Shown: piece by piece, positions 1-64,000 of the stretch
How positions within the stretch are numbered: the first letter of the stretch is position 1
Layout of the letters: each line of letters begins with the position of its first letter
Assembly: GCA_002307275.1 (NCBI GenBank)
Contig: DBTX01000078.1
Coordinates: 42-64,041, forward strand
Reading direction: 5' to 3'
DNA length: 64,000 nt
Source of the DNA: Hungateiclostridiaceae bacterium UBA1305
Lineage (GTDB): Bacteria; Bacillota; Clostridia; Acetivibrionales; DTU013
Position numbers and translations under genes: made by a program
The notes under the pieces: generated by a model
What the model saw: only the letters and a program-made list of their open reading frames with translations
Told to the model about the DNA's origin: nothing
Database searches by the model: none

Positions 1-921
1 GGCAGATCCGGTAAATCTCAAAAGTCTTAAAAAAGAGCCGAAAAAATAATTAATGTTATAATCATCAGGCGTTTGAAAAAATTGAAAGAAGTCCACAGGC
101 ACAATCAATGCCACTGGCGTGTTGCCAACAAGAATTACAATCCGGCCTTCCATCAGGTTGGCAACTGCTTTGTCAGCTCTTTCCGTCCCTTGAAACTGAG
201 GGAAGAGAGAAAATGGGCTATCCGATGTCAATTGATCAATGTATCCTGCTCCATTGATATTGTCTATTTCAATATTCTTGATTCTTTCCTCGACTTTTCT
301 AACAATCTCCGGATTTGCGATGTCCTCCATATAAAGAATTGCAATATCACTCTTCGACCTTTTCCCCAATGTCATCATTTTCACTTTTAATTTTGATGAG
401 GCCACCTTTCTCCTGATTAGAGAAAGGTTTTTCGCTACGGATTCAACAAAGCCATCATGGGGCCCTTTTATGATCCTTTCAACCTCAGGCTCATCAAACG
501 CCCTGGTTTCAATATCCTGTAAGTTAAAGCAAAGTGCATAGTTTATTCCATTGATCAGAATCACTGTGCTCGCTTTTAAAACATAATCCACAGCAGTTTC
601 CAGAATAAAGACTTTGCTGTATTGAATCGTAGGGAATATGTCCGTATCCTTTAATTCACTCAATTGGCTCTCCTTCAAACTCAGGAGGGTTGGTATGACA
701 TCCCGTTGTACAAGGTTATTGTCTATAAGGCCGTTGACATAGATCATACAGGCAGATCTGCCGCCAGCAGTCTTTAAACTCCTCATGACGACATCAGCAC
801 AGTCTTTGAACTGTTCCTGTAATATAGTGAGATTATCCTTTAGGGAATGGGATATTTCTATGTTGTTTTCAGGATTTTTTTCATTCTCCGCCCTTCTGTA
901 CCGGTTCCTTGTAATCATCAT
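1..921 (-). CDS. Spore germination protein, GerA/GerKA (A-subunit) family; N-terminal ~307 aa, 3' end lies beyond the left edge of the window
   Basis: Absent from the ORF track because it has no stop codon in the window. My own reverse-strand translation from ATGATG at 921 reads MMITRNRYRR...IKGPHDGFVESVAKNLSLIRRKV...ANLMEGRIVILVGNTPVALIVPVDFFQFFQTPDDY and stays open to position 1. GPxDGF and LMEGRxxILVxxTP blocks are typical of GerA-family receptors. GGAG lies ~9 nt upstream. Confidence 0.8.
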   Translation of the reverse strand, partial: MMITRNRYRRAENEKNPENNIEISHSLKDNLTILQEQFKDCADVVMRSLKTAGGRSACMIYVNGLIDNNLVQRDVIPTLLSLKESQLSELKDTDIFPTIQYSKVFILETAVDYVLKASTVILINGINYALCFNLQDIETRAFDEPEVERIIKGPHDGFVESVAKNLSLIRRKVASSKLKVKMMTLGKRSKSDIAILYMEDIANPEIVRKVEERIKNIEIDNINGAGYIDQLTSDSPFSLFPQFQGTERADKAVANLMEGRIVILVGNTPVALIVPVDFFQFFQTPDDYNINYFFGSFLRLLRFTGSA

Positions 922-1188
922 TTATTCCGCTCCGCATCTCAGTACAATAATAGATATTATCTGCATTTACAAGGAATATAAACAAAAGCACCGCTCACTG
1001 CCACAATCTGAAAAAGGCGAACATGCGCTTGTGACATGAGATAGGAAATCAAAGAAGTATCTGGAAGATTGTTTGAAATAGGTGGGATATTGTGCTAAGA
1101 TTGGACTGCTGGTACACAACATCTCTATTCCTTTTGAAGTGTACATGTGTCGGAAAATTACTCAATAATCATAAAAGGAGCACTTAGC

Positions 1189-1989
1189 ATGGCATATAAG
1201 CTGATGGCAGTCGATATAGACGGAACACTTTTCAACAGTGCCGGAATTCTGACAGATGTCACAAAAAAAGCAATCCTGGAAAGCATAGACAAAGGCCTGA
1301 TCTTTACAATATCAACAGGCAGGCCGCTGCAGGGAGTCGAAGCCCTCAACCGCATGCTCAATCTTGATCTGCCGTTTATTACATATAACGGTGCCATGGT
1401 CATCATGGGAAAATCCAAGGAAGTATTATATGAACAGAGGCTTTCCGCGGAAAATGCGAAGGAAATCATCGAATTGGCCAAAAAATATCAGACGACTTAC
1501 ATGGTCTGGGCTGACAACAAACTGCTGGTTACTGAAATAAATGACAGAGTGAATCTATATAAGCAAATATCAACAGTAGAGCCTACCCTGGTCGGGGATA
1601 TCAACGATTGGATAAAAAATGGGGTAACAAAGATATTATGGTACGATGAAATAGAGAATATCGACAGATTTCAATCGGAAGTCGGAAGGTATTTGGGTAA
1701 CCGTGTGAATTACCATACCTCCAGGCCCAACTTTCTTGAATTTGTTGACATAAATGCCTCGAAGGCCATTGCCATGGAAAAGATCGGGGAACATTTCGGA
1801 ATTAAGCAAAGTGAAATGATTGCCATCGGCGACGGATACAACGATCTCTCCATGATCGAATACGCAGGACTGGGCGTTGTAATGGCAAACGCAAAGGACG
1901 CCATAAAAGAGAAAGGCGACTATATTACATTGTCCAATGATGAAGATGGCGTGGCTCATGTAATCTACAAGTTTGTTATAAACGCGTAG
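1189..1989 (+). CDS. Cof-type HAD-IIB family phosphatase (YidA/Cof-like sugar phosphatase)
   Basis: MAYKLMAVDIDGTLFNS (DxDGT motif I), STGRP (motif II) and GDGYNDLSM (motif IV). AAAGGAG RBS lies 8 nt before the ATG at 1189, so the track start at 1147 is probably an upstream extension. Confidence 0.85.
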   Translation: MAYKLMAVDIDGTLFNSAGILTDVTKKAILESIDKGLIFTISTGRPLQGVEALNRMLNLDLPFITYNGAMVIMGKSKEVLYEQRLSAENAKEIIELAKKYQTTYMVWADNKLLVTEINDRVNLYKQISTVEPTLVGDINDWIKNGVTKILWYDEIENIDRFQSEVGRYLGNRVNYHTSRPNFLEFVDINASKAIAMEKIGEHFGIKQSEMIAIGDGYNDLSMIEYAGLGVVMANAKDAIKEKGDYITLSNDEDGVAHVIYKFVINA

Positions 1990-2080
1990 TTGATGGACCG
2001 TGTGAGTCGCATGCCTCATTTCTGAGATCGTTCAGCAAGGAACAATTATACCAGGTATAGCATATTTGATTATCAGTTTG

Positions 2081-2956
2081 CTATAAACGCGTAGAGGAAG
2101 AACCATATGAATACTTTTTGGGAGATATGCCGAATTCCTTTTTAAAGGATCTCAGAAAATTAGAATAATCACTGAAGCCACATTGCATACACACTTCAGT
2201 AATTTGAGAAGATTCACTCAGCAGCGACTTCGCCAGAATAAGTCTCTTTTTTTGGATGAAGTGGTGAATGGTGTACCCTGTGTATTTGGTGAACTCTCTC
2301 AGCAAATGGTATTTGCTCATATAGAATTTCGAAGAGAGCATATCCAAAGAAAGATCCCCGCCTAAATTTTCATTGATATATCGAACAATACTGTTTATTT
2401 TATGATTATAAGTGATGTCTACTTTAATATCATCTATATTTGTATTCAAATAGGCCCGATTGAGGTATACGATCAATTCCGTCAGGTAGATATTTTTCAA
2501 AATCGTGCTTCCATAGCTTAATTGGCTGCATACATATTCTATTCTGCTGACAATTTCTTTAATATAAGATAGAATTTCCAGATTTGGCCGGAGTAGATTA
2601 TACCTGTTTTTTGAGGTGGATTCGAAGCACATGGAAAGATTCTCGCCAAGAATGGTCAGATTTTTAATAAAATTGGGGTTAACCCAGATAACAATACGTT
2701 CGTATGGAATGCCCAGCTTGATTGACGGCTTGTGCAGCTCCTTATTATTTATTAGTATGATATCTCCGGCTCTGAGCTGATAGGATTTGCCTTCGATGAT
2801 ATACGTAACCTCGCCGGAAAGGAAAAGATAAATTTCATAAAAATCATGGTTATGATAAGGTACGTCCAATAATGTTTCATTTTTATTATGAAAAAACTCA
2901 AAATCGGACGAAACCATATATTGTCTTGTTTCAAATTCATGTTCCGAGGCCCACAT
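2081..2956 (-). CDS. AraC family transcriptional regulator (N-terminal cupin sensor, C-terminal HTH)
   Basis: The N-terminal HNHDFYEIYLFLSGEVTYIIEG looks like an AraC-type cupin. The C-terminal LDMLSSKFYMSKYHLLREFTKYTGYTIHHFIQKKRLILAKSLL...VCMQCGFSDYSNFLRSFKKEFGISP is a canonical AraC double HTH. It is divergent from the sugar-acid operon. Confidence 0.85.
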   Translation of the reverse strand: MWASEHEFETRQYMVSSDFEFFHNKNETLLDVPYHNHDFYEIYLFLSGEVTYIIEGKSYQLRAGDIILINNKELHKPSIKLGIPYERIVIWVNPNFIKNLTILGENLSMCFESTSKNRYNLLRPNLEILSYIKEIVSRIEYVCSQLSYGSTILKNIYLTELIVYLNRAYLNTNIDDIKVDITYNHKINSIVRYINENLGGDLSLDMLSSKFYMSKYHLLREFTKYTGYTIHHFIQKKRLILAKSLLSESSQITEVCMQCGFSDYSNFLRSFKKEFGISPKKYSYGSSSTRL

Positions 2957-3147
2957 ATTTTTAACCTACAGCTCTCATATAATCAATTTATGATAATTGT
3001 ACAGCAATTTTTGCAATACATCAAGCAATAATCGCAAGGAAATAGGCATTTCTTAAATATATAATGAGGATATAAAGTCAGAGTAATTGATTATACTTTT
3101 CTAATTTGCTTAAACTAATAATAGTACAAAACAAGGAGGTCCCCCTA

Positions 3148-4227
3148 ATGAAAATCGAACTACGCAAAGATTTTACCTGGGCAATGATCGTTCCATCCAG
3201 CATGGGCGTCCGTCTTACTCCGGTAAATGGACAACCTGTACACTGCAGTAATACTTTTACCATGGAGACTAGCAGCGCCGAGACCAATGTTCTGGCTGTT
3301 GCATCCTCTCTTGGCCTGCCGACCAAGGTTCTGACGACTTTTGTCAAGGACAGTCCGATCGCCCAAATCATTAAAAACAATCTGTCAAGCCGTCATATAG
3401 CCTATGAAGGCAAGGAAGTGCCTCAGGGCGGCCCTTGGGGTTATCGCCATCAATTTAATATCGCCGACAGCGGATACGGCTCACGCGGTCCCAGAGTTCA
3501 TAACGACCGTGCTGGTGAAGTCGGCCGTACGCTAAGTGTTTCTGACTTTGATCTGGATAGGATCTTCGGCAAAGAAGGCGTCCAGATCCTGCATATGTCC
3601 GGCCTGATCGCTGCAATGTCTCCAGAGACAGGGACTTTCTGCCTGGAATTGGCCAGAGCAGCAAAGAAATACGGTACGCGTATCTCCTTTGATATGAATT
3701 ATCGCGCATCCTTCTGGAAAAACCGCGAAAAAGAGCTTCATGCCATCTTTGCTGAAATTGCTGGTATCGCAGACATCCTCGTCGGCAATGAAGAAGATTT
3801 TCAGCTTTGCCTTGGAATAGAAGGGCCGGAGTCCGGCGGCAAGGATCTCGCTGCCAAAATCGAAAGCTTCAAAGTGATGATCAGCCGCGTAAAAGCTGCT
3901 TATCCGAATGCATCGGTTTTTGCAACGACACTTCGCCAGGTCATCAACACCAACAGCCACATGTGGGGCGCGATCATGCTGGAGGGCGAAAGCTGGCATG
4001 TTGTTGAGCCGAAGCAGATCACAGTCCTGGATCGTATCGGCGGTGGCGACGGCTTCGTAAGCGGCATGCTTTACTCCATACTTAAAGGCTGGGAACCGGA
4101 GAAGTGGGTTCAGTTCGGTTGGGCAAGCGGAGCATTGGTAACGACCCTGTATACGGATTACGCTCAGCCTGCTGACGAAGAAATGATCTGGAGCATCTGG
4201 GAAGGTAATGCACGCGTAAGGCGTTAA
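3148..4227 (+). CDS. PfkB-family sugar kinase (2-keto-3-deoxygluconate-kinase-like; true substrate unknown)
   Basis: Ribokinase/PfkB hallmarks are present: DRIGGGDGFVSGMLY (DxxGxGD anion hole) near the C-terminus and NEEDFQL in the middle. AAGGAGG RBS lies 7 nt before the ATG at 3148. Confidence 0.75.
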   Translation: MKIELRKDFTWAMIVPSSMGVRLTPVNGQPVHCSNTFTMETSSAETNVLAVASSLGLPTKVLTTFVKDSPIAQIIKNNLSSRHIAYEGKEVPQGGPWGYRHQFNIADSGYGSRGPRVHNDRAGEVGRTLSVSDFDLDRIFGKEGVQILHMSGLIAAMSPETGTFCLELARAAKKYGTRISFDMNYRASFWKNREKELHAIFAEIAGIADILVGNEEDFQLCLGIEGPESGGKDLAAKIESFKVMISRVKAAYPNASVFATTLRQVINTNSHMWGAIMLEGESWHVVEPKQITVLDRIGGGDGFVSGMLYSILKGWEPEKWVQFGWASGALVTTLYTDYAQPADEEMIWSIWEGNARVRR

Positions 4228-4301
4228 TGTATAACTCTCATAAGGCATTACTGTTATGCCTGCATAAGGTGATAATGAATAATAGAATTGGAGGATTTAA
4301 T

Positions 4302-5753
4302 ATGGGCAAGGCAGATATTGGTTTGATCGGTTTGGCGGTAATGGGTGAAAACCTTGTAATGAACATGGAAAGCAAGGGGTTTACCGTAGCCGTTTTCAAC
4401 CGTAGTACAAATAAGGTGACTAACTTTATAGAAGGGCGTGCAAAAGGAAAAAACATCATAGGCGCCATGACAATACAGGAATTGGTTGACAATCTGAAGG
4501 TTCCTCGTAAAATCATGATGATGGTCAAGGCGGGAAAACCAGTCGATGAATTTATCGACACGATCATCCCCTACCTGGACAAGGGAGATATCCTCATTGA
4601 TGGCGGCAACTCCCATTTCCCGGATACCATCCGCCGCTGCAAATATGTTGAGGAAAAGGGATTTCTTTATGTCGGGACAGGCGTTTCAGGCGGCGAGGAA
4701 GGTGCACTGAAGGGACCAAGCATGATGCCGGGCGGATCACCTGCAGCATGGCCCTTTGTCAAGCCAATCTTTCAGGCAATTTCAGCGAAGGTTGAGGATG
4801 GAAGTCCCTGCTGCGACTGGGTTGGAGATAATGGCGCAGGACACTTTGTAAAAATGGTTCATAACGGAATAGAATACGGCGATATGCAGCTGATTTGCGA
4901 AGCTTACCATTTGATGAGAGAATATCTTGGCATGTCCGCTGATGAAATACATGAAGTTTTTAAAGAATGGAATACCGGTGTGCTGGACAGTTATCTCGTA
5001 GAAATCACACGCGATATTCTCGCTTATAAAGATACTGACGGCTCCCCCATCGTTGACAAGATTCTGGATACTGCAGGACAGAAGGGTACCGGAAAATGGA
5101 CCTCTATCGCTTCACTCGATGAAGGCATCCCATTAACACTGATCGGCGAGGCTGTATACGCCCGCTGTCTGTCTGCCATAAAAGAAGAAAGAGTCGTTGC
5201 CTCAAAAATATTGTCCGGCCCTGTTGCGAAATTCGAAGGAGATAAGAAGGCTTTTATTGAAGATATCAAGAATGCTCTCTTTGCCTCCAAGATCGTATCC
5301 TATGCACAAGGCTATACCCTGCTTCGTGCCGCTGCAAAGACCTACGGCTGGAACCTCAAATACGGCGAGATCGCTCTGATGTGGCGCGGCGGATGTATTA
5401 TCCGCTCCACCTTCCTGAAAAATATCAAGGAAGCATTTGATAAAAACCCGGAACTGGACAACCTGCTGCTCGATCCTTTCTTCAAGGAAAACATCGATAA
5501 AGCGCAGTCCGGTTGGAGAAAAGTAGCAGCTACCGCCATGTTGAACGGTATCCCTGTCCCTGCATTTTCATCCGCTCTCAGCTATTATGACGGATACAGA
5601 AGCGCAAGGCTTCCTGCCAACCTGTTGCAGGCACAGCGCGACTATTTCGGCGCGCATACCTACGAACGTACTGATAAACCGCGCGGAGAGCTGTTCCATA
5701 CCAATTGGACCGGCCGCGGCGGCTCTACATCCGCATCAACCTATATTGCATAG
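4302..5753 (+). CDS. gnd: 6-phosphogluconate dehydrogenase, decarboxylating
   Basis: GLIGLAVMGENLVMNMESKGF (NADP Rossmann), GGNSHFPDT, GTGVSGGEEGALKGPSMMPGG, HFVKMVHNGIEYGDMQLI and RDYFGAHTYER are all classic Gnd blocks. GGAGG RBS precedes the ATG at 4302. Confidence 0.95.
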   Translation: MGKADIGLIGLAVMGENLVMNMESKGFTVAVFNRSTNKVTNFIEGRAKGKNIIGAMTIQELVDNLKVPRKIMMMVKAGKPVDEFIDTIIPYLDKGDILIDGGNSHFPDTIRRCKYVEEKGFLYVGTGVSGGEEGALKGPSMMPGGSPAAWPFVKPIFQAISAKVEDGSPCCDWVGDNGAGHFVKMVHNGIEYGDMQLICEAYHLMREYLGMSADEIHEVFKEWNTGVLDSYLVEITRDILAYKDTDGSPIVDKILDTAGQKGTGKWTSIASLDEGIPLTLIGEAVYARCLSAIKEERVVASKILSGPVAKFEGDKKAFIEDIKNALFASKIVSYAQGYTLLRAAAKTYGWNLKYGEIALMWRGGCIIRSTFLKNIKEAFDKNPELDNLLLDPFFKENIDKAQSGWRKVAATAMLNGIPVPAFSSALSYYDGYRSARLPANLLQAQRDYFGAHTYERTDKPRGELFHTNWTGRGGSTSASTYIA

Positions 5754-5796
5754 AGAAAGGGTTCTAATGCATGCTTGCACTAGACGGGGTATTATT

Positions 5797-6654
5797 ATGA
5801 AACTACCATTTCAAATAGATTTAAGCGGGAAAACTGCTGTCGTTACCGGCGGCGGCGGAATACTCTGCAGCAGCTTTGCCAAAGTACTCGCAGAATGCGG
5901 CGCAAGGGTAGCCATCCTCGACCTGAGGAAGGAAGCAGCCGATAAGGTGGCTGCAGAGATCATCGAAGCAGGCGGCAAGGCGATCGGCGTTGGAGCAAAC
6001 GTACTCGACGCGGAAAGTCTCAAGGCCGCCAGAGAAACCGTAAATAACGCATTCGGGCCCTGCGGCATTCTGATCAACGGCGCAGGCGGCAACAACCCCA
6101 AAGGCACTACTACAAAGGATTACTTGTTTAAAGAGGATCTTGAATCAAAAACGGAAGGCGTCATGACCTTCTTTGATCTGGACCAAAAGGGAATCGAATT
6201 TGTGTTCAACCTGAACTTTCTGGGCACACTGATGCCGACACAGGCCTTTGCCAGAGACATGATAAATCAGGATGGAGCCGTAATCATCAATATCTCCTCC
6301 ATGAATGCGTTTTGTCCTCTGACCAGAATTCCTGCCTACAGCGGGGCAAAGGCAGCAGTATCCAATTTCACTCAATGGCTGGCAGTTCATTTTTCAAAGG
6401 TTGGGATTCGAGTAAATGCAATCGCACCTGGATTTTTCATAACCGATCAAAACAGGGCGATGCTGATCAAGGAAGACGGCTCCTACTCGGAAAGAGCCAA
6501 TAAGATTGTTAACATGACTCCGATGGGCCGTTTCGGAGAGAGTGAGGAACTGATCGGAACACTGCTCTGGCTTGTCAGCAATGACGCCTCCGGCTTTGTA
6601 AACGGTACGGTAATCCCTGTTGACGGCGGATTCTCAGCCTATTCAGGAGTCTAA
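5797..6654 (+). CDS. SDR-family oxidoreductase, fructuronate/D-mannonate oxidoreductase-like (UxuB/YjmF/UxaD type)
   Basis: TGGGGILC (TGxxxGxG), NGAGGN and YSGAKAAVSNFTQ (YxxxK) are present. Length and the insertion after NGAG resemble the SDR-type mannonate oxidoreductases as I recall them. The track start at 5587 overlaps gnd and is rejected; the ATG at 5797 follows the gnd stop. Confidence 0.7.
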   Translation: MKLPFQIDLSGKTAVVTGGGGILCSSFAKVLAECGARVAILDLRKEAADKVAAEIIEAGGKAIGVGANVLDAESLKAARETVNNAFGPCGILINGAGGNNPKGTTTKDYLFKEDLESKTEGVMTFFDLDQKGIEFVFNLNFLGTLMPTQAFARDMINQDGAVIINISSMNAFCPLTRIPAYSGAKAAVSNFTQWLAVHFSKVGIRVNAIAPGFFITDQNRAMLIKEDGSYSERANKIVNMTPMGRFGESEELIGTLLWLVSNDASGFVNGTVIPVDGGFSAYSGV

Positions 6655-6834
6655 CCTTAAGAGGCGGCATTCGTTTTATCTGCGGATGCCGCAATTCTTT
6701 ACACGAATGGAGTATGGAGCGTCGTATCTCTGAATCAAGAGGCTCAGCGCTTCTGAGACTCTGAATAATGGGGCATAGCAAAGTTTTATTCCTGACCGGT
6801 GCAATTTACGTGGTGAATTGCCCTGCCTATGTCT

Positions 6835-6855
6835 AATTCACTAGTGAATTTCACA
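6835..6855. promoter_or_regulatory. Perfect 16-bp palindrome AATTCACTAGTGAATT overlapping a second palindrome GTGAATTTCAC; candidate operator upstream of the LarA-like/UxaE genes
   Basis: Read directly at 6835-6850 and 6845-6855, giving three TTCAC/GTGAA half-sites. An extra GTGAATT sits at 6813-6819. The site is ~60 nt upstream of the 6910 start in a 255-nt intergenic gap. Confidence 0.35.
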
Positions 6856-6909
6856 ACTGCGATTCGAGGGGGCTCAATTCCCTGAGATTCTGAATGGAGG
6901 TATTTCCTG

Positions 6910-8187
6910 ATGACTGAAATAATAACAAAAAGCACAACTCCGAGCGGACTTACAGATACTCAGGTATCGGCTGCTTTAGAGGAATCCATAAAAAATATGG
7001 CGGAAGGTCTTAAAAAAGTGCTGCTCCTCCCGCCTGACCTGACCAGAATGCATTCCGGCGCCGGAAAGATAACCGCCATGTATTACAATATGCTCAAGGA
7101 TCATTGTCAGGTGGATATCATGCCGGCTCTGGGAACCCATGCTCCCATGACTGAACCTGAATGCCGGGAGTTTTTCGGAGACAGTGTCCCGATGGCATGT
7201 ATCATTGAACATAACTGGAGAAAAGATATTGTAAAAATTGGCGAGGTTCCCGGCGAATTCGTCAGTTCCGTATCCGGCGGATTGCTTGATTATTCCATCG
7301 ATGTAGAAGTCAATAAACGCCTGATCGATCCTTCCTACGACCTGATCATTTCAATAGGCCAGGTAGTTCCCCATGAAGTCGTCGGCATGGCCAATTTCAA
7401 TAAAAACATCTTCGTCGGCTGCGGCGGCAAGGACATTATCAACAAGTCCCACATGCTCGGTGCAGTTTACGGCATGGAGAAAATGATGGGCAGAGACTTT
7501 TCTCCTGTTCGCAGGGTGTTTGACTATGCGGAAGAGAAATTTCTGAAGAAGGCTCCGCTCCTGTATGTCCTTACCGCAACCACCTTTAGTGGGGGTAAAC
7601 TGGCGATAGAAGGACTTTTCATCGGAAGAGAACGCAAGGTATTTGAAGAAGCAGTAAAGCTCAGTCAGGAAAAAAACCTGAACTTTATAGAGAAGCCATT
7701 TAAGAAAGTAGTGGTATACCTTGACCCTAGAGAATTCAAAAGCACCTGGCTTGGAAATAAATCCATCTACAGGACAAGAATGGCGATTGCCGACGATGGA
7801 GAATTGATCGTCCTCGCTCCTGCTGTGAAAAGGTTTGGAGAAGATGACACAATCGATCTCCTGATTAGAAAGTACGGCTATGTCGGAAGCAAAAAAATTC
7901 TTCAATTGTACAAGGTTAATGAGGACCTTCAGCAGAATCTTTCCGCAGCGGCTCATTTGATCCACGGTTCCTCCGAAGGCAGGTTCTCGATAACCTACGC
8001 CGTTGAGCATCTCACAAAAGAGGAAGTCGAAGGTGTTAACTTCAAATACATGTCTCTTAAGGAAGCAACTAAAAAATATGATCCCACGAAACTGAAGGAA
8101 GGGTATAATAAAATGGAAGACGGCGAAGAAATCTATTTTATCAGCAACCCGGCTCTTGGATTGTGGGCGGACAAGAACAAATTCTAA
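6910..8187 (+). CDS. LarA-like (lactate racemase N-terminal domain / DUF2088) protein; candidate sugar-acid epimerase
   Basis: 425 aa. LLLPPDLTRMHSGAG near the N-terminus and GQVVPHEVVGMANFNKNIFVGCGG resemble the DUF2088/LarA fold family. GGAGG RBS is present. It is co-oriented with the UxaE-like gene. Confidence 0.6.
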   Translation: MTEIITKSTTPSGLTDTQVSAALEESIKNMAEGLKKVLLLPPDLTRMHSGAGKITAMYYNMLKDHCQVDIMPALGTHAPMTEPECREFFGDSVPMACIIEHNWRKDIVKIGEVPGEFVSSVSGGLLDYSIDVEVNKRLIDPSYDLIISIGQVVPHEVVGMANFNKNIFVGCGGKDIINKSHMLGAVYGMEKMMGRDFSPVRRVFDYAEEKFLKKAPLLYVLTATTFSGGKLAIEGLFIGRERKVFEEAVKLSQEKNLNFIEKPFKKVVVYLDPREFKSTWLGNKSIYRTRMAIADDGELIVLAPAVKRFGEDDTIDLLIRKYGYVGSKKILQLYKVNEDLQQNLSAAAHLIHGSSEGRFSITYAVEHLTKEEVEGVNFKYMSLKEATKKYDPTKLKEGYNKMEDGEEIYFISNPALGLWADKNKF

Positions 8188-8231
8188 GTATATACACGCA
8201 GTGGAATATTGAAAGAGAGGCGGGGTCATTT

Positions 8232-9761
8232 ATGGCTAATTGGGAAAAAGTCTGTTCCATGTTTCTGGATGGAAAAAGTCCAGCGCAGGTCAAAGCACAA
8301 ATAACGGGGGATTTTGATACTTATCAGGTATACACCGACTCCATCATCCAATCAAACAATTGCACCTACTTTATCGCTGTGATCCAGGGGATAAAAAAGC
8401 TTGTGATTTGCGGTGAAGGTGAATCAATCAATGAATTTACAGGCAGTGAACAACTGCTTTCCAATGGGAAAGTAAAGGTTTGTGATCTGAGTAATGAAAA
8501 CTGTGCAGTGCTCAGGAAACTGTTTTCTTTTACAAACCCCACCAATCATCACGGCAAAGCTATCACCGTCGGATTTGGAGACAGGCTTGGATTAGCTTCC
8601 GCCGGGCATATCCGGACAATAAAGGGTAAGAAGGTCTTCCCTGTCCTGGCGCAGCAATCCATACGCGAACTCAACCTGACCGGAAGAACCTATAAGGACG
8701 TGCTTGCAGCCGCCTCATGGGCAGTATTCCAGGAAGGCTACACGCTCGGTTTCGGCGCAGACGGAGATCATCTGAAGACCGCCGCAGAAGTAGAGATGGC
8801 GATCGATTGCGGCTTTACAATGATAACGCTGGACTGCTCGGAACACATTGACAACAGCATTCCTGACCTTGGCGCAACGGAAGTGGACAGTCTTTATGCA
8901 GCCCTGAAAACTGAAGACAGGCAGAGGCTTGAAGCAAAGTATCTGGACAAGGAAGTTGCTTTGGACAGCTCCCACAGAATTCATTTCTTATCTGAAGAAT
9001 TTAAAAGGACCGTTCTCATTTATTTCAAAGCAATCAATTATACGATCGACATCTATAACAACGTCATTAAGGACTGCGGAAGAAGCATCGACTTTGAAAT
9101 GTCCATTGATGAAACGCTTACGTCGACTACACCGCAATCTCATTACTTTGTAGCGGCAGAACTGCTAAATGCAGGGGTGCGCATCACCAGCCTCGCGCCC
9201 AGGTTCTGCGGCGAGTTCCAAAAGGGAATCGACTATATCGGTGATATCGCATTATTTACAAAAGAGTTTGAGGTGCACACTATTATTGCCCAAAAGCTGG
9301 GTTATAAATTGAGTATCCATTCAGGAAGCGATAAATTCAGCGTATTCCCTGTTATCGGAGACAGGACAAAAGGGGAATATCACCTGAAAACCGCAGGCAC
9401 TAACTGGCTGGAAGCTGTCAGGGTCATTGCCGTTAAAGACCCGGCCCTGTATAGAAAAATGCATACATTTGCCGTTGAGCATCTGAATGAAGCGAAAAAG
9501 TACTATCATATCAGTGCAAAACCCGAGAATATCCCTGCTCTGGAAAAGCTCACAGATAAGGAGCTGCCCGGACTAATGGATATGAATGACGCAAGGCAGG
9601 TCCTGCACATCACTTACGGGTTGATTCTGCTTGCGAAAAATGCCGACGGAACAAGCACCTTCAGAGACGATATCTATGCCCTGCTGAACAAGTACGAATC
9701 AGAATATTACAATGCTCTTCAAAAGCATCTGGGCAGACATTTAAGCGAACTGGGAATATGA
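8232..9761 (+). CDS. uxaE: Tagaturonate/fructuronate epimerase-like protein (UxaE family)
   Basis: GFGDRLGLASAGHIR, GFGADGDHLKT, ITLDCSEHI and KLSIHSGSDKFSVFP fit my memory of the UxaE TIM-barrel family. GAGAGGCGGGG RBS precedes the ATG at 8232; the track start at 8163 overlaps the previous gene. Confidence 0.65.
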   Translation: MANWEKVCSMFLDGKSPAQVKAQITGDFDTYQVYTDSIIQSNNCTYFIAVIQGIKKLVICGEGESINEFTGSEQLLSNGKVKVCDLSNENCAVLRKLFSFTNPTNHHGKAITVGFGDRLGLASAGHIRTIKGKKVFPVLAQQSIRELNLTGRTYKDVLAAASWAVFQEGYTLGFGADGDHLKTAAEVEMAIDCGFTMITLDCSEHIDNSIPDLGATEVDSLYAALKTEDRQRLEAKYLDKEVALDSSHRIHFLSEEFKRTVLIYFKAINYTIDIYNNVIKDCGRSIDFEMSIDETLTSTTPQSHYFVAAELLNAGVRITSLAPRFCGEFQKGIDYIGDIALFTKEFEVHTIIAQKLGYKLSIHSGSDKFSVFPVIGDRTKGEYHLKTAGTNWLEAVRVIAVKDPALYRKMHTFAVEHLNEAKKYYHISAKPENIPALEKLTDKELPGLMDMNDARQVLHITYGLILLAKNADGTSTFRDDIYALLNKYESEYYNALQKHLGRHLSELGI

Positions 9762-9796
9762 CATCACCTATTAAAATTTAACCGGATTTCTCTTCA

Positions 9797-9840
9797 AACA
9801 TCAGGTGGCTAAATTCGCCTCCTGATGTTCTGTTATTTTA
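9797..9840. terminator. Bidirectional intrinsic terminator between convergent uxaE-like and aldo-keto reductase genes
   Basis: AACATCAGG (9797-9805) pairs perfectly with CCTGATGTT (9821-9829). An inner GGC/GCC extension is present, and T-rich CTGTTATTTTA follows. Confidence 0.6.
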
Positions 9841-10004
9841 ACGTCTACACAAGAATATTTTGTTATATTTAATAAAACTTCAATGTTATTTTCTCCCGTA
9901 ACATTCCTTTCAGCATCAATTGGAGCAATTCCACTTGAATATAATGTGTCACTCACCTGCAAGGCGGGGGCTCGATGTACCTGCAATTTTCATTATTGAC
10001 CAGA

Positions 10005-10976
10005 TTACCCATTGTATAGCCAATTTACCACATCCCGCGGCAGCTCAACCTCCGCAGCTGTCAGGGAGTCGGCAAGCTGTTCCTCGTTTTTGCAGCCTAC
10101 GATCGCTGCCGCAGGAACCTGATTGCACAAAATAAACCCAAGCGCAACTGCGGATGGCGTTAAACCCGTCTGAAGAGCGTACTCCTTTACCCGATCCAGC
10201 CGCGCAATGTTCTCCGGAGTACAAAACCGCGTATACGCCTTCTTGTTGATCGCATCCAGGCCCAGAGCCGCGGCGCGTGCAAAGAAGCCTTTTGCCTGGG
10301 AAGAGTATGCAAACACCGGGAAGCTTTCCTTCAGATACCAGGCATATTCATGCCCATCCATGCAGACAATGGTAGGGTCATCATGCGCCTCAGGTGTTGA
10401 TGTCGCAAGGCTCCATTGGATTTGGGCAGCCGAAAACGATGCCAATCCATTAGCCAAAGCTACATCATTGGCCTCTTCCGTCCGTTCTGTCTTCCAATTG
10501 GAACAGCCCACGGCTCGCACCTTCCCTTTGGCAATCAATGTTGTCAAGGTTTCCATAATGTCTTCCACAGGACGTGTAACATCGTCCCTATGTAACCAGT
10601 AGAAGTCAACGTGATCTACACAAAGTGCTCTCAGACTCTCATCCAGGTCGCTTTCAATTTCCTTCATGGAAAGCCTGCCACGATCCATCTGATCCAGAGC
10701 AGGATGCCCTCCCTTTGTCGAAATGACCATCTTATTCCGGTTTCCTCTGTTTTTCAACCATTTCCCTATTGTTTTCTCACTGGCCCCGTTGCCATCCGGC
10801 AGCCATGAAGCGTACATACGGGCTGTGTCTATGCAGTTCCCCCCGGTATCGGCAAAAATGTCCAGCAGTTTAAACGCTGTTTTCTCAGGAACTGTAGTGC
10901 CAAAGTAATCGGTACCCAGTACTATTTTAGATATGCTCATCGTGTAATCCTGTACCGTCAATTTCATATGATTCAT
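10005..10976 (-). CDS. Aldo/keto reductase family oxidoreductase
   Basis: LGTDYFG, NCIDTARMY, ISTKGGH, DFYWLHRDD and VRAVGCSNW are typical of the AKR11/12-like family. GAGGAGG RBS lies 7 nt upstream of the ATG at 10976. Confidence 0.85.
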   Translation of the reverse strand: MNHMKLTVQDYTMSISKIVLGTDYFGTTVPEKTAFKLLDIFADTGGNCIDTARMYASWLPDGNGASEKTIGKWLKNRGNRNKMVISTKGGHPALDQMDRGRLSMKEIESDLDESLRALCVDHVDFYWLHRDDVTRPVEDIMETLTTLIAKGKVRAVGCSNWKTERTEEANDVALANGLASFSAAQIQWSLATSTPEAHDDPTIVCMDGHEYAWYLKESFPVFAYSSQAKGFFARAAALGLDAINKKAYTRFCTPENIARLDRVKEYALQTGLTPSAVALGFILCNQVPAAAIVGCKNEEQLADSLTAAEVELPRDVVNWLYNG

Positions 10977-11193
10977 AAGTCATCCTCCTCGTATCCAATG
11001 TGCAGAAAGCCGTTCTTGAAATCACTGACTTCTACATAGTACATTTGCCTGCCCTGCTTAATAAATTATAACATATAAAATACCTGTTTCGCATCCGGTA
11101 AAAAGGGCAAATAATGTGCTGATTTTCGCATACGTTTGCTGTATTATAGATATGTGCTTCTTATATAAATCAGATAACTCTGCATAACAGGAG

Positions 11194-12594
11194 ATGAGCA
11201 TACCAGTGAAGTATAACGAAAATACGATAGAAGATCTGAAACTGGCCTATATCGGCGGCGGATCCAGAGGCTGGGCCTGGAACCTCATGGGCGATCTGGC
11301 GATAGAGGAGCAGTTGTCCGGCAAGGTTACCCTGTACGACCTGGATTTTGACGCTGCAAAAAGTAACGAAATCATCGGTAACAGAATATCCTCTCATTCC
11401 GACGCAAAAAGCAAATGGAAATACAAAGCGGTACATACGCTCAAAGCAGCCCTGACAGATGCCGATCTGGTCATCATATCCATATTGCCGGGCACCTTCG
11501 ATGAAATGGAGTCCGACGTTCATGCCCCGGAGAAATATGGCATCTATCAGTCCGTTGGTGATACCGCAGGTCCCGGAGGACTTGTAAGGGCGCTCAGGAC
11601 AATACCGATGTTTGAAACCATCGCGCTGGGAATCAGGGATTATTGCCCGAAGGCATGGATCATCAACTATACGAACCCGATGACACTCTGCACACGCACC
11701 TTGTATGAAGTGTTCCCGCAGGTCAAAGCCTTTGGCTGCTGCCATGAAGTATTTGGTACGCAGGACCTCTTTATAAAAATGCTCAAGGATATGAAGGATA
11801 TCGAGGGCGCCCAGAGAGATGAAATCAAGGTGAACGTGCTTGGTATCAATCATTTTACATGGATAGACAGAGCTTCCTACAAGGGAATGGACCTTCTGTC
11901 CCTATACGGCGAATTTGCGGACAAATATTATGAGAGCGGTTTTGAAGATGCAGAAAAGGAGCATTGGATGAACAGCTTTTTTTCCTCCGCCAACAGGGTC
12001 AAATTCGACCTGTTCAAGCGCTATGGCATTGCAGCGGCTGCAGGTGACAGACATTTGGCAGAATTCCTGCCACCCTGGTATCTGAAAGATCCGGAAACGA
12101 TAAAATCCTGGAAATTCAGCCTGACTCCTGTCAGTTGGAGAAAAGAAAGGCAGTTGGAATTAAAGGAAAAGAGCAAACGGCTGGTCAGCGGTGAAGAAGA
12201 AGTCGCCCTGAAGAAATCAGGCGAGGAAGGTATCCGCCAGATAAAAGCCTTGCTGGGTCTTGGGGATCTCATCACAAATGTAAATGCACCGAACAGGGGT
12301 CAGATGGAGGATGTGCCTTTGGGCTGTGTGGTGGAAACAAACTCCGTATTTTCAAGAGACAGTCTGTCTCCGGTAGTATCGGGCAAGCTGCCCAATGCAG
12401 TTCAAAGCCTTGTCATGAGACAGGTGCTGAGTCAGGAAACCATTCTGCACGCTGCATTGAACCGGGATAAGGAAATGGCCTTCAGCGCATTTATCAATGA
12501 CCCGCTGGTTACCCTGGATTTGACATCTGCGAGGAAGCTGTTTGATGAAATGCTGGAAAGCACGAAGAAATATCTGCCCGATTGGGAAATATAA
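11194..12594 (+). CDS. Glycoside hydrolase family 4 (NAD/Mn-dependent; alpha-galacturonidase/alpha-glucuronidase-like, LplD type)
   Basis: KLAYIGGGSRGWAWNL (N-terminal NAD-binding), INYTNPM, GCCHEVFG and GINHFTW are GH4 signature blocks. The start is uncertain: the ATG at 11194 abuts the GGAG, and the GTG at 11206 is an alternative. Confidence 0.8.
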   Translation: MSIPVKYNENTIEDLKLAYIGGGSRGWAWNLMGDLAIEEQLSGKVTLYDLDFDAAKSNEIIGNRISSHSDAKSKWKYKAVHTLKAALTDADLVIISILPGTFDEMESDVHAPEKYGIYQSVGDTAGPGGLVRALRTIPMFETIALGIRDYCPKAWIINYTNPMTLCTRTLYEVFPQVKAFGCCHEVFGTQDLFIKMLKDMKDIEGAQRDEIKVNVLGINHFTWIDRASYKGMDLLSLYGEFADKYYESGFEDAEKEHWMNSFFSSANRVKFDLFKRYGIAAAAGDRHLAEFLPPWYLKDPETIKSWKFSLTPVSWRKERQLELKEKSKRLVSGEEEVALKKSGEEGIRQIKALLGLGDLITNVNAPNRGQMEDVPLGCVVETNSVFSRDSLSPVVSGKLPNAVQSLVMRQVLSQETILHAALNRDKEMAFSAFINDPLVTLDLTSARKLFDEMLESTKKYLPDWEI

Positions 12595-12874
12595 GCGCCA
12601 CAATCGGGCAGCATGATTCAATTCGACAATCGCATAATAGACAAGTTATAATACAAAGCATTCCCTTTTTCGGTCACATTTCGTCATTATCCATATACTT
12701 CTTATCCTTTCAAATCCACAATTCATCCTTTTTTCATATTTCTCATTCTCCGCATGATCTATAATAAGTACAGCAAATTTTCTTATTATACACGCTGTTT
12801 ATCTATTTTTTGCATTTGCGTTCGCACCGGTGGAACATACAACTTATGACGAATTATGCAAAACAAAAATCAGT

Positions 12875-14692
12875 ATGAAAGGTATGATATATTTGAAAAA
12901 TTTAAACTACCAGCCTTTTGAGAGAAATAAATTTTTTTATGGCAAGCTTCTTACTGTTGCAGATTTTGAGCTGGAACAAAAGTACATGAATGACAAGAGA
13001 AGATTCCTCAGCAAATCCCTTTTTGGCAGCGGTGTAATATGCGGCCTGAATACATACGGCGTTGATGACAGCTCCGTTATGATAGAAGCAGGTGCGGCAA
13101 TTGACAGTACCGGCAGGGAAATTGTCGTAAATGAATCAGTCCTTCGCAAGCTGTCCGGCATAGACGGTTATGAGAACACGTCAGGCAGTGTTTTATATCT
13201 TTGCATAGAATACAATGAAGAATTACACGATCCGGTTTATTCTATTGCCCATACCCTGGGTGATACTGCTAAAAGCACCTCGGAATTTAACCGTGTAAAG
13301 GAATCCTTCCGCTTGTTTGTTACCGACAAGGAGCCGGACACGGAACCATACTCTTTAATAAATGAATTCATCTCGCGAAAAGTCATATTCTCCAACAGGG
13401 ATATCACTGTCACCCAGAGTGTCCCCCGTACCGTCTCAGCTTCAAGGCCCTTCAATATCACTGTAGACATTGAAAAGCATATAACCGCTTCAGATTTGTC
13501 CTTTGAATATATTATTGATACACCCTATTTTAACACAGCCGATGGTTCCGGTGTCATTCATGTCTGCTTTAATGATACGCCGGCAGAAATGAGTGACAAG
13601 CATACTCTTACCTATACTGTGATACCGCCGGGCAGTGTCAGGGCAGAGGCCGGCATGTCCATACTCCCGCAGAGTATTAAATTCACCTCTCAAAAAAGCA
13701 TATCTTCCGTGAAAGAGGCAATCAATTTTGAGATCAATGTCGTGCAGGCAGAGTTGCCCGAGATGATAGAAGGGAAATATTTCTCCATTTCGGCGGACGA
13801 AATTTCCGGCAGCAGATATCATTCGCCCATTTACCTCTCACGTATTGAAATCTTCCGTTCAAGCACCACCTATATCATTGAAGCTTTAAAATCAATGCCC
13901 TTTAATCAATATATCTATAATCCCCAGCTTTTGCGCCTGGATAATCAGCTAAGCGCCTTCTTCCCTCCGCTGGATAGAACCGGTCCATCCCAGGGTATAT
14001 CAGCTGATTCCGGAACACAAAAAAGCACCGCCGATTTTTCTCAGTCGAAAGAGCCTGGCAGTTCATCAGGTATCATCGAAATTCCCCTTGGCTTCAACCC
14101 ACACCCCAGGCAGAAATTCTATTCGGACGAAATCATGCACGGACTGGGGAAAGGAGTCGTCACTATTGTTCTGGGAATTGAAGCTGCTTCTGTCAACGAA
14201 AAGCTGTCCCGCGGCAATTTTACCGCTTATGGAAATCCGGATATTTTTAAGGGCTCGGATTATGACGCCCATCTCCCCGCTTATGAACTATGCGCCCTGA
14301 ATTATGAGGAACGAGGTACGTTTGTGGTTGGAGTGAAGCTCCTTGAAACAACAACCTCCCTTTATGTGAAGATCAAGTGGCATGCCTTTAAAACACCGGC
14401 GCCGGCAATGGGCATATCTGAATCACGTCAGGACATCTGCCTGTTTGTCAAACCGGATACAATTGTTATTGCTCCGCGGGAAACGGCATATTTTAAGGCA
14501 ATTTTCTGCAATACCGATGAAACGCCCTGCATTTGGAGTGTTGTAGAAGACAATGGCGGAACGGTAGAACCAAATGGCATATACACAGCCCCAAACAAAG
14601 AGGGGGTATATGAGGTGAATGTACAAAGCATTTCCAATCCTTCTCTGAAAGCATCGGCATTTGTCGTCGTTAAAGAGAAAGGAGCCAATTAA
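12875..14692 (+). CDS. Hypothetical cytoplasmic protein (~600 aa) with conserved N-terminal FERNKFFYGKLLTVADFELEQKY motif and C-terminal Ig-like domain; first gene of the CIS-linked plus-strand operon
   Basis: This is a long ORF with no signal peptide. The C-terminal WSVVEDNGGTVEPNGIYTAPNKEGVYEVNVQSISNPSLKASAFVVV looks like a bacterial Ig-like (Big) domain. The start is ambiguous (ATG 12875, ATG 12884 or TTG 12893). Its stop overlaps the next start (TAATG). Confidence 0.55.
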   Translation: MKGMIYLKNLNYQPFERNKFFYGKLLTVADFELEQKYMNDKRRFLSKSLFGSGVICGLNTYGVDDSSVMIEAGAAIDSTGREIVVNESVLRKLSGIDGYENTSGSVLYLCIEYNEELHDPVYSIAHTLGDTAKSTSEFNRVKESFRLFVTDKEPDTEPYSLINEFISRKVIFSNRDITVTQSVPRTVSASRPFNITVDIEKHITASDLSFEYIIDTPYFNTADGSGVIHVCFNDTPAEMSDKHTLTYTVIPPGSVRAEAGMSILPQSIKFTSQKSISSVKEAINFEINVVQAELPEMIEGKYFSISADEISGSRYHSPIYLSRIEIFRSSTTYIIEALKSMPFNQYIYNPQLLRLDNQLSAFFPPLDRTGPSQGISADSGTQKSTADFSQSKEPGSSSGIIEIPLGFNPHPRQKFYSDEIMHGLGKGVVTIVLGIEAASVNEKLSRGNFTAYGNPDIFKGSDYDAHLPAYELCALNYEERGTFVVGVKLLETTTSLYVKIKWHAFKTPAPAMGISESRQDICLFVKPDTIVIAPRETAYFKAIFCNTDETPCIWSVVEDNGGTVEPNGIYTAPNKEGVYEVNVQSISNPSLKASAFVVVKEKGAN

Positions 14693-15597
14693 TGATACAA
14701 ACTCCGGTTAAAAGCTATGAAGAAATCCGCACAGTTTTAAGTAATGAGACGAACGAAGTCCTTGTGTGCAGGAGCATGACAAGGGACGACTCAGGCTTTT
14801 ATACTGTAGTCAGGCTGAAGGACCGTGCTTTGCACACCCGGCTTTTAAAGGTGTTCTCCGGGAATTTTTCCGGTTTTTCCATGAATGATTTTTTCGAGCT
14901 GACCACCGTTGACTCCCAGCTTGCGCTGATATTTCCCTACAACAAGGAAAACAGGCTTTTCTATTATCAGCCGCTTTATTGCAGGCACTTTTCCGACAGG
15001 CTGAATATTGCTAAAAATCTTCTTGCAGAGCTTATATCAACTCCTCTTCCCGTAGAAATACTTTTTTTCCTGCTGGAGGAATACAACCTGAATCTGAGAC
15101 GGGACGGCCGGGTTTATTTCAACTTTTTTCTGGATTTCCAGCTTCTGCCGGACGAACTTGATATGCAGTACATTATTAATAAAGCCGCTGAAATTTTATT
15201 AAGGATTCTCACAAATAGTAAAAATAGCATTTCACATGAAGCAGAACTTTTCAGAGTGAAGGTTCAACGAAAATCCTTTGCAAGCTTTGGGGCTATTTAC
15301 GCGGATTTGAAAAGAATTTCTCCAGACGCGGAGATAAATACAAGCCTGCCGGATAAAATAAAGCGGACTTATTCCAACAAAAAAAAATACATTCTCTCAG
15401 CAGTTAAGACAGGTATTCTGGTCTTGCTTATAGGCGCATCCGTACTGTACAGCATCTCTGAATTGCGGAGCAGGTCGGCTGTATCCGCACTGAGTTCGTC
15501 TGAAGTAAAGCCTGCGTATAAGGGGCTGGAAAAAATCGGATCTGTGAATCTTCCGGAAGATACCGACAAACAGGAGATTATTGATGAAACGGATTAG
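14692..15597 (+). CDS. Hypothetical tail-anchored membrane protein; N-terminal domain with faint protein-kinase-like (pseudokinase) pattern
   Basis: 301 aa with a single TM segment, ILSAVKTGILVLLIGASVLYSI, near the C-terminus. The N-terminal 180 aa show kinase-like strand/helix spacing (YTVVRLKD...LALIFPY...NLNLRRDGRVYFNFFLDF) without HRD/DFG. The start overlaps the upstream stop, and its 3' end overlaps the next gene by 14 nt. Confidence 0.45.
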   Translation: MIQTPVKSYEEIRTVLSNETNEVLVCRSMTRDDSGFYTVVRLKDRALHTRLLKVFSGNFSGFSMNDFFELTTVDSQLALIFPYNKENRLFYYQPLYCRHFSDRLNIAKNLLAELISTPLPVEILFFLLEEYNLNLRRDGRVYFNFFLDFQLLPDELDMQYIINKAAEILLRILTNSKNSISHEAELFRVKVQRKSFASFGAIYADLKRISPDAEINTSLPDKIKRTYSNKKKYILSAVKTGILVLLIGASVLYSISELRSRSAVSALSSSEVKPAYKGLEKIGSVNLPEDTDKQEIIDETD

Positions 15598-18256
15598 GAT
15601 AATTTTAATTATTGTTATGCTGTTGCTAACTTTTACCGCATCCTATATCTATAATATATCCGCAGTTCCTGATATTTCAGAATCTTCCGGCAGTAGTGCC
15701 GTCGATTCAAGAGGCCTCTTCTATATGCTCGAAAACACCAGTACCAGGATTAACTTCATGCGCGTAAACAGCAGTAATGTTATTGATTGTTATTATTCTG
15801 CCCGCAGGAATACGGCTGATACGATGCTTCTTTTCGGAGATATCTTTGTGGATGAAGCTGCGAACCGCGTGTATTCGGTAAAGAATATACTGAATAACCG
15901 GTCCAACCGATTTATTTCAAGCAGTATTGTCTATTTCGATACCGCTTCAAACGAAGCCCACCCTGAAACGCTGCTGGAGCTTGGTCTGGAATCCCGGGAC
16001 CCCTCCGCCAACCAATATATACAGTATATTTATCCGTGCGGAGATTATCTTTATTTTACTTCGGTAGGTGAGGATATGAAGACGGTTGTTTTTTACCGTC
16101 TGGAGATCGGCAAAGCCTCAAAAGATATCCATGCCGATCCGGAGATTCTCTTGAAATACCAATTGTCCGAGAACTCAATTGTTAATACCGCTTTATGCGG
16201 AAAGGATTTTTTACTTGTACAGACGGCAGATTCTAAAATCTTCCATATAGATTCCCATGGCTCCTCAAGGCTCCTGTTTCCTTCAAAGGAATATTCGGGC
16301 CGCAGCTTTCCAATGAGCCTTCGCATTGATAATGAAAACAGGCTTCATTTCAATGAAATCTTCAGCAGTGATTCTATAGTTATGGACATTGATAGCGGCA
16401 GCATCCTTTCCTCCCTTAAATCAGATATGCCTGATGCGACAGGAGAATTGCGCAATCTCAAACTTTCTTCAAATGTTTTGCTTTTCAATACCGTGAAAAC
16501 GATGCTGTCAGCACTGGCCTTCCTGCTTCCGGTTTTAGGGCTGATACTGTTATTCCGTTTTGTATACCGCCGCAGACCGACTCTGCTGATGAAGCTGGTT
16601 ACCTTTGTGCTTCCAATTGTAATATTGGCTTTGCTCCTATTTTCAGAGGTTGCAATCCACATATTTGACAAGTCGATCACAGCAGAAAGGACAGGACTTG
16701 TTAAAAATGTAGGGAGCTTTGTCGCCCAGAATGTTGACACCGACCTGCTTTCCCAGATTAACAAGCCTCAGGATATGCTGCTTCCCGCATATGACAAATT
16801 ACTCCGCTCTATTTCAAGTGTGTCGGATTACAGTGAATTTCTTCCTGCCAGTACAGATTATTCAGGCTTGTACTGCGTACTCATGAAAGTGGAAAAAGGC
16901 CGGATATATACTGCCGTCTCTGCCGACATGCCTTGCTTTGTTCCGCTTGACAGCCTTTACTCCCAGCAGTCTATGAGCCTTTACCATACCGCTTTGGACA
17001 AAAAGAACCTGGTTACGGGTACAATTCAGGATATACAGGGTATATGGACCGTATCCATTTACCCGATATTTAATTCTGCCGGTGATATTTCAGGCATGCT
17101 CGAAACGGGAATCAATTCAAAGGATCTTGAGTCCTCCATACTCAGCCTTTCCCGTTTAATGCTCCTGTCAGGCGCCGCAGTCTCCCTTGCCGTTTTACTT
17201 GCTTTTTTCATCGCACTGAAGCTGCTGCTTCATCCCCTTGCATTGTTAAAAGAAGCTGTAGTATCCGTTTACAATGGCAATTATGGCGCATTGGCAAAAA
17301 TAAAGGCAAATGACGAGGTTGCCGATATCAGCCGCGTATTCAACAAACTGTCGTCCGAGCTAAGCATCCAGTTCGGCAAGCTCACAAATCTAAATCAGGC
17401 CTATAGCAAGCTTGTCCCTCCGGACACCTATTTACTGCTTAACAAAAATTCAATCCTTGATATCAAGCTTGGCGATCAGGTAAGCACTAAAATGACAATA
17501 ATGAATGCTTTCATCAGGAATTTCGAAAAAACCACTTCCGATTTATCTCCTGAGACTACTTTCAAATTTATCAACCGGATTTATAAAATAATCAGCAGTA
17601 ATTCCAGCAATTATTCCGGTATTGTGCAATCCTATAACGCAGACAGGCTGACAGTCCTGTTTCAAAACAATCCCGAAAATGCTCTTCAATCCGCCATTTG
17701 CATAAGATCCGAGCTTTCTGCAAAAAGCGGCTCAATATCCTCAAAAAGCTGGCAGGTGGTGGACGCAGGCTTCTACATACACACTACCTCCTGCATTTAT
17801 GGAATAGTCGGTGAAGAAAACAGGTATTCTTCTGCTGTAGTAGCAGAAAACAGTGATGTGATCTATTCCCTTGACAACTTGCAGCACCAGCTTATGTGCT
17901 CCATTCTTGTAACGCAAAATGCATATGACGGGCTTTCCGGGCCTGGCGAATACAATCATCGCTATATTGGCTACATGCTTGACAGTGATGGCCGGACACA
18001 AATCGGGTTATATGAGTTTTTTGACGGCGACGAGCCCAATGTGCTGATTGGCAAAAAACAGACTCTTGAAATATTTAAAACAGCAATTCTCGAATATTTG
18101 CAGCAAAATTTTTACAAAGCACGGAATTTGTTTGCCCAGGTTATCCGAATAAATCCGAAGGATACGGTAGCCAGATGGTTTCTGTTCAAATGCGATGTAC
18201 TCTGCAGGCAGTCGGATGAAGCAGTTCCCGAACTGGCTCTCACTAAATACCTATAA
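15584..18256 (+). CDS. Membrane sensor: N-terminal TM, ~300-aa extracytoplasmic beta-rich domain, TM pair, PDC/Cache-like domain, TM, HAMP, class III nucleotidyl-cyclase-like domain (apparently degenerate) and C-terminal TPR
   Basis: HAMP: LLHPLALLKEAVVSVYNGNYGALAKIKANDEVADISRVFNKLSSEL. Cyclase-like: MTIMNAFIRNFEKTT...YNADRLTVLF...GIVGEENRYSSAVVAENSDVIYSLDN. TPR-like tail: NFYKARNLFAQVIRINPKDTVARWFLFKC. CAGGAG RBS precedes the ATG at 15584. Confidence 0.6.
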   Translation: MKRIRIILIIVMLLLTFTASYIYNISAVPDISESSGSSAVDSRGLFYMLENTSTRINFMRVNSSNVIDCYYSARRNTADTMLLFGDIFVDEAANRVYSVKNILNNRSNRFISSSIVYFDTASNEAHPETLLELGLESRDPSANQYIQYIYPCGDYLYFTSVGEDMKTVVFYRLEIGKASKDIHADPEILLKYQLSENSIVNTALCGKDFLLVQTADSKIFHIDSHGSSRLLFPSKEYSGRSFPMSLRIDNENRLHFNEIFSSDSIVMDIDSGSILSSLKSDMPDATGELRNLKLSSNVLLFNTVKTMLSALAFLLPVLGLILLFRFVYRRRPTLLMKLVTFVLPIVILALLLFSEVAIHIFDKSITAERTGLVKNVGSFVAQNVDTDLLSQINKPQDMLLPAYDKLLRSISSVSDYSEFLPASTDYSGLYCVLMKVEKGRIYTAVSADMPCFVPLDSLYSQQSMSLYHTALDKKNLVTGTIQDIQGIWTVSIYPIFNSAGDISGMLETGINSKDLESSILSLSRLMLLSGAAVSLAVLLAFFIALKLLLHPLALLKEAVVSVYNGNYGALAKIKANDEVADISRVFNKLSSELSIQFGKLTNLNQAYSKLVPPDTYLLLNKNSILDIKLGDQVSTKMTIMNAFIRNFEKTTSDLSPETTFKFINRIYKIISSNSSNYSGIVQSYNADRLTVLFQNNPENALQSAICIRSELSAKSGSISSKSWQVVDAGFYIHTTSCIYGIVGEENRYSSAVVAENSDVIYSLDNLQHQLMCSILVTQNAYDGLSGPGEYNHRYIGYMLDSDGRTQIGLYEFFDGDEPNVLIGKKQTLEIFKTAILEYLQQNFYKARNLFAQVIRINPKDTVARWFLFKCDVLCRQSDEAVPELALTKYL

Positions 18257-18279
18257 AACGATGAAAGGCGCTGCGGCAT

Positions 18280-19779
18280 ATGAAGGAAAATCCATTTATA
18301 TATGTTGTTGAACGTGCAAAGCGAACTCTTTTTCTTCCGATCTATAAATATGTCTATACGCTGAAGCAAAAAACAAATCTAAAGCTGCTGTTGACCAAAG
18401 TGCTGCTAAGGATTTCTTCAGGCTTGAGAGGCTTGTTTGTGCTGCGTCCGCAAAAAGCCACCGATTATTTCTATGCCGGAAGGCTGGGAATATATAAAAA
18501 GCTGGTAATATTGCTGGTTTTGTTGATTTGTCTCGCTCCTGTGATTTATTTTCAGTTTTTTAGCACAACGGTTTCCAACCAATCAACAGAAGTGGCCAGG
18601 GTATATGAGTACGTTTACAACGACCCTGACCTGGAAGCCTTCAGCGGTACGACAAGAATCCTTTCAGCCGGCAAAAAACTTGTTTATGAGGGCGCCGTTG
18701 AAAAAGGCCTCTGTACCGGCAAGGGCAAGCTTTATGATTTCGATGGCTTACTGCTTTATTCGGGTGATTTTGTCAATAATGAATACAGCGGCAGCGGAGA
18801 GCTTTATGATACCCATGGCTCACTACTCTATTCGGGTGGTTTTGCGAATAATGAATACAACGGCAACGGCAAGCTTTATTATCCCTCAGGGAAAACCAGG
18901 TATGAAGGCATGTTTGAAGCAGGCCTTTATAATGGCGCCGGAGTTTTGTACAATGAAAGCGGCTCTGTTTTGTACACAGGCGCTTTCGTAGACAACGTCT
19001 TTTCAGGAGAAGGGACTCTTTATGATGCTGCCACCTCGCGCATGGTTTATAGCGGCAGTTTCGTGAACGGCCTGTATGAAGGCAAGGGAACACTTTATTC
19101 CTCTATAGGCAGAAGCAAATTCACCGGTCAGTTCCTTAAAGGCCTTCCCGATTATGTATACTTTCTTTCCCTTCCCACCTCAGAGCTGGGCAATTATTTT
19201 CCCGATTCGCCTGTCGTGGCATACTCCGGGAATACATCAGCAAGCCTGACTTATAGTGAGATGAAAATAGCCCTGTTAAGTAATGAAGCTGAAACGGAAG
19301 AACTGACGGAGTCTACGGTAAGCTCGGTAATGGTTTATGACAATACCATGCCGGCAGGACTTGCGGACTCAAAAGCATCTTCCGGTCTTGAGTCCCTGCT
19401 GGGCGTTCCGATATATGAAGGCTGCAGCTATCCTCTCAGCGAGGATCTGATTGCCCTTGAATCCCTCTCAAAGCAAGGTGTTCTTACAGAGGCGGATACA
19501 TTATATACCGAAACTTCAGAGGAGGATGCCTCAATTTCCACTGCAGCTGACGAGGATGCATCATTTTCCGAAACTGCTGATGAGGATGCCTCGATTTCCA
19601 CTGCTGCTGACGAGGATGCCTCAATTTCCGAAACTGCCGACGAGGATGTCTCGATTTCCACTGCTGCTGATGAAGATTTACAGCTGTATCTGGCATGTTA
19701 TGAATATCAGGGTTTTGCCTTGACCCTGTTTTTTGATAAAAAGGGAGGCAAATTCCTGTACTACAGGTGGGATATATGA
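18280..19779 (+). CDS. MORN-repeat membrane protein with acidic C-terminal decapeptide repeats
   Basis: TM segment LVILLVLLICLAPVIYFQFF. At least 6 MORN-like units of YxGxxxxGxxxGxGxL(Y) type are present (YEGAVEKGLCTGKGKLY, YSGDFVNNEYSGSGELY, YSGGFANNEYNGNGKLY, YEGMFEAGLYNGAGVLY, ...). A DEDASISTAA/DEDASFSETA array lies near the C-terminus. Confidence 0.7.
   Translation: MKENPFIYVVERAKRTLFLPIYKYVYTLKQKTNLKLLLTKVLLRISSGLRGLFVLRPQKATDYFYAGRLGIYKKLVILLVLLICLAPVIYFQFFSTTVSNQSTEVARVYEYVYNDPDLEAFSGTTRILSAGKKLVYEGAVEKGLCTGKGKLYDFDGLLLYSGDFVNNEYSGSGELYDTHGSLLYSGGFANNEYNGNGKLYYPSGKTRYEGMFEAGLYNGAGVLYNESGSVLYTGAFVDNVFSGEGTLYDAATSRMVYSGSFVNGLYEGKGTLYSSIGRSKFTGQFLKGLPDYVYFLSLPTSELGNYFPDSPVVAYSGNTSASLTYSEMKIALLSNEAETEELTESTVSSVMVYDNTMPAGLADSKASSGLESLLGVPIYEGCSYPLSEDLIALESLSKQGVLTEADTLYTETSEEDASISTAADEDASFSETADEDASISTAADEDASISETADEDVSISTAADEDLQLYLACYEYQGFALTLFFDKKGGKFLYYRWDI
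19522..19680 (+). repeat. In-frame 30-nt tandem repeat (5.3 copies, alternating two variants giving a 60-nt super-period) inside the MORN gene
   Basis: GAGGATGCC/GAGGATGCA recurs at 19522, 19552, 19582, 19612 and 19642, with a decayed copy at 19672. It encodes (D/E)EDAS(I/F)S(T/E)(A/T)A units. Confidence 0.9.
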
Positions 19780-21833
19780 TGAAACAAAGGTTTCTGCTAT
19801 TTTTGCTTGTGCTTGCGCTTGCGATTGTTCTTCCCGGCAATATATGCAAAGCCGCCGCATATCCTCAGGTGCTTACCCTGAACCAGGCTGTCAGCTCCTC
19901 GGTCAATACTAACTATGCCATACGAAAAACGAAAAGTGAAATCAAGCTGAAAAACATAGAGCTGAAACAGGCTATACAGGCAATAAAGGATATCCGGTGG
20001 AAAGAAAGCACCATACAGTTTTCTCTTCTTTTTGATATCAAATTTCCTACAGAGCACGCCCTTCCAAAAGAGCTGGAGCTTGTAATGAAGGTGCCTAAAA
20101 TACAGGCGGAGCTTGACGCTCTTAACAGGAAGCTGGAATACTCCAGGTATAATGCCGTCATGTCAGCTAAAACGGCTTATTTTAATGTTGTTGAGATTAT
20201 GGAAAACTGCACCTTGCAGGAAAGCCGCCTTGCCACGGCGAAAAGCACTTATCTTCGCCTCAGCAGTGATTATATCCTTGGGAAGGCAAGCAAAGATGAC
20301 GTTGAAGAAATAAAAAACAGCATTCCGACTCTGGAAAAGAATTACCAAAGCAATTTGCTTCGTTTTGAAAATAATAAAAAGAAGCTTTCAAAGATAATAA
20401 ACGTAGATGTGTCCAATGGCTACACCTTCAGTAAGGACTTTTCCAAACTCACACTGGAAAGAAAGCAATTAACTGAAATAACCGATTATGCTTTAAAAAA
20501 TGACTATAAGGTCTATCAGGCCGAATTGACCCGCAAAACCCTGGATACAGAGGTTACAACACTGCGCAATATATACAACAGCCGCTGGGGAGCCAAGGTA
20601 AGTGAAATTGAAAGTGAAATAGCCAAAAATGGCCCTATTGATTTTCTTACCTTTCAGGAAAAGTATGATGCCGCTCTGGAAAGCATTGAAGAACCTTATA
20701 CCGGCTATTATTCCATACGGATATTATTTATTACAATCAATATTCCAAAGGAATGGTTCCGCAGCGAATACAGCGGTATACGCTACTTTGAGGATCAGAA
20801 GTACGCACTTTACGTGTCGCTTATGGACAGAGCGGAAGCAGTGAAGGAAGAGGAAGAGGCCCGCAAGGATCTGACCGCTCAGGTAGAAGACAGTTTTAAC
20901 AGCCTGCTGGAGTTATGGAGCGCTTATGAAGATTCATTAAGCGGAATTGACAATGCAAAGCTCCGGTATAACCAGCTAAAAGAGCTGAATCTTACAGGAA
21001 ACGCTTCGTTTATGGATGTGGAAAGCGCCAAAAACGATATCCTGTCTTTTGAAAACGCAATGCTGTCTTCCCTGATCGCTTATAACAAAGCTCTGGCAAG
21101 CTTTGATTTCACCACGTCAGGCGCGGTAACAAAGCTGTTGTCGGGAGTTTCACTGGCTCCCGCCGGTAAATATGATTCAGGCCTTTCCTGGCTTTCATCC
21201 GATGCGGATGCCGAAAAGCCCATGTGGTATATGAATACCCTGATAAACGAGTACAAATTTGTTTTTGGTATTTCCATACCGGAAGACAGCGAAATTGCAG
21301 CAACCCATTATGAACTGTGTACCGAGGACGGCAGCCTTATTGGAGCACGTACCGCCATAAGCAGTGTGATCACCCATTTGCCTCTCGTATACGAGGGCAC
21401 AACAAAGCTCATTGTCAAGCTGTATAAGGAAAGTACACTGACATATACCGCTGAAATTGATGCTGCCAATTATACCGGCACTCTTGACCTCAAGCCTGTC
21501 AGTCCTGGTACCGTGACAGCTTCAAATGATCTTCCGGCTTCAGGCACGCTGATGGGCAATTGGATTTTGGTAAAAAACAATGACAACTACACTTCCCAGC
21601 TTACATTGGATTTTGATAAAAAATGGAATGTAGGTTTTTATGAGTTGACAACAGCCTCCGGGGACAAAATCGGCAATGCAAGATTTCCCGCCGCTACGCC
21701 GGTTTCCCATTTATCCATCACCTTTTCCTCAATGGAAAATCTGACGCTCAAGCTGTTCGACACAGACGGCAATTCGCTGGGAGATGCATTGATTTTAAAT
21801 GATATGAATGTGCAAGTCATAAAAATGAAATGA
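19776..21833 (+). CDS. Secreted TolC/outer-membrane-efflux-protein-like protein with two C-terminal beta-sandwich-like repeats
   Basis: Signal peptide MMKQRFLLFLLVLALAIVLPGNICKAAA. LTLNQAVSSSVNTNYAIRKTKSEIKLKNIELKQA plus long heptad-rich helices with YxLGKASKDDV resemble OEP/TolC repeats. The C-terminal internal duplication is ATHYELCTEDGSLIGAR... versus VGFYELTTASGDKIGNAR.... The ATG at 19776 overlaps the upstream TGA (ATGA), and AGGTGGG RBS is present. Confidence 0.5.
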   Translation: MMKQRFLLFLLVLALAIVLPGNICKAAAYPQVLTLNQAVSSSVNTNYAIRKTKSEIKLKNIELKQAIQAIKDIRWKESTIQFSLLFDIKFPTEHALPKELELVMKVPKIQAELDALNRKLEYSRYNAVMSAKTAYFNVVEIMENCTLQESRLATAKSTYLRLSSDYILGKASKDDVEEIKNSIPTLEKNYQSNLLRFENNKKKLSKIINVDVSNGYTFSKDFSKLTLERKQLTEITDYALKNDYKVYQAELTRKTLDTEVTTLRNIYNSRWGAKVSEIESEIAKNGPIDFLTFQEKYDAALESIEEPYTGYYSIRILFITINIPKEWFRSEYSGIRYFEDQKYALYVSLMDRAEAVKEEEEARKDLTAQVEDSFNSLLELWSAYEDSLSGIDNAKLRYNQLKELNLTGNASFMDVESAKNDILSFENAMLSSLIAYNKALASFDFTTSGAVTKLLSGVSLAPAGKYDSGLSWLSSDADAEKPMWYMNTLINEYKFVFGISIPEDSEIAATHYELCTEDGSLIGARTAISSVITHLPLVYEGTTKLIVKLYKESTLTYTAEIDAANYTGTLDLKPVSPGTVTASNDLPASGTLMGNWILVKNNDNYTSQLTLDFDKKWNVGFYELTTASGDKIGNARFPAATPVSHLSITFSSMENLTLKLFDTDGNSLGDALILNDMNVQVIKMK

Positions 21834-21843
21834 GGTAACAGCA

Positions 21844-24462
21844 ATGAAAAATACATACCTGAAAAAATTCCTGACCTTTATTCTTATATTGAGCATGGCC
21901 ACCAGCCTGTTTTTATTTGCGCCCGCTGTTTCATACGGCGCACAGCTGCGACCGGGCGCGGCGGATATTCCCTCAGGTACTCTTATCATCGGCACGCATC
22001 TTATTCACATCAAGGCTCTTAACTCCGAGCTTCTGGCAGTTGCCACAGCCAGTGCGACCAGCAGCCTGCAGGCAAAAACATATTACAAGTCCGAATTTTC
22101 CAACGGGACATGGTACGATATCTCCGGCGCCTCCGGCTTTTCAGATATAACCAGTGAGGGCAAGCCGGTTGCAAACACGGTAATCGATGCTTTGATACTG
22201 ACACACTGGACCAGGGAAGACGGTAAAACAATAGACCTCGCCACCGGCATGATTGTCGATATCCACAAAATAAATGACCCTTCGGATTTTTCAACTCTTC
22301 CTGAACTTGCGGAGCTCAAAACCCGAAGGAATATGCTTATTGAAACGATAAAAAATGAAAATACCGGGGAAAACAATCAGAAGCTGCAATCCATAGAACG
22401 CATTATTATAACTCCCTTCAGCTCGGAGGAAAGCAAAGCCGTTATAGACAAAATGGATGCTCTTGAAAAATATATAAATTATCTCAAGGAAAAAAAGACG
22501 CGCGATGATTGGGTAAATGCAGTTGTGGACCTGAAAGGCAGCATGAATACTGGAAAAACACTGCTGTGTTATAAAGAAGTCCTTTCAAGGCTGAATACAG
22601 AAATCAGCTTTGTTGAAACAAAAATTGTTGACGCCGATAACAAGACGAAACCCGCAGCAGATCTTTCCGCTGCCTATTATACCTGTCTTGACGCCGTCAA
22701 CAAAAAGATTGTGGAGCTGGAAGGCAGCCAGTCCGGCTCCCAGGGCACGGGAGCGTTAAATAAGGCAAAGGCGGGATATGAAGAGGCAGTGATCGCCTCA
22801 GCTATCGCGGCAAGTTACGACAAGGCTGATTCAAGCCTTGAAAAATGCATGTCGGTAAAAAATATCCTTGGCGGCCTGAAGCTGGATATTCCTCTTGAGC
22901 TTTCAATACTCAAGCCTCTGCTGTCTGATCTGACCAAAGAGCTGTGTGCCGCATGTACCGGCGGCATTTCTTCAGAATACACCCAGGCGAAAAAAACCGG
23001 AGAGTCGGCCATTATACTGGATTCTCTGAAAAAAAAGCATGTGTCCGGTCTTTCATCCCAGGTTTCCGACATCGAATCCATCATCGGTTATATAAAGGAT
23101 CGGGAATCGGACGCCCTTCAATTGGAAACCGTCCTTTCTCCAGTTCTCAAAAGCTGCCTTGACGCACTTTCAAAGGTGCCCGTGGATGATGCCCGGGATG
23201 ATACTGTTGATGTCCTCAAGCAGCTTATCGACTGGTTGAACGCAGAGCTTGCCCTTCTTCAGCAGCAGCAAATGGATACAACACTCTCCGACAGCCTCTC
23301 TTCTTTGGAAAGCCAGATTTCGGAGCTTACCCAGGATTATCTTTCCGCGCTTGACGAGCGCAACCTCAGCGGAGCTCAGTCCATAAAAGCCGAAATAGAC
23401 GAACTCGCTGCCAAAAAGGCCGACATTTACGAAAATGCGGCTGCAGAACAAAGCAAGCTGTTTGAACAAAAAGCAGCGCTGGAAGCAAAACTGGAAGATG
23501 CCTTGAATAAAGGAGACAGTGCCGCTGCCAGCGACCTGCTTAACCAGCTTTCCACCATAAACGCGGCGCTTGATATTCAGGACTCCGCCACAGATGGGCT
23601 TACCGCTGTCAACAATGCCGCTGTAAGCGACTTGTTTACTGAATTGGAGGAATATCTCAGTCAAAGTGATTTTACCTCCGCCCTCTCCAAAATGCAGGAA
23701 ATATCCGATATGCTCAATGCTTCGAAGCCCATTCCAGCCAATTCTCTTTCTTTATTAAATAAAATACTGCCTAAGGTACAAAGCAAACTGGAGGATGCGG
23801 AAACAAAGGGAAAAACAACGGATGCCGGCAAGCTGACAAAAATCGAAACGCTTTTCAATTCACTTTTGGGGATAGTATCCAATGAGGATTCACAAATTGA
23901 AGCTGACACGGATGCTTTACAGGATGCATTGCTGGAAAAGCTGGACAGCCTTATTTTACAATCAGGCATTGATTCCGATACTGCCGACGGCCAGCTTTTA
24001 AAAGCCCTGCTTCTTGACAAGCTGGGAGAAACCCCTGAGTTTTCGGCGCTTGGAGATTTTATCAAAACGCTGCAGGAGGATGCTTTGGCACAGCTGAAGG
24101 CTCTAGGCAGTGATTATACCGTAGATGATTACAAAATACTTAATGGACAAGGTTATGCAAACCTCAAAGAACTGGCCGCTATTTCGGGCCGACGTTATGT
24201 ATGGCAGCAGAGCAGCGGCACTGCTTCTGTTACAAGCGGCCGGTCTGCTATCATTTTTTCAAAAAACAGTTCCAGTGTCACGATTGACAAAAAGCTTACA
24301 AGTATGCCCTTAAGTACTCATTTCTCCAGCAGCAAGCTCTACGTTCCGCTTTCCTTTACAGCTGACGCCTTGAATTCTTCATGGATTCGGGCCGGGTTGA
24401 GCGGAAAGCCGCTGATCTATCCGAAGAAATTGGACAAGGTGGCCGCCGGGTTGATGAAATAA
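21844..24462 (+). CDS. Secreted 872-aa coiled-coil-rich protein with C-terminal Cu-amine-oxidase-N-terminal-like (stalk) domain
   Basis: Signal peptide MKNTYLKKFLTFILILSMATSLFLFAPAVSYGA. A long Ala/Leu/Glu/Ser-rich helical region follows. The C-terminal SVTSGRSAIIFSKNSSSVTIDKKLTSMPLSTHFSSSKLYVPLSFTADALNSSW resembles the clostridial copper amine oxidase N-terminal-like domain. GAGGTAA RBS is present. Confidence 0.45.
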   Translation: MKNTYLKKFLTFILILSMATSLFLFAPAVSYGAQLRPGAADIPSGTLIIGTHLIHIKALNSELLAVATASATSSLQAKTYYKSEFSNGTWYDISGASGFSDITSEGKPVANTVIDALILTHWTREDGKTIDLATGMIVDIHKINDPSDFSTLPELAELKTRRNMLIETIKNENTGENNQKLQSIERIIITPFSSEESKAVIDKMDALEKYINYLKEKKTRDDWVNAVVDLKGSMNTGKTLLCYKEVLSRLNTEISFVETKIVDADNKTKPAADLSAAYYTCLDAVNKKIVELEGSQSGSQGTGALNKAKAGYEEAVIASAIAASYDKADSSLEKCMSVKNILGGLKLDIPLELSILKPLLSDLTKELCAACTGGISSEYTQAKKTGESAIILDSLKKKHVSGLSSQVSDIESIIGYIKDRESDALQLETVLSPVLKSCLDALSKVPVDDARDDTVDVLKQLIDWLNAELALLQQQQMDTTLSDSLSSLESQISELTQDYLSALDERNLSGAQSIKAEIDELAAKKADIYENAAAEQSKLFEQKAALEAKLEDALNKGDSAAASDLLNQLSTINAALDIQDSATDGLTAVNNAAVSDLFTELEEYLSQSDFTSALSKMQEISDMLNASKPIPANSLSLLNKILPKVQSKLEDAETKGKTTDAGKLTKIETLFNSLLGIVSNEDSQIEADTDALQDALLEKLDSLILQSGIDSDTADGQLLKALLLDKLGETPEFSALGDFIKTLQEDALAQLKALGSDYTVDDYKILNGQGYANLKELAAISGRRYVWQQSSGTASVTSGRSAIIFSKNSSSVTIDKKLTSMPLSTHFSSSKLYVPLSFTADALNSSWIRAGLSGKPLIYPKKLDKVAAGLMK

Positions 24463-24493
24463 TACATGTTAATTTGAAAGGTGATGTGGGTTT

Positions 24494-25096
24494 ATGGCTG
24501 ATTATTCAATAATTGCAGATTTCGGCAATGAAATCGTCAAGCTGATGCGAGACAATTTGTGCCCGGAATTGGTTCAAAATCCGGAATCTATACTTTTGTG
24601 CCCTCCCTTTGAAAAGGGAGAGTACCTTCTTGGCATCCACCTGTACGATATTCAAACCGACGGATATTATCCCCAGAATGAAATGGTAAATATCGGTGAA
24701 AAGCAACAGCGGTTTCCTCCCATGCCTGTAACCCTTTTTTATATGTTTACCGTAAACACAACTACGAATATCGCGTCAAAATCCATTGTCGAACAGCGTA
24801 TTTTATGCAGGGTAATGCAGGTGCTGCATGATAATTCTGTATTTGAGATTTCCGACATACAGCCCGGCGCAGAAACCTCTGATGAAGCTATCTCCCTGTC
24901 GCCTCACTTCCTGACCTATGAGGACAAGAGCAGGATATGGAGCAATTCAGGTTCCGGAAGCACCTCCAAGCTTGCTCTTTATTATAAGGCCGCTCCAATC
25001 CTTATCGATTCTACCCGGATTTCGCAGCCTGAACGTGTTACAAGCATAAAAGTGAAGCTTGATGGAAAGGAGCCGCGTCATGGTATCTCAGACTAA
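24494..25096 (+). CDS. DUF4255 (Pvc16/Afp16 N-terminal domain) protein: CIS tail terminator/cap
   Basis: ADFGNEIVKLMRDNL...LLGIHLYDIQ...PVTLFYMFTV...EQRILCRVMQVLHDNSVF...LSPHFLTYEDKSRIWS...LALYYKAAPILIDS follows the DUF4255 pattern as I know it. It starts only 31 nt after the preceding gene. Confidence 0.75.
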   Translation: MADYSIIADFGNEIVKLMRDNLCPELVQNPESILLCPPFEKGEYLLGIHLYDIQTDGYYPQNEMVNIGEKQQRFPPMPVTLFYMFTVNTTTNIASKSIVEQRILCRVMQVLHDNSVFEISDIQPGAETSDEAISLSPHFLTYEDKSRIWSNSGSGSTSKLALYYKAAPILIDSTRISQPERVTSIKVKLDGKEPRHGISD

Positions 25097-25883
25097 AACA
25101 CTGCATACTGTCAATGTGGCTTTCCGGCTTATAGACGACTTCACGGGAAAGCTGCTAAAAGAACCGACATTTTTCTTCTTTGCAGATGGAAAGAGGCTTT
25201 CACCCGTCAGAAAGCCTGAAGGCCTTTTCGTTTTAACAGATCTTGTTGATTTGCAAAATAAGAAGATAACCATTTGCTCGCCCTGCTATTGTGATTTTAC
25301 TGTTTCAGACCTTTCCTGTCCGGATAAAAAAAATCCTGTTATGACCGTACGGCTCAAGCCGGGAGTAAATTATCCGCTGAAGAACGGCGACACCGCATAC
25401 AGTGCATGCTTTACCGGCCACAATGGAAATGGCGTCAAAGGACTTGCCGTTGAGCTTCATGCTCCTTACCGGAATGACACAGTCAAGTTTAAAGCTCTTC
25501 AAACAATGGGACAGACTTGCCGGATTTCCCTTACAAACCCAACAGGCCTTGATTATACAGGACTTACCTTTGCAATAGCTTCAGACAACAAATCAGACGC
25601 GCCCTTTGTTTTTAAGGTACTTCGCCGCCTTGACAACACCTCCTATGAAATCGGAGAAAAACCGGAAATAGCTTTATCTCAAGCCCTTCCGGCCAAACGT
25701 GTATTTGCGTCTGAAACAGACGCATCAGGCCGCGTACTCATCCCGGTCGTTCCGGATTCTGAAGGAGGAGCATCCATACAGGAGATTGAGCTGTACGCTT
25801 CGGACGGTACAAGTACCTGTTTCAGAGGAATAACTCTTGTGGAAGGCCGCATATCTCACTTTGATGAAACATTTGAATTTTAA
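25080..25883 (+). CDS. Hypothetical protein (beta-rich, possibly prealbumin/carboxypeptidase-regulatory-like repeats) between cap and spike-tip genes
   Basis: The ORF has a strong AAAGGAG RBS 7 nt before the ATG at 25080, overlapping the DUF4255 gene end by 17 nt. I recognise no motif. Confidence 0.4.
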   Translation: MVSQTKTLHTVNVAFRLIDDFTGKLLKEPTFFFFADGKRLSPVRKPEGLFVLTDLVDLQNKKITICSPCYCDFTVSDLSCPDKKNPVMTVRLKPGVNYPLKNGDTAYSACFTGHNGNGVKGLAVELHAPYRNDTVKFKALQTMGQTCRISLTNPTGLDYTGLTFAIASDNKSDAPFVFKVLRRLDNTSYEIGEKPEIALSQALPAKRVFASETDASGRVLIPVVPDSEGGASIQEIELYASDGTSTCFRGITLVEGRISHFDETFEF

Positions 25884-25910
25884 ATATAAAAAATCGGAGG
25901 ATTTTTAGTT

Positions 25911-26297
25911 ATGGGAATTTGTGTTTGCGGCGGCGCTAATATGAAATGCACTTTCGGAGCCGCTCCGTCTACGTTTATAGTATTGCCCGAAAAAAAAGTC
26001 ATGACGACCCAGCCTATCGCAACAATCATGGATAACAAGCCCATGTCCAATATCCCGCCGTTCGGCATGTGCAGCAGTATGGCAAATCCAGCTGTGGCGT
26101 CTGCAACCGCGGCAGCCTGGGGCGTTCTTACACCGCAGCCATGTACGCCCACGATACCTGCGCCGTGGGTTCCCGGCTCACCAACAGTCCTCATTGGCAA
26201 TATGCCTGCGCTGAATGCTTCCTCAAAGCTGATGTGTGCCTATGGCGGTGTAATAGATTTTGCGACTCCCGGACAGGCTGCCATCCAGGTACCATAG
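25911..26297 (+). CDS. DUF4280 (PAAR-like) protein: candidate spike-tip sharpening protein
   Basis: GANMKCTFGAAPSTFIVLP...ATIMDNKPMSNIPPFGMCSSMANP...PQPCTPTIPAPWVPGSPTVLIGNMPALNASSKLMCAYGGVIDFATPGQ matches the DUF4280 Cys/Gly pattern. GGAGG RBS is present. Confidence 0.8.
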   Translation: MGICVCGGANMKCTFGAAPSTFIVLPEKKVMTTQPIATIMDNKPMSNIPPFGMCSSMANPAVASATAAAWGVLTPQPCTPTIPAPWVPGSPTVLIGNMPALNASSKLMCAYGGVIDFATPGQAAIQVP

Positions 26298-26321
26298 CCC
26301 CGTTATGGAGGCGGCGGAATA

Positions 26322-26855
26322 TCATATCAGCCTTTTTTTGATGGCCTCATCTGCCGTTCTGCGCCCATCCGCAATATCCATCAGCACGTCATTACATCTG
26401 TCGAGGGTATTCAGAAAGATGCCCAGCTGAATCTCAATCAAGGAATACCCGACACGCTCATCCATATTGTCAGTGAGGATAATGCTGCTTTTATAATACA
26501 GCATTTTTTTCCTTTCATCTATGCCGAGGGCTCCTCCCGGAATTTTGGGATTGAGCCTCAAAACGGCACGGGCCAGTTCATTGCAGGTGCCCGGTGAAAG
26601 GCTCTCCCTCAGGCAGGAAAAAAGCTGAAGGACATTGTAGCCGTATTGCTCTATTTCTTCCTCTTTTCTTGGCAAAAAGGAGGCTTCCACTTGAAGCTTA
26701 TCTTCCCTGTCTCCCAGATTTTCCGGGGAAATCAGCAAAACTGCCTCCCTGCGTTCTCCTTCCGGCAGGACGGTCTCTGTTGAAAACCCAAGGGCCCCAA
26801 GCTCCTGAGCAATCCTGTCGAGCAGTCTTTTCTCCAGTTCCTTTCTCACACCCAT
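26322..26855 (-). CDS. Hypothetical protein, type-III-chaperone/YbjN-like by pattern; paralogue of the upstream gene
   Basis: 177 aa from MGVRKELEK, with a GGAGAGG RBS; its ATG follows the upstream TAG by 1 nt. LQVEASFLP...YNVLQLFSCL...LRLNPKIPGGALGIDERKKMLYYKSSIIL...LDRCNDVLMDIADGRRTADEAI aligns by eye with the neighbour. Confidence 0.45.
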   Translation of the reverse strand: MGVRKELEKRLLDRIAQELGALGFSTETVLPEGERREAVLLISPENLGDREDKLQVEASFLPRKEEEIEQYGYNVLQLFSCLRESLSPGTCNELARAVLRLNPKIPGGALGIDERKKMLYYKSSIILTDNMDERVGYSLIEIQLGIFLNTLDRCNDVLMDIADGRRTADEAIKKRLI

Positions 26856-26856
26856 A

Positions 26857-35757: not shown

Positions 35758-38748
35758 TTATTCAAAGGTAATGACTATATCATGAATGCCGTTAATTCCC
35801 ATATAAAATGGATTTTCCTTCAAATCGTCGGACTCTGTTTCCAGCTGCCGGTCATTCTCCTCACCTGACACTGTTACAATTAACCTTTCCACACTTCCGT
35901 CAATATCAAGTGATTTAATAAAGGAATAAAGCCGGGACTTGTTCGGAAGCTCGCCTATATTCCAGCCGCAATTGTTGAAATTACCCTTCAGCGGATCAAT
36001 AAATCCGTTTATTTTTTCTTTAAATATCCGCTGTATTTCATAAATGTTTTCTACTTCCTTCACCTTGAACCACAGCTTGACAGAAAGCTTTAAAAAAACA
36101 GGCTCTATCACGGTTAATCCTCCGTTGGCAATGGTGCAGCCGGCTCTTTGGCATAGAAAATTCGAAATATTGTCTCTCTGAGCCAGAAACAGGTCCCGGC
36201 CCTTGTTATATTCGTCCAGCAGCACAGCTACCGTAACCCTTCCGGGTACAAATCCGCCCTCCCTGCTGATATTGGAAACGCATTTCACCTTGGCTATGTT
36301 TCTTGACGCTTCCATGGCCAGTGCTTCAAAATCCTCTTCCGTTACTGCCCGTATATTATGCTTGAGCATATTTGCACCACGCTGCACCGCTGTATCAATA
36401 TCCTCACAATTGCTTCCCCCGTGAGTCGCCGCAGGATTATACACCCTGCTTACAAATCTCATGGCATCAGCCAGACGGTCAATACCGCCCGCTTCAAGGT
36501 TTCCTTCCTTTCCTCCGCCGATGCTGTACAGTACTCGTATCGCCTCATCCTCACATTTTGGCGGTATCTTCCCCTTTTTTCCGTCACCGAAAATGATCTC
36601 GCCTGAAATTCTATTTACAATATAATGCCTGTCCTCCGGCCCCGAAGTAATAAAGCTATCAACCTCATGCCACAATATCCAGATCCCGTTGACATTCCCC
36701 CGGGTATCCTTCTTTGCTTCCACCTGGTTTTTTTGTACCGCTTCGGCGTATTCCTCCGAGGAGGTGTTTAAATCCATTCCCTGCTCATTTACCATGACCT
36801 TCAGTTCAAGAATATTTTCTCTTGACAGGTGTATCAAAAGCCCTGCTTTTTTTTCCTCTACGAAAAAGACTTCTTCCTCCACTGTTTCCTCATTAAGGAC
36901 TTCAACAGAGTTGATATATATGCCCTTCACCACCGGAAACCGGTTCAGGCTCCGGTATTCATTCCCCACGTCAATGATTCGCAGCCAGTAGCGGTTTATT
37001 CCGTATAATTCAACTGCCGCAAGGTCTTCAGGGATAATCAGGGTCACAATGCCCGGATCGGCAAAATGATTCGTCTTATCCGACAGCTTGAACTCTTTCC
37101 ATTTACCGCCCGCAGAATAATACTCCCACTCCAGTACAGGCATATTGCTTTTTTTACCGTCAATATTAAAATATATGCTGATGGGAGAGCCCTCCGGATA
37201 GCGGTCAAAGCCGATATACAGGCTGTTATTCCTTGCGGTGCCCGCTTTAAACAGCACCGCGCCGCTTGCATTTGCAACAGCGCCTGTAATATCTTCCGCG
37301 GCCGTATTATTGGAAGCAATGACCTTTTCCGGAGGAAGGCCCCTGCCCTCATAAGAATATTCCAGCTTTAAATTCTTGATTTCAGGAGCATATTGGCGGC
37401 AGTTTGCCATAAAAATGTTCTTTGAGGCCACCAGCCTCATTCTGATCCAATAAGTCTCAAAAGCATTCACGAGAATCGGCTGCATGTTTTCCGGGCAACG
37501 AAATGAAAGCTTGATTTCTCCGGCTCTGCCGTTATCAAATACTGTTTCCGCCTCTCCGTCAATATTCAGTCTGGCCCATCCCAGTCCGTTCCAGTATTCC
37601 CAGACCACCCGGTCGCACACTACCGGAACCTTCTCAGGCACATAACCGTCCGACGGCCTTTTTATGATAATTTTCCATTCAACCTGCAATGGCGGTATGA
37701 TCTGCTCTTTTTCCAATTCGGCATAGGAAAGGGTGAAGGACAGCGTAATTTTGGAGTTGGCCTTTGAAAGAGCTTCCCTGCAGGCAATATAGCATTCCCT
37801 GTAAAGCGCAAGCTCCTCGCCGAAGGGAAAAAATCTGTTTTGCTCCTGCTCGGTATCATCGGCATATACCACCTCGGGTGCAATGTCCCCCCTGTCTGCC
37901 TTTATTTTCAGGCTTTTAAACCCTACCGGTCCGAGTTCCTTTAAATTTGTGGACTCACAGCCTATCCAGCAGCTTTCCGTTCCTTCATATTCCTCTTTTT
38001 CGATTGATGCTTCTTCTCCCCCAAGTACAATGAAATCATCCTCTACTTCCACTTTTCCGAATTGTTTCCACTCCCCTGCGTTGTAAAAAAGCCATCTGAC
38101 GTTTTTACTGTTTGAAATGCGTTCCAGAAACATGGCTTTCCGGCTGTTATCCTCAAGCTCGAAGGAAAGCCTTATCAAGGCGTTTCCACAGGTATTCAGC
38201 ACATATTTGTGACATAGGGCAAAAAAATGCTTTTGAAGATTCTCTCCGGTATTTCCATTGAAAAGACTCATTCTTTTTGTCCTGATATCCTCTTTCCCAT
38301 CGTATATCAGCGCAATTTTATCGTCGGAGGGATAGTCGCAGACAATACTGGAGATACTTGCGGGTGTGATGAACAAACCGCGCTGTGTTTCAAAAACAAG
38401 GCTTTCACCGGTAGTCCCGGAGCTGGCAATTAATTTTGTCCTGGCCGGAACATGCACACCCGTTATAAAATCGGCAGACTGCTCGAAGCATACCACGCCT
38501 TTAGCGGGTACAGACGGCTTGACACTGATATCAAGATTATTTAAAAAAGCAATATGATGCTTGTAAAATAAATGATTATACCTTTTTATTGTACCCTCAA
38601 ACATATCCGCAAAAATCAAGGCGATAACCGACCCAATATCCGGATTTTCCTCGGTAAAGCGCCACTCGGGCACATAACTGCGGGCAAGCATGGAAATATT
38701 GCCGATAATATCCCGCTTACTTTCGTGAATAATTTCTGGTATGTTCAA
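35758..38748 (-). CDS. Large baseplate J-like / putative baseplate assembly protein (second, 996-aa paralogue class)
   Basis: The N-terminal KRDIIGNISMLARSYVPEWRFTEENPDIGSVIALIFADMFEGTIKRYN is a baseplate-assembly-type N-terminus. The C-terminal third has a Baseplate_J-like pattern (ITEEDFEALAMEASRNIAKVKCV). It starts at TTG with an AGGGGTGAA RBS. Confidence 0.65.
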   Translation of the reverse strand: MNIPEIIHESKRDIIGNISMLARSYVPEWRFTEENPDIGSVIALIFADMFEGTIKRYNHLFYKHHIAFLNNLDISVKPSVPAKGVVCFEQSADFITGVHVPARTKLIASSGTTGESLVFETQRGLFITPASISSIVCDYPSDDKIALIYDGKEDIRTKRMSLFNGNTGENLQKHFFALCHKYVLNTCGNALIRLSFELEDNSRKAMFLERISNSKNVRWLFYNAGEWKQFGKVEVEDDFIVLGGEEASIEKEEYEGTESCWIGCESTNLKELGPVGFKSLKIKADRGDIAPEVVYADDTEQEQNRFFPFGEELALYRECYIACREALSKANSKITLSFTLSYAELEKEQIIPPLQVEWKIIIKRPSDGYVPEKVPVVCDRVVWEYWNGLGWARLNIDGEAETVFDNGRAGEIKLSFRCPENMQPILVNAFETYWIRMRLVASKNIFMANCRQYAPEIKNLKLEYSYEGRGLPPEKVIASNNTAAEDITGAVANASGAVLFKAGTARNNSLYIGFDRYPEGSPISIYFNIDGKKSNMPVLEWEYYSAGGKWKEFKLSDKTNHFADPGIVTLIIPEDLAAVELYGINRYWLRIIDVGNEYRSLNRFPVVKGIYINSVEVLNEETVEEEVFFVEEKKAGLLIHLSRENILELKVMVNEQGMDLNTSSEEYAEAVQKNQVEAKKDTRGNVNGIWILWHEVDSFITSGPEDRHYIVNRISGEIIFGDGKKGKIPPKCEDEAIRVLYSIGGGKEGNLEAGGIDRLADAMRFVSRVYNPAATHGGSNCEDIDTAVQRGANMLKHNIRAVTEEDFEALAMEASRNIAKVKCVSNISREGGFVPGRVTVAVLLDEYNKGRDLFLAQRDNISNFLCQRAGCTIANGGLTVIEPVFLKLSVKLWFKVKEVENIYEIQRIFKEKINGFIDPLKGNFNNCGWNIGELPNKSRLYSFIKSLDIDGSVERLIVTVSGEENDRQLETESDDLKENPFYMGINGIHDIVITFE

Positions 38749-38763
38749 CGCTATTCACCCCTA

Positions 38764-39174
38764 TTATTCTCCTATTCCTTCATTAACATAAAAAGGATAT
38801 ACCAAATTGAACGGATTGTTTGTAGCTCTTGCCGTATATTTGATGTTAATGTTGAGCTTGTTTGTATCCCGCCCGTCCTCCTCAATCTCCACTTCAACAT
38901 TCATAATCCTCGGCTCCCACCGGATCAAAGCGTCCATGACCTCCTGCTTCAGAAGATTGAGCGTTGTAAAATCCTTTTGTGAAAAAACATATTCCTGGAT
39001 ATTGGAGCCAAATTCAGGCATCATTATTCTCTCATGATATTTTGTCATGAGAATAATATAGATCGCTTCCCGGATGTCCTCCTCATATTCTGCAGTTTTA
39101 AACCGCCCGGTGCTGCTGTCTATTTCCGGCGGAAATTTCCAGCCTCTTCCTAAGAAATCATTTGTGTTTGCCAT
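38764..39174 (-). CDS. GPW/gp25-family baseplate wedge protein (Afp9/Pvc9-like)
   Basis: FLGRGWKFPPEID...EDIREAIYIILMTKYHERIMMPEFGSNIQEYVF is the canonical gp25/GPW block. 136 aa. Confidence 0.85.
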   Translation of the reverse strand: MANTNDFLGRGWKFPPEIDSSTGRFKTAEYEEDIREAIYIILMTKYHERIMMPEFGSNIQEYVFSQKDFTTLNLLKQEVMDALIRWEPRIMNVEVEIEEDGRDTNKLNINIKYTARATNNPFNLVYPFYVNEGIGE

Positions 39175-39213
39175 GATAAAAGCCCTCCTCCCTGCGCCAA
39201 CGCTGCTGCAGTT

Positions 39214-40008
39214 TTAGTTGATCTTCACGACCGCGCCCTTAAGGTTTGCTACGCCATCCGAGTTGAGGTTCAATGTCCCCGAGGCTTTGACACTCACCAT
39301 TGCGGCCTCCAGGTTCAGTGACTGTGCAGCTTTCAGCTTCATTGAGCCGGAGCTTTCTATCTTAATGTTTCCGCCTTTTACCGTTATGTTATTGGAATCC
39401 CCTTCAATACTGATTTTTGAAGAATTACTTGCAATCATCAGCTTCTTCTCGCCGCTAATGCTCACCTTTCCGTTTTCCGCATCAATCACAACACAATTCT
39501 TTTTATCCTTGTCCGTCACCTGAAGAAGGTTCTTCTGGTCGTCCAAGCGGATATTCAACCCCTTGGGCGTTTTTACGTCAACATACTGCTTGTCCTCTTC
39601 TTCATAAAAGGTTACTTCATTCCCGCCCCGGGTCTTGAATCTTTTGATATTGTTATCTTCGTTGAAAGCTTTTTTTTGAAATTTATCTCCTGCTTTAAAA
39701 ATGCTCCCTATTACATAAGGCTTGTTGATATTTCCCTGATCGAATATTACAAGCACTTCATCTCCAACTTCAGGCAGGGCATATATTCCCCACTGGCTGC
39801 CTCCGTACATGGTGGCAACTCTCATCCAGTCCGATATATTCCTTTTTGCATCTCTTACCAGAAGCTCCACCTTCACCATACCCGGCAGGTCCTTGTTGTT
39901 GTTTTCCACTACGACGCCAACCATGACGCCATATATTACAGGCTCACCGGCTTCATTCCTGGAATCTTTCTGAATAAGTGCAGGATCCAGCAAATCATAA
40001 ATTCCCAT
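39214..40008 (-). CDS. gpV/gp5-OB-fold spike protein with C-terminal beta-helix (VgrG-like; Afp8 C-terminal equivalent)
   Basis: GVMVGVVVENNNKDLPGMVKVELL...SDWMRVATMYGGSQWGIYALPEVGDEVLVIFDQGNINKPYVIGS is the Phage_base_V/Gp5 OB-fold block. The C-terminal repetitive (I/V)xxGxxx(I/V) strands suggest a spike helix. It has a TAATG overlap with the upstream gene. Confidence 0.8.
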   Translation of the reverse strand: MGIYDLLDPALIQKDSRNEAGEPVIYGVMVGVVVENNNKDLPGMVKVELLVRDAKRNISDWMRVATMYGGSQWGIYALPEVGDEVLVIFDQGNINKPYVIGSIFKAGDKFQKKAFNEDNNIKRFKTRGGNEVTFYEEEDKQYVDVKTPKGLNIRLDDQKNLLQVTDKDKKNCVVIDAENGKVSISGEKKLMIASNSSKISIEGDSNNITVKGGNIKIESSGSMKLKAAQSLNLEAAMVSVKASGTLNLNSDGVANLKGAVVKIN

Positions 40009-41114
40009 TAAACTCCCAACCTCGCTTCAATCATTGTTGAAAAAAATGATTCGCCAATACTATGATTGACTCTCACAATATAGTAATTTCCATCCAGCCC
40101 GTCACCAAGCTTTTTGACCTTGACAAACCTGCCGGGCACTATTTCAGGAAGGCCTATACACTCAATATTAGCTGTGGCATAACTCCCGTTCAGTTTTTTC
40201 AAAAGCTCCTCCGCCCTGGATCCGGCTTCCTGTTCAGAACCTACCGATGAGTCAATCACGACCTTTTTCAGCTTTTGCAGCGCTTTTTTTGCCGAAGCGC
40301 CCTTGCTCATTTGTATGTCAGACTTTGCAATACCCGAAATCATCTTTCCTTTGTCCGCATCGCTGCTTCTTACCTCAAGCTCCAGTACCTGCCCTTCAAG
40401 GGAAGCTCTTCTTTCAAAGCTGAGCAGATTGTATCCCCATTCAAGCTCCAGCAGAGGAGTTTTCAAAGGCATCGGCTTACGGAAATAAACCTTTCCCTGG
40501 CAAACAAAAAATTCATAATTAATCCTGCCCGCAAGCCTCACAAGGAAATCAAAATCACTTTCCCCTGCTATTTCTATCTTTCTTTCCGGTGTTTCAACAG
40601 AATCCAGCTTCAAGCCATCGTAAAAATTTTTATAAGTCTGATTTTTCAATATATTTGAAACCACATCGCCAAGAGCTGTTTCCGTGCGCTGTCCGGTTGT
40701 CCGGCAGTTCATCATGATACCCTTTACATCGGTGCATTCAACCCTTATGGATGGAATATCATTGCCAACACGGAAAACAACCGCTGAAATGTAACCTTTA
40801 AACACATTAACCGTTTTTATATATCCAATATCAATGCTTATCTTTTTTCCCAGTTGAAAATACTTTTCCGTTATAGCCGGAGTAAAGGTTCTCTTTATAG
40901 GATCAAAGGCCCCAAGTATCTCAAATACACAGCCGCTCGCCTCATTCTCACAGGTAAGGTCAATCGCAAGCTCCTTCAGAACCAGCGTTCCCTCTGACAA
41001 TAAATCCTTGGAGTCAATGCTGATTTTATATGTCGGCACTTTAAAAGCACTGTATTTTGACGACAGCTTTTCAAAGGTGTATTTTTCATTTGTCATTAAA
41101 TTCTGACCGGCCAT
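40008..41114 (-). CDS. Phage late control gene D-like baseplate hub protein (gp27-like; Afp8 N-terminal equivalent)
   Basis: 368 aa. The N-terminal FKVPTYKISIDSKDLLSEGTLVLKELAIDL pattern, and its position between the LysM protein and the spike, are as in P2 gpD and CIS hubs. Confidence 0.65.
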   Translation of the reverse strand: MAGQNLMTNEKYTFEKLSSKYSAFKVPTYKISIDSKDLLSEGTLVLKELAIDLTCENEASGCVFEILGAFDPIKRTFTPAITEKYFQLGKKISIDIGYIKTVNVFKGYISAVVFRVGNDIPSIRVECTDVKGIMMNCRTTGQRTETALGDVVSNILKNQTYKNFYDGLKLDSVETPERKIEIAGESDFDFLVRLAGRINYEFFVCQGKVYFRKPMPLKTPLLELEWGYNLLSFERRASLEGQVLELEVRSSDADKGKMISGIAKSDIQMSKGASAKKALQKLKKVVIDSSVGSEQEAGSRAEELLKKLNGSYATANIECIGLPEIVPGRFVKVKKLGDGLDGNYYIVRVNHSIGESFFSTMIEARLGV

Positions 41115-41136
41115 TAAGTATCTCCCATCCCCTGCA

Positions 41137-41823
41137 TCATGTTATGGAGGGTACCTTGAGCACCATTCCATGGGCAATTTTCCTCGGATTCAGAATTCCA
41201 TTTTCTTTGGCAATCACCCTCCACAGGGCAGGATCGTCATATTCCTCGCCCGCCATATTCCACAACTGGTCCGTACCCTTTATGGAGCGCTGCTTCGTCC
41301 TGTCGGGAGAATGAAGAACATTTTTCCGTGCATTGGTTACCCCATGATCCGCTTCCATCAGGCTAAGGACCAATTTCGCCCTGACCGGCTTTCCGCTGGG
41401 CAAAAACATGGTATAGGTTTCATTGACAGACTTTATTACCGCCTTGAAGCTTAAAGACCCCCATGCAAATATGACTTCCGGAGGATGATGGGTTTCCGCT
41501 TCAATTCTCATCAGCTCGGTAATTTTTTTCGTATAATCCCTGACATCTTCTTTATCGCCTGAAATTGCGCTTTTTACAGTTTGCATCGGATCCGTCTGAA
41601 TATTTTTAAAGGGGCTCTGGGTATAGGTATCAAAATACAGTGTCATACTCAGGGTACTCGCGCCGCCATCTTTAAACTGAATAATTATGTTGTCCGTACC
41701 GGGAGCTATTTTGGAATTATATTTATTTACCGTGGAAATTACATATTCACTTGGATTGAAAAGTACCTTTATTTGCTCTTTAAAATTTTTACCATATTTT
41801 ATAACCGCTTTTTCCAGACCCAT
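41137..41823 (-). CDS. LysM-domain CIS tube-initiator protein (Afp7/Pvc7-like)
   Basis: The N-terminal EKAVIKYGKNFKEQIKVLFNPSEYVIST is a tube-like domain. The C-terminal GTDQLWNMAGEEYDDPALWRVIAKENGILNPRKIAHGMVLKVP is LysM. Confidence 0.8.
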   Translation of the reverse strand: MGLEKAVIKYGKNFKEQIKVLFNPSEYVISTVNKYNSKIAPGTDNIIIQFKDGGASTLSMTLYFDTYTQSPFKNIQTDPMQTVKSAISGDKEDVRDYTKKITELMRIEAETHHPPEVIFAWGSLSFKAVIKSVNETYTMFLPSGKPVRAKLVLSLMEADHGVTNARKNVLHSPDRTKQRSIKGTDQLWNMAGEEYDDPALWRVIAKENGILNPRKIAHGMVLKVPSIT

Positions 41824-41835
41824 AACATATACCTC

Positions 41836-44800
41836 CTATCGGAACAGCCCTCTTCGCTGTCTTTCAACCCTCAGTCTGTCTTCAAGCCTTTTGTATACCT
41901 GCTCTGCCAGTTTTGCAACATCGGGAATACTTCCCTGTACCTCGGATTTATTATAAATAATGGAATCTTCTATATTTTCGTTGATAACCTTAAATTTCGG
42001 ACTGCTCTCCTCAGCCTTACCGCCTGTTCCGGAGCTTACATCCCCGCTGCCGGTATGGCTTCCATCTTCAGCGCCGCTCCCGTTTCTTAAAACCAATTCG
42101 GACTGCAGCACTTCATCATATGCTTCATTATCAGCCGCGCCCGATGCATGAATACCGGATTCTTTCAAGAGCATTCCGCCATATTGCTCCGGCAATGGAA
42201 TTTTCTCTGTCCCCGGGATTCTTACTCCTGTTTTCTTCCATGCCCAGGTTATCAATTGCTTTATCCTCATTACTCCAAATGCATCGGAATATATGCCCCG
42301 GCTTCCCATGCCGCTCCGCTGCGGACCGCTTCCGCCCTCTTCCTTCTGTCGTGCTCTTTCTTCCCTGTATATCCGTTCCGTATCAGTAAAGTTCTCATCT
42401 GAATTCTTATATTTGTAAAATGATTTGTCCTCTGTCACACCGATTTTGTTGAATTTGCCGGATCTGTCCAAATATTTGCTTACCTGTTCATCAATCTCTC
42501 CGTCTGCATTCATGTCAATCTGCCCATTTATATGCTGTCCGTCCGCAAGCCTTCCGGTATGCCTGTTTCCCATGTCGGCACTTGCTTTGTACTCCGCTCT
42601 CCGTGCCGGACTCCTTGCACCCATGCCGGATTCTCTTAAAAGCATTTCGCCGTATTGCTGCAGAAATGGAATTTCCCCTGTTTCCAGGCTTTCCCTTCCC
42701 GTTTTCTTCCATATTCGGTCTATCCATTCATATACTTTCTTTAATCCAAACACACCGGCTTTCATGCCGATTCCGATAAAGCCTCCATCTGCCGCGAAGC
42801 TGTTCCTGTGATTCATGACTGTTCCCGTTCCGGAACCGTCTGGCAGTCCATCTAACTGCCTGTCTGCATATCCGTATGTTTGACCGTTTGTCTGCCTGTC
42901 CGTATGTCCGTATAACTGACCGTCCGTCTGGCTGCTTGTCTGCCTGTCTATATATCTGTATGCCTGACCATTTGTCTGGCTGCTTGTCTGCCTGTCCGTA
43001 TTTCCGTACAACTGACCATTTGTCTGGCTGCTTGTCTGCCTGTCTATATATCTGTATGCCTGACCATTTGTCTGGCTGCTTGTCTGCCTGTCCGTATTTC
43101 CGTACAACTGACCATTTGTCTGGCTGCCAGTCTGCCTGTCCGTATGTCCGTATAACTGAACGTCTGCCTGACTGTCTGTACGTCCACCGGCCTGTCGCCT
43201 TCCGGTATCGGCACTTGCTCTGCGCTCCGCATTCCGGGCCATGCTCCATGCACCAATAGTAGATTCTTTTAAAAGTATTTCACCAAATTGCTGCGATAAT
43301 GGAATTCCCTCTGCTCCAGGGGTTTTTTCCCATGTTTTCCTCCATACCCGGTTTATCAATTCATTTACTTTCTTTATTCCAAATGCTCCGGCTTTCATTC
43401 CAATTCCGGCAAAGCCTTCCTCTGGCGCAAAACGGTTCCTATAATCCATGACCGCTCCCGTACCGGAACCGGTTGTCTGCCTGTCCGCATATCCGTATAG
43501 CTGAATGTCTGCCCGACTGCCTATACGTCCGTATACCTGAGTGTCTGTCCAGCTGTCTGCACGTCCGTATAACTGAACACCCGCCCGGCTGCCTGTACGT
43601 CCATCGGCCTGTCTCCCTCCGATGTCGGCATCTGCTCCATACGCTGCTCTCTGTGCCCTATCCCTTATGTCAATACCTGATTTTGTAAAAAGCACTTTAC
43701 GATATTGCTCCGGTAATAAAAACCTCTCCGTTTCCGGGATTTTTTCTCCTGTTTTCTTCCAGGCCCGGGTTATCCATTCCTTTACTTTGCTTAATCCAAA
43801 TACCCCGGCTTCCACTCCGATTCCGGCATATTCATTCTCTGCCGCGAAACGGTTCCTGTAATCCATGACCGCTCCCGTACCGGAACCGTCCGTCTGACCG
43901 GCTGCATATCCATATAACCGAACATCTGTCCGGCTGTCCGCACGCCCGTGCAGCTGAACGTCCGTCTGACCGGCTGCACGCCCGTTGGCCTGCCGTCGCT
44001 GAATATCCCCACTTGTTCTGTCCTCCGGCCTTTGTACCGGATCTCTTGCAGCACTGCCGGATTCTTTAAAAGGCACTTCATGATATTGCTTCGGCAATGA
44101 AAATCCCTTTGTTTCCGGGATTTTTCCTTTCGTTTTCTTCCATGCCCAGGTTATCAATTCCTTCACTTTGCTTAATCCAAATGTCCCGGCTTCCACTCCG
44201 ATTCCGGCGTATTCATTCTCTGCCGCAAAACGATTCCTATAATACATGACTGCTCCCGTACCGGAACCGTCTGTCTGCCTGTCCGCATATCCATATACCC
44301 GCACATCTGCCCGGCTGTCCGCGCGCCCGTGTAGCTGTACATCTGCCCGGGTTATCAATTCCTTTACTTTTTCTGCTCCAAATACCCCGGAATTTGTACT
44401 CTGGCTTCCCCTGCCGCTCCATTGAAGCCTCATGCCGCCTTCCGTCTTCCGACTTCCGCCTTCTTCCCTTCGCCCCCGGTATTCCTCTCTTCGCGTAAGA
44501 AGCTCGCGAATAAGCAACTCAACTCTGCTGGCGGTTTTTTTACTTTCCCTGTCTGAAAGTGTGTTTTCATCTTCCTGTGGATTTTTTCCGATAACCGGTA
44601 CCGTACCTTGTGATTTATTGAGCAGAATATCCGGCACTTCTCTTTTAAGGATGCTTTCGGGTGCTGCAAAGCTGTTCATCAGCTTCACTGCCTGTCCGCG
44701 ATTGAGTGAACCGGGCATAATAGCGCGCAGCAGAAGGTTGATATTTATAATAGTTTCATTATGCTCATTGTGAATATGCACGGCCCCGCGGCCTTTGCCA

Positions 44801-44964
44801 TATTCCGCCCTGTCCTGTGCAGGCTCCAGAAAGTCAAGCTCCGCCGCCCGGCTATGAAAATCTTCACTGGAAAATCCATAGAAAGAAAATATTTTTGCAT
44901 CAAAGGTTCGGTCAAGCATTCCGATATTTCTTTTTATGCTTCTTATGTCCAGTATTGAAATCAT
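41836..44964 (-). CDS. Tape-measure-like protein (Afp14/Pvc14 position), 1042 aa, built largely from nested internal repeats
   Basis: It lies between the second tube gene and the LysM gene. The conserved-looking C-terminus is DVAKLAEQVYKRLEDRLRVERQRRGLF. About 5-6 copies of a ~130-aa module (GSGTGAVM(D/Y)YRNRFAAENEYAGIGVEAG.FGLSKVKE.IT.AWKKT...) are present. A 16-aa micro-repeat (YGNTDRQTSSQTNGQA) is also present. Confidence 0.65.
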   Translation of the reverse strand: MISILDIRSIKRNIGMLDRTFDAKIFSFYGFSSEDFHSRAAELDFLEPAQDRAEYGKGRGAVHIHNEHNETIININLLLRAIMPGSLNRGQAVKLMNSFAAPESILKREVPDILLNKSQGTVPVIGKNPQEDENTLSDRESKKTASRVELLIRELLTRREEYRGRREEGGSRKTEGGMRLQWSGRGSQSTNSGVFGAEKVKELITRADVQLHGRADSRADVRVYGYADRQTDGSGTGAVMYYRNRFAAENEYAGIGVEAGTFGLSKVKELITWAWKKTKGKIPETKGFSLPKQYHEVPFKESGSAARDPVQRPEDRTSGDIQRRQANGRAAGQTDVQLHGRADSRTDVRLYGYAAGQTDGSGTGAVMDYRNRFAAENEYAGIGVEAGVFGLSKVKEWITRAWKKTGEKIPETERFLLPEQYRKVLFTKSGIDIRDRAQRAAYGADADIGGRQADGRTGSRAGVQLYGRADSWTDTQVYGRIGSRADIQLYGYADRQTTGSGTGAVMDYRNRFAPEEGFAGIGMKAGAFGIKKVNELINRVWRKTWEKTPGAEGIPLSQQFGEILLKESTIGAWSMARNAERRASADTGRRQAGGRTDSQADVQLYGHTDRQTGSQTNGQLYGNTDRQTSSQTNGQAYRYIDRQTSSQTNGQLYGNTDRQTSSQTNGQAYRYIDRQTSSQTDGQLYGHTDRQTNGQTYGYADRQLDGLPDGSGTGTVMNHRNSFAADGGFIGIGMKAGVFGLKKVYEWIDRIWKKTGRESLETGEIPFLQQYGEMLLRESGMGARSPARRAEYKASADMGNRHTGRLADGQHINGQIDMNADGEIDEQVSKYLDRSGKFNKIGVTEDKSFYKYKNSDENFTDTERIYREERARQKEEGGSGPQRSGMGSRGIYSDAFGVMRIKQLITWAWKKTGVRIPGTEKIPLPEQYGGMLLKESGIHASGAADNEAYDEVLQSELVLRNGSGAEDGSHTGSGDVSSGTGGKAEESSPKFKVINENIEDSIIYNKSEVQGSIPDVAKLAEQVYKRLEDRLRVERQRRGLFR
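42860..43200 (-). repeat. 48-nt in-frame tandem repeat array; core is a 96-nt unit present twice with no mismatch
   Basis: 42928-43023 and 43024-43119 are identical by my reading (CTGGCTGCTTGTCTGCCTGTCTATATATCTGTATGCCTGACCATTTGT + CTGGCTGCTTGTCTGCCTGTCCGTATTTCCGTACAACTGACCATTTGT). Degenerate copies flank both sides. Confidence 0.9.
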
Positions 44965-44975
44965 TTTTTACACCT

Positions 44976-45425
44976 TTAAAAAAAAATACCCATCAGGGCT
45001 CCAATCTTATCCACAGATATCCCTGAATGGGCCACTTCAAGGCTTTCTATAAGAACCTTGTTTCCCAGCGCGTCAAGATCGCCTATTTCCCATTTAAGCA
45101 GTACAATCGGTTCTCCGAAGGAATAGCTCGACACGGTTTCACCCTTTGCATCCCTGACATTGATCGTTCCTGAAAAAGGAAGTATTTTCCCTACCAGAAG
45201 CGGCGTAAGCATGGATAACATGGATGATTCGCACAGTCCGTGTTCAAAAACCAGCTTGTGCGGCGTAGTATACTGCTTCTGCAGAACATGGACATAGTCA
45301 TTGACGCCGCCTTCCTTTAATACGTCAACCTCTATATCCCTTGATATGTTTTTTATTTTGGAAAAGCTCATCATAATCGGCCCTATTGACACCGAAAACC
45401 GGTTCCCAACCACAGGTCTTGCCAT
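44976..45425 (-). CDS. Second tube-family protein (T4 gp19-like; Afp5/Pvc5-like)
   Basis: MARPVVGNRFSVSIGPIMMSFSKIKNISRDIEVDVLKEGG... follows the same fold pattern as the 141-aa tube protein. AAGGGAGAG RBS is present. Confidence 0.7.
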   Translation of the reverse strand: MARPVVGNRFSVSIGPIMMSFSKIKNISRDIEVDVLKEGGVNDYVHVLQKQYTTPHKLVFEHGLCESSMLSMLTPLLVGKILPFSGTINVRDAKGETVSSYSFGEPIVLLKWEIGDLDALGNKVLIESLEVAHSGISVDKIGALMGIFF

Positions 45426-45489
45426 TAATAAGCACTCTCCCTTTGCTTTTTATTCCGGTGATAATGCCGGCAAAGCATAAAAGCTTTTG

Positions 45490-45684
45490 TCAAAAACCCT
45501 CAAAGACATTCTTTGGAGCATTATTGAGCTTTTTATTAATAGAAGATATTTCACCGCACCACCTTTTTCTTTCTCTGTGAGGCATATTCATTACCTCATT
45601 GTTACTCCAGTGGAAATAGTAGGCGATAAAAGCTATTTCCTTATATAGCTGCTCTTCAGGATATACCTTTATGCCTGATCCGTA
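45490..45684 (-). CDS. Start-less 64-codon ORF in the -1 frame (YGSGIKVYPEEQLYKEIAFIAYYFHWSNNEVMNMPHRERKRWCGEISSINKKLNNAPKNVFEGF); predicted C-terminal extension made by -1 frameshifting from the upstream gene
   Basis: Translated by hand; it is not in the ORF track. No ATG/GTG/TTG precedes the conserved-looking YPEEQLY...HW...ER.RW segment. That segment resembles a small protein family I recall from CIS loci (DUF6760-like; number from memory). The frame is open from just upstream of the slippery site to the TGA at 45490-45492. Confidence 0.55.
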   Translation of the reverse strand, partial: YGSGIKVYPEEQLYKEIAFIAYYFHWSNNEVMNMPHRERKRWCGEISSINKKLNNAPKNVFEGF

Positions 45685-46037
45685 AAATTTACGGCCGCCT
45701 CAAAACCATGCCCGCATTTAGGACACATCACACTTATCGTGGGCGCTTCCACTTGATTTATTCTTTGATACATCTCCTGCAAAAATGCCAGGTCCGCAGT
45801 AAATAATTTCTCAATAACTTTAGTATCTATTGCTTTTATTTCACCAAGCTTTGTTATTACCCTGGCAAGAAGAATAATTGTAAGGTAGCCAGGATTCTGC
45901 TGCACCCGCGGATCCCTCATAGGGAGTATTTCATCCGCCGCCGTTGCCAGCCGCATGATGCCATGCCTGTGCAGCGTGCCGCTTTCGTCCACATAGCCTT
46001 TGGGTAATTCAAAGGTGAATTCTGTCTCAAATGCCAT
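45669..46037 (-). CDS. Tail-assembly-chaperone-like protein (122 aa) with C-terminal zinc-ribbon-like CPKCGH motif; zero-frame product of the candidate frameshift pair
   Basis: MAFETEFTFELPKGYVDESGTLHRHGIMRLATAADEILPMRDPRVQQNPGYLTIILLARVITKLG.... GGGGG RBS precedes the ATG at 46037. Its position after sheath and tube, and before the tape measure, mirrors P2 E and lambda G. Confidence 0.55.
   Translation of the reverse strand: MAFETEFTFELPKGYVDESGTLHRHGIMRLATAADEILPMRDPRVQQNPGYLTIILLARVITKLGEIKAIDTKVIEKLFTADLAFLQEMYQRINQVEAPTISVMCPKCGHGFEAAVNFTDQA
45684..45690 (-). other. Candidate -1 programmed ribosomal frameshift heptamer A_AAT_TTT
   Basis: The minus-strand mRNA reads GTA AAT TTT ACG GAT CAG GCA TAA. 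The heptamer fits X_XXY_YYZ in the zero frame, five codons before the stop. A weak stem (TCAGG/CCTGA) starts 5 nt downstream. Confidence 0.5.
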
Positions 46038-46051
46038 AAACAAGCCCCCGA

Positions 46052-46115
46052 TCTGAAAAAATAAGTTCACGGTTTATCTGTCAGGCAGGAAACATCCTAC
46101 CCGGCAGATAAACCG
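46052..46115 (-). promoter_or_regulatory. Intercistronic stem-loop after the tube gene (possible attenuator/partial terminator or RNA-stability element)
   Basis: The 11-bp perfect inverted repeat CGGTTTATCTG (46105-46115, minus sense) pairs with CAGATAAACCG (46070-46080) around a 24-nt loop. TGAACTTATTTTTT follows on the mRNA; the T-run starts 9 nt after the stem, so this is not a textbook terminator. Confidence 0.4.
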
Positions 46116-46148
46116 GACAAAACTGTAAAGCTGTGGCGGGTTGAGTTG

Positions 46149-46574
46149 TTACGCTGTGCGCGTCATTCCCTCATGGGCCAGCTCCAGGCTTTCAATGGCA
46201 ACCTCTGAAGCTGTTGCATTGAAATCGGGCGCAGTATATTTAGCCGGCCATGCGTTGATCAGCTGCCATGATGCGGTAGCATCCCCCTTGGGACCTAATA
46301 CTGTAATCGTTACAGTCTTTCGTTCAATATCCCCTTCACTTATTCCCTGAAGCCATTCGTACAACTCCATCGAGCTTGAAACGCCCCACTTAAGCGTTAT
46401 GTTTCCGTACTTGGTCAATCCAGGTAATTTAACAGGCGTAGATACGGGAGAATCCCCTTCCCTGTATTCAATTACATCAACATTGGCATCAAATCCGCTT
46501 ATTTCGGAAAATCCCGCCTGATCAACGCCTGTTATCTCAAGGCGGAATTTAAACTTTGTATATGGATAATCCAT
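46149..46574 (-). CDS. CIS inner tube protein (T4 gp19-like / TIGR02241-type; Afp1/Pvc1-like)
   Basis: YTKFKFRLEITGVDQAGFSEISGFDANVDVIEYREG...GNITLKWG is the conserved phage-tail-region tube block. 141 aa. AAAGGGGATGG RBS is present. Confidence 0.85.
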   Translation of the reverse strand: MDYPYTKFKFRLEITGVDQAGFSEISGFDANVDVIEYREGDSPVSTPVKLPGLTKYGNITLKWGVSSSMELYEWLQGISEGDIERKTVTITVLGPKGDATASWQLINAWPAKYTAPDFNATASEVAIESLELAHEGMTRTA

Positions 46575-46638
46575 CTGTCCATCCCCTTTCAGTTTTATTC
46601 AGCATTTCACTTCAGCCTGTTCCTGTCTTCTTCAAAGA

Positions 46639-48384
46639 TCATCCCTGCGATTCATTTACCTTCTGGGTAATCCTGAATATGACGAATTCAGCAGGTTTTA
46701 CAGGTGCCACACCTATAACGCATATCAGTCTTCCGTTGTCGATATCATCCTGAGTCATGGTGGTTCTTCCGATGTCTACAAAAAAGGCTTCATCTGCGGT
46801 ACCTCCGGCAAGAGCGCCATTCCTCCACAGATTTGTCAGGAATACGTCTATGGTGCGTTTTACTCTCGACCAAAGCATCACTTCATTAGGCTCAAATACT
46901 ACCCAATTGGTATTTGACTTTATGGACTCTTCAATAAAGATGAAAAGCCTTCTCACGTTTACATATTTCCAATTAGACTCGGAAGAACATGTTCTTGCGC
47001 CCCATACGCGTATTCCCTGTCCCGGGAACACCCTTATAAGGTTCACGCCCTGCGGGTTCAGGATATCCTGCTCTCCTTTATTGTACAGGCAGTCAAGTCC
47101 TGTGGATCCGCGGACCACCTCATTGGCAGGCGCTTTCTGAACGCCTCTTTCCGTATCGGAACGGGCATATATGCCTGCAATTGAAGCTGACGGCGGAATG
47201 AATGTACTCTTCTTGTCCAATGGATCGAATACTTCAAGCCATGGATGATAAAGTGCCGCATAATTACTGTCAAACATGGATCTGTGAGCAATAACCTCAT
47301 CAACTTTTTTCTTATCTCTTGGAATATCCAGGAGCGCAAAGCGGCTGCCAAGATTTTCGCAATGTGCCACTAATGTGATCTGGACGTTTGGATCAGTAAC
47401 CCCCGGAACAGCCATTATGCTTACCTGTGAATTTTCAAGAAATGCCTGTATTCCGCTTCTTTCACCCGGGCCATTGTCAGCGCCGATAAATACGGAAGCG
47501 TCGACGTTCATGCTTTGGCCGTTGCTGCCGCCTGCAAGTGTGATTACAAAGGAATCGGCCGTACCGCCGGATATCTGCTCAAAAGGCCTGATTATTTCTT
47601 TCATACCGGAGTCCGCTTTATAAGCAATTGAAACAATCTCCGATTTAGCCATCCTCTTCTCAATATAGTTGGCTGCCGCCGGATTGAAGGACACATTCTC
47701 ATAAGCCTCATCGATGTCCTCATATTTCACGGTAACACTGATCTCGCAGGTTGAGATTGTTTTTGTGGGAAGAATTTTCTGGTCAATAACATCAATATCA
47801 AAAGCTTTTTCAAATTGAATAAAATCATCCTGCACTTTTATAATTTTGTTCAGTTTGGTTTGTTCTCCATCCGTATAGGAAACAATATCCCCTTCATAAA
47901 AGCCTGCGGTGTTTTTTACAATGTACCTGTTCCCGGTATATGAATCCTCTTTAATATCAAGTATCTGTGTCTTGGCTTTTGATGCGTCAGTGATTATTAC
48001 TCTGATTTTATTCCCCCAAACTCCGGGGTTTTTCGCGCAAATGTAAGACAAGCCGGCAGATTTTTCACTATCTCCGTCATAAGCTGCAGCCTTCGCGTCA
48101 GATGGAGCAACTCTCATAATAAAGCATCTGGCCCCGCCATTGATAAAAAACTGTTCTATACAGATGGGAAGATAAGAATAGTCGCCATATTCAACCTTTG
48201 AAAGATACCCTCCGAATTTCCTTTTGAAATCAGCAAAGCTTGTAACAAGTTCCGGCACGCCTTTCACTGCGCCTCTCGCAGTCATCCCTACAAAGCCTGC
48301 CGTACTGGTGCTTACACCTTCCATCGGCCTGCTTCCCTGATCAAATTCTTCGACATAGACTCCCGGCGATAAATACTCTGACAT
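46639..48384 (-). CDS. Contractile sheath protein (phage tail sheath family; Afp2-4/Pvc2-4-like), single copy
   Basis: MSEYLSPGVYVEEFDQGSRPMEGVSTSTAGFVGMTARG is the canonical sheath N-terminus. YAALYHPWLEVFDP and GVNLIRVFPGQGIRVWGART are sheath C-terminal blocks. Confidence 0.9.
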   Translation of the reverse strand: MSEYLSPGVYVEEFDQGSRPMEGVSTSTAGFVGMTARGAVKGVPELVTSFADFKRKFGGYLSKVEYGDYSYLPICIEQFFINGGARCFIMRVAPSDAKAAAYDGDSEKSAGLSYICAKNPGVWGNKIRVIITDASKAKTQILDIKEDSYTGNRYIVKNTAGFYEGDIVSYTDGEQTKLNKIIKVQDDFIQFEKAFDIDVIDQKILPTKTISTCEISVTVKYEDIDEAYENVSFNPAAANYIEKRMAKSEIVSIAYKADSGMKEIIRPFEQISGGTADSFVITLAGGSNGQSMNVDASVFIGADNGPGERSGIQAFLENSQVSIMAVPGVTDPNVQITLVAHCENLGSRFALLDIPRDKKKVDEVIAHRSMFDSNYAALYHPWLEVFDPLDKKSTFIPPSASIAGIYARSDTERGVQKAPANEVVRGSTGLDCLYNKGEQDILNPQGVNLIRVFPGQGIRVWGARTCSSESNWKYVNVRRLFIFIEESIKSNTNWVVFEPNEVMLWSRVKRTIDVFLTNLWRNGALAGGTADEAFFVDIGRTTMTQDDIDNGRLICVIGVAPVKPAEFVIFRITQKVNESQG

Positions 48385-48396
48385 ATATTCCCAATA

Positions 48397-48428
48397 TCAA
48401 GTAATATCTGCTATCTCTTATTACTTGA
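48397..48428 (-). promoter_or_regulatory. 10-bp perfect inverted repeat (TCAAGTAATA / TATTACTTGA, 11-nt spacer) in the 5' leader immediately upstream of the sheath start
   Basis: Read directly at 48397-48406 and 48419-48428. It ends 12 nt before the sheath ATG (48384), next to a weak SD (GGGAA). Confidence 0.4.
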
Positions 48429-48500
48429 GATCAGTTGCCCCCTTTCCAATGCTTTTTTTCCATTATACTGTTAAAGCCGGAAATACAACCACGCTTTTAG

Positions 48501-48563
48501 GACAAAATGCATTTTTTTAAAGATGAGTAGTGTGTTCATTTAGACAAAAGGTTTCATTTTTTT
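48501..48563. promoter_or_regulatory. Imperfect ~20-bp direct repeat GACAAAA-N(2-4)-(T)CATTTTTTTA, 42 bp apart, in the sheath / LytTR-regulator divergent intergenic region
   Basis: GACAAAATGCATTTTTTTAA lies at 48501-48520 and GACAAAAGGTTTCATTTTTTTAC at 48543-48565. A third TTCATTTA sits at 48535-48542. Confidence 0.3.
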
Positions 48564-48691
48564 ACATCTCTCACCCCTTTGGGTGAAGACATGAAAACCC
48601 GTTTATGGTAAACTGGGCAAAACAATACGAGAAGCGCGAATGAGCTTACTCATTTGGAACAGCTTAATAACATACACTGGGGAGATATATT

Positions 48692-49432
48692 GTGATAAAT
48701 CTAGTCATTGCAGACAATGATTCCTCTTCACAGGAGAATCTCAGAAATTTACTGAAGAATTATGAAAACATTCAAGTTGTAGGCAGTTATCAAAATCCAG
48801 CGTCCGTTTTGGAAGAAATAAAAAGTCTCAATCCTCATGTTCTTATTACCGATATTTCCATGCCGGAAATGGATGGACTTGAGCTTGCACAAAAGGTAAC
48901 CGCCCTTTTACCCAATATTTATGTCGTGTTCCTGACCGAATATGAGAAATTTGCCCTCAATGCATTTGAGCTTGGCGTCTTTGATTATATTTTGAAGCCT
49001 GCAACACAGGAACGTTTCAATAAGCTGATCCAGCGCATCACTCTGGACATGGCAGCCAGAAAAAGAGGTGACGCCGGTATTGCCATCTCTAAAAGAAATC
49101 TATTTAAAGACTATATTGCAGTCAGTAAAGGCGAATCCATCATAGTAATAAACAAGGCAGAAATACTTTACTGCTGCGCAAGCAATAAAAAAACACACAT
49201 TTACGTGAATGACGGCTGCTTTGAATGCCGGTATACGCTGGAACATCTTGAAGAAATACTGAAGGCGAGCTTTTTGAGATGTCATAGGAGTTATCTGGTA
49301 AATATGCAGTTCATCCGTGAGATTTCGCCGCTGTTCAATCAAACCTACCTCATCAGGCTGAAGAATTCCCGTGCGGAAATACCTGTCAGCAGGAATTATG
49401 CCATAAGGATTAAGGAATGTCTACACTTTTAA
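48692..49432 (+). CDS. LytTR-family response regulator (receiver + LytTR DNA-binding domain), no adjacent kinase
   Basis: The receiver has ADND...LITDISMPEMDG...LTEY. The LytTR domain has FLRCHRSYLVNMQFIREI...IPVSRNY. It starts at GTG with a GGGGAG RBS and is divergent from the CIS sheath operon. Confidence 0.85.
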   Translation: MINLVIADNDSSSQENLRNLLKNYENIQVVGSYQNPASVLEEIKSLNPHVLITDISMPEMDGLELAQKVTALLPNIYVVFLTEYEKFALNAFELGVFDYILKPATQERFNKLIQRITLDMAARKRGDAGIAISKRNLFKDYIAVSKGESIIVINKAEILYCCASNKKTHIYVNDGCFECRYTLEHLEEILKASFLRCHRSYLVNMQFIREISPLFNQTYLIRLKNSRAEIPVSRNYAIRIKECLHF

Positions 49433-52400
49433 TGCATTCGCAACAGCCGCTTTTTTTCTTACGCTAAGGATTGAAAACAGTGAAATGACACCTATAAAGA
49501 ATATTCCTATCAGTCCTATCCCTTTGAAAATTCCCATTCCGATAACCATTCCGTAAATAATCGGCCCCAGGACCTGGCCCAGGTTTTCGACCAGTCCATA
49601 ATATCCGAGAGACTTTCCCTGGCCTAACAAATCCGCCGCGTTTATAGAAGAAAAGTAATTTACTCTTAATGTTATTCCGAAGCTCTCTGAAATACCGATC
49701 ATAAAAATTGCAATAAAAGCAGAGGTCAATGTACCCTGTACTGCAAATTGCAGCAGTGCCGCCGCCAGAATCAACGCTGCCAGCAGCATTGAAAGCTTTG
49801 CTCCTATTTTTTTCGAAATATATACGGTAAGTGAGGGTCCCAAGTAGATGATACTCAGGCCATATAGCAAAAATGCACGGCTGATGCCTGACGTTGACAT
49901 CTTTTGACCTTCTGCAAACAAAGGGAAAAAATAATCGATGAACATTGTGCAAATCACTGTAGGAATAAGCATCAACAGGAAAAAAGTGCTGACTGCAGGC
50001 GTTGTAAAAAACTTAAACAGGCTTTTTATGGAACCCTGGCTATTTCCTTCCTTTTGTACTGTGCAAGTATTATTCTTTACAGTCTTTATTGACAGAAAAA
50101 CACAAATCATCACCAAAGCAGTTGAAAAAAAGTAGACCTTTGACATTCCAAACTTTTCTGCAAGCAAACCGCCAACAATAAGTCCCGCGTTCAATCCGGC
50201 AAAGCCTCCTGAATTCAGCGCCGAGATACCTTCATTGCGTTCCTCCTCCGAGGCCGGGATAACCACATAGTTTTGCATTGATATAAAGGTCAGTCCCATT
50301 CCTGCACCTGCAACCGCCCTTGCAAAAATGAACATCGCAGGGCTGCCGGCAAAGCCGGATATCAGCTGTCCGCCAAAGAGCAGCACAAGGCCTGATATGA
50401 GTGTAGGCCTGCATCCCTTTTTATCATTCACGTACCCGCCTATGACAGATGAAACCGCAATCAGCAGCGCTTCCACAGATATGGGAAGCGCAAGCACGAC
50501 ATTTTCCGGCAAACCCAAAATCGGTCGATACAGCTGCTTCATAAGAATAGGAACAAAAGAACCTGACATAAAGCAGGCAAGATAAATTAGAAAGCATAAA
50601 GGGCGCATTGTCAATGTATCCAGGCTTGTTATCATTTTACTGTCAGCTTCGTCCGGCAATCTCTCCCGCCGCTTTCTCAACAGATCGGCGAATATGGTTA
50701 TCTCAAGCATTATAAAAATAAGTACAACCAGCAATGTCGCAGTTTTCAGCAGAACTTCATTTTTCAGCCTGCTATTCTCCTGATTGAAGCCATATGAATC
50801 AGTGCCGACCTCAAGTACTCCCACAACCTTCCCGGAAGAATTGAGGACAGGTGTCATTCCATACATCCAGTCACCTTCGGCATCGCTGCTTTTTGTGGTT
50901 ATCATGATTTTTTCATTGAATACTCTAAGATAATCCTGTTCCGAGCCATCCTCGGCAAGAGGATAAAAAGGACACTTACTGTCATCATAATACATAACGG
51001 CATAGAGCTTGTTGTCAACAACCGTATACAGCGCACCATAAAACCCTTCATTCCATGTATCCTGATTATAGTTAAAAGAGGCATGTAACTGCTCACGTAT
51101 CAATTTGTAATTTTCATCCATAAAATGCTCGGGTTTTTTTATTTTTTCAAAAGTATCTCCGTCAATATTTTTTGACGCAAGAAACATCGTCTGGCTGATA
51201 TGATTGAAAATATCCGATTCGTAGCGGCTCTGAAATTTATCGAATATCGTATTGGATACAAGAAGCGTCGCGATGACAATGGCAAAAATAACAAACAGGC
51301 TCTGCATCAAGACGGCTGATGGCCTGCCTTTAAAAATATTTACAACTAGATACCATGCTATAAATGCAAGTATCCCAGCCAGTAAAACAATCTGTATCCA
51401 CTGCAAAAGCCTCAATAGGTAACCGCTGACAGGTAAAAGACCCCTGCTGCCGTAAAAGCCGACGATTGACATATTATTGCAGCTCACTACGTTCCCATTG
51501 CTTACTAAAACTGCATTACCATTCGCAGCCACGGACACGGTGTAAAAATTCACTCCATCACTGTCATATCCCTGTTCCTGCAATATTTTATCCGAAATGA
51601 GCGTCCTGACATTGCCTGAAGGCTCAATACACCTTATACTGCGCTGTAAAATATCAGAGAAGTATACGGTATCCCTGTCATACACCTCTGCCTTCCAGGG
51701 TATTGAGCTTACAAAATCAGCGGCTTTATTATCTCCTGTATAAACAAGAGAGAGATCTCCTGTTTCCACTGCCTTATAGATCTCTCCCCTTTTGGTTGTA
51801 AAAATGCTTGCCGGCGGGTCATACGCTGTGCCAAAGTCAACAATCATGCTTGCTGCATCGGCAAATGCAACATGAATGATGTCCTTGGATTTTTTTGTAT
51901 CTAGTGCTACCCTGGTAAGAACAAAGGAATCCTTTTTTTTGTTATACAGGTACAAATTTTCTTTATAAACAGAGATAGAACATATATTACCCGTTCTGAT
52001 CGGACGGTCCTCTTCCGCATATTCAACAGAGTAGACGATATCCTTGAATTTGCCATTGGCGGTATACCTGATAATCTCTTCCTTTTCAACGTTCTGGCCA
52101 TTCTCGTCCAACAAATTATCCAAGACGTAAAGATTGCCATAACTGTCTACAGCAAGCTCCTGGGCGGAGAAAAATCCAGGGCTGCCTCCCGTCTCCCCAT
52201 TAAGGACAAAAATTACCTTTCCGGCAGCATCAAGCTTCATGATGCGCTTCGTGCCGTCATCAATAAGATATATGTTGGAGGCGGCATCGCTTGTAGCGAA
52301 AACAGGCTGCTTAAAGTTCATGAACCGGTTAAATGGATTTTCCGAATATACCGGCAGATTATGCAGAATTGAATAGCACAATATACCGGCAAGAATAATT

Positions 52401-52438
52401 GATGTAAAAAAAAGCGGCTTTTTCCTGTGAATCAACAA
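49421..52438 (-). CDS. Fusion protein: N-terminal TM + NHL/beta-propeller-like extracytoplasmic domain + TM pair + PDC/Cache-like domain + C-terminal MFS transporter domain
   Basis: 1005 aa. NIYLIDDGTKRIMKLDAAGKVIFV and GNLYVLDN are NHL-like blades. WMYGMTPVLNSSGKVVGVLEVGTD is a Cache-like motif. The C-terminal ~400 aa has ~12 TM segments with GGYVNDKKGCRPTLISG (MFS loop 2-3 motif). It starts at TTG, overlapping the GNAT stop. Confidence 0.65.
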   Translation of the reverse strand: MLIHRKKPLFFTSIILAGILCYSILHNLPVYSENPFNRFMNFKQPVFATSDAASNIYLIDDGTKRIMKLDAAGKVIFVLNGETGGSPGFFSAQELAVDSYGNLYVLDNLLDENGQNVEKEEIIRYTANGKFKDIVYSVEYAEEDRPIRTGNICSISVYKENLYLYNKKKDSFVLTRVALDTKKSKDIIHVAFADAASMIVDFGTAYDPPASIFTTKRGEIYKAVETGDLSLVYTGDNKAADFVSSIPWKAEVYDRDTVYFSDILQRSIRCIEPSGNVRTLISDKILQEQGYDSDGVNFYTVSVAANGNAVLVSNGNVVSCNNMSIVGFYGSRGLLPVSGYLLRLLQWIQIVLLAGILAFIAWYLVVNIFKGRPSAVLMQSLFVIFAIVIATLLVSNTIFDKFQSRYESDIFNHISQTMFLASKNIDGDTFEKIKKPEHFMDENYKLIREQLHASFNYNQDTWNEGFYGALYTVVDNKLYAVMYYDDSKCPFYPLAEDGSEQDYLRVFNEKIMITTKSSDAEGDWMYGMTPVLNSSGKVVGVLEVGTDSYGFNQENSRLKNEVLLKTATLLVVLIFIMLEITIFADLLRKRRERLPDEADSKMITSLDTLTMRPLCFLIYLACFMSGSFVPILMKQLYRPILGLPENVVLALPISVEALLIAVSSVIGGYVNDKKGCRPTLISGLVLLFGGQLISGFAGSPAMFIFARAVAGAGMGLTFISMQNYVVIPASEEERNEGISALNSGGFAGLNAGLIVGGLLAEKFGMSKVYFFSTALVMICVFLSIKTVKNNTCTVQKEGNSQGSIKSLFKFFTTPAVSTFFLLMLIPTVICTMFIDYFFPLFAEGQKMSTSGISRAFLLYGLSIIYLGPSLTVYISKKIGAKLSMLLAALILAAALLQFAVQGTLTSAFIAIFMIGISESFGITLRVNYFSSINAADLLGQGKSLGYYGLVENLGQVLGPIIYGMVIGMGIFKGIGLIGIFFIGVISLFSILSVRKKAAVANALKV

Positions 52439-53001
52439 TATGACCCACTTCCCTTCGGATTTTGGGCTGTTATGTTATTAGCCTTTCCATCCTTCACAAA
52501 GCTCTTCACGTACCAGACCAATCCCTCACCGGTAAAATAATAGTCCGGGCAATGGCCTATCTGATAAAAGCCCAGCTCGGAAAGAAGCTTTCTTACAGGC
52601 AAATAACATGGCATATCACAGGTTTCTATTAGCATATAACGGGCGCCAAGGGTACATAAAAAATCAAATACTTTATAATGCAATGCCCTTGCAATTCCAT
52701 TTTTCCTGTAATTTCTATGAATCACGCAATAGTCTCCGATATAACCTCCCGATTTTTGGCAGTTTTCTTTTACACCAAGTGCTCCTATTATTTGCCCGGT
52801 CTCATTTTTGACACACCAGTAGTAGGAGTTTTCCTCTCTGAGGCTCTCATATATGCATAATTCCATATGCTCCAATTCTCCCGGAGTGAAATTCCGATCG
52901 TCAAATGATGCAGCCGAACGTAAAAAATTTGTCACTTCCTTTGCTTCTCTCTCTGATTCAACAAGATTCATCGAATATTGAATATCATTAACCGTCTTCA
53001 T
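52432..53001 (-). CDS. GNAT-family N-acetyltransferase
   Basis: IGDYCVIHRNYRKNGIARALHYKVFDFL is the acetyl-CoA-binding R/Q-x-x-G-x-G/A-like motif A. GGAGGGG RBS lies 6-7 nt before the ATG at 53001. Confidence 0.75.
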   Translation of the reverse strand: MKTVNDIQYSMNLVESEREAKEVTNFLRSAASFDDRNFTPGELEHMELCIYESLREENSYYWCVKNETGQIIGALGVKENCQKSGGYIGDYCVIHRNYRKNGIARALHYKVFDFLCTLGARYMLIETCDMPCYLPVRKLLSELGFYQIGHCPDYYFTGEGLVWYVKSFVKDGKANNITAQNPKGSGSYC

Positions 53002-53180
53002 TTGCAGCCCCTCCATATTGAATAATTCCTAGTCCCGGTATGAAAAACAAATAATTCGAGCTATTGCGCAAAAAACAACAAATTCAGACATAAACTTATT
53101 ATATCGAATGTACTGTAGTCAACACTTTCCGCCTCAAATGCATAAATCCCGTGCCGAATGGTATAAAAGCAGGGATGCTT

Positions 53181-56100
53181 TTATGATATTCTCAAGTCCC
53201 TGGCCCATATGGCCGCCTGTGCTCTTCTGTTCACTCCCAGCTTGCCGTAAATGCCAAGTACATGTGTCTTTATTGTGTTTACCGTCAGCCCTGTGCTTTG
53301 TGCAATCTCTCCATTTGATTTACCGGTCGCCATGTGCCTGAGAATTTCCATTTCTCTCGTTGTCAACTGTTCAATAACCTTCGCATTCGTTGAGATTCTT
53401 GCTGCTTCAGCTTCATTTTCCATAAGATTCTGAAGCTTTCTCATAAGGAGCACCTGACAGGACAACACTTTTATTGCTTCAATGCCTTCTTCTGAAAACT
53501 CTTCCGCATTCATGCTTTTTTCGAGATAAAGCGCACCTGAAAAAATCTCCTGGACGATGAGGGGAAGGCATAATGCAGAAGCCGTATTGTTTCTTATAAT
53601 ATAAGAGTCGGTAAGAAAAACATCCCTGAGACGTTCGTCACTAAGAGACGCGATTTCATAAGTCCGCGCAGTATAGCGGATGAGCTTTTTGGGAATACCC
53701 TCATATTCTTCAAGAGGTATGTCAAGCGACTTTACAGGCAGTTCGATGCCTTCTTTGCACGCTTCTATATAAAGCTCTTCGTTTTTTTCGATCAGAATAA
53801 ATCCCTTGTCGGCATTAGATGTTTGTACAATAATATCAAGAAATTTCTCCAGAAGGATTTTCATATCTGTCTCACGTGACAGGCTTTTAATTTCCTCCAG
53901 TATCTTTGCCGAATCAAGCCTTTCCGTGTACTGTTTTTCAGCCTCGGGCAAATTTCCGCCGCAGGCCGGATTCTTTGCTTCCTGTCGGTTAATCAGATGC
54001 TCGTATCTCTTCTTCAGTGCTTTTTCTTTTCCCTCCGCTCCCCATAGCCTGTACTTTTTGCAGGCGTCTGCCAGATATGTGGCTGCAATTCTGTCCTTGC
54101 CCGAATCAGCATAATACCTGCCTGCCAGTTCACATATGATTGCCTCGTTTTGCAAAAAGCCGTTTTGTTCAGCCGACTTAGCTGCCTCATGATATAAATC
54201 CGCCACTCTTTCAGATTTCCCATTGATACGTGCATACTCGGCAGTCAACAGCAGATACTTGTGCCTGAAATTCTCCGGGCAGTTGTCCTGCCACTGTTTA
54301 AATCTGGAAATATTATGCTTTAAAACACTCCTGTACTTTCTTTTTTTGCTGTCCGGCAGTTGATGATAATTTGCGGTGATAATAAGAGAATGGTAGAACA
54401 AATGCTCCGCATATTGAATAAGACCCAGAACAGCATCCATATTTTTCTGTGCTTTTTCCAGCAGGTCAAACACCTCATCACTTTTTTCAGAAAGGTAATA
54501 TGCCTGCATTTTAAGTAAAAAATACATCATCATGTCATTACTGTTTTTTCCCATTTGAAGCTTAATATTCTCTTGCTCAAAGCATTCCAGGTTACCTGAC
54601 ATGATACCTGAAACGATCTTGTTCAGGCACTGCAAATACTCGGCAATATCCTGGCACTTCAGCCTTTTGCCCAATTCATAAGCACTTTGTATCTGACTGC
54701 GCAGCTCTTCCAGGTTCATGCCCATACAATAATTAAATTCTGTCTGAATAGCCGCCGAGCTGACTGCAAATATATACTCACCCGCCTCAATACCATATAG
54801 GATTCCTTTGCTGAAATACTCCTGGCTGCTGCTCCCATGTGCGATCCAGTGATTGATAAAGGTGGCATCCACAAAATTGACAATGCATCGGATATAAACA
54901 TCGTCATATCTCTCGCACAGTGCAGCTGCCGCTTTTTTAAGCAAACAGGATTTTTTATAGTTGCCCAAAACGCTGCCGGCAATTATTCCGTAGCCTGCAT
55001 AGCCGTAAGGCGCATATTTGGTATTGCCGTGCTTTATAGATAAAATAGCAATTTTCAGCGCGATGACGGCAAACAAATCAGGATTTATGAGATTCGAAGC
55101 AAGCGCCATGGAAATAAGCAGTTCAAGCACTTTATCCGTTTCCGGCGAATGGTTTTCCTTCATATTGAGTATGTTTTTAACTCTGCTTTTTCTAAAATAC
55201 CACATGGATTTTATTGTCAATATAGTAATCAGGGTTTTGCCCGGTCGCTCCGGTATATTTTCGCCAAGATTCTTTAGTGCTTCAATACCGGTTGAAATAG
55301 TTGCTTCATAATCTCCAACCGATGAAAACAGGTTTGCTTTTGCTCCGAGGATCTTCGCAGTTTCCATACCGGTTTTTGCCTTTGCCAGTAAAATGTCAAA
55401 TATATGATAGGATTCATTTATGCTTCCACACAAAAACAAGGTATTTGCATACCCTAGATTCAGTTCAGAAGATAAGCCGTAATCCGACCTCCATGAATTT
55501 TCCGTCAGAAGCAGCCTTCCTGATTCGAAGTACTTTAATGCCGAAGTGAATGCTACAGCCGCCATTGCTTTTTTACCTGCCGCAAGATTATACCTTGCAA
55601 GGCTGATACGCTCCGAACAGTCTGTTACCAACTCAAGCGCATTGTTAAAATGAGCCATGATGCTTAGAATTGTTTTGCCTAAATCACTTTCATCCGCACT
55701 GTTCAATAAAAGCCTGCCAATTTTAAAATCCAATTCTTTTCTTTCACTTTCTGTTATCTGTGCATAAACAGCCTGTTGAATCCTGTCATGCAGGAATTCA
55801 AAGCGCGGACCCGCATCCTTGTTGTCCTGAATATCAGCTGTCCGCAGAGGCTCTTCCGGGTCTTCCTCAGGAAGCAGCAACCCTTCTGCAAGTGCCGGCG
55901 AAAGTTTGTCCATGGTCTTCTCAAGGGTACATTGGGACACAATGGCCAGCATTTCCAGCGTAAAGGAATTTCCGATAACCGAAGCCAGTCTTAATGCATT
56001 TAATGTTTCAACAGGCAGCTTACTCAGCTTATTTATTACTATTTCAACAATATCCTCGGGAATTGTCATGCCGGATATATGTTCAATATCCCATTCCCAC

Positions 56101-56966
56101 CGGTCTTCCCGTTCATTAAAGCATAGATGCTTTTCATCGCAGAAGTGTTGCAGCATCTGAACGATAAAAAAGGCGTTACCCAATGTCTTTCTATGAATAA
56201 TACCGGCAAGCCTGGACGATTCCGCTCCGGCATCCTGAAGTGAATCGGCTACCATACTTACCGTTTGTTCATGCGTAAAGTTCTTGAGACGTATGGTTTC
56301 CGGTTTTATTCCGTCTTCTTCAATTTCTTTTAGCGTACTGCGAAGTGGGTGTGCCTCATCAACCTCTTCCTCCCTGTATGCTCCGATAATAAGTATATAC
56401 GCATTCCCGGGATTCTGGCACATTGACCTGAAAAGGTGCAGCGATGCCAGATCCGCCCATTGCAGGTCGTCTATGAATAAAACCACAGGCTGCTCCGCTG
56501 AGGCGAAAACCTCCAGAAATCTCTTGAAAACCTGTTCGAAACGCCTTTGCACTTTTTGGGGCTCCGCTTCCACTACCGCGGGAAGCTTGCCAACAATAAA
56601 TTCTATTTCCGGAATAAGCTCGGTTACTAATGCTCCATTGCTGCCCAATACCTTCATCAGTTTCTTTTTTTGTTTTTCAATCACCGGTTTTGGTTCGGTC
56701 AGCAATCTCCTTATAAGGCTTCTGAAGGCTTGGATAAAGGGAACATAAGGTTCATCCCGGTTATATTGTTCAAACTTGCCGGAGACAGAAATACTCTTCT
56801 CCCTCACAGCCGCTGTCAGTGCTTTGTTGACTAAAGTAGTTTTTCCCGTACCTGAAGAGCCACTAACAATAAGAATCCTGAACTCGCCCTTGCATACCTT
56901 GGAAAATGCTGCCTGCAAAGCATTTATCTCTTTTTCCCGCCCATATATCTTTTCAGAAATTTTCAT
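53181..56966 (-). CDS. Large ATP-binding LuxR-family regulator (LAL/MalT-like: AAA_16 P-loop NTPase + TPR-like repeats + GAF-like + C-terminal LuxR HTH)
   Basis: Walker A is VSGSSGTGKTTL and Walker B is VLFIDDLQWAD. The C-terminal LTTREMEILRHMATGKSNGEIAQSTGLTVNTIKTHVLGIYGKLGVNRRAQA is a LuxR/FixJ HTH. Confidence 0.8.
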   Translation of the reverse strand: MKISEKIYGREKEINALQAAFSKVCKGEFRILIVSGSSGTGKTTLVNKALTAAVREKSISVSGKFEQYNRDEPYVPFIQAFRSLIRRLLTEPKPVIEKQKKKLMKVLGSNGALVTELIPEIEFIVGKLPAVVEAEPQKVQRRFEQVFKRFLEVFASAEQPVVLFIDDLQWADLASLHLFRSMCQNPGNAYILIIGAYREEEVDEAHPLRSTLKEIEEDGIKPETIRLKNFTHEQTVSMVADSLQDAGAESSRLAGIIHRKTLGNAFFIVQMLQHFCDEKHLCFNEREDRWEWDIEHISGMTIPEDIVEIVINKLSKLPVETLNALRLASVIGNSFTLEMLAIVSQCTLEKTMDKLSPALAEGLLLPEEDPEEPLRTADIQDNKDAGPRFEFLHDRIQQAVYAQITESERKELDFKIGRLLLNSADESDLGKTILSIMAHFNNALELVTDCSERISLARYNLAAGKKAMAAVAFTSALKYFESGRLLLTENSWRSDYGLSSELNLGYANTLFLCGSINESYHIFDILLAKAKTGMETAKILGAKANLFSSVGDYEATISTGIEALKNLGENIPERPGKTLITILTIKSMWYFRKSRVKNILNMKENHSPETDKVLELLISMALASNLINPDLFAVIALKIAILSIKHGNTKYAPYGYAGYGIIAGSVLGNYKKSCLLKKAAAALCERYDDVYIRCIVNFVDATFINHWIAHGSSSQEYFSKGILYGIEAGEYIFAVSSAAIQTEFNYCMGMNLEELRSQIQSAYELGKRLKCQDIAEYLQCLNKIVSGIMSGNLECFEQENIKLQMGKNSNDMMMYFLLKMQAYYLSEKSDEVFDLLEKAQKNMDAVLGLIQYAEHLFYHSLIITANYHQLPDSKKRKYRSVLKHNISRFKQWQDNCPENFRHKYLLLTAEYARINGKSERVADLYHEAAKSAEQNGFLQNEAIICELAGRYYADSGKDRIAATYLADACKKYRLWGAEGKEKALKKRYEHLINRQEAKNPACGGNLPEAEKQYTERLDSAKILEEIKSLSRETDMKILLEKFLDIIVQTSNADKGFILIEKNEELYIEACKEGIELPVKSLDIPLEEYEGIPKKLIRYTARTYEIASLSDERLRDVFLTDSYIIRNNTASALCLPLIVQEIFSGALYLEKSMNAEEFSEEGIEAIKVLSCQVLLMRKLQNLMENEAEAARISTNAKVIEQLTTREMEILRHMATGKSNGEIAQSTGLTVNTIKTHVLGIYGKLGVNRRAQAAIWARDLRIS

Positions 56967-57077
56967 TCTGTCTCAATTCCTCATCTTCCCCTTGTCTCAT
57001 GCCTTTCTCATCAACTCTATCAATTCCGGCCTGAATAGTTTTAATTTTTTCTTACTCCATTCTAATCTTTGTGGGCA

Positions 57078-57109
57078 TAAAAAAAGTACCGATTGCATGA
57101 TCGGTACTT
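57078..57109 (-). terminator. Intrinsic terminator downstream of the histidine kinase gene
   Basis: The minus-strand AGTACCGAT-CATGCA-ATCGGTACT (9-bp perfect stem) is followed by TTTTTTT. Confidence 0.7.
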
Positions 57110-57150
57110 GAAATAGCATAATCGACATTTTTCTTCCTTTTTCTGGTGCA

Positions 57151-58359
57151 TTAATCGACAAGTATTGCGATATCTACCTTAAAAACACCTTTTCCCGCTC
57201 CTGTTTTTATCAATCCATTGTGTTTGTTCACCAGATATTCGATATTGTTTAAGCCGAAGCCGTGATTTTCGGCGTCAGGCTTGGTCGTATGGTTCTTTCC
57301 GCCTTGTGCAGCCGATTCCCGGTTCACCGGATTTTCCACCTGAATGATCAGATAATCCGGCCTGTAGAGGAGGTTTAAGCCAATATACCGACGGCCTTCG
57401 CCGATTGCAGCACAGGCTTCGATCGCATTATCCAGCAGGTTCCCCAGAATCACGGCAAGGTCGAATTCATTGAGTTTCAGTCCCTCAGGAACGCTGACAT
57501 CCAGCTTCAGCTCAATCTTTTCTTCCCTTGCGGCGGATAATTTATAATTCAGTATTGCCCGCAGCATGGAATAGGGTATATTCACAATGTTCCTGTACTC
57601 CTCAGCGGTTTTTACCAGCTGCTTCGCATAGTCTCCCGCCCTGTCCGCTTCGCTGCCTTCCAGCAACCCGTAGATGACGCCAAGGTGGTTGTTGAAATCA
57701 TGTCTCTCCGATTTCAATTTATATATGAGCTGCTCCAGATTCTCCATATAATAAAGCTGCTGGTGATAGTTTTCCTCTATGGTCCTGGCATATGCTTCAC
57801 TGCGCGTTCTTTCCCTCATATAGGTATTGGAATACACAATGATCATTACTGCCATGGCAGCCATAATTACAGATAGGTGAACTGCCATATCAGGGAAAAA
57901 CAGGCTTCTTCGCAAGCCTGCTCCAAGCCAGCCCGAGTTGATTGCATCACGCAAAATAAGCAGCATTTCAACGACAAACAAGGAGATTACGATAACGATG
58001 CGAAAACGCCCCGATAAAATAATGCTTAAGATCGCAATGAAAATAATCGTATAATAGGGCAAAACGCCGTTGCTCCCGCCACTGGCTATCCAGTTGTAGG
58101 GGATGAAGACAAAAACCAGTACTCCGGAAGAAATTACAGAAATTATTCTGAAGCAACTCCTGAACCTTGAAAGATAATAAGTCAGTATCCAGCATCCTAC
58201 AAAGATGACATCAATCAGGATGTCCACCCTATAGTAAACATCCATCACAGTACCAAAAGCAGTCATAAATATTCCAAGGAGCATTGCAAAATTAAATATT
58301 CTTTCCTCAAAGGTAGAGTGCCCCGCGTCTCCGGTAAGAAAAGCGCCTATTCCCTTCAT
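57151..58359 (-). CDS. GHKL sensor histidine kinase, AgrC/ComD-like (HPK10), polytopic membrane N-terminus
   Basis: 5-6 N-terminal TM segments are present. The H-box is KSERHDFNNHLGVIYGLL, the N-box is LGNLLDNAIEA and the G-box is HGFGLNNI. Confidence 0.8.
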   Translation of the reverse strand: MKGIGAFLTGDAGHSTFEERIFNFAMLLGIFMTAFGTVMDVYYRVDILIDVIFVGCWILTYYLSRFRSCFRIISVISSGVLVFVFIPYNWIASGGSNGVLPYYTIIFIAILSIILSGRFRIVIVISLFVVEMLLILRDAINSGWLGAGLRRSLFFPDMAVHLSVIMAAMAVMIIVYSNTYMRERTRSEAYARTIEENYHQQLYYMENLEQLIYKLKSERHDFNNHLGVIYGLLEGSEADRAGDYAKQLVKTAEEYRNIVNIPYSMLRAILNYKLSAAREEKIELKLDVSVPEGLKLNEFDLAVILGNLLDNAIEACAAIGEGRRYIGLNLLYRPDYLIIQVENPVNRESAAQGGKNHTTKPDAENHGFGLNNIEYLVNKHNGLIKTGAGKGVFKVDIAILVD

Positions 58360-58370
58360 TATGCTTCCTT

Positions 58371-59087
58371 TCAGGCGAACAACCTCCTCGCCAGCATTTC
58401 TTTAATATTATCAACAAAAGACCTGCTCACAGGCAGCTTGAGATTTCCGTCCAGGAACAGGGTCTTGTCCCGGAAGCCCCTGATTTTTTCTACATTTGCA
58501 ATATAGCCCTGATGGCATTGGATAAAGCAATCTGCATCGATCTCACCAAGAAGATTGAGTAAATTATTGTAATAGCAAATATCACGGTTTTCCGTATGGA
58601 TTTTTATCTGGTGGCCTATTTTTTCAAAATAATAGATTTCGCTATAATTCAAAGAAGCAATCTCGCCTTTTACCTGAATAATTAACTTTCTCTCAGGCCT
58701 GGCCCCTCTTTTCTTTTTCATGAAATTCAGAGCTTCCTCAAGCACAAGATAGAATTTTTCTTTCGTCAAAGGCTTCAGCAGATAATGAAATGCTCTTACG
58801 CGGAAGGCTTCGAGGGCGTATTCTTCATGTGCGGTTATGTAAACAATGACGGTGTCTTCATAAAATGCCTTGATTTTTTCTCCAAGACGGATACCGTTCA
58901 TTTCGATCATGTCAATGTCCAGGAATACCAACTGCGGCCTGTCCGCTTCCATTTTCACGAGAAAGTCTTCCGGCTCCGTAGCTGCGATAATTCCAAATTC
59001 ATCGGCACCCTGATAACTATGCAGATATTGCAAAAGTAATTGAACCTGCTCAGAATTATCATCACAGATACCAATTGTGAATGCCAT
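58371..59087 (-). CDS. LytTR-family response regulator, cognate partner of the AgrC-like kinase
   Basis: The receiver has ICDDN...VFLDIDMIEMNG. The LytTR domain has FIQCHQGYIANVEKIRGF...LPVSRSF. It is separated from the kinase gene by 11 nt. Confidence 0.85.
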   Translation of the reverse strand: MAFTIGICDDNSEQVQLLLQYLHSYQGADEFGIIAATEPEDFLVKMEADRPQLVFLDIDMIEMNGIRLGEKIKAFYEDTVIVYITAHEEYALEAFRVRAFHYLLKPLTKEKFYLVLEEALNFMKKKRGARPERKLIIQVKGEIASLNYSEIYYFEKIGHQIKIHTENRDICYYNNLLNLLGEIDADCFIQCHQGYIANVEKIRGFRDKTLFLDGNLKLPVSRSFVDNIKEMLARRLFA

Positions 59088-59232
59088 GATTCCATCTCCT
59101 TCATCTATGCTTTATTATATTATATATTCCTGCAGTTTTTTCGACAATAGTACCCTGGGTTGATGCGCGGGGAGGGACGGCATGCCTGTCAAATAAGAAT
59201 CGAAGCATGCGGTAATCATTGAAATCAGGTAC

Positions 59233-59270
59233 CAAAAAAGATGGCCTTAGTTTTACGTAAAACCATCTTT
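59233..59270 (-). terminator. Intrinsic terminator downstream of uxaC
   Basis: The minus-strand AAAGATGG...CCATCTTT (8-bp stem, with an inner TTTTACGTAAAA palindrome) is followed by TTTTTGG. Confidence 0.6.
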
Positions 59271-59356
59271 ATCAGAATGCCTTCCTATAGAACTCCACTG
59301 CTTCTCGACAGTTACCATTAAAATAAATATATGCATTTAAAGCCATACGTCCTGCT

Positions 59357-59395
59357 CCTTCACCTGAAAATATTCATTGCTATTTTCGGTGAAGG
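59357..59395 (-). terminator. Strong hairpin immediately after the uxaC stop (no U-tract)
   Basis: CCTTCACCTGAAAATA (59357-59372) pairs with TATTTTCGGTGAAGG (59381-59395) with one bulge. No T-run follows, so it is possibly a processing/stability element rather than a terminator. Confidence 0.4.
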
Positions 59396-59398
59396 ATA

Positions 59399-60805
59399 TT
59401 ATTTCCCAAGCTGGAAGTAGTTAACCGCATTATTGTAGCAGATGTCCTGCACCATACCGCCGAGCAGCTTCATGTCACAGGGCGCTTCGCCATTTTCGGC
59501 CCATTCGGCGATCAGGTTGCAGAGTATCCTTCTGAAATATTCGTGTCTTGTATAGGAAGAAAAACTCCTCGAGTCCGTGAGCATACCCACAAACCTGCTG
59601 AGAAGTCCGAGATTGGCAAGCGCCGTCATTTGCCTGATCATGCCGTCCTTCTGGTCATTGAACCACCAGCCTGAGCCGAACTGTACCTTGCCTGGTATCA
59701 CGCTGCTCTGGAAACAACCGGTCATCGTTGCCAGAACTTCATTTTCCCTTGGGTTGATCGTATATAGAATTGTTTTTGGCAGTTCACCTGTTTCTTCAAG
59801 TGCATTCAAAAACTTTGCCAGATCCTCTGCAAAGATCCTATCCCCAATCGTATCAAATCCTGTATCCGGCCCAAGCCTCTTCATCATAGAGCTATTCGCA
59901 TTTCTAAGCACACCCATGTGAAGCTGCATTACCCAGTTCCTCTTTGCATACTCCCTGCCTAAAAATAGCAGCACCTGTGTTTTGTATTTTTTTATTTCTA
60001 TTTCAGTCAGCGTCTGCCCGGATAAAGCTTTTTCAAATATTCCGCCGGTCTCCGCTTCAGTCGCCTCACCATACATTAGCGGGTCCTGGGCATGGTCGGA
60101 AACTCTGCAGCCTGCATCATGGAAGAATTCAATACGCAGAATAAGAGCCTTCTTCAGATCCTCGAAGCTGCGTATCTTGATTTCTGCTGCTTTGCCCAAC
60201 CTCGCCAGATAATCTGCAAAGCCATCCTTCTCGAGGTTTATTGCTTTATCCGGTCTGAAAGCCGGCAGCACCTTCGTCTTAAATGATGAATCGGCGGCTA
60301 TTGCCTTATGATACTCAAGCGTATCAGCCGGGTCATCTGTTGTGCAGATTATAACGACATTGGAACGTTTTATCAGATCTCTGGCAGATAGCTGCCCGGA
60401 AGCCAGTATTTCATTGCAGCGATTCCAGATCTCCTCTGCCGTATCCGGTGAGAGAACCGTCTCTATGCCGAAGTATCTCCTGAGCTCAAGGTGCGTCCAG
60501 TGGTAAAGGGGATTGCCAATACAGCGGGAGATGGTTTCAGCAAATTTAATAAATTTTTCCTTATCGGTCGAATCACCGGTTATGTATTTTTCCTCAATGC
60601 CGTTACTCCTCATCGCGCGCCATTTGTAATGGTCTCCGGCAAGCCAGAGTTCAGTGATGTTCCTGTATCTCTTATCCTCTGCTATTTCTTTTGGATTCAA
60701 GTGGCAGTGGTAGTCAATAATCGGCATTTCCTCTGAATAATTATGATATAACTCCTCCGCCGTTTTACTGTTCAACAGAAAATTTTTATCCATAAAAGCC
60801 TTCAT
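59399..60805 (-). CDS. uxaC: Glucuronate isomerase (uronate isomerase)
   Basis: MKAFMDKNFLLNSKTAEELYHNYSEEMPIIDYHCHLNPKEIAED, ITELWLAGDHYKWRAMRSNG and NPLYHWTHLELRRYFG are canonical UxaC blocks. GAGGAG RBS precedes the ATG at 60805; the track start at 60859 is an extension. Confidence 0.95.
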   Translation of the reverse strand: MKAFMDKNFLLNSKTAEELYHNYSEEMPIIDYHCHLNPKEIAEDKRYRNITELWLAGDHYKWRAMRSNGIEEKYITGDSTDKEKFIKFAETISRCIGNPLYHWTHLELRRYFGIETVLSPDTAEEIWNRCNEILASGQLSARDLIKRSNVVIICTTDDPADTLEYHKAIAADSSFKTKVLPAFRPDKAINLEKDGFADYLARLGKAAEIKIRSFEDLKKALILRIEFFHDAGCRVSDHAQDPLMYGEATEAETGGIFEKALSGQTLTEIEIKKYKTQVLLFLGREYAKRNWVMQLHMGVLRNANSSMMKRLGPDTGFDTIGDRIFAEDLAKFLNALEETGELPKTILYTINPRENEVLATMTGCFQSSVIPGKVQFGSGWWFNDQKDGMIRQMTALANLGLLSRFVGMLTDSRSFSSYTRHEYFRRILCNLIAEWAENGEAPCDMKLLGGMVQDICYNNAVNYFQLGK

Positions 60806-60857
60806 TGCTTCTCTCCTCTTTTCTGATTCTCCATATGCTTCCCGATAGACTGTCAGC

Positions 60858-60925
60858 ACTGATATGCCAGTGATGTAAGTACTGATATTCCCGTGATGTA
60901 AGCATTTACATTCCCGTGAATATTA
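60858..60925. repeat. 23-bp imperfect tandem direct repeat (2.6 copies) 50-120 nt upstream of uxaC; candidate operator array
   Basis: ACTGATATGCCAGTGATGTAAGT (60858-60880) and ACTGATATTCCCGTGATGTAAGC (60881-60903) are followed by TTTACATTCCCGTGAATATTA. Confidence 0.4.
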
Positions 60926-61054
60926 TATAATTTTTCCCTGATTTATGTCAATGTCCATACCGGTAATACAATCGGATAAGCAATATAAATTACAAAAATT
61001 ATCTGATACAGAAAAAGAATTAAATTCCTGCAAAAAGCAGAAGGTAATATCGCT

Positions 61055-61195
61055 TTACTTTTCGCCTGCTGCGGCATAGCTCACAAATTGTTTGACGCCA
61101 TCCAGTCCGAGGACATGATTGATCTCTTCGTCATCAAAGGCAGCGATGGCACATGCACCGAGATAACAACAGAAAATATTTCCGTTGGCACACTG
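61055..61195 (-). pseudogene. C-terminal fragment (46 codons) of a nitroreductase-family gene
   Basis: Hand translation gives QCANGNIFCCYLGACAIAAFDDEEINHVLGLDGVKQFVSYAAAGEK*. This resembles the C-terminus of nitroreductase/SagB-type proteins. An in-frame TGA lies immediately upstream and no N-terminal part is present. Confidence 0.45.
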
Positions 61196-61282
61196 TCAAC
61201 TGTATCCTACGGAATCAGGGTCGACAGTTATTGGAACTAATAAACACATTGTAACAATTCAAAAAAGCTGTTAAACTGGAAA

Positions 61283-61399
61283 CAGGCTAAGTTCATGCTG
61301 TCCAGACTATATTTTATTGATCCTCTCTCTTGCCCAAAATGCAGCGGCACAATGAGGATTATTTCGTTTAGCAAGAGGAATTGCTCAATTGTGATTTGA
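61283..61399 (+). pseudogene. C-terminal remnant of an IS91-family-like transposase
   Basis: Hand translation gives ...AKFMLSRLYFIDPLSCPKCSGTMRIISFSKRNCSIVI*. DPLxCPxCxGxMxIIxF is the C-terminal zinc motif I associate with IS91-type transposases. No upstream catalytic part is present. Confidence 0.45.
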
Positions 61400-61765
61400 G
61401 AGGCACCGGGCAGTTGTTAAAATATTTGCTCGGTTTTAAAATAAGAAAGTACCTGACACTTTTTACAGGGAAGGGCGTAATATGTTGTACCGAAAGGACA
61501 ATAAGCTTTATGCTAATTGAACATATACTAGATATATTTTTATGTGTTACGATCTATTAAAATAGAATGTTATTATTTGAGACATGGAATTGTTGATTGT
61601 AAGGAATGCGAGGATGCAGAATATTTTATATTTTTGTGTCTTTTTTTATTGTTTTGCATGCTAAAGGTCAAGGAAGCAGAGAGTTCTGTTAAGAGTTCAA
61701 ACGGGTTTGACAGAGCCATGATCATTGTTTGGAATATATTCTGAATTACTGGGAGGAAGATGAAA

Positions 61766-62899
61766 ATGAAAATGATTTCTTTAAAACCACACATTTACAG
61801 GTTTGATGATTTTAAAACATTTGCGAAGGAATTTGAATTAAGCGGGAGTGATTTGGTGCTTACACACGAATTCCTGTACCGTCCTTATATGGAGGCTCTC
61901 GGCCTTAAGTGCACGTTTGCCTTTCAGGAAAAGTACGGTAGCGGTGAGCCGTCGGATGAAATGATTGACAGAATAATAGCAAATCATTCACTGGACAGCT
62001 TTGACAGAATCATCGCAATCGGAGGGGGAACTGTCATTGATATTGCAAAAATATTGGCTCTTGGCGGAGTAACAAAATCCTCAGAGCTTTTTGAGAAGCA
62101 TATCAGTCCGGTCAAAAAAAGAAAGCTGCTTATTGTTCCTACCACATGCGGAACCGGAAGCGAAGTAACCAACATTTCCATTGCTGAAGTCAAGCATCTC
62201 CATACCAAGCTGGGGCTTGTCGGTGATAGCCTCTATCCGGATCATGCCGTATTGATACCAAAGCTCCTTGAAAATCTGCCATATCCATTTTTCGTATACA
62301 GCTCAATAGATGCGCTTATACATGCAATGGAATCAATGCTGTCTCCAAAGGCGAATATTTATACGGAGCTATACAGCACAGCAGCAATAAACAAAATACT
62401 GGAGGGGTATGCAGAAATTCTGGAAAAAGGTCAGGAACATCGTAAAAATCTCCTTGAAAACTTTCTTATTGCAAGTAATTACGCAGGGATAGCCTTTGCA
62501 AACACAGGTGTGGGGGCGGTGCATGCCCTGTCGTATCCACTGGGCGGAGTCTACCATGTACCCCATGGCGAAGCGAATTACCAGTTTCTCATTGAGGTAT
62601 TCAATTTATATTATGCACTGAATCCAAACGGCAAAATAAAGGAACTGATCAGGCTGATAGCCGGCAAAATCGGCGGTGCGGCAGATGGAGATACCTTTGA
62701 CAGGCTGGGTGATTTTCTTAACGATATAATAAAGGCAAAAAAGCTTTCGGAATACGGTATGAAAAAAGAGGAAATAGAACTGTTTTCCCAAAATGTAATT
62801 GAAAAGCAGCAGAGACTTCTTGTCAATTCTTATGTACCGATTGCTCTGCCTGATATAATCAATATTTATAAAAATCTGTATCAGGGGGTGGATTTATGA
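61766..62899 (+). CDS. Iron-containing alcohol dehydrogenase family, 4-hydroxybutyrate dehydrogenase-like
   Basis: FQEKYGSGEPSDEMIDRII, IIAIGGGTVIDIAKIL, VPTTCGTGSEVTNISIAE, GVGAVHALSYPLGGVYHVPHGEANY and QRLLVNSY closely follow my memory of clostridial 4hbD. GGGAGG RBS favours the ATG at 61766 over 61760. Confidence 0.7.
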   Translation: MKMISLKPHIYRFDDFKTFAKEFELSGSDLVLTHEFLYRPYMEALGLKCTFAFQEKYGSGEPSDEMIDRIIANHSLDSFDRIIAIGGGTVIDIAKILALGGVTKSSELFEKHISPVKKRKLLIVPTTCGTGSEVTNISIAEVKHLHTKLGLVGDSLYPDHAVLIPKLLENLPYPFFVYSSIDALIHAMESMLSPKANIYTELYSTAAINKILEGYAEILEKGQEHRKNLLENFLIASNYAGIAFANTGVGAVHALSYPLGGVYHVPHGEANYQFLIEVFNLYYALNPNGKIKELIRLIAGKIGGAADGDTFDRLGDFLNDIIKAKKLSEYGMKKEEIELFSQNVIEKQQRLLVNSYVPIALPDIINIYKNLYQGVDL

Positions 62900-63699
62900 A
62901 AGTTTACATACTGGATAATGGATGGCTGGAATGTGATTCAAATATGATGGTGGCTGGAAAGGTTACAGGTACGGTGAACGATAAGAATCCGCGGACGGAC
63001 TGGATAAAGATACCAGTGTACGCAGTTCTGATTGAGCATGAAGACCGAAGAATATTATACGACACGGGCTGCCATCCCGATGCAATGAAAGGATATTGGC
63101 CGGACGGGCTGAAGGTCGTGTTTCCGTATTATTTCAATGAAGGCCAGCAGCTTGACAAACAGCTCAAGCTTATAGGATTGAAGCCTGAAGACATAGATAC
63201 TGTTGTCCTTTCCCATATGCATCTTGATCATGCCGGGAATATAAACATGTTCAAAAGCGCTGATGTTTATGTGCATAAAAAGGACTTCGAATATGGCCTG
63301 ACGCTTGTGCACATATCTCAGGACAGAGCCAGACATGGAGCGTACATAAAAGAAGATATGGAAGTACCCGTCAAGGAATACCATCTTGTGGAGAAGGACT
63401 TCAGTCTTGCCCCCGGAGTTGAAGTTATAACTCTGCCGGGTCATACGCCCGGAATACTTGGATTGGTTATTCACCTTGAAAAGGAAGGAACGCTTATATT
63501 CCCACAGGATGCCGTTTATACAAGAGATAACTATGGGCCTCCTGCCAGACATTCAGGAATAGTATATGACAGCCTTGCATTTTTACAATCAATAGAAAAG
63601 GTAAGATGTCTTGAGAAGGAATTTAATGCAAGAGTAATGTTTTCACATGACATGGAGTTTTTCAAATCCATGAAAAAGGCTCCTGAATATTATGATTAA
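62896..63699 (+). CDS. MBL-fold N-acyl-homoserine-lactonase-family hydrolase (AiiA-like lactonase)
   Basis: The SHMHLDHAGN (HxHxDH) zinc motif is present, with a later PGHTPG and FSHD. 267 aa. The ATG overlaps the upstream TGA (ATGA), and GGGGGTGG RBS is present. Confidence 0.75.
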   Translation: MKVYILDNGWLECDSNMMVAGKVTGTVNDKNPRTDWIKIPVYAVLIEHEDRRILYDTGCHPDAMKGYWPDGLKVVFPYYFNEGQQLDKQLKLIGLKPEDIDTVVLSHMHLDHAGNINMFKSADVYVHKKDFEYGLTLVHISQDRARHGAYIKEDMEVPVKEYHLVEKDFSLAPGVEVITLPGHTPGILGLVIHLEKEGTLIFPQDAVYTRDNYGPPARHSGIVYDSLAFLQSIEKVRCLEKEFNARVMFSHDMEFFKSMKKAPEYYD

Positions 63700-63922
63700 C
63701 ATCACCCATATCGAAGCTTCACATCGCTGGGGTCGAAAATGAAAATACTTCTGATTTCAGATTCCCACGGCTCATAATTTTAAGTGCATTAAACAAGAAT
63801 ATACCAGTGGCAATCCATGCTGCCGGTATATTTTTGTGCCGGAAAAGTGCTTCGGATTCATATTGAGTTCATATTGAGCTGATAATATGCTACTGACAAA
63901 TAAAAAGAAGAGGTACTTATCC

Positions 63923-64000
63923 ATGAAAAGGAAAATAACTATCATTTCGGCCATAGTGATTGTAATAATATTGGCCGGAATTTTTGTAGTCAGACCACTG
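63923..64000 (+). CDS. Partial ORF (first 26 codons): N-terminal membrane anchor of an unknown protein
   Basis: MKRKITIISAIVIVIILAGIFVVRPL with an AAGAAGAGG RBS. It runs off the right edge. Efflux adaptor subunits often start like this, but that is a guess. Confidence 0.3.
   Translation, partial: MKRKITIISAIVIVIILAGIFVVRPL

What the first reader, a model, noticed from the sequence alone, without database searches (positions are those of the whole stretch)
12875..24462. Six-gene module of envelope/sensor proteins co-transcribed with the CIS cap and spike-tip genes: candidate undescribed CIS accessory system
Seen: nine plus-strand genes from 12875 to 26297 are packed with overlaps or gaps of at most 31 nt. 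These include a TAATG overlap at 14692, a 14-nt overlap at 15584, a 23-nt gap before 18280, an ATGA overlap at 19776, a 10-nt gap at 21844, a 31-nt gap at 24494, a 17-nt overlap at 25080 and a 27-nt gap at 25911. I see no terminator-like hairpin between them, and a 280-nt AT-rich leader precedes the first gene. The last three genes are the DUF4255 cap, an unknown and the DUF4280 tip, i.e. bona fide CIS parts.

The first six genes encode:
- a cytoplasmic Ig-domain protein;
- a tail-anchored pseudokinase-like protein;
- a propeller/PDC/HAMP/cyclase-like/TPR sensor;
- a MORN-repeat membrane protein;
- a signal-peptide TolC-like protein;
- a signal-peptide coiled-coil protein with a wall-associated-type stalk domain.

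Inference: the operon structure ties these to the CIS. Together they span cytoplasm, membrane and wall. They could be a docking/anchoring or exit apparatus, or a signal-controlled firing switch for a fibre-less CIS in a thick-walled cell. None corresponds to a named Afp/Pvc component as far as I can tell.
Basis: partly seen in the sequence, partly recalled or inferred. Interest (0 to 1): 0.8.

Follow-up and report, generated by a model that had tools for sequence, protein, structure and literature searches.

The report
Membrane and wall proteins of clostridial injection system
Six genes packed in front of the cap and spike-tip genes of a phage-tail-like injection machine are true companions of that machine in Clostridia: one is its baseplate fibre, and the rest are undescribed membrane, sensor and wall proteins that probably dock the machine to the cell envelope and control its firing.

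Summary

The link to the contractile injection system (CIS) is strongly supported. The same nine-gene order recurs in four other lineages (45-77% identity) with different flanking genes. In about 60 further Clostridia species, G1, a G2-type, a MORN G4-type and a G3-type protein lie inside the CIS operon, in the order Tail_P2_I-G1-G2-G4-cap-G8-DUF4280-G3-AAA.

- G1 is not unnamed. It is a Cis13/eBAP3-type (TssK-like) baseplate fibre, so the system is not fibre-less.
- The module is composite. G1, G2, G3 and G4 are lineage-wide. G5 (TolC fold, shown by structure prediction and fold search) and G6 (coiled coil plus Cu_amine_oxidN1) occur in only three small clades, always after the MORN gene.
- G3's cyclase domain is catalytically degenerate, and G2's "pseudokinase" fold is only weakly supported.

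Best model, inferred rather than shown: the fibre docks the baseplate to membrane proteins G2, G3 and G4, with G3 as a sensor. G5 and G6 extend the assembly into the wall.

I found no paper describing G2-G6. I rate this a new variant of a known kind, with interest 0.68.

The parts
12623..12652 (+). Promoter-like site (TCGACA-18-TATAAT) in the ~280-nt leader of the nine-gene block. It lies after the hairpin 12575-12612 that ends the upstream GH4 gene.
   Evidence: consensus match only; not evidence of function
12875..14692 (+). G1: cytoplasmic Cis13/eBAP3-type baseplate fibre (TssK-like class). It has an N-terminal baseplate-anchor domain (aa 14-157) and a C-terminal Big_2-like Ig domain. No transmembrane segment or signal peptide. 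The start may be ATG 12884.
   Evidence: NCBIfam CIS13_fam E 1.6e-25. Weak N-terminal hit to the Anabaena Cis19/All3314 N-terminus, E 0.09, and a Big_2-like C-terminus, E 0.03. Follows Tail_P2_I in about 45 related loci. Conserved over its full length.
14692..15597 (+). G2: tail-anchored membrane protein. It has a ~230-aa cytoplasmic domain of unknown fold (weakly kinase-like), a transmembrane segment at aa 234-252, and a ~45-aa outside tail with a conserved GxxKIGTV motif.
   Evidence: A same-sized ORF with a single transmembrane segment at aa 231-279 (one at 334) follows G1 in all 59 loci where a downstream ORF was found. The family has 246 clusters. Kinase hits are only E 0.02 or weaker. 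No Pfam hit.
15584..18256 (+). G3: four-transmembrane receptor. It has a first ectodomain of ~280 aa (fold not tested), a Cache-like second ectodomain, and cytoplasmic HAMP, degenerate class III cyclase-homology and TPR-like domains.
18280..19779 (+). G4: type II membrane protein. [quoted passage not shown]
   Evidence: Pfam MORN E 2.4e-18. A MORN protein with a transmembrane segment at ~aa 80 follows the G2 type across the lineage.
19776..21833 (+). G5: secreted TolC/outer-membrane-factor-fold protein (aa ~30-460) with very short beta-barrel segments, followed by two Ig/FN3-like sandwich domains (aa ~495-685).
   Evidence: Pfam OEP E 4.5e-10. AlphaFold2 model pLDDT 72. Foldseek gave 44 PDB hits, all TolC family, best E 6.6e-11. 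Signal peptide.
21844..24462 (+). G6: secreted protein with a conserved N-terminal domain, ~600 aa of helix-rich or coiled-coil sequence and a C-terminal Cu_amine_oxidN1 domain.
   Evidence: HlyD_2 is below its cut-off (16.7 vs 25.1 bits).
24494..25096 (+). G7: CIS cap / tail terminator (Pvc16_N, Cis16).
25080..25883 (+). G8: conserved protein of unknown role between the cap and tip genes. Its N-terminal region resembles a CarboxypepD_reg/EMC7-like beta-sandwich.
   Evidence: E 0.0017
25911..26297 (+). G9: DUF4280 PAAR-like spike tip (same family as the T6SS protein IglG).
26322..48384 (-). Convergent main CIS operon. It encodes sheath, tubes, a large unknown protein at the tape-measure position, tube initiator, gpD-like protein, VgrG-like spike, gp25, two Baseplate_J proteins, Tail_P2_I, an unknown protein, an AAA ATPase and three further unknown proteins.
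49421..53016 (-). A 1005-aa protein whose N-terminal ectodomains are paralogous to G3 and whose C-terminus is an MFS transporter, together with a GNAT acetyltransferase. The pair is conserved beside CIS genes in other lineages.

Best explanation
The nine-gene block is the detached, distal part of a clostridial-type CIS operon. In most relatives these genes follow the baseplate genes directly.

**G1** is the baseplate fibre. Its N-terminal anchor domain binds the Tail_P2_I (TssG-like) wedge. The rest of G1, including the C-terminal Ig domain, is conserved rather than hypervariable. I infer that it binds a conserved partner of the producing cell, not a variable target receptor.

**The likely partners** are encoded next to it, all with cytoplasmic portions:
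- G2, tail-anchored, with a ~230-aa cytoplasmic domain.
- G4, with a basic cytoplasmic N-terminus and MORN repeats outside.
- G3, a four-transmembrane receptor with two ectodomains and cytoplasmic HAMP, degenerate cyclase and TPR-like domains.

I propose that together they form a membrane platform. It docks the cytoplasmic CIS perpendicular to the membrane, as the TssK-to-membrane-complex link does in a T6SS. G3 would couple an outside signal (contact or envelope damage) to assembly or firing through a non-enzymatic conformational output.

**In three small clades**, including this window, two secreted proteins were added after the MORN gene: G5 (a TolC-fold helical barrel plus Ig domains) and G6 (a long coiled coil plus a Cu_amine_oxidN1 domain). 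They probably extend the platform through the thick wall, as an anchor, a spacer or a site of local wall passage.

**Shown:** gene linkage, domain identities and predicted topologies.
**Inferred:** every physical contact, the docking, the sensing and the wall role.
For: **Linkage**
- The nine-gene order is identical in L001 (Anaerobacterium chartisolvens), L005, L003/L004 and L007/L008, although the flanks differ: rpsB-tsf and DUF4135; LytTR-GNAT-MFS-sheath; GH1 sugar genes.
- All nine proteins are conserved at comparable levels (34-78% identity).
- Tight junctions are kept in the orthologues.
- G3 has only 6 clusters among 5.8 billion proteins and G5 only 9. Every context read is a CIS context.

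**Lineage-wide set**
- 69 genome loci carry G1.
- About 45 of them show CIS_tube-gpD-VgrG-gp25-BaseplateJ x2-Tail_P2_I-G1 in one line.
- This is followed by a G2 type, a MORN G4 type, cap, G8, DUF4280 and a G3 type.

**G1 identity**
- CIS13_fam E 1.6e-25.
- It occupies the fibre slot.
- PMC12923769 describes eBAP3 fibres of Bacillota that follow Tail_P2_I and resemble TssK, with Tail_P2_I resembling TssG.
- Mean pairwise identity is 69% at the N-terminus and 43-50% in the C-terminal third, against 25% in the middle.

**Topologies:**

**G3**
- HAMP plus Guanylate_cyc above the Pfam threshold in relatives.
- Catalytic residues are degenerate in all 17 G3-type sequences aligned.
- Some loci instead carry a HAMP-SpoIIE phosphatase plus a soluble cyclase-like protein, which points to signalling.

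**G5:** TolC fold.

**Precedents**
- Streptomyces CisA is a bitopic membrane protein required for firing.
- No holin or endolysin domain was detected in the 12.6-59.1 kb island.
Against: - No physical interaction was tested. The only structure model of G2 was unusable (pLDDT 42).
- PMC12923769 reads eBAP3 fibres as target-binding fibres of released particles. A conserved fibre could equally bind a conserved target glycan.
- Membrane proteins in an operon can serve regulation, release or self-protection without touching the particle.
- A TolC-type trimer has a lumen far narrower than a CIS tube (established knowledge of TolC and CIS dimensions). G5 therefore cannot be a simple duct for the tube.
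- G5 and G6 are absent from most loci of the lineage, so they are dispensable for the basic mechanism.
- The outside location of the MORN repeats rests only on the positive-inside rule.
- Co-transcription is inferred from spacing and synteny only. A. chartisolvens has a ~240-nt gap between G3 and G4.
Confidence: 0.5

Rival explanations
1. This is a released (extracellular) CIS. G1 is an ordinary target-binding tail fibre. G2-G6 never touch the particle and instead handle regulation of expression, particle release through the wall, or protection of the producer.
For: - eBAP3 fibres are interpreted as receptor-binding fibres, and one Paenibacillus fibre redirected PVC particles to human cells (PMC12923769).
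- The locus has the eCIS hallmarks: a large protein at the tape-measure position, an AAA ATPase and a Pvc16_N cap.
- G1 ends in a Big_2-like Ig domain, a common adhesion fold.
- G3 types look like signalling receptors.
Against: - G1 shows no hypervariable receptor-binding end.
- The membrane genes sit between structural genes (fibre, then cap and tip) across about 60 species. Regulators are usually peripheral, as the LytTR and LuxR regulators are here.
- G3's output domain is degenerate and has no DNA-binding or enzymatic part.
- No lysis genes were detected in the island.
Confidence: 0.25
2. G5, G6 and the MFS-fusion protein form a tripartite, efflux-like export conduit (MFS pump, coiled-coil adaptor, TolC-like exit). 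It exports a small molecule or peptide linked to CIS function, such as a signal or an immunity factor, and is not a structural anchor.
For: - G5 has the TolC fold.
- G6 is a long coiled coil with sub-threshold HlyD_2 hits in two orthologues.
- A ~1000-aa MFS protein with a GNAT or LPG_synthase_C partner is conserved next to CIS genes. In L079 and L085 it lies just upstream of G3-G4-G5-G6.
Against: - The hosts belong to Oscillospiraceae and related Clostridia, which by taxonomy should lack an outer membrane (inference).
- G5's beta-barrel segments are too short for a membrane-spanning barrel.
- HlyD_2 never reaches its cut-off.
- The MFS fusion also occurs in loci without G5 and G6.
- G5 and G6 always follow the MORN gene, not the MFS gene.
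Confidence: 0.12
3. Adjacency is a coincidence. The six genes are an independent envelope or sensor operon that merely happens to lie next to the cap and tip genes.
For: - In the window the block is separate from, and convergent with, the main CIS operon.
- In A. chartisolvens it lies next to rpsB-tsf, with no main CIS genes within 10 kb.
Against: - The cap, G8 and tip genes always travel with the six genes.
- G1, G2, G4 and G3 types are embedded in colinear CIS operons in about 45 loci.
- Distant G5 homologues (33-43% identity) are still found with MORN, G6, cap and tip genes.
Confidence: 0.03

Closest known systems
T6SS baseplate-to-membrane link (TssK-TssG docking onto TssJLM) and its threonine-phosphorylation control pathway (PpkA, PppA, TagQRST)
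   Same: - A fibre-like protein following a TssG-like Tail_P2_I protein (G1; the eBAP3 class is described as TssK-like in PMC12923769).
- Adjacent membrane proteins with cytoplasmic domains.
- A bitopic protein with a weakly kinase-like cytoplasmic domain (G2).
- PP2C phosphatase variants in sister loci, and envelope receptors.
- A DUF4280 tip of the IglG family.
   Different: - No sequence homology to TssJ, TssL, TssM, PpkA or Fha was detected by Pfam or NCBIfam.
- The host is monoderm.
- The system keeps eCIS parts that a T6SS lacks, namely the Pvc16_N cap and a large protein at the tape-measure position.
- G2 lacks kinase catalytic motifs.
Streptomyces CisA (SCO4242), the membrane adaptor required for firing of the cytoplasmic CIS (PMC12237407)
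   Same: - A Gram-positive host.
- A bitopic N-in/C-out membrane protein encoded just after the baseplate genes, where fibres usually lie. G2 has the same topology and nearly the same position.
- A proposed transient docking of the baseplate to the membrane.
   Different: - CisA has a disordered cytoplasmic part and a folded outside domain of substrate-binding-protein type. G2 has a folded cytoplasmic domain and only a ~45-aa outside tail.
- The Streptomyces locus has no fibre. Here a fibre (G1) precedes G2, and three to five more envelope proteins follow.
- Homology between G2 and CisA was not tested, because no CisA sequence was available.
Haloarchaeal T6SS-like CIS with putative anchor Hbor_38620 (PMC11566945)
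   Same: - According to that paper its closest bacterial relatives are Bacillota CIS.
- It has two Cis11 (Baseplate_J) genes, as in this window.
- It has a Cis13 and a conserved membrane protein that correlates with membrane-bound, contact-dependent action across a monoderm-type envelope.
   Different: - Its anchor is a single six-transmembrane protein with a ~150-aa cytoplasmic domain, encoded upstream of the cluster.
- It has no MORN, HAMP-cyclase, TolC-fold or Cu_amine_oxidN1 proteins.
Anabaena thylakoid-anchored CIS (Cis13, Cis12, Cis19; PMC8894136)
   Same: - A fibre-like protein whose N-terminus binds the baseplate and whose other end mediates membrane anchoring.
- The G1 N-terminus weakly resembles the Cis19 N-terminus (E 0.09).
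   Different: - There the fibre itself carries the transmembrane helix. Here G1 has none and separate membrane proteins follow it.
- The membrane in question is the thylakoid, not the cytoplasmic membrane.
TolC / outer membrane factor family of tripartite efflux and type I secretion
   Same: - G5 has the fold (Foldseek E 6.6e-11, target-normalised TM-score ~0.6; Pfam OEP above its cut-off).
- It has a signal peptide.
   Different: - The host lineage lacks an outer membrane (by taxonomy).
- The beta-barrel segments are about 17 and 25 aa, against roughly 30 aa per repeat in TolC.
- It has two extra C-terminal Ig-like domains.
- It is always encoded in a CIS context after a MORN protein, not with an RND or ABC pump.

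Membership tests
CIS tail fibre of the Cis13 / eBAP3 class (G1) | N-terminal baseplate-anchor domain recognisable by sequence | tested here: met
   NCBIfam CIS13_fam E 1.6e-25 over aa 14-157 and model positions 3-142. The whole-protein score of 90 bits is below the equivalog cut-off of 370, because only the N-terminal domain matches. The eBAP3 model itself was not available to test.
CIS tail fibre of the Cis13 / eBAP3 class (G1) | Gene lies immediately downstream of the baseplate wedge gene Tail_P2_I | tested here: met
   True in about 45 related loci. In the window itself the block has been moved away from Tail_P2_I (32421-33572, minus strand).
CIS tail fibre of the Cis13 / eBAP3 class (G1) | Trimeric shoulder fold bound to the baseplate | not testable with these tools
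Outer membrane factor (TolC) family (G5) | Two OEP repeats forming long helical hairpins (alpha-barrel fold) | tested here: met
   Pfam OEP 40.1 bits against a cut-off of 22. The model has 70-aa helices with pLDDT 85-94. Foldseek gave 44 TolC-family hits.
Outer membrane factor (TolC) family (G5) | Membrane-spanning 12-stranded beta-barrel inserted in an outer membrane | tested here: inconclusive
   The segments at the barrel positions are short (aa 80-96 and 309-333) and partly low-confidence. They are nevertheless the most conserved parts of the family. The host lineage is monoderm by taxonomy (inference).
Class III nucleotidyl cyclase (G3 C-terminal domain) | Cyclase-homology fold | tested here: met
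   Profile against PDB 2w01, E 1.2e-7. Pfam Guanylate_cyc is above its cut-off in L079, L020 and L017.
Class III nucleotidyl cyclase (G3 C-terminal domain) | Two metal-binding Asp residues plus the catalytic Asn and Arg | tested here: not met
   In the window protein the first Asp is Phe, Asn is Asp and Arg is Ser. The same positions are degenerate in all 17 lineage members aligned. It should not be filed as an active cyclase.
Hanks-type protein kinase / pseudokinase (G2) | Kinase fold detectable by sequence or structure | tested here: inconclusive
   A 40-sequence profile hits AKT1, PAK1, NEK1, CDKL5 and SGK1 over the hinge-to-catalytic-loop region, but only at E 0.02-0.7. No Pfam kinase hit in any member. 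The AlphaFold2 model has pLDDT 42.
Hanks-type protein kinase / pseudokinase (G2) | Catalytic HRD Asp, DFG motif and the beta3 Lys-alphaC Glu pair | tested here: not met
   In the best alignments the HRD Asp and DFG are not conserved. If the fold is kinase-like, the protein is inactive.
HlyD / membrane fusion protein (G6) | Match to an MFP family model above threshold | tested here: not met
   HlyD_2 scores 16.7-17.5 bits against a cut-off of 25.1, within coiled-coil sequence.
T6SS membrane complex (TssJ, TssL, TssM) | Sequence homology of any of G2-G6 to TssJ, TssL or TssM | tested here: not met
   No such Pfam or NCBIfam hit for G2-G6 at E 0.01 or better. Any resemblance is functional only.
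Streptomyces CisA family | Sequence homology to SCO4242 | not tested
Only the topology was compared, from the paper.

The most novel reading that the evidence does not exclude
G1-G4, with G5 and G6 in some clades, build a true trans-envelope docking and trigger complex. This would make the widespread clostridial CIS a contact-dependent, T6SS-like weapon of monoderm gut and rumen bacteria, including Lachnospiraceae, Oscillospiraceae, Ruminococcus, Roseburia and Flavonifractor. G3 would act as the outside sensor that licenses firing, and the TolC-fold and coiled-coil pair would form a dedicated structure across the thick wall.
Probability: 0.25. Interest if true: 0.9.

Novelty: new variant of a known kind. 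Interest (0 to 1): 0.68.

Why it matters
How a contractile injection system works in a thick-walled, single-membrane bacterium is an open question. Only the Streptomyces system has been studied; it is cytoplasmic, causes cell death and needs CisA.

This lineage is present in many gut and rumen Clostridia. It carries a fixed set of membrane and sensor proteins wedged between its structural genes.

If these proteins dock and trigger the machine, they give:
- a genetic handle on its mode of action (anchored versus released);
- a candidate signal-to-firing pathway;
- in the G5/G6 clades, an unusual use of the TolC fold in a bacterium without an outer membrane.

Culturable carriers exist (Anaerobacterium chartisolvens, Flavonifractor sp. 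An92, Angelakisella massiliensis), so the model can be tested.

Tried and rejected
- **G2 structure prediction.** Only 4 admissible sequences were allowed, giving pLDDT 42, which is unusable.
- **Kinase identity of G2.** The profile gave only borderline PDB hits. A Pfam scan of 40 members gave nothing. I left this as inconclusive.
- **G1 profile against PDB.** No significant hit, and TssK was not detected by sequence. The TssK likeness rests on the published paper alone.
- **G6 as an HlyD-type adaptor.** It scored below threshold, so I did not adopt it.
- **PHROGs scan.** G1, G2, G8 and the unknown proteins of the main operon had no hits. Only G4's MORN region hit a family of unknown function.
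- **Rfam scan of 12000-27000.** No credible RNA element in the leader or the junctions.
- **Internal terminator at 19708-19728.** Rejected as not conserved.
- **Literature searches** for MORN, HAMP, cyclase or TolC in CIS loci, or for a clostridial CIS studied in situ, found nothing relevant. One search was too broad to be useful.
- **G5 as a duct for the CIS tube.** Considered and rejected on dimensions.

Full report
**1. What is in the window**

The plus strand from 12875 to 26297 carries nine genes, which I call G1 to G9.

Pfam and NCBIfam give the following:

| Gene | Coordinates | Hit |
|---|---|---|
| G1 | 12875-14692 | aa 14-157 match NCBIfam CIS13_fam, E 1.6e-25 |
| G2 | 14692-15597 | none |
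| G3 | 15584-18256 | HAMP, weak sCache |
| G4 | 18280-19779 | MORN, E 2.4e-18 |
| G5 | 19776-21833 | OEP/TolC, E 4.5e-10 |
| G6 | 21844-24462 | Cu_amine_oxidN1, E 2e-6; HlyD_2 below threshold |
| G7 | 24494-25096 | Pvc16_N (cap) |
| G8 | 25080-25883 | none |
| G9 | 25911-26297 | DUF4280; also NCBIfam IglG-type PAAR-like |

The minus strand from 26322 to 48384 is the main CIS operon. It encodes sheath, two tube proteins, an assembly protein, a 1042-aa protein at the tape-measure position, a CIS_tube initiator, a gpD-like protein, a VgrG-like spike, gp25, two Baseplate_J proteins, Tail_P2_I, an AAA ATPase and four unknown proteins.

Regulators and an MFS/GNAT pair follow, up to about 59.1 kb. 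The whole island is bracketed by hexuronate genes.

**2. Operon signals**

A stem-loop (12575-12612) ends the upstream GH4 gene. The best promoter-like match of the region (11 of 12 positions) lies at 12623-12652.

Seven of the eight internal starts have Shine-Dalgarno-like motifs.

One terminator-like hairpin lies inside the end of G4 (19708-19728). It is weak, it encodes a conserved peptide, and it is not conserved across the orthologues.

Rfam finds nothing credible.

Co-transcription is therefore plausible but not demonstrated.

**3. The link to the CIS is real**

G3 has only six clusters among 5.8 billion proteins. I read four of the five other clusters in context (P0002, P0003, P0004 and P0006). 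Each lies in the same G1-to-G9 order. This includes the cultured Anaerobacterium chartisolvens.

The flanks of the block differ between lineages:
- rpsB-tsf on one side and a DUF4135 gene on the other (L001, L005);
- a divergent LytTR-GNAT-MFS-sheath-tube unit (L003/L004);
- GH1 sugar genes (L007/L008);
- in the window, a convergent main CIS operon.

The block therefore moves as one unit, and the cap, G8 and tip genes always stay behind the six genes.

All nine proteins are conserved at similar levels, 34-78% identity. Junction spacing stays tight in the orthologues, apart from a ~240-nt G3-G4 gap in A. chartisolvens.

**4. A much wider family**

A scan of species-representative genomes with the G1 alignment returned 69 loci in Clostridia. 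They include Lachnospiraceae, Oscillospiraceae, Ruminococcus, Ruminiclostridium, Roseburia, Flavonifractor, Intestinimonas, Angelakisella, Pelotomaculum and Syntrophomonadaceae. G1 is matched over its full length at 27-38% identity.

Profile and BLAST mapping of their ORFs shows one colinear operon in about 45 loci:

CIS_tube - gpD - VgrG - gp25 - Baseplate_J x2 - Tail_P2_I - G1 - G2 type - MORN G4 type - cap - G8 - DUF4280 - G3 type - AAA

All 59 loci in which a downstream ORF was found carry a 263-387 aa ORF directly after G1. It has a single transmembrane segment at about residue 231-279, with one outlier at 334.

The MORN protein always has one transmembrane segment near residue 80.

The G3 type comes in three forms:
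- usually an 880-1120 aa protein with the same four-transmembrane pattern;
- a shorter HAMP-cyclase form;
- in Ruminococcus-type loci, a soluble cyclase-like protein plus a HAMP-SpoIIE (PP2C) membrane protein.

An exhaustive search finds 246 G2-family clusters, nearly all 270-305 aa.

**5. G5 and G6 are a restricted addition**

Among the 69 genome loci, G5 and G6 occur only in the four loci of the window's own clade.

More distant G5 homologues (33-43% identity) define two further clades. Both are again in a CIS context:
- L079, L084 and L085: MFS fusion - ... - G3 - MORN - G5 - G6 - cap - G8 - DUF4280;
- L081: TPR protein - G2 type - MORN - G5 - G6, divergent from cap - G8 - sheath - tube.

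The MORN-G5-G6 triad is thus kept through three different arrangements.

**6. What the proteins are**

*G1.* It has no transmembrane segment or signal peptide. Its N-terminus is a CIS13-family anchor. It weakly resembles the N-terminus of Anabaena Cis19/All3314 (E 0.09; identity of All3314). A recent catalogue calls that Cis19 N-terminus eBAP4.

The same catalogue defines eBAP3 as a ~200-aa anchor. It is common in Bacillota, is encoded after Tail_P2_I, and is structurally TssK-like, with Tail_P2_I being TssG-like (PMC12923769). G1 fits this description by position and by family hit.

G1's C-terminus looks like a Big_2 Ig domain (E 0.03).

Conservation along G1 is 69% at aa 1-80, 25% in the middle, and 43-50% in the last third. 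It has no hypervariable tip.

*G2.* It is tail-anchored, N-in by the positive-inside rule.
- A 40-sequence profile repeatedly hits Ser/Thr kinases over the hinge-to-catalytic-loop region.
- These hits are only at E 0.02-0.7 and lack the catalytic motifs.
- Pfam finds nothing in any member.
- The structure model failed.

I treat the fold as unknown, possibly kinase-like.

*G3.* Its layout, in order, is:
- an N-terminal transmembrane segment;
- a ~280-aa ectodomain;
- two transmembrane segments;
- a Cache-like ectodomain;
- a fourth transmembrane segment;
- HAMP;
- a class III cyclase-homology domain (E 1.2e-7 to 2w01);
- a TPR-like end (TPR_2 is weak, and only in L079).

The first metal-binding Asp, the catalytic Asn and the Arg are replaced in all 17 G3-type sequences aligned, with one relative (L079) keeping the Asn. 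This is a degenerate, probably non-catalytic output domain.

*G5.* With a nine-sequence alignment the model reaches pLDDT 72, with 85-94 in the long helices. Foldseek returns 44 PDB hits at E 1e-3 or better, and all are TolC-family channels.

The two segments at the beta-barrel positions are only about 17 and 25 residues. They are nevertheless the most conserved parts of the protein. Two Ig/FN3-like sandwiches follow.

*G6.* It has a signal peptide, a conserved N-terminal domain, about 600 helix-rich residues, and a Cu_amine_oxidN1 domain in every orthologue.

*G8.* It has a CarboxypepD_reg/EMC7-like sandwich (E 0.0017).

**7. How it most likely works**

In a T6SS, TssK links the TssG wedge to the membrane complex.

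Here a TssK-class fibre with a conserved distal end is followed, across about 60 species, by membrane proteins that expose sizeable cytoplasmic parts. All of them are wedged between structural genes.

The haloarchaeal CIS is reported to be closest to Bacillota systems and also has two Cis11 genes. It is membrane-bound and contact-dependent, with a conserved putative anchor. Streptomyces needs the bitopic protein CisA for firing.

My best explanation is that G1 docks the baseplate to a G2/G3/G4 platform. G3 acts as an outside sensor whose HAMP and degenerate cyclase transmit a conformational signal.

The PP2C variants in sister loci recall the PpkA/PppA control of T6SS assembly. That comparison rests on established knowledge and is an analogy only.

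G5 and G6 would extend the platform into the wall in some clades. The TolC lumen is too narrow for a CIS tube, so I propose an anchor, spacer or local wall-passage role rather than a duct.

Linkage, domains and topology are shown. All contacts and the signalling are inferred. Confidence is about 0.5.

**8. Rivals**

- **A released eCIS** with G1 as a target-binding fibre and G2-G6 in regulation, release or protection (0.25). The catalogue's reading of eBAP3 fibres supports it. The embedded position of the membrane genes, the conserved fibre tip and the lack of detected lysis genes argue against it.
- **An efflux-like MFS-G6-G5 conduit** (0.12). It is attractive because a ~1000-aa MFS protein is conserved near these loci. 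Its N-terminal ectodomains are paralogous to G3 (E 9e-15 and 1.7e-18). However, the host should lack an outer membrane. G6 never reaches the HlyD threshold. The MFS fusion also occurs in loci without G5 and G6.
- **Chance adjacency** (0.03) is contradicted by the synteny data.

**9. Comparison with what is known, and novelty**

G1 belongs to a described fibre class. GerE/LuxR regulators near eCIS loci are also known.

For G2, G3, G4, G5 and G6 I found no description in the searchable literature as CIS components.

Membrane adaptors and anchors of CIS are a known kind: TssJLM, CisA, Hbor_38620 and the Cis13 transmembrane helix. None of G2-G6 shows homology to the T6SS membrane parts (TssJ, TssL, TssM) that the family scans cover; the other three anchors could not be compared by sequence. 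I therefore rate this a new variant of a known kind.

The CIS link and the envelope-spanning, possibly signal-controlled role stand. 'No named component', 'fibre-less' and 'one six-gene module' do not.

Noticed in passing
window 49421-53016 (minus strand); also L003 2640-6149, L079 278-4167, L085 1204-4200: A 1005-aa protein has an N-terminal half with the same transmembrane pattern and both ectodomains as G3 (E 9e-15 by BLASTP; E 1.7e-18 against the G3 profile). Its C-terminal half is an MFS transporter. A GNAT or LPG_synthase_C gene always sits beside it, and the pair is conserved next to CIS genes in several lineages.
   Followed up: partly
window ~12600-59100, flanked by 8163-12594 and 59399-60859: The whole CIS island, including its regulators, sits between hexuronate and sugar-acid genes (UxaE and GH4 on one side, UxaC on the other). 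This looks like an insertion into a sugar-utilisation cluster.
   Followed up: no
window 48692-49432 (+), 53181-56966 (-), 57151-59087 (-): The island carries three regulatory units: a LytTR response regulator facing the sheath promoter region, a 1261-aa STAND-GAF-LuxR/GerE protein, and an AgrC-like GHKL kinase with a second LytTR regulator. A LytTR regulator is also linked to the CIS in L003 and L017.
   Followed up: no
window 19494-19677: G4 contains an acidic tandem repeat (60-nt unit, 3.1 copies; peptide DEDASIS(T/E)AA) that is absent from all four orthologues.
   Followed up: partly
window ~16440 (G3, after aa ~288): The window's G3 lacks about 44 residues that all five orthologues carry at the end of the first ectodomain (alignment A2, columns 289-332).
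   Followed up: no
L044 12603-15192; similar in L036, L053 and other Ruminococcus/Ruminiclostridium loci: In these loci the G3-type fusion is replaced by a soluble degenerate cyclase-like protein plus a membrane HAMP-SpoIIE (PP2C phosphatase) protein, at the same position after the DUF4280 gene.
   Followed up: partly
L058 10013-14056 (Pelotomaculum terephthalicicum) and L060: Here G1 lacks the C-terminal Ig domain and no G2-type gene follows. In L058 the next gene encodes an 813-aa protein with four transmembrane segments and an eCIS_core (DUF4157) domain. This hints, from two related loci only, that the G1 Ig domain and G2 go together.
   Followed up: no
window 26322-27462 (minus strand): The last two genes of the main CIS operon encode paralogous ~200-aa proteins (28% identity) with no family hit. 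A related protein occurs in L058.
   Followed up: no
L001 and L005 (A. chartisolvens and MAG OH_PBB_98): In these genomes the nine-gene block lies beside rpsB-tsf and a DUF4135 (LanM-like) gene, with no other CIS core gene within 10 kb. I did not check whether and where the main CIS operon exists in them.
   Followed up: no
L086-L089 (metagenome contigs JDSF01, LQAJ01, LQAG01): Several G3, G4, G5 and G6 homologues are split into two or three ORFs. These could be assembly errors or decaying copies.
   Followed up: no

What the first reader, a model, noticed from the sequence alone, without database searches (positions are those of the whole stretch)
24494..48384. Complete Afp/PVC-type contractile injection system in a spore-forming Firmicute, with no recognisable tail-fibre gene
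Seen in the sequence: one sheath, two tube paralogues, a tape-measure-like protein, LysM initiator, gpD-like hub, gpV/gp5 spike, gp25, two baseplate-J-like proteins, a gpI-like protein, an Afp15/Pvc15-like double AAA+ ATPase, a DUF4255 cap and a DUF4280 (PAAR-like) tip.

No capsid, portal, terminase or lysis genes are present, and no TssB/TssC/TssM-type genes. This is therefore neither a prophage tail nor a T6SS.

Established: DUF4255 together with the AAA+ ATPase is the hallmark that separates eCIS-type loci from phage tails. Afp13/Pvc13 fibres mediate target binding in the extracellular systems, while the Streptomyces cytoplasmic CIS lack fibres.

Inference: no ORF here resembles a fibre (no adenovirus-like, collagen-like or T4 gp34-37-like repeats). 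This system may therefore act intracellularly or membrane-anchored rather than as a released particle.
Basis: partly seen in the sequence, partly recalled or inferred. Interest (0 to 1): 0.8.

Follow-up and report, generated by a model that had tools for sequence, protein, structure and literature searches.

The report
Clostridial contractile injection system, fibre-like gene included

Summary
The gene inventory is real. Pfam confirms sheath, two gp19 tubes, CIS_tube initiator, gpD/YqbQ-like hub, gpV spike, gp25, two Baseplate_J, Tail_P2_I, WHD+double-AAA ATPase, Pvc16_N (DUF4255) cap and DUF4280. No head, terminase, lysis or TssB/C/M genes occur in the 64 kb.

The boundaries and the "no fibre" claim are wrong. 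The cap/DUF4280 genes end a 13.4-kb + strand operon starting at 12884. Its first gene is a 602-aa protein whose N-terminus matches NCBIfam CIS13_fam (E 1.6e-25). In 51 of 75 related clostridial loci its homologue sits directly after the gpI/Cis12 gene, the fibre slot.

Between it and the cap lie membrane or envelope genes. A bitopic MORN-repeat protein is present in 71 of 71 relatives with room to see it. A HAMP sensor and a tail-anchored protein are frequent. TolC-like and HlyD-like proteins occur in a subset. A GNAT plus 1000-aa MFS pair recurs too, so the locus spans about 12884-53016.

The closest solved sheath is the membrane-anchored haloarchaeal "T6SS", then the Streptomyces cytoplasmic CIS. 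The membrane-associated inference therefore stands on different evidence, and it remains untested.

This is a widespread, uncharacterised clostridial CIS variant.

The parts
12884..14692 (+). Cis13-like fibre-like baseplate protein (602 aa). It has an N-terminal docking domain, a chain of Ig-like beta-sandwiches and a C-terminal Big_2 domain. No TM segment and no signal peptide.
   Evidence: NCBIfam CIS13_fam, residues 29-172, E 1.6e-25, 90 bits (below the equivalog cutoff of 370). More than 500 full-length homologues, and all named ones are Clostridia. Directly after gpI/Cis12 in 51 of 75 related loci. AF2 model, pLDDT 75. Big_2 match 7quz, rmsd 1.8. No hydrophobic segment. The start at M19 follows the 100%-identical 602-aa protein P0001.
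14692..15597 (+). Tail-anchored membrane protein (301 aa): about 230 aa N-terminal soluble domain, one TM at 234-252, short C-terminal tail.
   Evidence: No family hit. Hydropathy. Homologue next to the Cis13-like gene in 35 of 71 loci, with the TM position conserved.
15581..18256 (+). Membrane sensor (891 aa): signal anchor, about 280-aa outside domain, TM hairpin, Cache-like domain, TM, HAMP, cyclase-homology region, TPR.
   Evidence: HAMP and sCache_3_3 are weak hits; TPR. Homologues in 53 of 71 loci. HAMP in 9 of 10 homologues scanned and Guanylate_cyc above cutoff in 3 of 10, plus C. profunda.
18280..19779 (+). Bitopic MORN-repeat membrane protein (499 aa): basic N-terminal tail of about 75 aa, TM 75-93, MORN repeats predicted outside, variable acidic repeat tail.
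   Evidence: MORN, E 2.4e-18. Homologue downstream of the Cis13-like gene in 71 of 71 loci with at least 6 kb of room. All 78 homologues have a TM. Net charge is +4.3 in the 30 aa before the TM and about 0 after it. The conserved parts are the juxtamembrane region, the TM and the MORN repeats.
19767..21833 (+). TolC/OEP-like protein with an N-terminal signal or anchor (688 aa).
   Evidence: Pfam OEP, E 4.6e-10, 40 bits (cutoff 22), two stretches. Between the MORN and cap genes in 12 related loci. No PDB sequence match.
21844..24462 (+). Secreted coiled-coil protein with a weak HlyD-like hairpin and a Cu_amine_oxidN1 domain (872 aa).
   Evidence: Cu_amine_oxidN1, E 2e-6. HlyD_2 is weak, E 0.003. 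HH_RND_rel (weak) on the homologue in L003. Found in 11 related loci.
24494..25096 (+). Cap / tail terminator (Cis16/Afp16-like, DUF4255).
   Evidence: Pvc16_N, E 8e-24. It starts 31 nt after the previous gene.
25080..25883 (+). Conserved beta-sandwich protein between the cap and tip genes (267 aa); function unknown.
   Evidence: No family hit. Homologues in 21 loci at the same position. The AF2 model is poor (pLDDT 56) and all-beta, with a transthyretin-like domain match to 5aq0, TMt 0.67.
25911..26297 (+). PAAR-like spike tip (DUF4280).
   Evidence: DUF4280, E 1.9e-37. Median 62% identity across 54 loci.
26322..26909 (-). Small protein, paralogue of the next gene; candidate chaperone or immunity protein. 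Start uncertain.
   Evidence: 28% identity to 26857-27462, E 7e-28. Conserved in near relative L086.
26857..27462 (-). Small protein, paralogue of the previous gene. Weak YbjN / T3SS-chaperone-like signal.
   Evidence: YbjN, E 0.057, not significant..
27474..29267 (-). Candidate cargo/effector (597 aa): about 200-aa acidic disordered N-terminus, a Gly/Ser-rich middle with one hydrophobic segment, and a helical C-terminus.
   Evidence: No family hit. Only 2 clusters among 5.8 billion. No homologue in 82 related loci. Same position in L086. Composition.
29286..31493 (-). Afp15/Cis15-like AAA+ ATPase (WHD + two AAA domains).
   Evidence: AAA, E 2e-37 (two stretches); WHD, E 2.4e-22.
31490..32428 (-). 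Charged, low-complexity protein (312 aa) that overlaps both neighbours, consistent with translational coupling. Function unknown.
   Evidence: No family hit. A 310-aa gene occupies the same position in L086. E+R+K = 32% of residues.
32421..33572 (-). gpI / Cis12-like baseplate wedge protein.
   Evidence: Tail_P2_I, 30.3 bits (cutoff 20.6). phrog_1160 baseplate, E 1.4e-15. Weak match to 9gtp_E.
33575..35731 (-). Baseplate_J / Cis11-like wedge protein (718 aa).
   Evidence: Baseplate_J, E 2.7e-8. 9gtp Baseplate-J chain (the entry that also holds the Streptomyces sheath sequence), E 4e-31.
35758..38748 (-). Second Baseplate_J / Cis11-like wedge protein (996 aa).
   Evidence: Baseplate_J, E 2.5e-5. 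9gtp, E 8.5e-26; also Pvc11 and Anabaena All3317.
38764..39174 (-). gp25-like sheath initiator.
   Evidence: GPW_gp25, E 5.7e-24.
39214..40008 (-). gpV/gp5-type spike.
   Evidence: Phage_base_V, E 2.5e-19.
40008..41114 (-). gpD/YqbQ-like hub.
   Evidence: YQBQ, E 9.5e-9 (above cutoff). Phage_GPD is below cutoff.
41137..41823 (-). Tube initiator (CIS_tube). The C-terminus is LysM-like by eye only.
   Evidence: CIS_tube, E 1e-33. No LysM hit.
41836..44964 (-). Tape-measure-like repetitive protein (1042 aa).
   Evidence: Assigned by its position between the second tube and the initiator. No family hit. At least 5 protein modules. DNA tandem repeats at 42856-43602. A 1556-aa gene sits at the same position in C. 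profunda.
44976..45425 (-). Second tube paralogue.
   Evidence: Phage_T4_gp19, E 3.3e-13.
45669..46070 (-). Tail-assembly-chaperone-like protein with a C-terminal CxxC...
   Evidence: phrog_508, E 2.7e-8. Gp41_Mu is a weak hit.
46149..46574 (-). Tube protein.
   Evidence: Phage_T4_gp19, E 6.2e-46.
46639..48384 (-). Sheath.
   Evidence: Phage_sheath_1 and Phage_sheath_1C. Nearest solved structures are 9ezm, E 3.4e-129, then Streptomyces 8bky, E 1.8e-105. Best phage hit is 36% identity.
48692..49432 (+). LytTR response regulator, divergent from the sheath gene; probable regulator of the locus.
   Evidence: Response_reg + LytTR. Same position in L003, L008 and L009.
49421..52438 (-). 1005-aa membrane protein: N-terminal TM/outside-domain/TM-hairpin module fused to a 12-TM MFS domain.
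   Evidence: MFS_1, E 8e-31. TM map. Homologue inside or next to the CIS locus in C. profunda and in at least 17 other loci.
52432..53016 (-). GNAT acetyltransferase paired with the MFS protein.
   Evidence: Acetyltransf_1, E 2.9e-9. The same pair occurs in L003, L005 and L008.
53181..59087 (-). Possible further regulators: STAND/TPR/LuxR(GerE) protein, GHKL histidine kinase and a second LytTR regulator. Membership of the locus is not shown.
   Evidence: Geller et al. (PMC8213781) list GerE regulators with an upstream kinase as eCIS shell genes. A LytTR/kinase pair lies next to the CIS in L013.

Best explanation
SHOWN. The window holds an intact, complete contractile injection system (CIS) locus of a lineage that is widespread in Clostridia.
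- The locus is larger than reported: about 12884-53016, in two convergent operons plus an upstream MFS/GNAT pair and a LytTR regulator.
- It does encode a fibre-like protein. This protein has an N-terminal domain of the Cis13 type, a chain of Ig-like domains and a conserved Big_2 tip.
- It carries a conserved set of membrane or envelope proteins. The bitopic MORN protein is universal. A tail-anchored protein and a HAMP/cyclase-type sensor are frequent. TolC-like and HlyD-like proteins are optional.

INFERRED.
- The particle is built in the cytoplasm with the help of the AAA+ ATPase and a tape-measure-like protein.
- It is loaded with the lineage-specific 597-aa protein as cargo, through that protein's long disordered N-terminus.
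- Its baseplate periphery (two Cis11 paralogues, Cis12 and the Cis13-like trimer) docks onto the cytoplasmic parts of the conserved membrane proteins.
- Firing therefore happens at the producer's own envelope. It is either directed outward, like a T6SS, as in the haloarchaeal relative, or directed into the producer's own membrane, as in Streptomyces with CisA.
- The HAMP sensor and the LytTR system set when this happens.

The identity of the system is near certain. The envelope-associated mode of action is the more likely of two live options.
For: Core inventory by Pfam.

Tight operon from 12884 to 26297, with gaps of 31 nt or less or overlaps. A promoter-like site matching 11 of 12 positions lies at 12623-12652.

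CIS13_fam N-terminal match, E 1.6e-25.

Synteny in 82 related loci:
- Cis12 directly upstream in 51 of 75
- MORN transmembrane protein downstream in 71 of 71
- cap in 58 of 71
- HAMP protein in 53 of 71
- PAAR-like protein in 51 of 71

Conserved N-in/C-out topology of the MORN protein and a C-terminal anchor in the 301-aa protein.

The OEP-like and 872-aa proteins have signal peptides, so the operon mixes cytoplasmic particle parts with extracytoplasmic proteins.

The distal Big_2 tip of the Cis13-like protein is its second most conserved part: majority-residue fraction 0.62 against 0.37-0.42 for the middle domains, with 24 columns at least 90% conserved in residues 391-602. That fits a conserved partner better than variable targets.

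The nearest solved relatives are cell-associated systems:
- 9ezm, the haloarchaeal membrane-anchored CIS, which has two cis11 genes, a Cis12 and a Cis13
- the Streptomyces cytoplasmic CIS, whose firing needs a bitopic membrane protein encoded in the fibre slot

No lysis cassette was found in the window.

Cargo: the 597-aa protein lies next to the ATPase, is almost an orphan, and is followed by two paralogous small proteins.
Against: - No localisation data exist for any member of this lineage.
- The Cis13-like protein has no transmembrane helix, unlike Anabaena Cis13. It is built from Ig-like and Big_2 domains, which are typical of extracellular adhesins and of phage tail or fibre decoration. 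That would suit a released particle that binds targets.
- A tape-measure-like gene implies a fixed-length particle, as in eCIS.
- No direct evidence links the membrane proteins to the baseplate. They could be sensors, immunity factors or release factors.
- No homology to CisA or Hbor_38620 was tested, because neither sequence was available.
- The CIS13_fam score is far below NCBI's family cutoff.
- The profile of the family does not hit Anabaena Cis13 in the PDB. It hits only Cis19, and weakly (E 0.046).
Confidence: 0.5

Rival explanations
1. This is a classical extracellular CIS. Particles assemble free in the cytoplasm and are released by lysis of the producer. They bind target cells through the Ig-like/Big_2 Cis13-like fibre. 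The co-encoded membrane proteins are only sensors, regulators, self-protection or release factors.
For: - A fibre-like protein with adhesin-type domains and no membrane anchor.
- A tape-measure-like gene, a cap and an ATPase, as in Afp/PVC.
- Geller et al. validated an antibacterial toxin from the eCIS locus of a Firmicute, Ruminiclostridium cellulolyticum.
Against: - No lysis genes in the window.
- The fibre tip is conserved rather than variable.
- The MORN membrane protein is present in 71 of 71 loci, embedded between structural genes. A simply released particle should not need it.
- The closest characterised relatives are not released particles.
Confidence: 0.35
2. The + strand membrane-protein genes (14692-24462) and the MFS/GNAT pair are unrelated neighbours. 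The CIS is only what the first reader listed.
For: None of these proteins has a known CIS role. The OEP-like and 872-aa genes occur in only 11-12 of 71 loci.
Against: - They sit between the Cis13-like gene and the cap gene, with gaps of 31 nt or less.
- The MORN, HAMP and 301-aa genes keep that position across families from Heliorestis to gut Lachnospiraceae, even when the module is moved relative to the sheath or baseplate genes.
- The MFS and GNAT genes are inside the locus in C. profunda.
Confidence: 0.04
3. This is a defective prophage tail or an R-type tailocin (PBSX-like).
For: The sheath, tube, gp25, J, I, V and D families are shared with myophage tails. The hub matches the YqbQ family of a B. 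subtilis prophage-like element.
Against: - A DUF4255 cap, a double-AAA ATPase and DUF4280 are present.
- No head, terminase, lysis, integrase or tRNA genes were found.
- The best phage sheath hit is 36% identity, against E 3e-129 to a CIS sheath.
- The Cis13-like protein has no match in 50,697 phage genomes.
Confidence: 0.02
4. This is a canonical T6SS (subtypes i-iii).
For: It is a contractile sheath-tube-spike machine with an AAA+ ATPase.
Against: Profile searches assign the sheath and tube to the phage/CIS families, not to VipA/VipB or Hcp. No TssM/J/L-type hit appears on any ORF. A tape-measure-like gene and a DUF4255 cap are present.
Confidence: 0.01

Closest known systems
Haloarchaeal membrane-anchored CIS ('archaeal T6SS', Halogeometricum borinquense; PDB 9ezm; PMC11566945)
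   Same: - Closest solved sheath: E 3.4e-129, with the C-terminal 330 residues aligned nearly end to end.
- Two Cis11-type genes plus a Cis12 and a Cis13.
- A membrane protein is genetically tied to the cluster.
- The paper itself places Bacillota Cis11 as the nearest relatives of the haloarchaeal ones.
   Different: - The host envelope is a monoderm with thick peptidoglycan, not a membrane plus S-layer.
- The candidate anchors here are a bitopic MORN protein, a tail-anchored protein and a HAMP sensor, not a 6-TM protein (Hbor_38620).
- No in situ data exist here.
Streptomyces cytoplasmic CIS with CisA (PDB 8bky/8bl4/9gtp; PMC12237407)
   Same: - Second-closest sheath (E 1.8e-105). Both Baseplate_J proteins hit the Baseplate-J chain of 9gtp, the entry that also holds the Streptomyces sheath sequence.
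- The wedge is built with two Cis11 units and one Cis12.
- A bitopic membrane protein (N-in, C-out) is encoded near the fibre slot.
   Different: - Streptomyces lacks any fibre-like gene. This lineage has a conserved 600-aa Cis13-like protein.
- The outside domain is made of MORN repeats, not a substrate-binding-like domain.
- No sequence comparison with CisA was possible.
Anabaena thylakoid-anchored CIS (PDB 7b5h; PMC8894136)
   Same: It has baseplate-attached trimeric fibre-like proteins, Cis13 and Cis19, that mediate anchoring or form small fibres. The N-terminus of the family profile hits Cis19 (All3314) weakly, E 0.046.
   Different: Anabaena Cis13 is short and ends in a transmembrane helix. 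Here the protein is 602 aa, soluble and rich in Ig-like domains. There is no detectable sequence match to All3316.
Afp / PVC extracellular CIS (PDB 6rao, 6j0n)
   Same: Same core parts list, including the Afp15-type ATPase and the Afp16-type cap.
   Different: - One sheath gene instead of three.
- The hub and spike are split rather than fused as a VgrG.
- Two Baseplate_J paralogues.
- No adenovirus-like Afp13 fibre.
- Extra membrane-protein module.

Membership tests
Afp/PVC-type CIS (eCIS in the broad, dbeCIS sense) | Phage-type sheath, gp19-type tube, and a gp25 / Baseplate_J / gpI baseplate | tested here: met
   Pfam hits above cutoff.
Afp/PVC-type CIS (eCIS in the broad, dbeCIS sense) | Afp15-type AAA+ ATPase together with an Afp16-type DUF4255 cap | tested here: met
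   AAA x2 + WHD; Pvc16_N, E 8e-24.
Afp/PVC-type CIS (eCIS in the broad, dbeCIS sense) | Spike plus PAAR-like tip | tested here: met
   Phage_base_V, E 2.5e-19; DUF4280, E 1.9e-37.
Afp/PVC-type CIS (eCIS in the broad, dbeCIS sense) | Tape-measure protein | tested here: inconclusive
   The 1042-aa repetitive protein is in the right position, but no family matches it.
Afp/PVC-type CIS (eCIS in the broad, dbeCIS sense) | No capsid, portal or terminase genes | tested here: met
   Every ORF of 120 aa or more that was scanned across the 64 kb. The rest of the 109-190 kb source contig was not seen.
Afp/PVC-type CIS (eCIS in the broad, dbeCIS sense) | Afp13/Pvc13-type (adenovirus-like) tail fibre | tested here: not met
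   No such hit on any ORF. The fibre-like protein here is of a different type.
Afp/PVC-type CIS (eCIS in the broad, dbeCIS sense) | Particles are released and act extracellularly | not testable with these tools
   Needs microscopy or fractionation.
CIS13 family (NCBIfam NF053767, equivalog) | Whole-protein score at or above the curated cutoff (370 bits) | tested here: not met
   90.2 bits. Only profile positions 3-142 of 392 are matched.
CIS13 family (NCBIfam NF053767, equivalog) | Shared N-terminal domain | tested here: met
   E 1.6e-25. The domain is always N-terminal in the 150 listed hits, out of 3,745 representative clusters found.
CIS13 family (NCBIfam NF053767, equivalog) | Gene directly follows the Cis12 (gpI-like) gene | tested here: inconclusive
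   Not in this window, where it heads a separate operon. True in 51 of 75 related loci, including C. profunda.
Anabaena-type Cis13 membrane anchor | C-terminal transmembrane helix | tested here: not met
   No hydrophobic segment. 70 of 82 homologues have none.
Haloarchaeal T6SS-like CIS | Close sheath and Cis11 relationship, and two cis11 genes | tested here: met
   Sheath match to 9ezm, E 3.4e-129. Two Baseplate_J genes.
Haloarchaeal T6SS-like CIS | Hbor_38620-type 6-TM anchor protein | not tested
No protein in the locus has that architecture apart from the much larger MFS fusion.
Haloarchaeal T6SS-like CIS | Baseplate attached perpendicular to the cytoplasmic membrane; contact-dependent killing | not testable with these tools
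   Needs cryo-ET and competition assays.
Streptomyces cCIS / CisA | Bitopic membrane protein (N-in, C-out) encoded by the baseplate/fibre slot and needed for firing | tested here: inconclusive
   The topology and position are matched by the MORN protein. Homology and function were not tested.
T6SS subtypes i-iii | TssB/TssC sheath, Hcp tube and TssJLM membrane complex | tested here: not met
   No such Pfam hits. The sheath and tube fall in the phage/CIS families.
Prophage tail / R-type tailocin | Phage-type lysis cassette, and no DUF4255 cap or AAA ATPase | tested here: not met
   The cap and ATPase are present and no lysis genes were found.

The most novel reading that the evidence does not exclude
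Clostridia, including many gut Lachnospiraceae and Oscillospiraceae, possess a Gram-positive counterpart of a T6SS. On this reading it is a phage-tail-like CIS docked to the cytoplasmic membrane by a dedicated, lineage-specific envelope complex. That complex would comprise the universal bitopic MORN protein and a tail-anchored protein, and in some lineages a TolC-like / HlyD-like / MFS trio that could form a passage through the thick cell wall. Firing would be gated by a HAMP/cyclase-type surface sensor. The Ig-like Cis13-type 'fibre' would bind this complex rather than a target cell.
Probability: 0.2. Interest if true: 0.9.

Novelty: new variant of a known kind. Interest (0 to 1): 0.6.

Why it matters
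How monoderm, thick-walled bacteria use contractile injection systems is open. The only studied case, Streptomyces, fires inside its own cells.

This locus belongs to a lineage found in at least 542 genome stretches. It covers cultured cellulolytic Clostridia as well as rumen and human-gut MAGs, and I found no experimental description of it.

It keeps a full eCIS-like particle but adds a conserved fibre-like protein and a fixed set of membrane proteins. That makes the anchoring question directly testable in cultured strains.

It also shows that calling a locus 'fibreless' from Afp13 homology alone, as published catalogues do for Firmicutes, can miss a lineage-specific fibre gene. A survey that reports gut CIS producers as Bacteroidota may likewise overlook a clostridial system.

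Tried and rejected
- PDB sequence searches with the Cis13-like protein, alone and as a 25-sequence profile. Neither matched Anabaena Cis13 (All3316). The only results were a weak N-terminal hit to Cis19 and a Big_2 hit.
- Foldseek of the AF2 model against the PDB and BFVD. Generic Ig-like multi-domain matches dominated, with TM-scores of 0.1-0.2. These runs say what the domains are but not what the protein is homologous to.
- AF2 of the 267-aa cap-adjacent protein from 7 sequences gave pLDDT 56. Its matches show no more than a beta-sandwich or transthyretin-like fold.
- Deep search for the 597-aa protein found only itself and one relative, so no profile or reliable model could be made.
- PDB searches of the cap, OEP-like and 872-aa proteins gave nothing useful.
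- A search for sequence motifs shared between the two promoter regions found nothing. Promoter and terminator scans were not above chance in number.
- Rfam and tRNA scans found nothing.
- Cluster look-up gave no organism names for the closest relatives.
- Listing ORFs downstream of the ATPase in other loci was uninformative, because most loci end there.
- Two literature searches that used min_terms returned noise.
- Rejected as explanations: prophage tail, tailocin and canonical T6SS (see rival explanations).
- 'Spore-forming' could not be tested. The SPOB_a domain on the kinase at 57151-58359 is not specific to sporulation.

Full report

Yes for the inventory. On the - strand, from 48384 down to 29286, Pfam assigns the following:
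- a sheath (Phage_sheath_1 and Phage_sheath_1C)
- a gp19-type tube, and a second gp19-type tube
- a CIS_tube initiator
- a YqbQ/gpD-like hub
- a Phage_base_V spike
- gp25
- two Baseplate_J proteins (996 and 718 aa)
- a Tail_P2_I protein
- a WHD + double-AAA ATPase

A tail-assembly-chaperone-like gene lies at 45669-46070 (phrog_508). On the + strand lie Pvc16_N (DUF4255) at 24494-25096 and DUF4280 at 25911-26297.

- Pfam finds no LysM domain in the 228-aa initiator.
- The 1042-aa 'tape measure' has no family match. It is assigned by its position and its repeats.

No ORF of 120 aa or more that I scanned across the 64 kb is a head, portal, terminase, integrase, lysis or TssB/C/M-type protein. There is no tRNA. 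The flanks are uronate and sugar metabolism genes and regulators.

**2. The coordinates cut the locus, and the 'no fibre' claim fails.**

The cap gene starts 31 nt after an 872-aa gene. It is the seventh gene of a tightly packed + strand operon that begins at about 12884. A promoter-like site matching 11 of 12 positions lies at 12623-12652.

The first gene of the operon encodes a 602-aa protein with these properties:
- Residues 29-172 match NCBIfam NF053767, 'CIS13 family contractile injection system protein', at E 1.6e-25. The score of 90 bits is far below the equivalog cutoff of 370, so only the N-terminal domain is shared.
- It has more than 500 full-length homologues of 570-615 aa. Every named one comes from Clostridia.
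- A genome scan found at least 542 encoding stretches. The closest are Anaerobacterium chartisolvens DSM 27016 and a Bacillota MAG, both at 69% identity.
- In Crassaminicella profunda the homologue sits directly after the Tail_P2_I (Cis12) gene. Across 75 related loci with enough upstream sequence, this is so in 51. That is the slot where CIS loci encode fibres.
- The AF2 model (pLDDT 75) shows an N-terminal helix plus a beta domain, then a chain of Ig-like sandwiches ending in a Big_2 domain.
- It has no hydrophobic segment.
- It has no match in 50,697 phage genomes.
- It is the only ORF in the window with either its N-terminal or its C-terminal domain.

In Anabaena, Cis13 is a trimeric 'tail fibre-like' protein whose N-terminus binds the baseplate, and Cis19 forms small fibres. 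The profile of the clostridial family hits Cis19 only weakly (E 0.046) and does not hit Cis13 in the PDB. I therefore call it Cis13-like by domain and position, not a member of that family.

**3. What lies between the fibre-like gene and the cap.**

- A 301-aa tail-anchored protein (TM at 234-252).
- An 891-aa sensor with two outside domains, HAMP and a cyclase-homology/TPR region.
- A 499-aa MORN-repeat protein with one TM.
- A 688-aa OEP/TolC-like protein with a signal peptide.
- An 872-aa secreted coiled-coil protein with weak HlyD-like and Cu_amine_oxidN1 signals.

tblastn of all window proteins against 82 related loci gave the counts below. They are for genes downstream of the fibre-like gene, in the 71 loci with at least 6 kb of room.

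| Gene | Loci with a homologue (of 71) |
|---|---|
| MORN protein | 71 |
| cap | 58 |
| HAMP protein | 53 |
| DUF4280 | 51 |
| 301-aa protein | 35 |
| 267-aa beta-sandwich protein | 21 |
| MFS fusion | 17 |
| OEP-like | 12 |
| 872-aa protein | 11 |

The block [Cis13-like - (301 aa) - (HAMP) - MORN - (OEP - 872 aa) - cap - (267 aa) - DUF4280] stays together in three arrangements. It can follow the baseplate genes, precede the sheath gene, or stand as a separate convergent operon as it does here.

All 78 MORN homologues have a TM near residue 78. The net charge is +4.3 in the 30 aa before the TM and about 0 after it, so the MORN repeats are predicted to lie outside the cell. The juxtamembrane region, the TM and the MORN repeats are the conserved parts.

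Among the HAMP homologues scanned, 9 of 10 carry HAMP. Three of 10, plus C. profunda, carry a Guanylate_cyc domain above cutoff. The window's own copy gives no Guanylate_cyc hit.

The GNAT plus 1000-aa MFS pair lies upstream of the sheath here (49421-53016). It lies inside the locus in C. profunda and beside it in other relatives. A LytTR regulator divergent from the sheath gene is kept in the close relatives.

**4. The unassigned ORFs inside the reported range.**

None is a hidden fibre.
- The 267-aa protein is an all-beta, transthyretin-like sandwich protein. Its model is low-confidence.
- The 312-aa protein is charged and low-complexity.
- The 597-aa protein has a 200-aa acidic disordered N-terminus and a Gly/Ser-rich middle. 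It is almost an orphan, with 2 clusters among 5.8 billion.
- It is followed by two paralogous proteins of about 190 aa (E 7e-28), one with a weak YbjN-like signal.

A near relative keeps exactly this layout. By position next to the ATPase, by variability and by the disordered N-terminus, I read this cluster as cargo plus chaperone or immunity genes. This is inference, based on what is known of eCIS effector loading.

**5. Lineage.**

The nearest solved sheath is 9ezm from the Halogeometricum borinquense membrane-anchored 'archaeal T6SS' (E 3.4e-129). Next come the Streptomyces sheaths 8bky and 8bl4. Afp, PVC, Anabaena and AlgoCIS are further away. Both Baseplate_J proteins hit the Baseplate-J chain of 9gtp, the entry that also holds the Streptomyces sheath sequence.

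[quoted passage not shown] It also reports that the system has two cis11 genes, a Cis12, a Cis13 and a cluster-linked membrane protein.

In Streptomyces, firing needs CisA, a bitopic N-in/C-out protein encoded in the fibre slot.

The best phage sheath hit is only 36% identical.

**6. How it most likely works.**

Shown: the complete part list, the operon structure and the conserved linkage to membrane proteins.

Inferred: cytoplasmic assembly, followed by docking of the baseplate periphery to the cytoplasmic parts of the MORN and/or 301-aa proteins, and firing at the producer's envelope under control of the HAMP sensor and the LytTR system.

In favour:
- The operon mixes cytoplasmic and extracytoplasmic proteins.
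- The distal Big_2 tip of the fibre-like protein is conserved. Its majority-residue fraction is 0.62, against 0.37-0.42 for the middle domains. That is unusual for a tip that recognises variable targets.
- No lysis genes are present.
- The nearest characterised relatives are cell-associated.

Against:
- The fibre-like protein has no membrane anchor and is built from adhesin-type domains.
- A tape-measure-like gene is present.
- No localisation data exist.

I put the envelope-associated mode at about 0.5 and a classical released eCIS at about 0.35.

**7. Known or new?**

eCIS loci in Firmicutes are already catalogued. Geller et al. tested a toxin from the Ruminiclostridium cellulolyticum locus and list it as 'No afp13 in operon'.

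I found no paper describing the structure, localisation or accessory membrane module of a clostridial CIS. No paper in the library pairs MORN repeats with contractile injection systems. The library excludes most subscription journals.

The system is therefore a new variant of a known kind. Its inference about membrane association is plausible, but on different grounds.

Noticed in passing
window 41836-44964 (-); DNA repeats 42856-43602: The tape-measure-like protein contains at least five copies of a module of about 130-210 aa, each ending in W(K/R)KT (aa 275, 402, 541, 752, 909), plus short TDRQTSSQTNGQ-type repeats. A public assembly of the same organism (L001) breaks inside this gene. Pfam gives a very weak Nucleoporin_FG signal, reminiscent of the 'Nucleoporin?' label Geller et al. 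gave to two Firmicute eCIS toxins.
   Followed up: partly
L021, L025, L029, L053, L056, L064, L076 (human-gut MAGs); also rumen, rabbit and goat MAGs: Homologous loci (baseplate genes, Cis13-like, MORN, cap, DUF4280) occur in human-gut Lachnospiraceae, Oscillospiraceae and Clostridiales MAGs. A 2025 metagenome survey (PMC12210884) reports that CIS producers in the human digestive system belong to Bacteroidota, and Geller et al. report depletion of eCIS from mammalian microbiomes.
   Followed up: partly
window 15581-16780 (+) and 51239-52438 (-): The N-terminal halves of the HAMP sensor and of the 1005-aa MFS fusion share the same architecture: TM, an outside domain of about 300 aa, then a TM hairpin. 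They also share weak similarity (E 0.033) and an 'AVDSxGxxYxLxN' motif. This hints at one sensor module fused to two different outputs.
   Followed up: partly
window 18280-19779 (+); DNA 19494-19677: The MORN protein ends in an acidic tandem repeat (period 30/60 nt, 'EDASISTAAD'). The whole C-terminal half is not conserved among its 78 homologues.
   Followed up: partly
window 48692-49432 (+), 53181-59087 (-): Three regulators flank the locus: a LytTR response regulator divergent from the sheath gene, a 1261-aa STAND/TPR/LuxR(GerE) protein, and a GHKL kinase with a second LytTR regulator. GerE regulators with an upstream kinase are reported eCIS 'shell' genes.
   Followed up: partly
window 14692-15390 (+): By eye, the cytoplasmic domain of the 301-aa tail-anchored protein has a pattern reminiscent of a degenerate protein-kinase fold. 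No profile supports this.
   Followed up: no
window 31490-32428 (-): A 312-aa charged, low-complexity gene occupies the slot after the gpI-like gene, where most relatives carry the Cis13-like gene. It overlaps both neighbours by 4-8 nt and is kept in the near relative L086. Its role is unknown.
   Followed up: partly
L011 (MAG labelled uncultured Desulfovibrionaceae): One locus with the full clostridial gene order comes from a MAG labelled as Desulfovibrionaceae. It is either a mis-binned contig or a transfer outside Bacillota.
   Followed up: no
window 1-12600 and 59399-64000: The flanks encode hexuronate and sugar catabolism genes (UxaC, UxaE, family 4 glycosidase, 6-phosphogluconate dehydrogenase, PfkB kinase, AraC regulator, Fe-ADH). 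This is ordinary chromosomal context with no mobile-element genes.
   Followed up: yes

What the first reader, a model, noticed from the sequence alone, without database searches (positions are those of the whole stretch)
45490..46037. Candidate programmed -1 frameshift (A_AAT_TTT) joining the post-tube chaperone-like gene to a start-less 64-codon ORF, analogous to lambda G/GT and P2 E/E+E'
Seen: between the 122-aa gene (46037..45669) and the second tube gene there is a 64-codon open frame that the ORF track misses. It has no ATG/GTG/TTG before its most protein-like segment (YPEEQLYKEIAFIAYYFHWSNNEVMNMPHRERKRWCGEI). It lies in the -1 frame relative to the upstream gene and overlaps that gene's last five codons.

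Exactly there the mRNA reads GTA AAT TTT ACG, i.e. a zero-frame X_XXY_YYZ heptamer (45690..45684). Slippage gives ...AAVNF-YGSGIKVYPEEQ..., a 182-aa fusion alongside the 122-aa zero-frame product.

Established: tailed phages conserve a -1 frameshift in the tail-assembly-chaperone pair located between the tube and tape-measure genes (lambda G/GT, P2 E/E+E'). The gene order here (sheath, tube, this pair, tube-2, tape measure) matches P2 FI-FII-E/E'-T.

Inference: this CIS retains the phage chaperone frameshift. I am not aware of it being part of standard CIS annotation, where the small ORF is usually called as an independent gene or missed.
Basis: partly seen in the sequence, partly recalled or inferred. 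Interest (0 to 1): 0.85.

Follow-up and report, generated by a model that had tools for sequence, protein, structure and literature searches.

The report
Frameshifted tail-chaperone gene in injection system
A phage-tail-like injection system in a Clostridia-type bacterium very probably makes a long and a short form of its tail-assembly chaperone by a programmed -1 ribosomal slip, the phage lambda G/GT trick, and this explains a conserved small reading frame (DUF6760) that gene finders miss or mis-start.

Summary
The 122-aa gene (46037..45669, minus strand) ends GTA AAT TTT ACG GAT CAG GCA TAA. A start-less -1 frame is open over 45699..45490 and matches Pfam DUF6760 (E 2.5e-21).

Evidence for a programmed -1 frameshift:
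- In 178 related loci from about eight phyla, DUF6760 lies in the -1 frame in 177.
- 131 of 172 have no ATG/GTG/TTG near the domain start.
- 168 of 172 have an in-phase T_TTT or G_GGG in the last 10 sense codons, against 14% of control windows.
- In the window's Bacillota clade the Phe codon is TTT in 80/80. The preceding codon ends in T in 80/80 although its amino acid varies.
- The full A_AAT_TTT heptamer is kept in 42 of 43 Asn-Phe loci.
- In-frame chaperone-DUF6760 fusions occupy the same position in other phyla, and one cyanobacterial lineage encodes the short and long forms as two genes.

No stimulatory RNA structure was found. The rival, weak initiation at the ATA overlapping the stop codon, is not excluded. 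It is more plausible for the G_GGG class in other phyla. I found no description of this frameshift in the CIS literature I could search. Verdict: a new member of a known kind, of moderate interest.

The parts
45669..46037 (-). Zero-frame gene for a tail-assembly-chaperone-like protein, 122 aa (the short product, analogous to lambda gpG or P2 gpE). It has a C-terminal CPKC motif. Phe118 is invariant.
   Evidence: phrog_508 'tail assembly chaperone' E 2.5e-8. Pfam Gp41_Mu E 0.002, below the curated cut-off. About 8000 homologues, mostly 119-126 aa, several named 'phage tail assembly protein' by NCBI.
45684..45690 (-). Slippery heptamer A_AAT_TTT (zero frame GTA AAT TTT), the proposed site of tandem -1 tRNA slippage (Asn AAU to AAA, Phe UUU to UUU).
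   Evidence: TTT at codon 118 in 80/80 loci, and T at the third base of codon 117 in 80/80 although the amino acid varies. The codon before AAT TTT ends in A in 42/43 loci. H_HH.U_UU.Y heptamers are among the most efficient in E. coli (PMC4066793).
45672..45699 (-). Overlap window in which the frame change must occur. It runs from the first -1-frame codon after the -1-frame TGA (45702..45700) to the last base before the zero-frame TAA.
   Evidence: The only slip-prone in-phase motif in these nine zero-frame codons is A_AAT_TTT.
45490..45684 (-). -1-frame extension of 64 codons plus TGA: YGSGIKVYPEEQLYKEIAFIAYYFHWSNNEVMNMPHRERKRWCGEISSINKKLNNAPKNVFEGF. It consists of a Gly-rich linker followed by the DUF6760 domain, which is the 'T-like' part of the 182-aa fusion.
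   Evidence: Pfam PF20546 DUF6760 E 2.5e-21, 76 bits against a cut-off of 27. No ATG/GTG/TTG before EVMNM. No gene is called here in the two public assemblies that carry this exact DNA.
45670..45672 (-). ATA codon in the -1 frame that overlaps the TAA stop (ATAA). It occupies the position of the ATG/GTG start of stand-alone DUF6760 genes in other lineages and is the candidate initiator under the rival explanation.
   Evidence: NCBI's annotation uses such an ATA as the start in Crassaminicella and Nostoc.
45695..45701 (-). Shine-Dalgarno-like GAGGCGG, 4-11 nt upstream of the heptamer. It is a possible upstream stimulator of the kind seen in dnaX. This is inferred only.
   Evidence: A peak of predicted anti-SD pairing at this position in about 48% of 80 loci, and -7.0 kcal/mol in the window. 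It is confounded with the conserved Glu-Val codons.
46639..48384 (-). Sheath gene (581 aa), the first gene of the structural operon.
   Evidence: Phage_sheath_1 and Phage_sheath_1C.
46149..46574 (-). Inner tube gene (141 aa).
   Evidence: Phage_T4_gp19 E 6e-46. TIGR02241.
44976..45425 (-). Second tube-family gene (149 aa), immediately downstream of the -1 ORF.
   Evidence: Phage_T4_gp19 E 3e-13.
41836..44964 (-). Gene for a 1042-aa protein in the tape-measure position. It is the presumed client of the chaperone.
   Evidence: Position only. There is no significant Pfam or PHROG hit. A positional analogue, 'Tme', is described for Streptomyces davawensis CIS (PMC11126660).
29286..41823 (-). Rest of the injection-system locus: tube initiator (CIS_tube), hub, spike (Phage_base_V), gp25, two Baseplate_J proteins, a P2-I-like protein, a 312-aa protein and an AAA+ ATPase with a winged-helix domain.

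Best explanation
The 122-aa gene and the start-less DUF6760 frame are one recoded gene pair of a contractile injection system (CIS).

Proposed mechanism:
- Most ribosomes translate the zero frame to TAA (45671..45669) and release a 122-aa tail-assembly-chaperone-like protein.
- A minority slip back one nucleotide on A_AAT_TTT (45690..45684). The tRNA-Asn and tRNA-Phe re-pair on AAA and UUU.
- These ribosomes continue in the -1 frame to TGA (45492..45490).
- The product is a 182-aa fusion: chaperone residues 1-118, a short Gly-rich linker, then the three-helix DUF6760 domain.

Inferred function, by analogy with lambda gpG/gpGT and P2 gpE/gpE+E' (established for those phages, inferred here):
- The shared N-terminal domain would coat the large protein in the tape-measure position (44964..41836).
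- The DUF6760 extension would recruit tube subunits.
- The slip frequency would set the short:long ratio.

What is shown: the sequence, the frame relationship, the lack of a start codon, nucleotide-level conservation of the slip site, and the existence of in-frame fusions elsewhere. What is inferred: that slippage actually occurs, its efficiency, the exact junction, and the binding partners.
For: 1. Anatomy in the window: a -1 ORF with no ATG/GTG/TTG, and one in-phase heptamer in a 9-codon overlap.
2. The -1 ORF is a genuine protein domain, DUF6760, E 2.5e-21.
3. Frame conservation: -1 frame in 81/81 loci and 177/178 across Bacillota, Pseudomonadota, Cyanobacteriota, Actinomycetota, haloarchaea and metagenomes.
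4. No canonical start within 8 codons of the domain start in 131/172 loci. The codon overlapping the stop is GTA, CTA or TTA (not initiators) in 70/172.
5. Synonymous-site constraint. Phe118 is TTT in 80/80, against 57% TTT at other Phe codons of the same genes. Codon 117 ends in T in 80/80 while its amino acid is Ser, Asp, Asn, Ala or Pro; elsewhere in these genes T-ending use is 12-59% depending on the amino acid.
6. The codon before AAT TTT is CTA, GTA, ATA or TTA in 42/43 loci.
7. An in-phase T_TTT or G_GGG lies within the last 10 sense codons in 168/172 loci, against 14% of control 10-codon windows. The four exceptions have either an ATGA start or another classical heptamer (A_AAG_GGA, G_GGA_AAC).
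8. Natural fusions. In-frame chaperone-DUF6760 proteins of 150-167 aa sit at the same syntenic position in Ca. Uabimicrobium. In two cyanobacterial loci (L182, L183) a short chaperone gene (hhalign probability 100% to the family for the L183 copy) is followed by a paralogous chaperone-DUF6760 gene.
9. A_AA.U_UU.U belongs to the H_HH.U_UU.Y class of efficient E. coli heptamers (PMC4066793).
10. The upstream protein matches phage tail assembly chaperones (phrog_508, E 2.5e-8).
11. The junction DNA is identical in two other public assemblies.
Against: - No protein or ribosome-profiling evidence exists.
- No unusually stable or conserved downstream RNA structure was found: z = -0.46 in the window, no clear stability dip across 80 loci, and no Rfam match.
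- The window's -1 frame has an ATA exactly where stand-alone DUF6760 genes have their ATG/GTG overlapping the stop. The stop-to-domain spacing is the same (8 nt) in 129/172 loci. That regularity would also suit termination-reinitiation.
- About a quarter of loci have a canonical start there, and one locus (L155) has a separate gene. DUF6760 can therefore probably work as a free protein.
- G_GGG in other phyla could be a Shine-Dalgarno sequence. In E. coli, G_GG.G plus a downstream -1-frame AUA gave initiation rather than frameshifting (PMC4066793).
- The fusion model is confident only for the chaperone domain.
Confidence: 0.78

Rival explanations
1. DUF6760 is made as a separate protein of about 60 aa. 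After terminating at TAA, or after binding internally, ribosomes initiate at the near-cognate ATA (45672..45670) that overlaps the stop. This would be the non-canonical counterpart of the ATGA/GTGA coupling seen in other lineages.
For: - Stand-alone DUF6760 proteins start M-x-x-Y-P, exactly at the position of the window's ATA.
- The spacing from the stop to the Tyr codon is 8 nt in 129/172 loci. The overlapping codon is ATA in 59 and ATG/GTG/TTG in 32.
- NCBI's annotation uses an ATA start in Nostoc and Crassaminicella.
- In E. coli, G_GG.G can act as an SD for a -1-frame AUA (PMC4066793).
- L155 and the haloarchaeal locus show that a free DUF6760 exists.
Against: - This does not explain the invariant T_TTT (80/80), or A_AAT_TTT (42/43), at synonymous positions 4-9 codons upstream of the stop.
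- 70/172 loci have GTA, CTA or TTA at that position, and these cannot initiate.
- Within the 80 genome loci (Bacillota) the stop lies 2-7 codons before the Tyr-Pro motif, so the spacing is not fixed there.
- The window has no good SD before the ATA; there is no anti-SD pairing of -5 kcal/mol or better between the slip site and +38.
- ATA initiation is very inefficient (general knowledge).
- In-frame fusions and the two-gene cyanobacterial arrangement show that the fused form is used.
Confidence: 0.13
2. The frame change is made at the RNA level. RNA polymerase slips on the A3T4 or T-run and produces transcripts with one base fewer or two more, which read through into DUF6760.
For: The conserved element is a homopolymer run. 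Some relatives have 6-7 consecutive T (GAT TTT TTG, GAT TTT TTT).
Against: - The window has only four T.
- Other phyla have five G.
- L167 and L170 have non-homopolymeric classical heptamers.
- Transcriptional slippage normally needs runs of about 8-9 or more (general knowledge; AAAAAAA and UUUUUUU are discussed in PMC4066793).
- The strict codon phase of the run fits tRNA re-pairing.
Confidence: 0.04
3. There is no recoding. The arrangement is a sequencing or assembly indel or a decaying pseudogene, and DUF6760 is either normally in frame or is not expressed here.
For: A few database proteins are in-frame fusions with irregular junctions (P0003, P0009, P0027, P0056).
Against: - The same -1 arrangement is seen in 177/178 loci from many isolate genomes.
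- The junction is identical in two other public assemblies.
- The DUF6760 sequence is strongly conserved.
Confidence: 0.01

Closest known systems
Lambda G/GT and the conserved -1 frameshift of tail assembly chaperone genes in long-tailed phages (Xu, Hendrix and Duda 2004, cited from memory; their 2014 paper on gpG/gpGT chaperone interactions is reference 37 of the preprint read)
   Same: - Two overlapping ORFs lie next to the tube gene and upstream of the protein in the tape-measure position.
- The downstream ORF is in the -1 frame and has no start.
- A slippery site is conserved in the overlap.
- The products are expected to share an N-terminus.
- No strong stimulatory structure is evident, as is reported for lambda (from memory).
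   Different: - The heptamer differs: A_AAT_TTT or T_TTT here, G_GGA_AAG in lambda.
- The extension domain is DUF6760. It gave no tblastn match in 50,697 phage genomes, and neither did the chaperone.
- A second tube-family gene sits between the pair and the large protein.
- The host element is a CIS with an AAA+ ATPase, not a virus.
P2 gpE / gpE+E' and Mu gp41/gp42 (myovirus chaperone frameshifts)
   Same: Contractile-tail context with the order sheath, tube, chaperone pair, tape measure. There is weak sequence similarity to Pfam Gp41_Mu (E 0.002 for the window protein, best 5.5e-4 among 20 family members).
   Different: The Gp41_Mu score is below Pfam's cut-off. This protein has a C-terminal CxxC segment. 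The slip motif and the extension domain are different.
Bacillus subtilis PBSX/skin element chaperone XkdN/YqbN
   Same: It is the chaperone of a Bacillota phage-tail-like element. YqbN (PDB 3klu) was the only tail-related structure near the top of the fold search (TM 0.49 normalised to the target, probability 0.38).
   Different: The structural match is not significant (E 1.4). No sequence match was obtained.
Translationally coupled overlapping genes (ATGA/GTGA), as annotated for DUF6760 in Burkholderia, Streptomyces and Halogeometricum
   Same: The same gene pair, the same -1 phase, and the same stop-to-domain spacing.
   Different: The window has ATA in place of ATG or GTG and no SD. It carries a conserved slippery heptamer upstream instead.
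T4-like phages, whose tail assembly chaperones are reported to be made without frameshifting (Vladimirov, Gautam and Davidson 2022, Virology; seen only as a reference title)
   Same: It is a precedent for the short and long chaperone forms being made by another route. This parallels the cyanobacterial two-gene arrangement and the in-frame fusions found here.
   Different: That paper was not read, so the mechanism there was not compared.

Membership tests
Programmed -1 frameshift of tail assembly chaperone genes (lambda G/GT type) | Two overlapping ORFs located between the tube (major tail) gene and the tape-measure gene | tested here: met
   The order is sheath, tube, 122-aa gene, -1 ORF, second tube, 1042-aa protein, tube initiator, hub, spike. 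An extra tube paralogue intervenes. The 1042-aa protein is called a tape measure by position only.
Programmed -1 frameshift of tail assembly chaperone genes (lambda G/GT type) | Downstream ORF in the -1 frame, without its own start codon or SD | tested here: met
   Window: no ATG/GTG/TTG before EVMNM and no SD-like pairing before the domain. Family: -1 frame in 177/178 loci and no canonical start in 131/172. About a quarter of loci do have ATG, GTG or TTG.
Programmed -1 frameshift of tail assembly chaperone genes (lambda G/GT type) | Slippery sequence in the overlap, conserved among relatives | tested here: met
   T_TTT in 80/80 loci with synonymous-site constraint. A_AAT_TTT in 42/43. An in-phase homopolymer tetramer in 168/172 loci against 14% of controls.
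Programmed -1 frameshift of tail assembly chaperone genes (lambda G/GT type) | Upstream ORF is a tail assembly chaperone | tested here: met
   phrog_508 'tail assembly chaperone' E 2.5e-8. Pfam Gp41_Mu is below its cut-off. The PDB fold search was not significant. No function has been tested.
Programmed -1 frameshift of tail assembly chaperone genes (lambda G/GT type) | Two proteins with a common N-terminus are made in a fixed ratio, and both are needed for tail assembly | not testable with these tools
   There is only indirect support: in-frame fusions and a two-gene short/long arrangement in other lineages.
Pfam DUF6760 (PF20546) | Score above the family's gathering threshold | tested here: met
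   76 bits against a cut-off of 27, E 2.5e-21, profile positions 2-53 of 89.
Contractile injection system (eCIS/CIS, lineage with the large protein upstream of the baseplate genes) | Sheath, tube, tube initiator, spike, gp25, baseplate J and an AAA+ ATPase, with no capsid or packaging genes | tested here: met
   No capsid or terminase was found among the ORFs scanned, but not every ORF of the window was scanned.
Contractile injection system (eCIS/CIS) | Cap/terminator protein with a Pvc16_N (DUF4255) domain | tested here: inconclusive
   No Pfam hit for the 312-, 597-, 201- or 195-aa ORFs. Related loci L181 and L182 do have Pvc16_N.
Translationally coupled overlapping gene pair (ATGA type) | Canonical start codon of the downstream gene overlapping the upstream stop | tested here: not met
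   The window has ATAA.
Transcriptional slippage site | Long homopolymeric A or T run (about 8-9 or more) | tested here: not met
   There are only three A followed by four T.

The most novel reading that the evidence does not exclude
The chaperone-DUF6760 -1 frameshift may be ancestral and nearly universal in a large CIS lineage, one that spans at least Bacillota, Pseudomonadota, Cyanobacteriota, Actinomycetota and Planctomycetota.

- T_TTT and G_GGG would be alternative slip sites, with G_GGG possibly doubling as a Shine-Dalgarno sequence.
- DUF6760 would be a CIS-specific 'T domain' that recruits tube subunits to the chaperone-coated tape-measure-like protein.
- Thousands of genome annotations would then be wrong: missed ORFs, ATA starts, truncated starts or spurious upstream starts.
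- The slip rate would be a tunable determinant of particle assembly, which matters for engineered CIS delivery systems.
Probability: 0.45. Interest if true: 0.65.

Novelty: new member of a known kind. Interest (0 to 1): 0.55.

Why it matters
- It assigns a likely role to DUF6760, a family of unknown function: the frameshift-encoded C-terminal module of the CIS tail assembly chaperone.
- It shows that a large CIS lineage has kept the phage G/GT logic in several interchangeable forms: frameshift, coupled start, in-frame fusion and duplicated genes.
- The CIS papers I could search describe tape measures, ATPases and caps but no chaperone pair or frameshift. The finding therefore bears on how these particles are assembled and sized, and on heterologous expression of engineered CIS, where a lost or mis-annotated slip site could silently remove an assembly factor.
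- It exposes a systematic annotation problem.

Tried and rejected
- **Downstream stimulatory RNA structure.** The window fold has z = -0.46. A sliding 45-nt MFE across 80 loci shows no marked dip after the slip site. No Rfam family matches. I found no stimulator.
- **Upstream SD-like stimulator.** There is a peak of anti-SD pairing upstream of the slip site in about half the loci. It coincides with conserved Glu-Val codons, so I left it as a possibility only.
- **Phage relatives.** tblastn of DUF6760 and of the chaperone against 50,697 phage genomes gave no match. Only 14 of 2.9 million IMG/VR contigs carry DUF6760. Phage homology is visible only at profile level.
- **Irregular in-frame fusions.** P0003, P0009, P0027 and P0056 have irregular junctions and come from single metagenome contigs. 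I did not use them as evidence.
- **Structure.** The accepted alignment gave a model that is confident only for residues 1-115. The PDB fold search returned nothing significant.
- **NCBIfam.** No hit for either protein.
- **Literature.** Searches for DUF6760, eCIS plus frameshift, CIS plus tail assembly chaperone, and Afp6 found no description of this frameshift.
- **Paenibacillus megaplasmid record.** It carried too little annotation to be informative.
- **Fixed reinitiation codon.** I considered this and set it aside for the 80 genome loci (Bacillota), because the stop lies 2-7 codons before the Tyr-Pro motif there.
Full report
**1. The observation**

On the minus strand, the ORF 46037..45669 encodes a 122-aa protein. 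It ends ...CAT GGT TTT GAG GCG GCC GTA AAT TTT ACG GAT CAG GCA TAA.

- The -1 frame has a TGA at 45702..45700. It is then open for 69 codons to a TGA at 45492..45490.
- Its translation is GGRKFYGSGIKVYPEEQLYKEIAFIAYYFHWSNNEVMNMPHRERKRWCGEISSINKKLNNAPKNVFEGF. There is no ATG, GTG or TTG before the internal EVMNM.
- A -1 slip there gives ...AAVNF-YGSGIK... and a 182-aa product.
- The frame change can only occur within nine zero-frame codons (45699..45672), and the heptamer is the only slip-prone in-phase motif there.

One such heptamer in nine codons has a chance expectation of about 3-4%. The window by itself proves little. The case rests on comparison with related loci.

**2. What the two reading frames encode**

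- The -1 peptide matches Pfam DUF6760 (PF20546) at E 2.5e-21, 76 bits against a cut-off of 27. It is a real, conserved protein domain.
- The 122-aa protein matches PHROG family phrog_508, 'tail assembly chaperone', at E 2.5e-8. It matches Pfam Gp41_Mu weakly, below the cut-off.
- Many of its roughly 8000 database relatives are 119-126 aa long, and NCBI names several of them 'phage tail assembly protein'.

The neighbours on the same strand are, in order:

1. sheath;
2. tube;
3. this gene pair;
4. a second tube-family gene;
5. a 1042-aa protein without family hits, in the tape-measure position;
6. a CIS_tube initiator, hub, spike and gp25;
7. two Baseplate_J proteins and a P2-I-like protein;
8. 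an AAA+ ATPase with a winged-helix domain.

No capsid or packaging genes were seen among the ORFs scanned. This is a contractile injection system (CIS) locus in a Clostridia-type bacterium. The closest genome loci are a Bacillota MAG and Anaerobacterium chartisolvens.

**3. Conservation of the arrangement**

A scan of one genome per species returned 80 loci, all from Bacillota. DUF6760 lies in the -1 frame of the chaperone gene in 81 of 81 loci, counting the window. Most have no start codon in that frame upstream of the domain.

I then added:
- plasmid and megaplasmid loci from Rhizobium, Burkholderia, Nostoc, Rhodococcus, Streptomyces and Halogeometricum;
- 14 IMG/VR contigs;
- 80 metagenome loci.

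The result is 177 of 178 loci in the -1 frame. The exception, L155, has a separate gene with its own ATG after a 57-nt spacer. In 131 of 172 analysable loci there is no ATG, GTG or TTG within eight codons upstream of the conserved Tyr. The codon that overlaps the chaperone's stop is GTA, CTA or TTA in 70 loci, and these cannot initiate.

**4. Conservation of the slip site at the nucleotide level**

- In the 80 genome loci with an aligned Phe118, that codon is TTT in 80/80. Other Phe codons in the same genes are TTT only 57% of the time.
- The preceding codon ends in T in 80/80, although it encodes Ser (TCT), Asp, Asn, Ala or Pro. Elsewhere in these genes TCT is 12% of Ser codons.
- Where residues 117-118 are Asn-Phe, as in the window, the codon before them is CTA, GTA, ATA or TTA in 42 of 43 loci. 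That is three different amino acids, always with an A-ending and mostly rare codon.
- Selection therefore acts on the RNA sequence A_AAU_UUU, and on U_UUU_UUR in sister clades, not on the protein.
- Over all loci, an in-phase T_TTT or G_GGG lies within the last ten sense codons of the chaperone gene in 168/172 (124/128 after removing near-duplicates). The figure for control ten-codon windows elsewhere in the same genes is 14-15%.
- The four exceptions are instructive. Two have a proper ATGA start (L085, L123). Two carry other classical heptamers, A_AAG_GGA (L167) and G_GGA_AAC (L170).
- In E. coli, H_HH.U_UU.Y heptamers are among the most efficient, and U_UU.U is among the best tetramers (PMC4066793).

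**5. Evidence that a fused polypeptide is used**

The exhaustive representative search and a follow-up profile search found natural in-frame chaperone-DUF6760 proteins of 150-167 aa in several sources.

- In Candidatus Uabimicrobium the fusion sits exactly where the window has the pair: AAA+ ATPase, Pvc16_N, sheath, tube, FUSION, second tube, 571-aa protein, CIS_tube, hub, spike.
- In two cyanobacterial loci (L182, L183), a short chaperone gene is followed by a paralogous chaperone-DUF6760 gene. For the L183 copy (131 aa), hhalign probability to the family is 100% (E 2.6e-38) and identity to the downstream fusion protein is 34%.
- That lineage encodes the short and long forms as two genes. This is what the lambda G/GT logic predicts if both forms are needed.

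**6. What argues the other way**

- I found no stimulatory RNA element. The window fold downstream of the heptamer is unremarkable (z = -0.46). There is no consistent stability dip in 80 loci and no Rfam match. This is not fatal, because lambda G/GT is reported to need no such structure (from memory).
- An SD-like GAGG(T/C)G lies upstream of the slip site in about half of the loci, and as GAGGCGG in the window. It might act as in dnaX, but it coincides with conserved Glu-Val codons.
- The serious rival is independent initiation. Stand-alone DUF6760 proteins begin M-x-x-Y-P. The window has ATA at that position, overlapping the TAA (ATAA). The stop-to-Tyr spacing is 8 nt in 129/172 loci.
- NCBI's pipeline annotates such ATA codons as starts in Nostoc and Crassaminicella.
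- In other phyla the conserved motif is CTG GGG GAA (N3) stop. This G_GGG is a perfect re-pairing site, and it is kept in 10/10 loci in which no initiator codon is available. But Sharma et al. showed that G_GG.G can serve as an SD for a -1-frame AUA in E. coli. For that class I cannot decide between the two mechanisms, and both may operate.
- For the window's class, the rival does not explain the synonymous-site conservation of A_AAT_TTT well upstream of the stop.
- Transcriptional slippage is unlikely on a four-T run.
- An assembly error is excluded by the family-wide pattern and by identical DNA in two other public assemblies.

**7. How current annotation treats the ORF**

- It is missed in the assemblies that carry this exact DNA.
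- In Paenibacillus humicola it is called from a fortuitous ATG inside the chaperone gene (83 aa).
- In Crassaminicella and Nostoc it is called from ATA.
- In Rhodococcus it is truncated.
- In Burkholderia and Streptomyces it is called with ATGA or GTGA overlaps.
- The word-indexed protein search found only three called DUF6760 proteins, against roughly 8000 chaperones.

**8. Comparison with what is known**

The mechanism is the well-known tail-assembly-chaperone frameshift of long-tailed phages (lambda G/GT, P2 E/E+E', Mu gp41/42).

Differences here:
- The host element is a CIS, not a virus.
- The extension domain, DUF6760, gave no tblastn match in 50,697 phage genomes, and neither did the chaperone.
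- The slip motifs are different.
- Alternative genetic solutions coexist within one family.

The CIS literature I could search does not mention a chaperone pair or a frameshift. Afp6 is listed only as a TetR-like gene of unknown role that is absent from most of lineage II. I therefore class the finding as a new member of a known kind.

**9. Structure**

An AlphaFold model of the conceptual 182-aa fusion was built from an alignment that is shallow over the extension. It is confident for residues 1-115 (an alpha/beta chaperone domain). It predicts a disordered linker (116-128) and three helices for DUF6760 at low confidence. The PDB fold search gave nothing significant. The only tail-related entry near the top was B. 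subtilis YqbN (3klu, TM 0.49 normalised to the target, probability 0.38).

**10. Verdict**

My confidence that the window's pair is expressed through a -1 ribosomal frameshift at A_AAT_TTT is 0.78. The product, its abundance and its partners have not been tested.

Noticed in passing
L083 (Nostoc plasmid) 1210-1380; L187 (Crassaminicella profunda) 1866-2048: RefSeq/GenBank annotate the DUF6760 gene with an ATA start codon that overlaps the upstream stop (ATAG). This looks like a homology-driven workaround. If the frameshift is real, the start is wrong.
   Followed up: partly
L182 3638-4462; L183 and L184 3609-4456 (cyanobacterial contigs): A short chaperone gene (113-131 aa) is followed, with a 4-nt overlap in L183 and L184, by a paralogous in-frame chaperone-DUF6760 gene (151-153 aa). 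This is a duplicated-gene version of the short/long chaperone pair. These loci also have three tube paralogues.
   Followed up: partly
Proteins P0002 (251 aa), P0004 (211 aa), P0011 (248 aa), P0278 and P0279 (244 aa, Gallionella): These are tandem in-frame duplications of the chaperone domain in one polypeptide, without DUF6760. Their genomic context was not examined.
   Followed up: no
Loci L081-L180, last 2-3 codons of the chaperone gene: Outside the window's clade the chaperone ends with a strikingly conserved (C/G/A)TG GGG GA(A/G) (NNN) stop ('LGE[AVS]*'). The third base before GGG is always G, although the amino acid there varies (L, V, M, P, Q, T, S, A, W). It could be a slip site, an SD, or both.
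   Followed up: partly
window 41836-44964 (-): The 1042-aa protein in the tape-measure position has no significant Pfam or PHROG hit. By position it resembles the tape-measure-related effector Tme described for the Streptomyces davawensis CIS group (PMC11126660).
   Followed up: no
window 45669-45725 (-), residues 105-118: The chaperone has an invariant C-P-x-C followed by the invariant Phe118, but no second Cys pair. The natural in-frame fusions lack this whole segment, so it may belong to the recoding region rather than to the chaperone fold.
   Followed up: no
window 45493-45684 (-): The DUF6760 peptide weakly matches phrog_10636 (unknown function, E 2.6e-4). That family is 44 residues long and may consist of truncated calls of the same domain in elements classed as viral.
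   Followed up: no
window 49421-52438 (-), 52432-53016 (-), 53181-56966 (-), 57151-58359 (-): Upstream of the CIS operon lie four genes: a 1005-aa protein with an MFS transporter in its C-terminal part, a GNAT acetyltransferase, a 1261-aa STAND-ATPase/TPR/LuxR-type regulator, and a GHKL sensor kinase. The large regulator is a candidate controller of the CIS.
   Followed up: no
window 26322-29267 and 31490-32428 (-): Four ORFs at the distal end of the locus (597, 312, 201 and 195 aa) have no Pfam hit. No Pvc16_N/DUF4255 cap protein was recognised, although related loci have one next to the ATPase.
   Followed up: partly
L099 and L100 (IMG/VR contigs): These are divergent DUF6760 loci in which the chaperone's stop lies 16 nt beyond the expected domain start, and the junction peptide does not resemble the others. 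They were not resolved.
   Followed up: no
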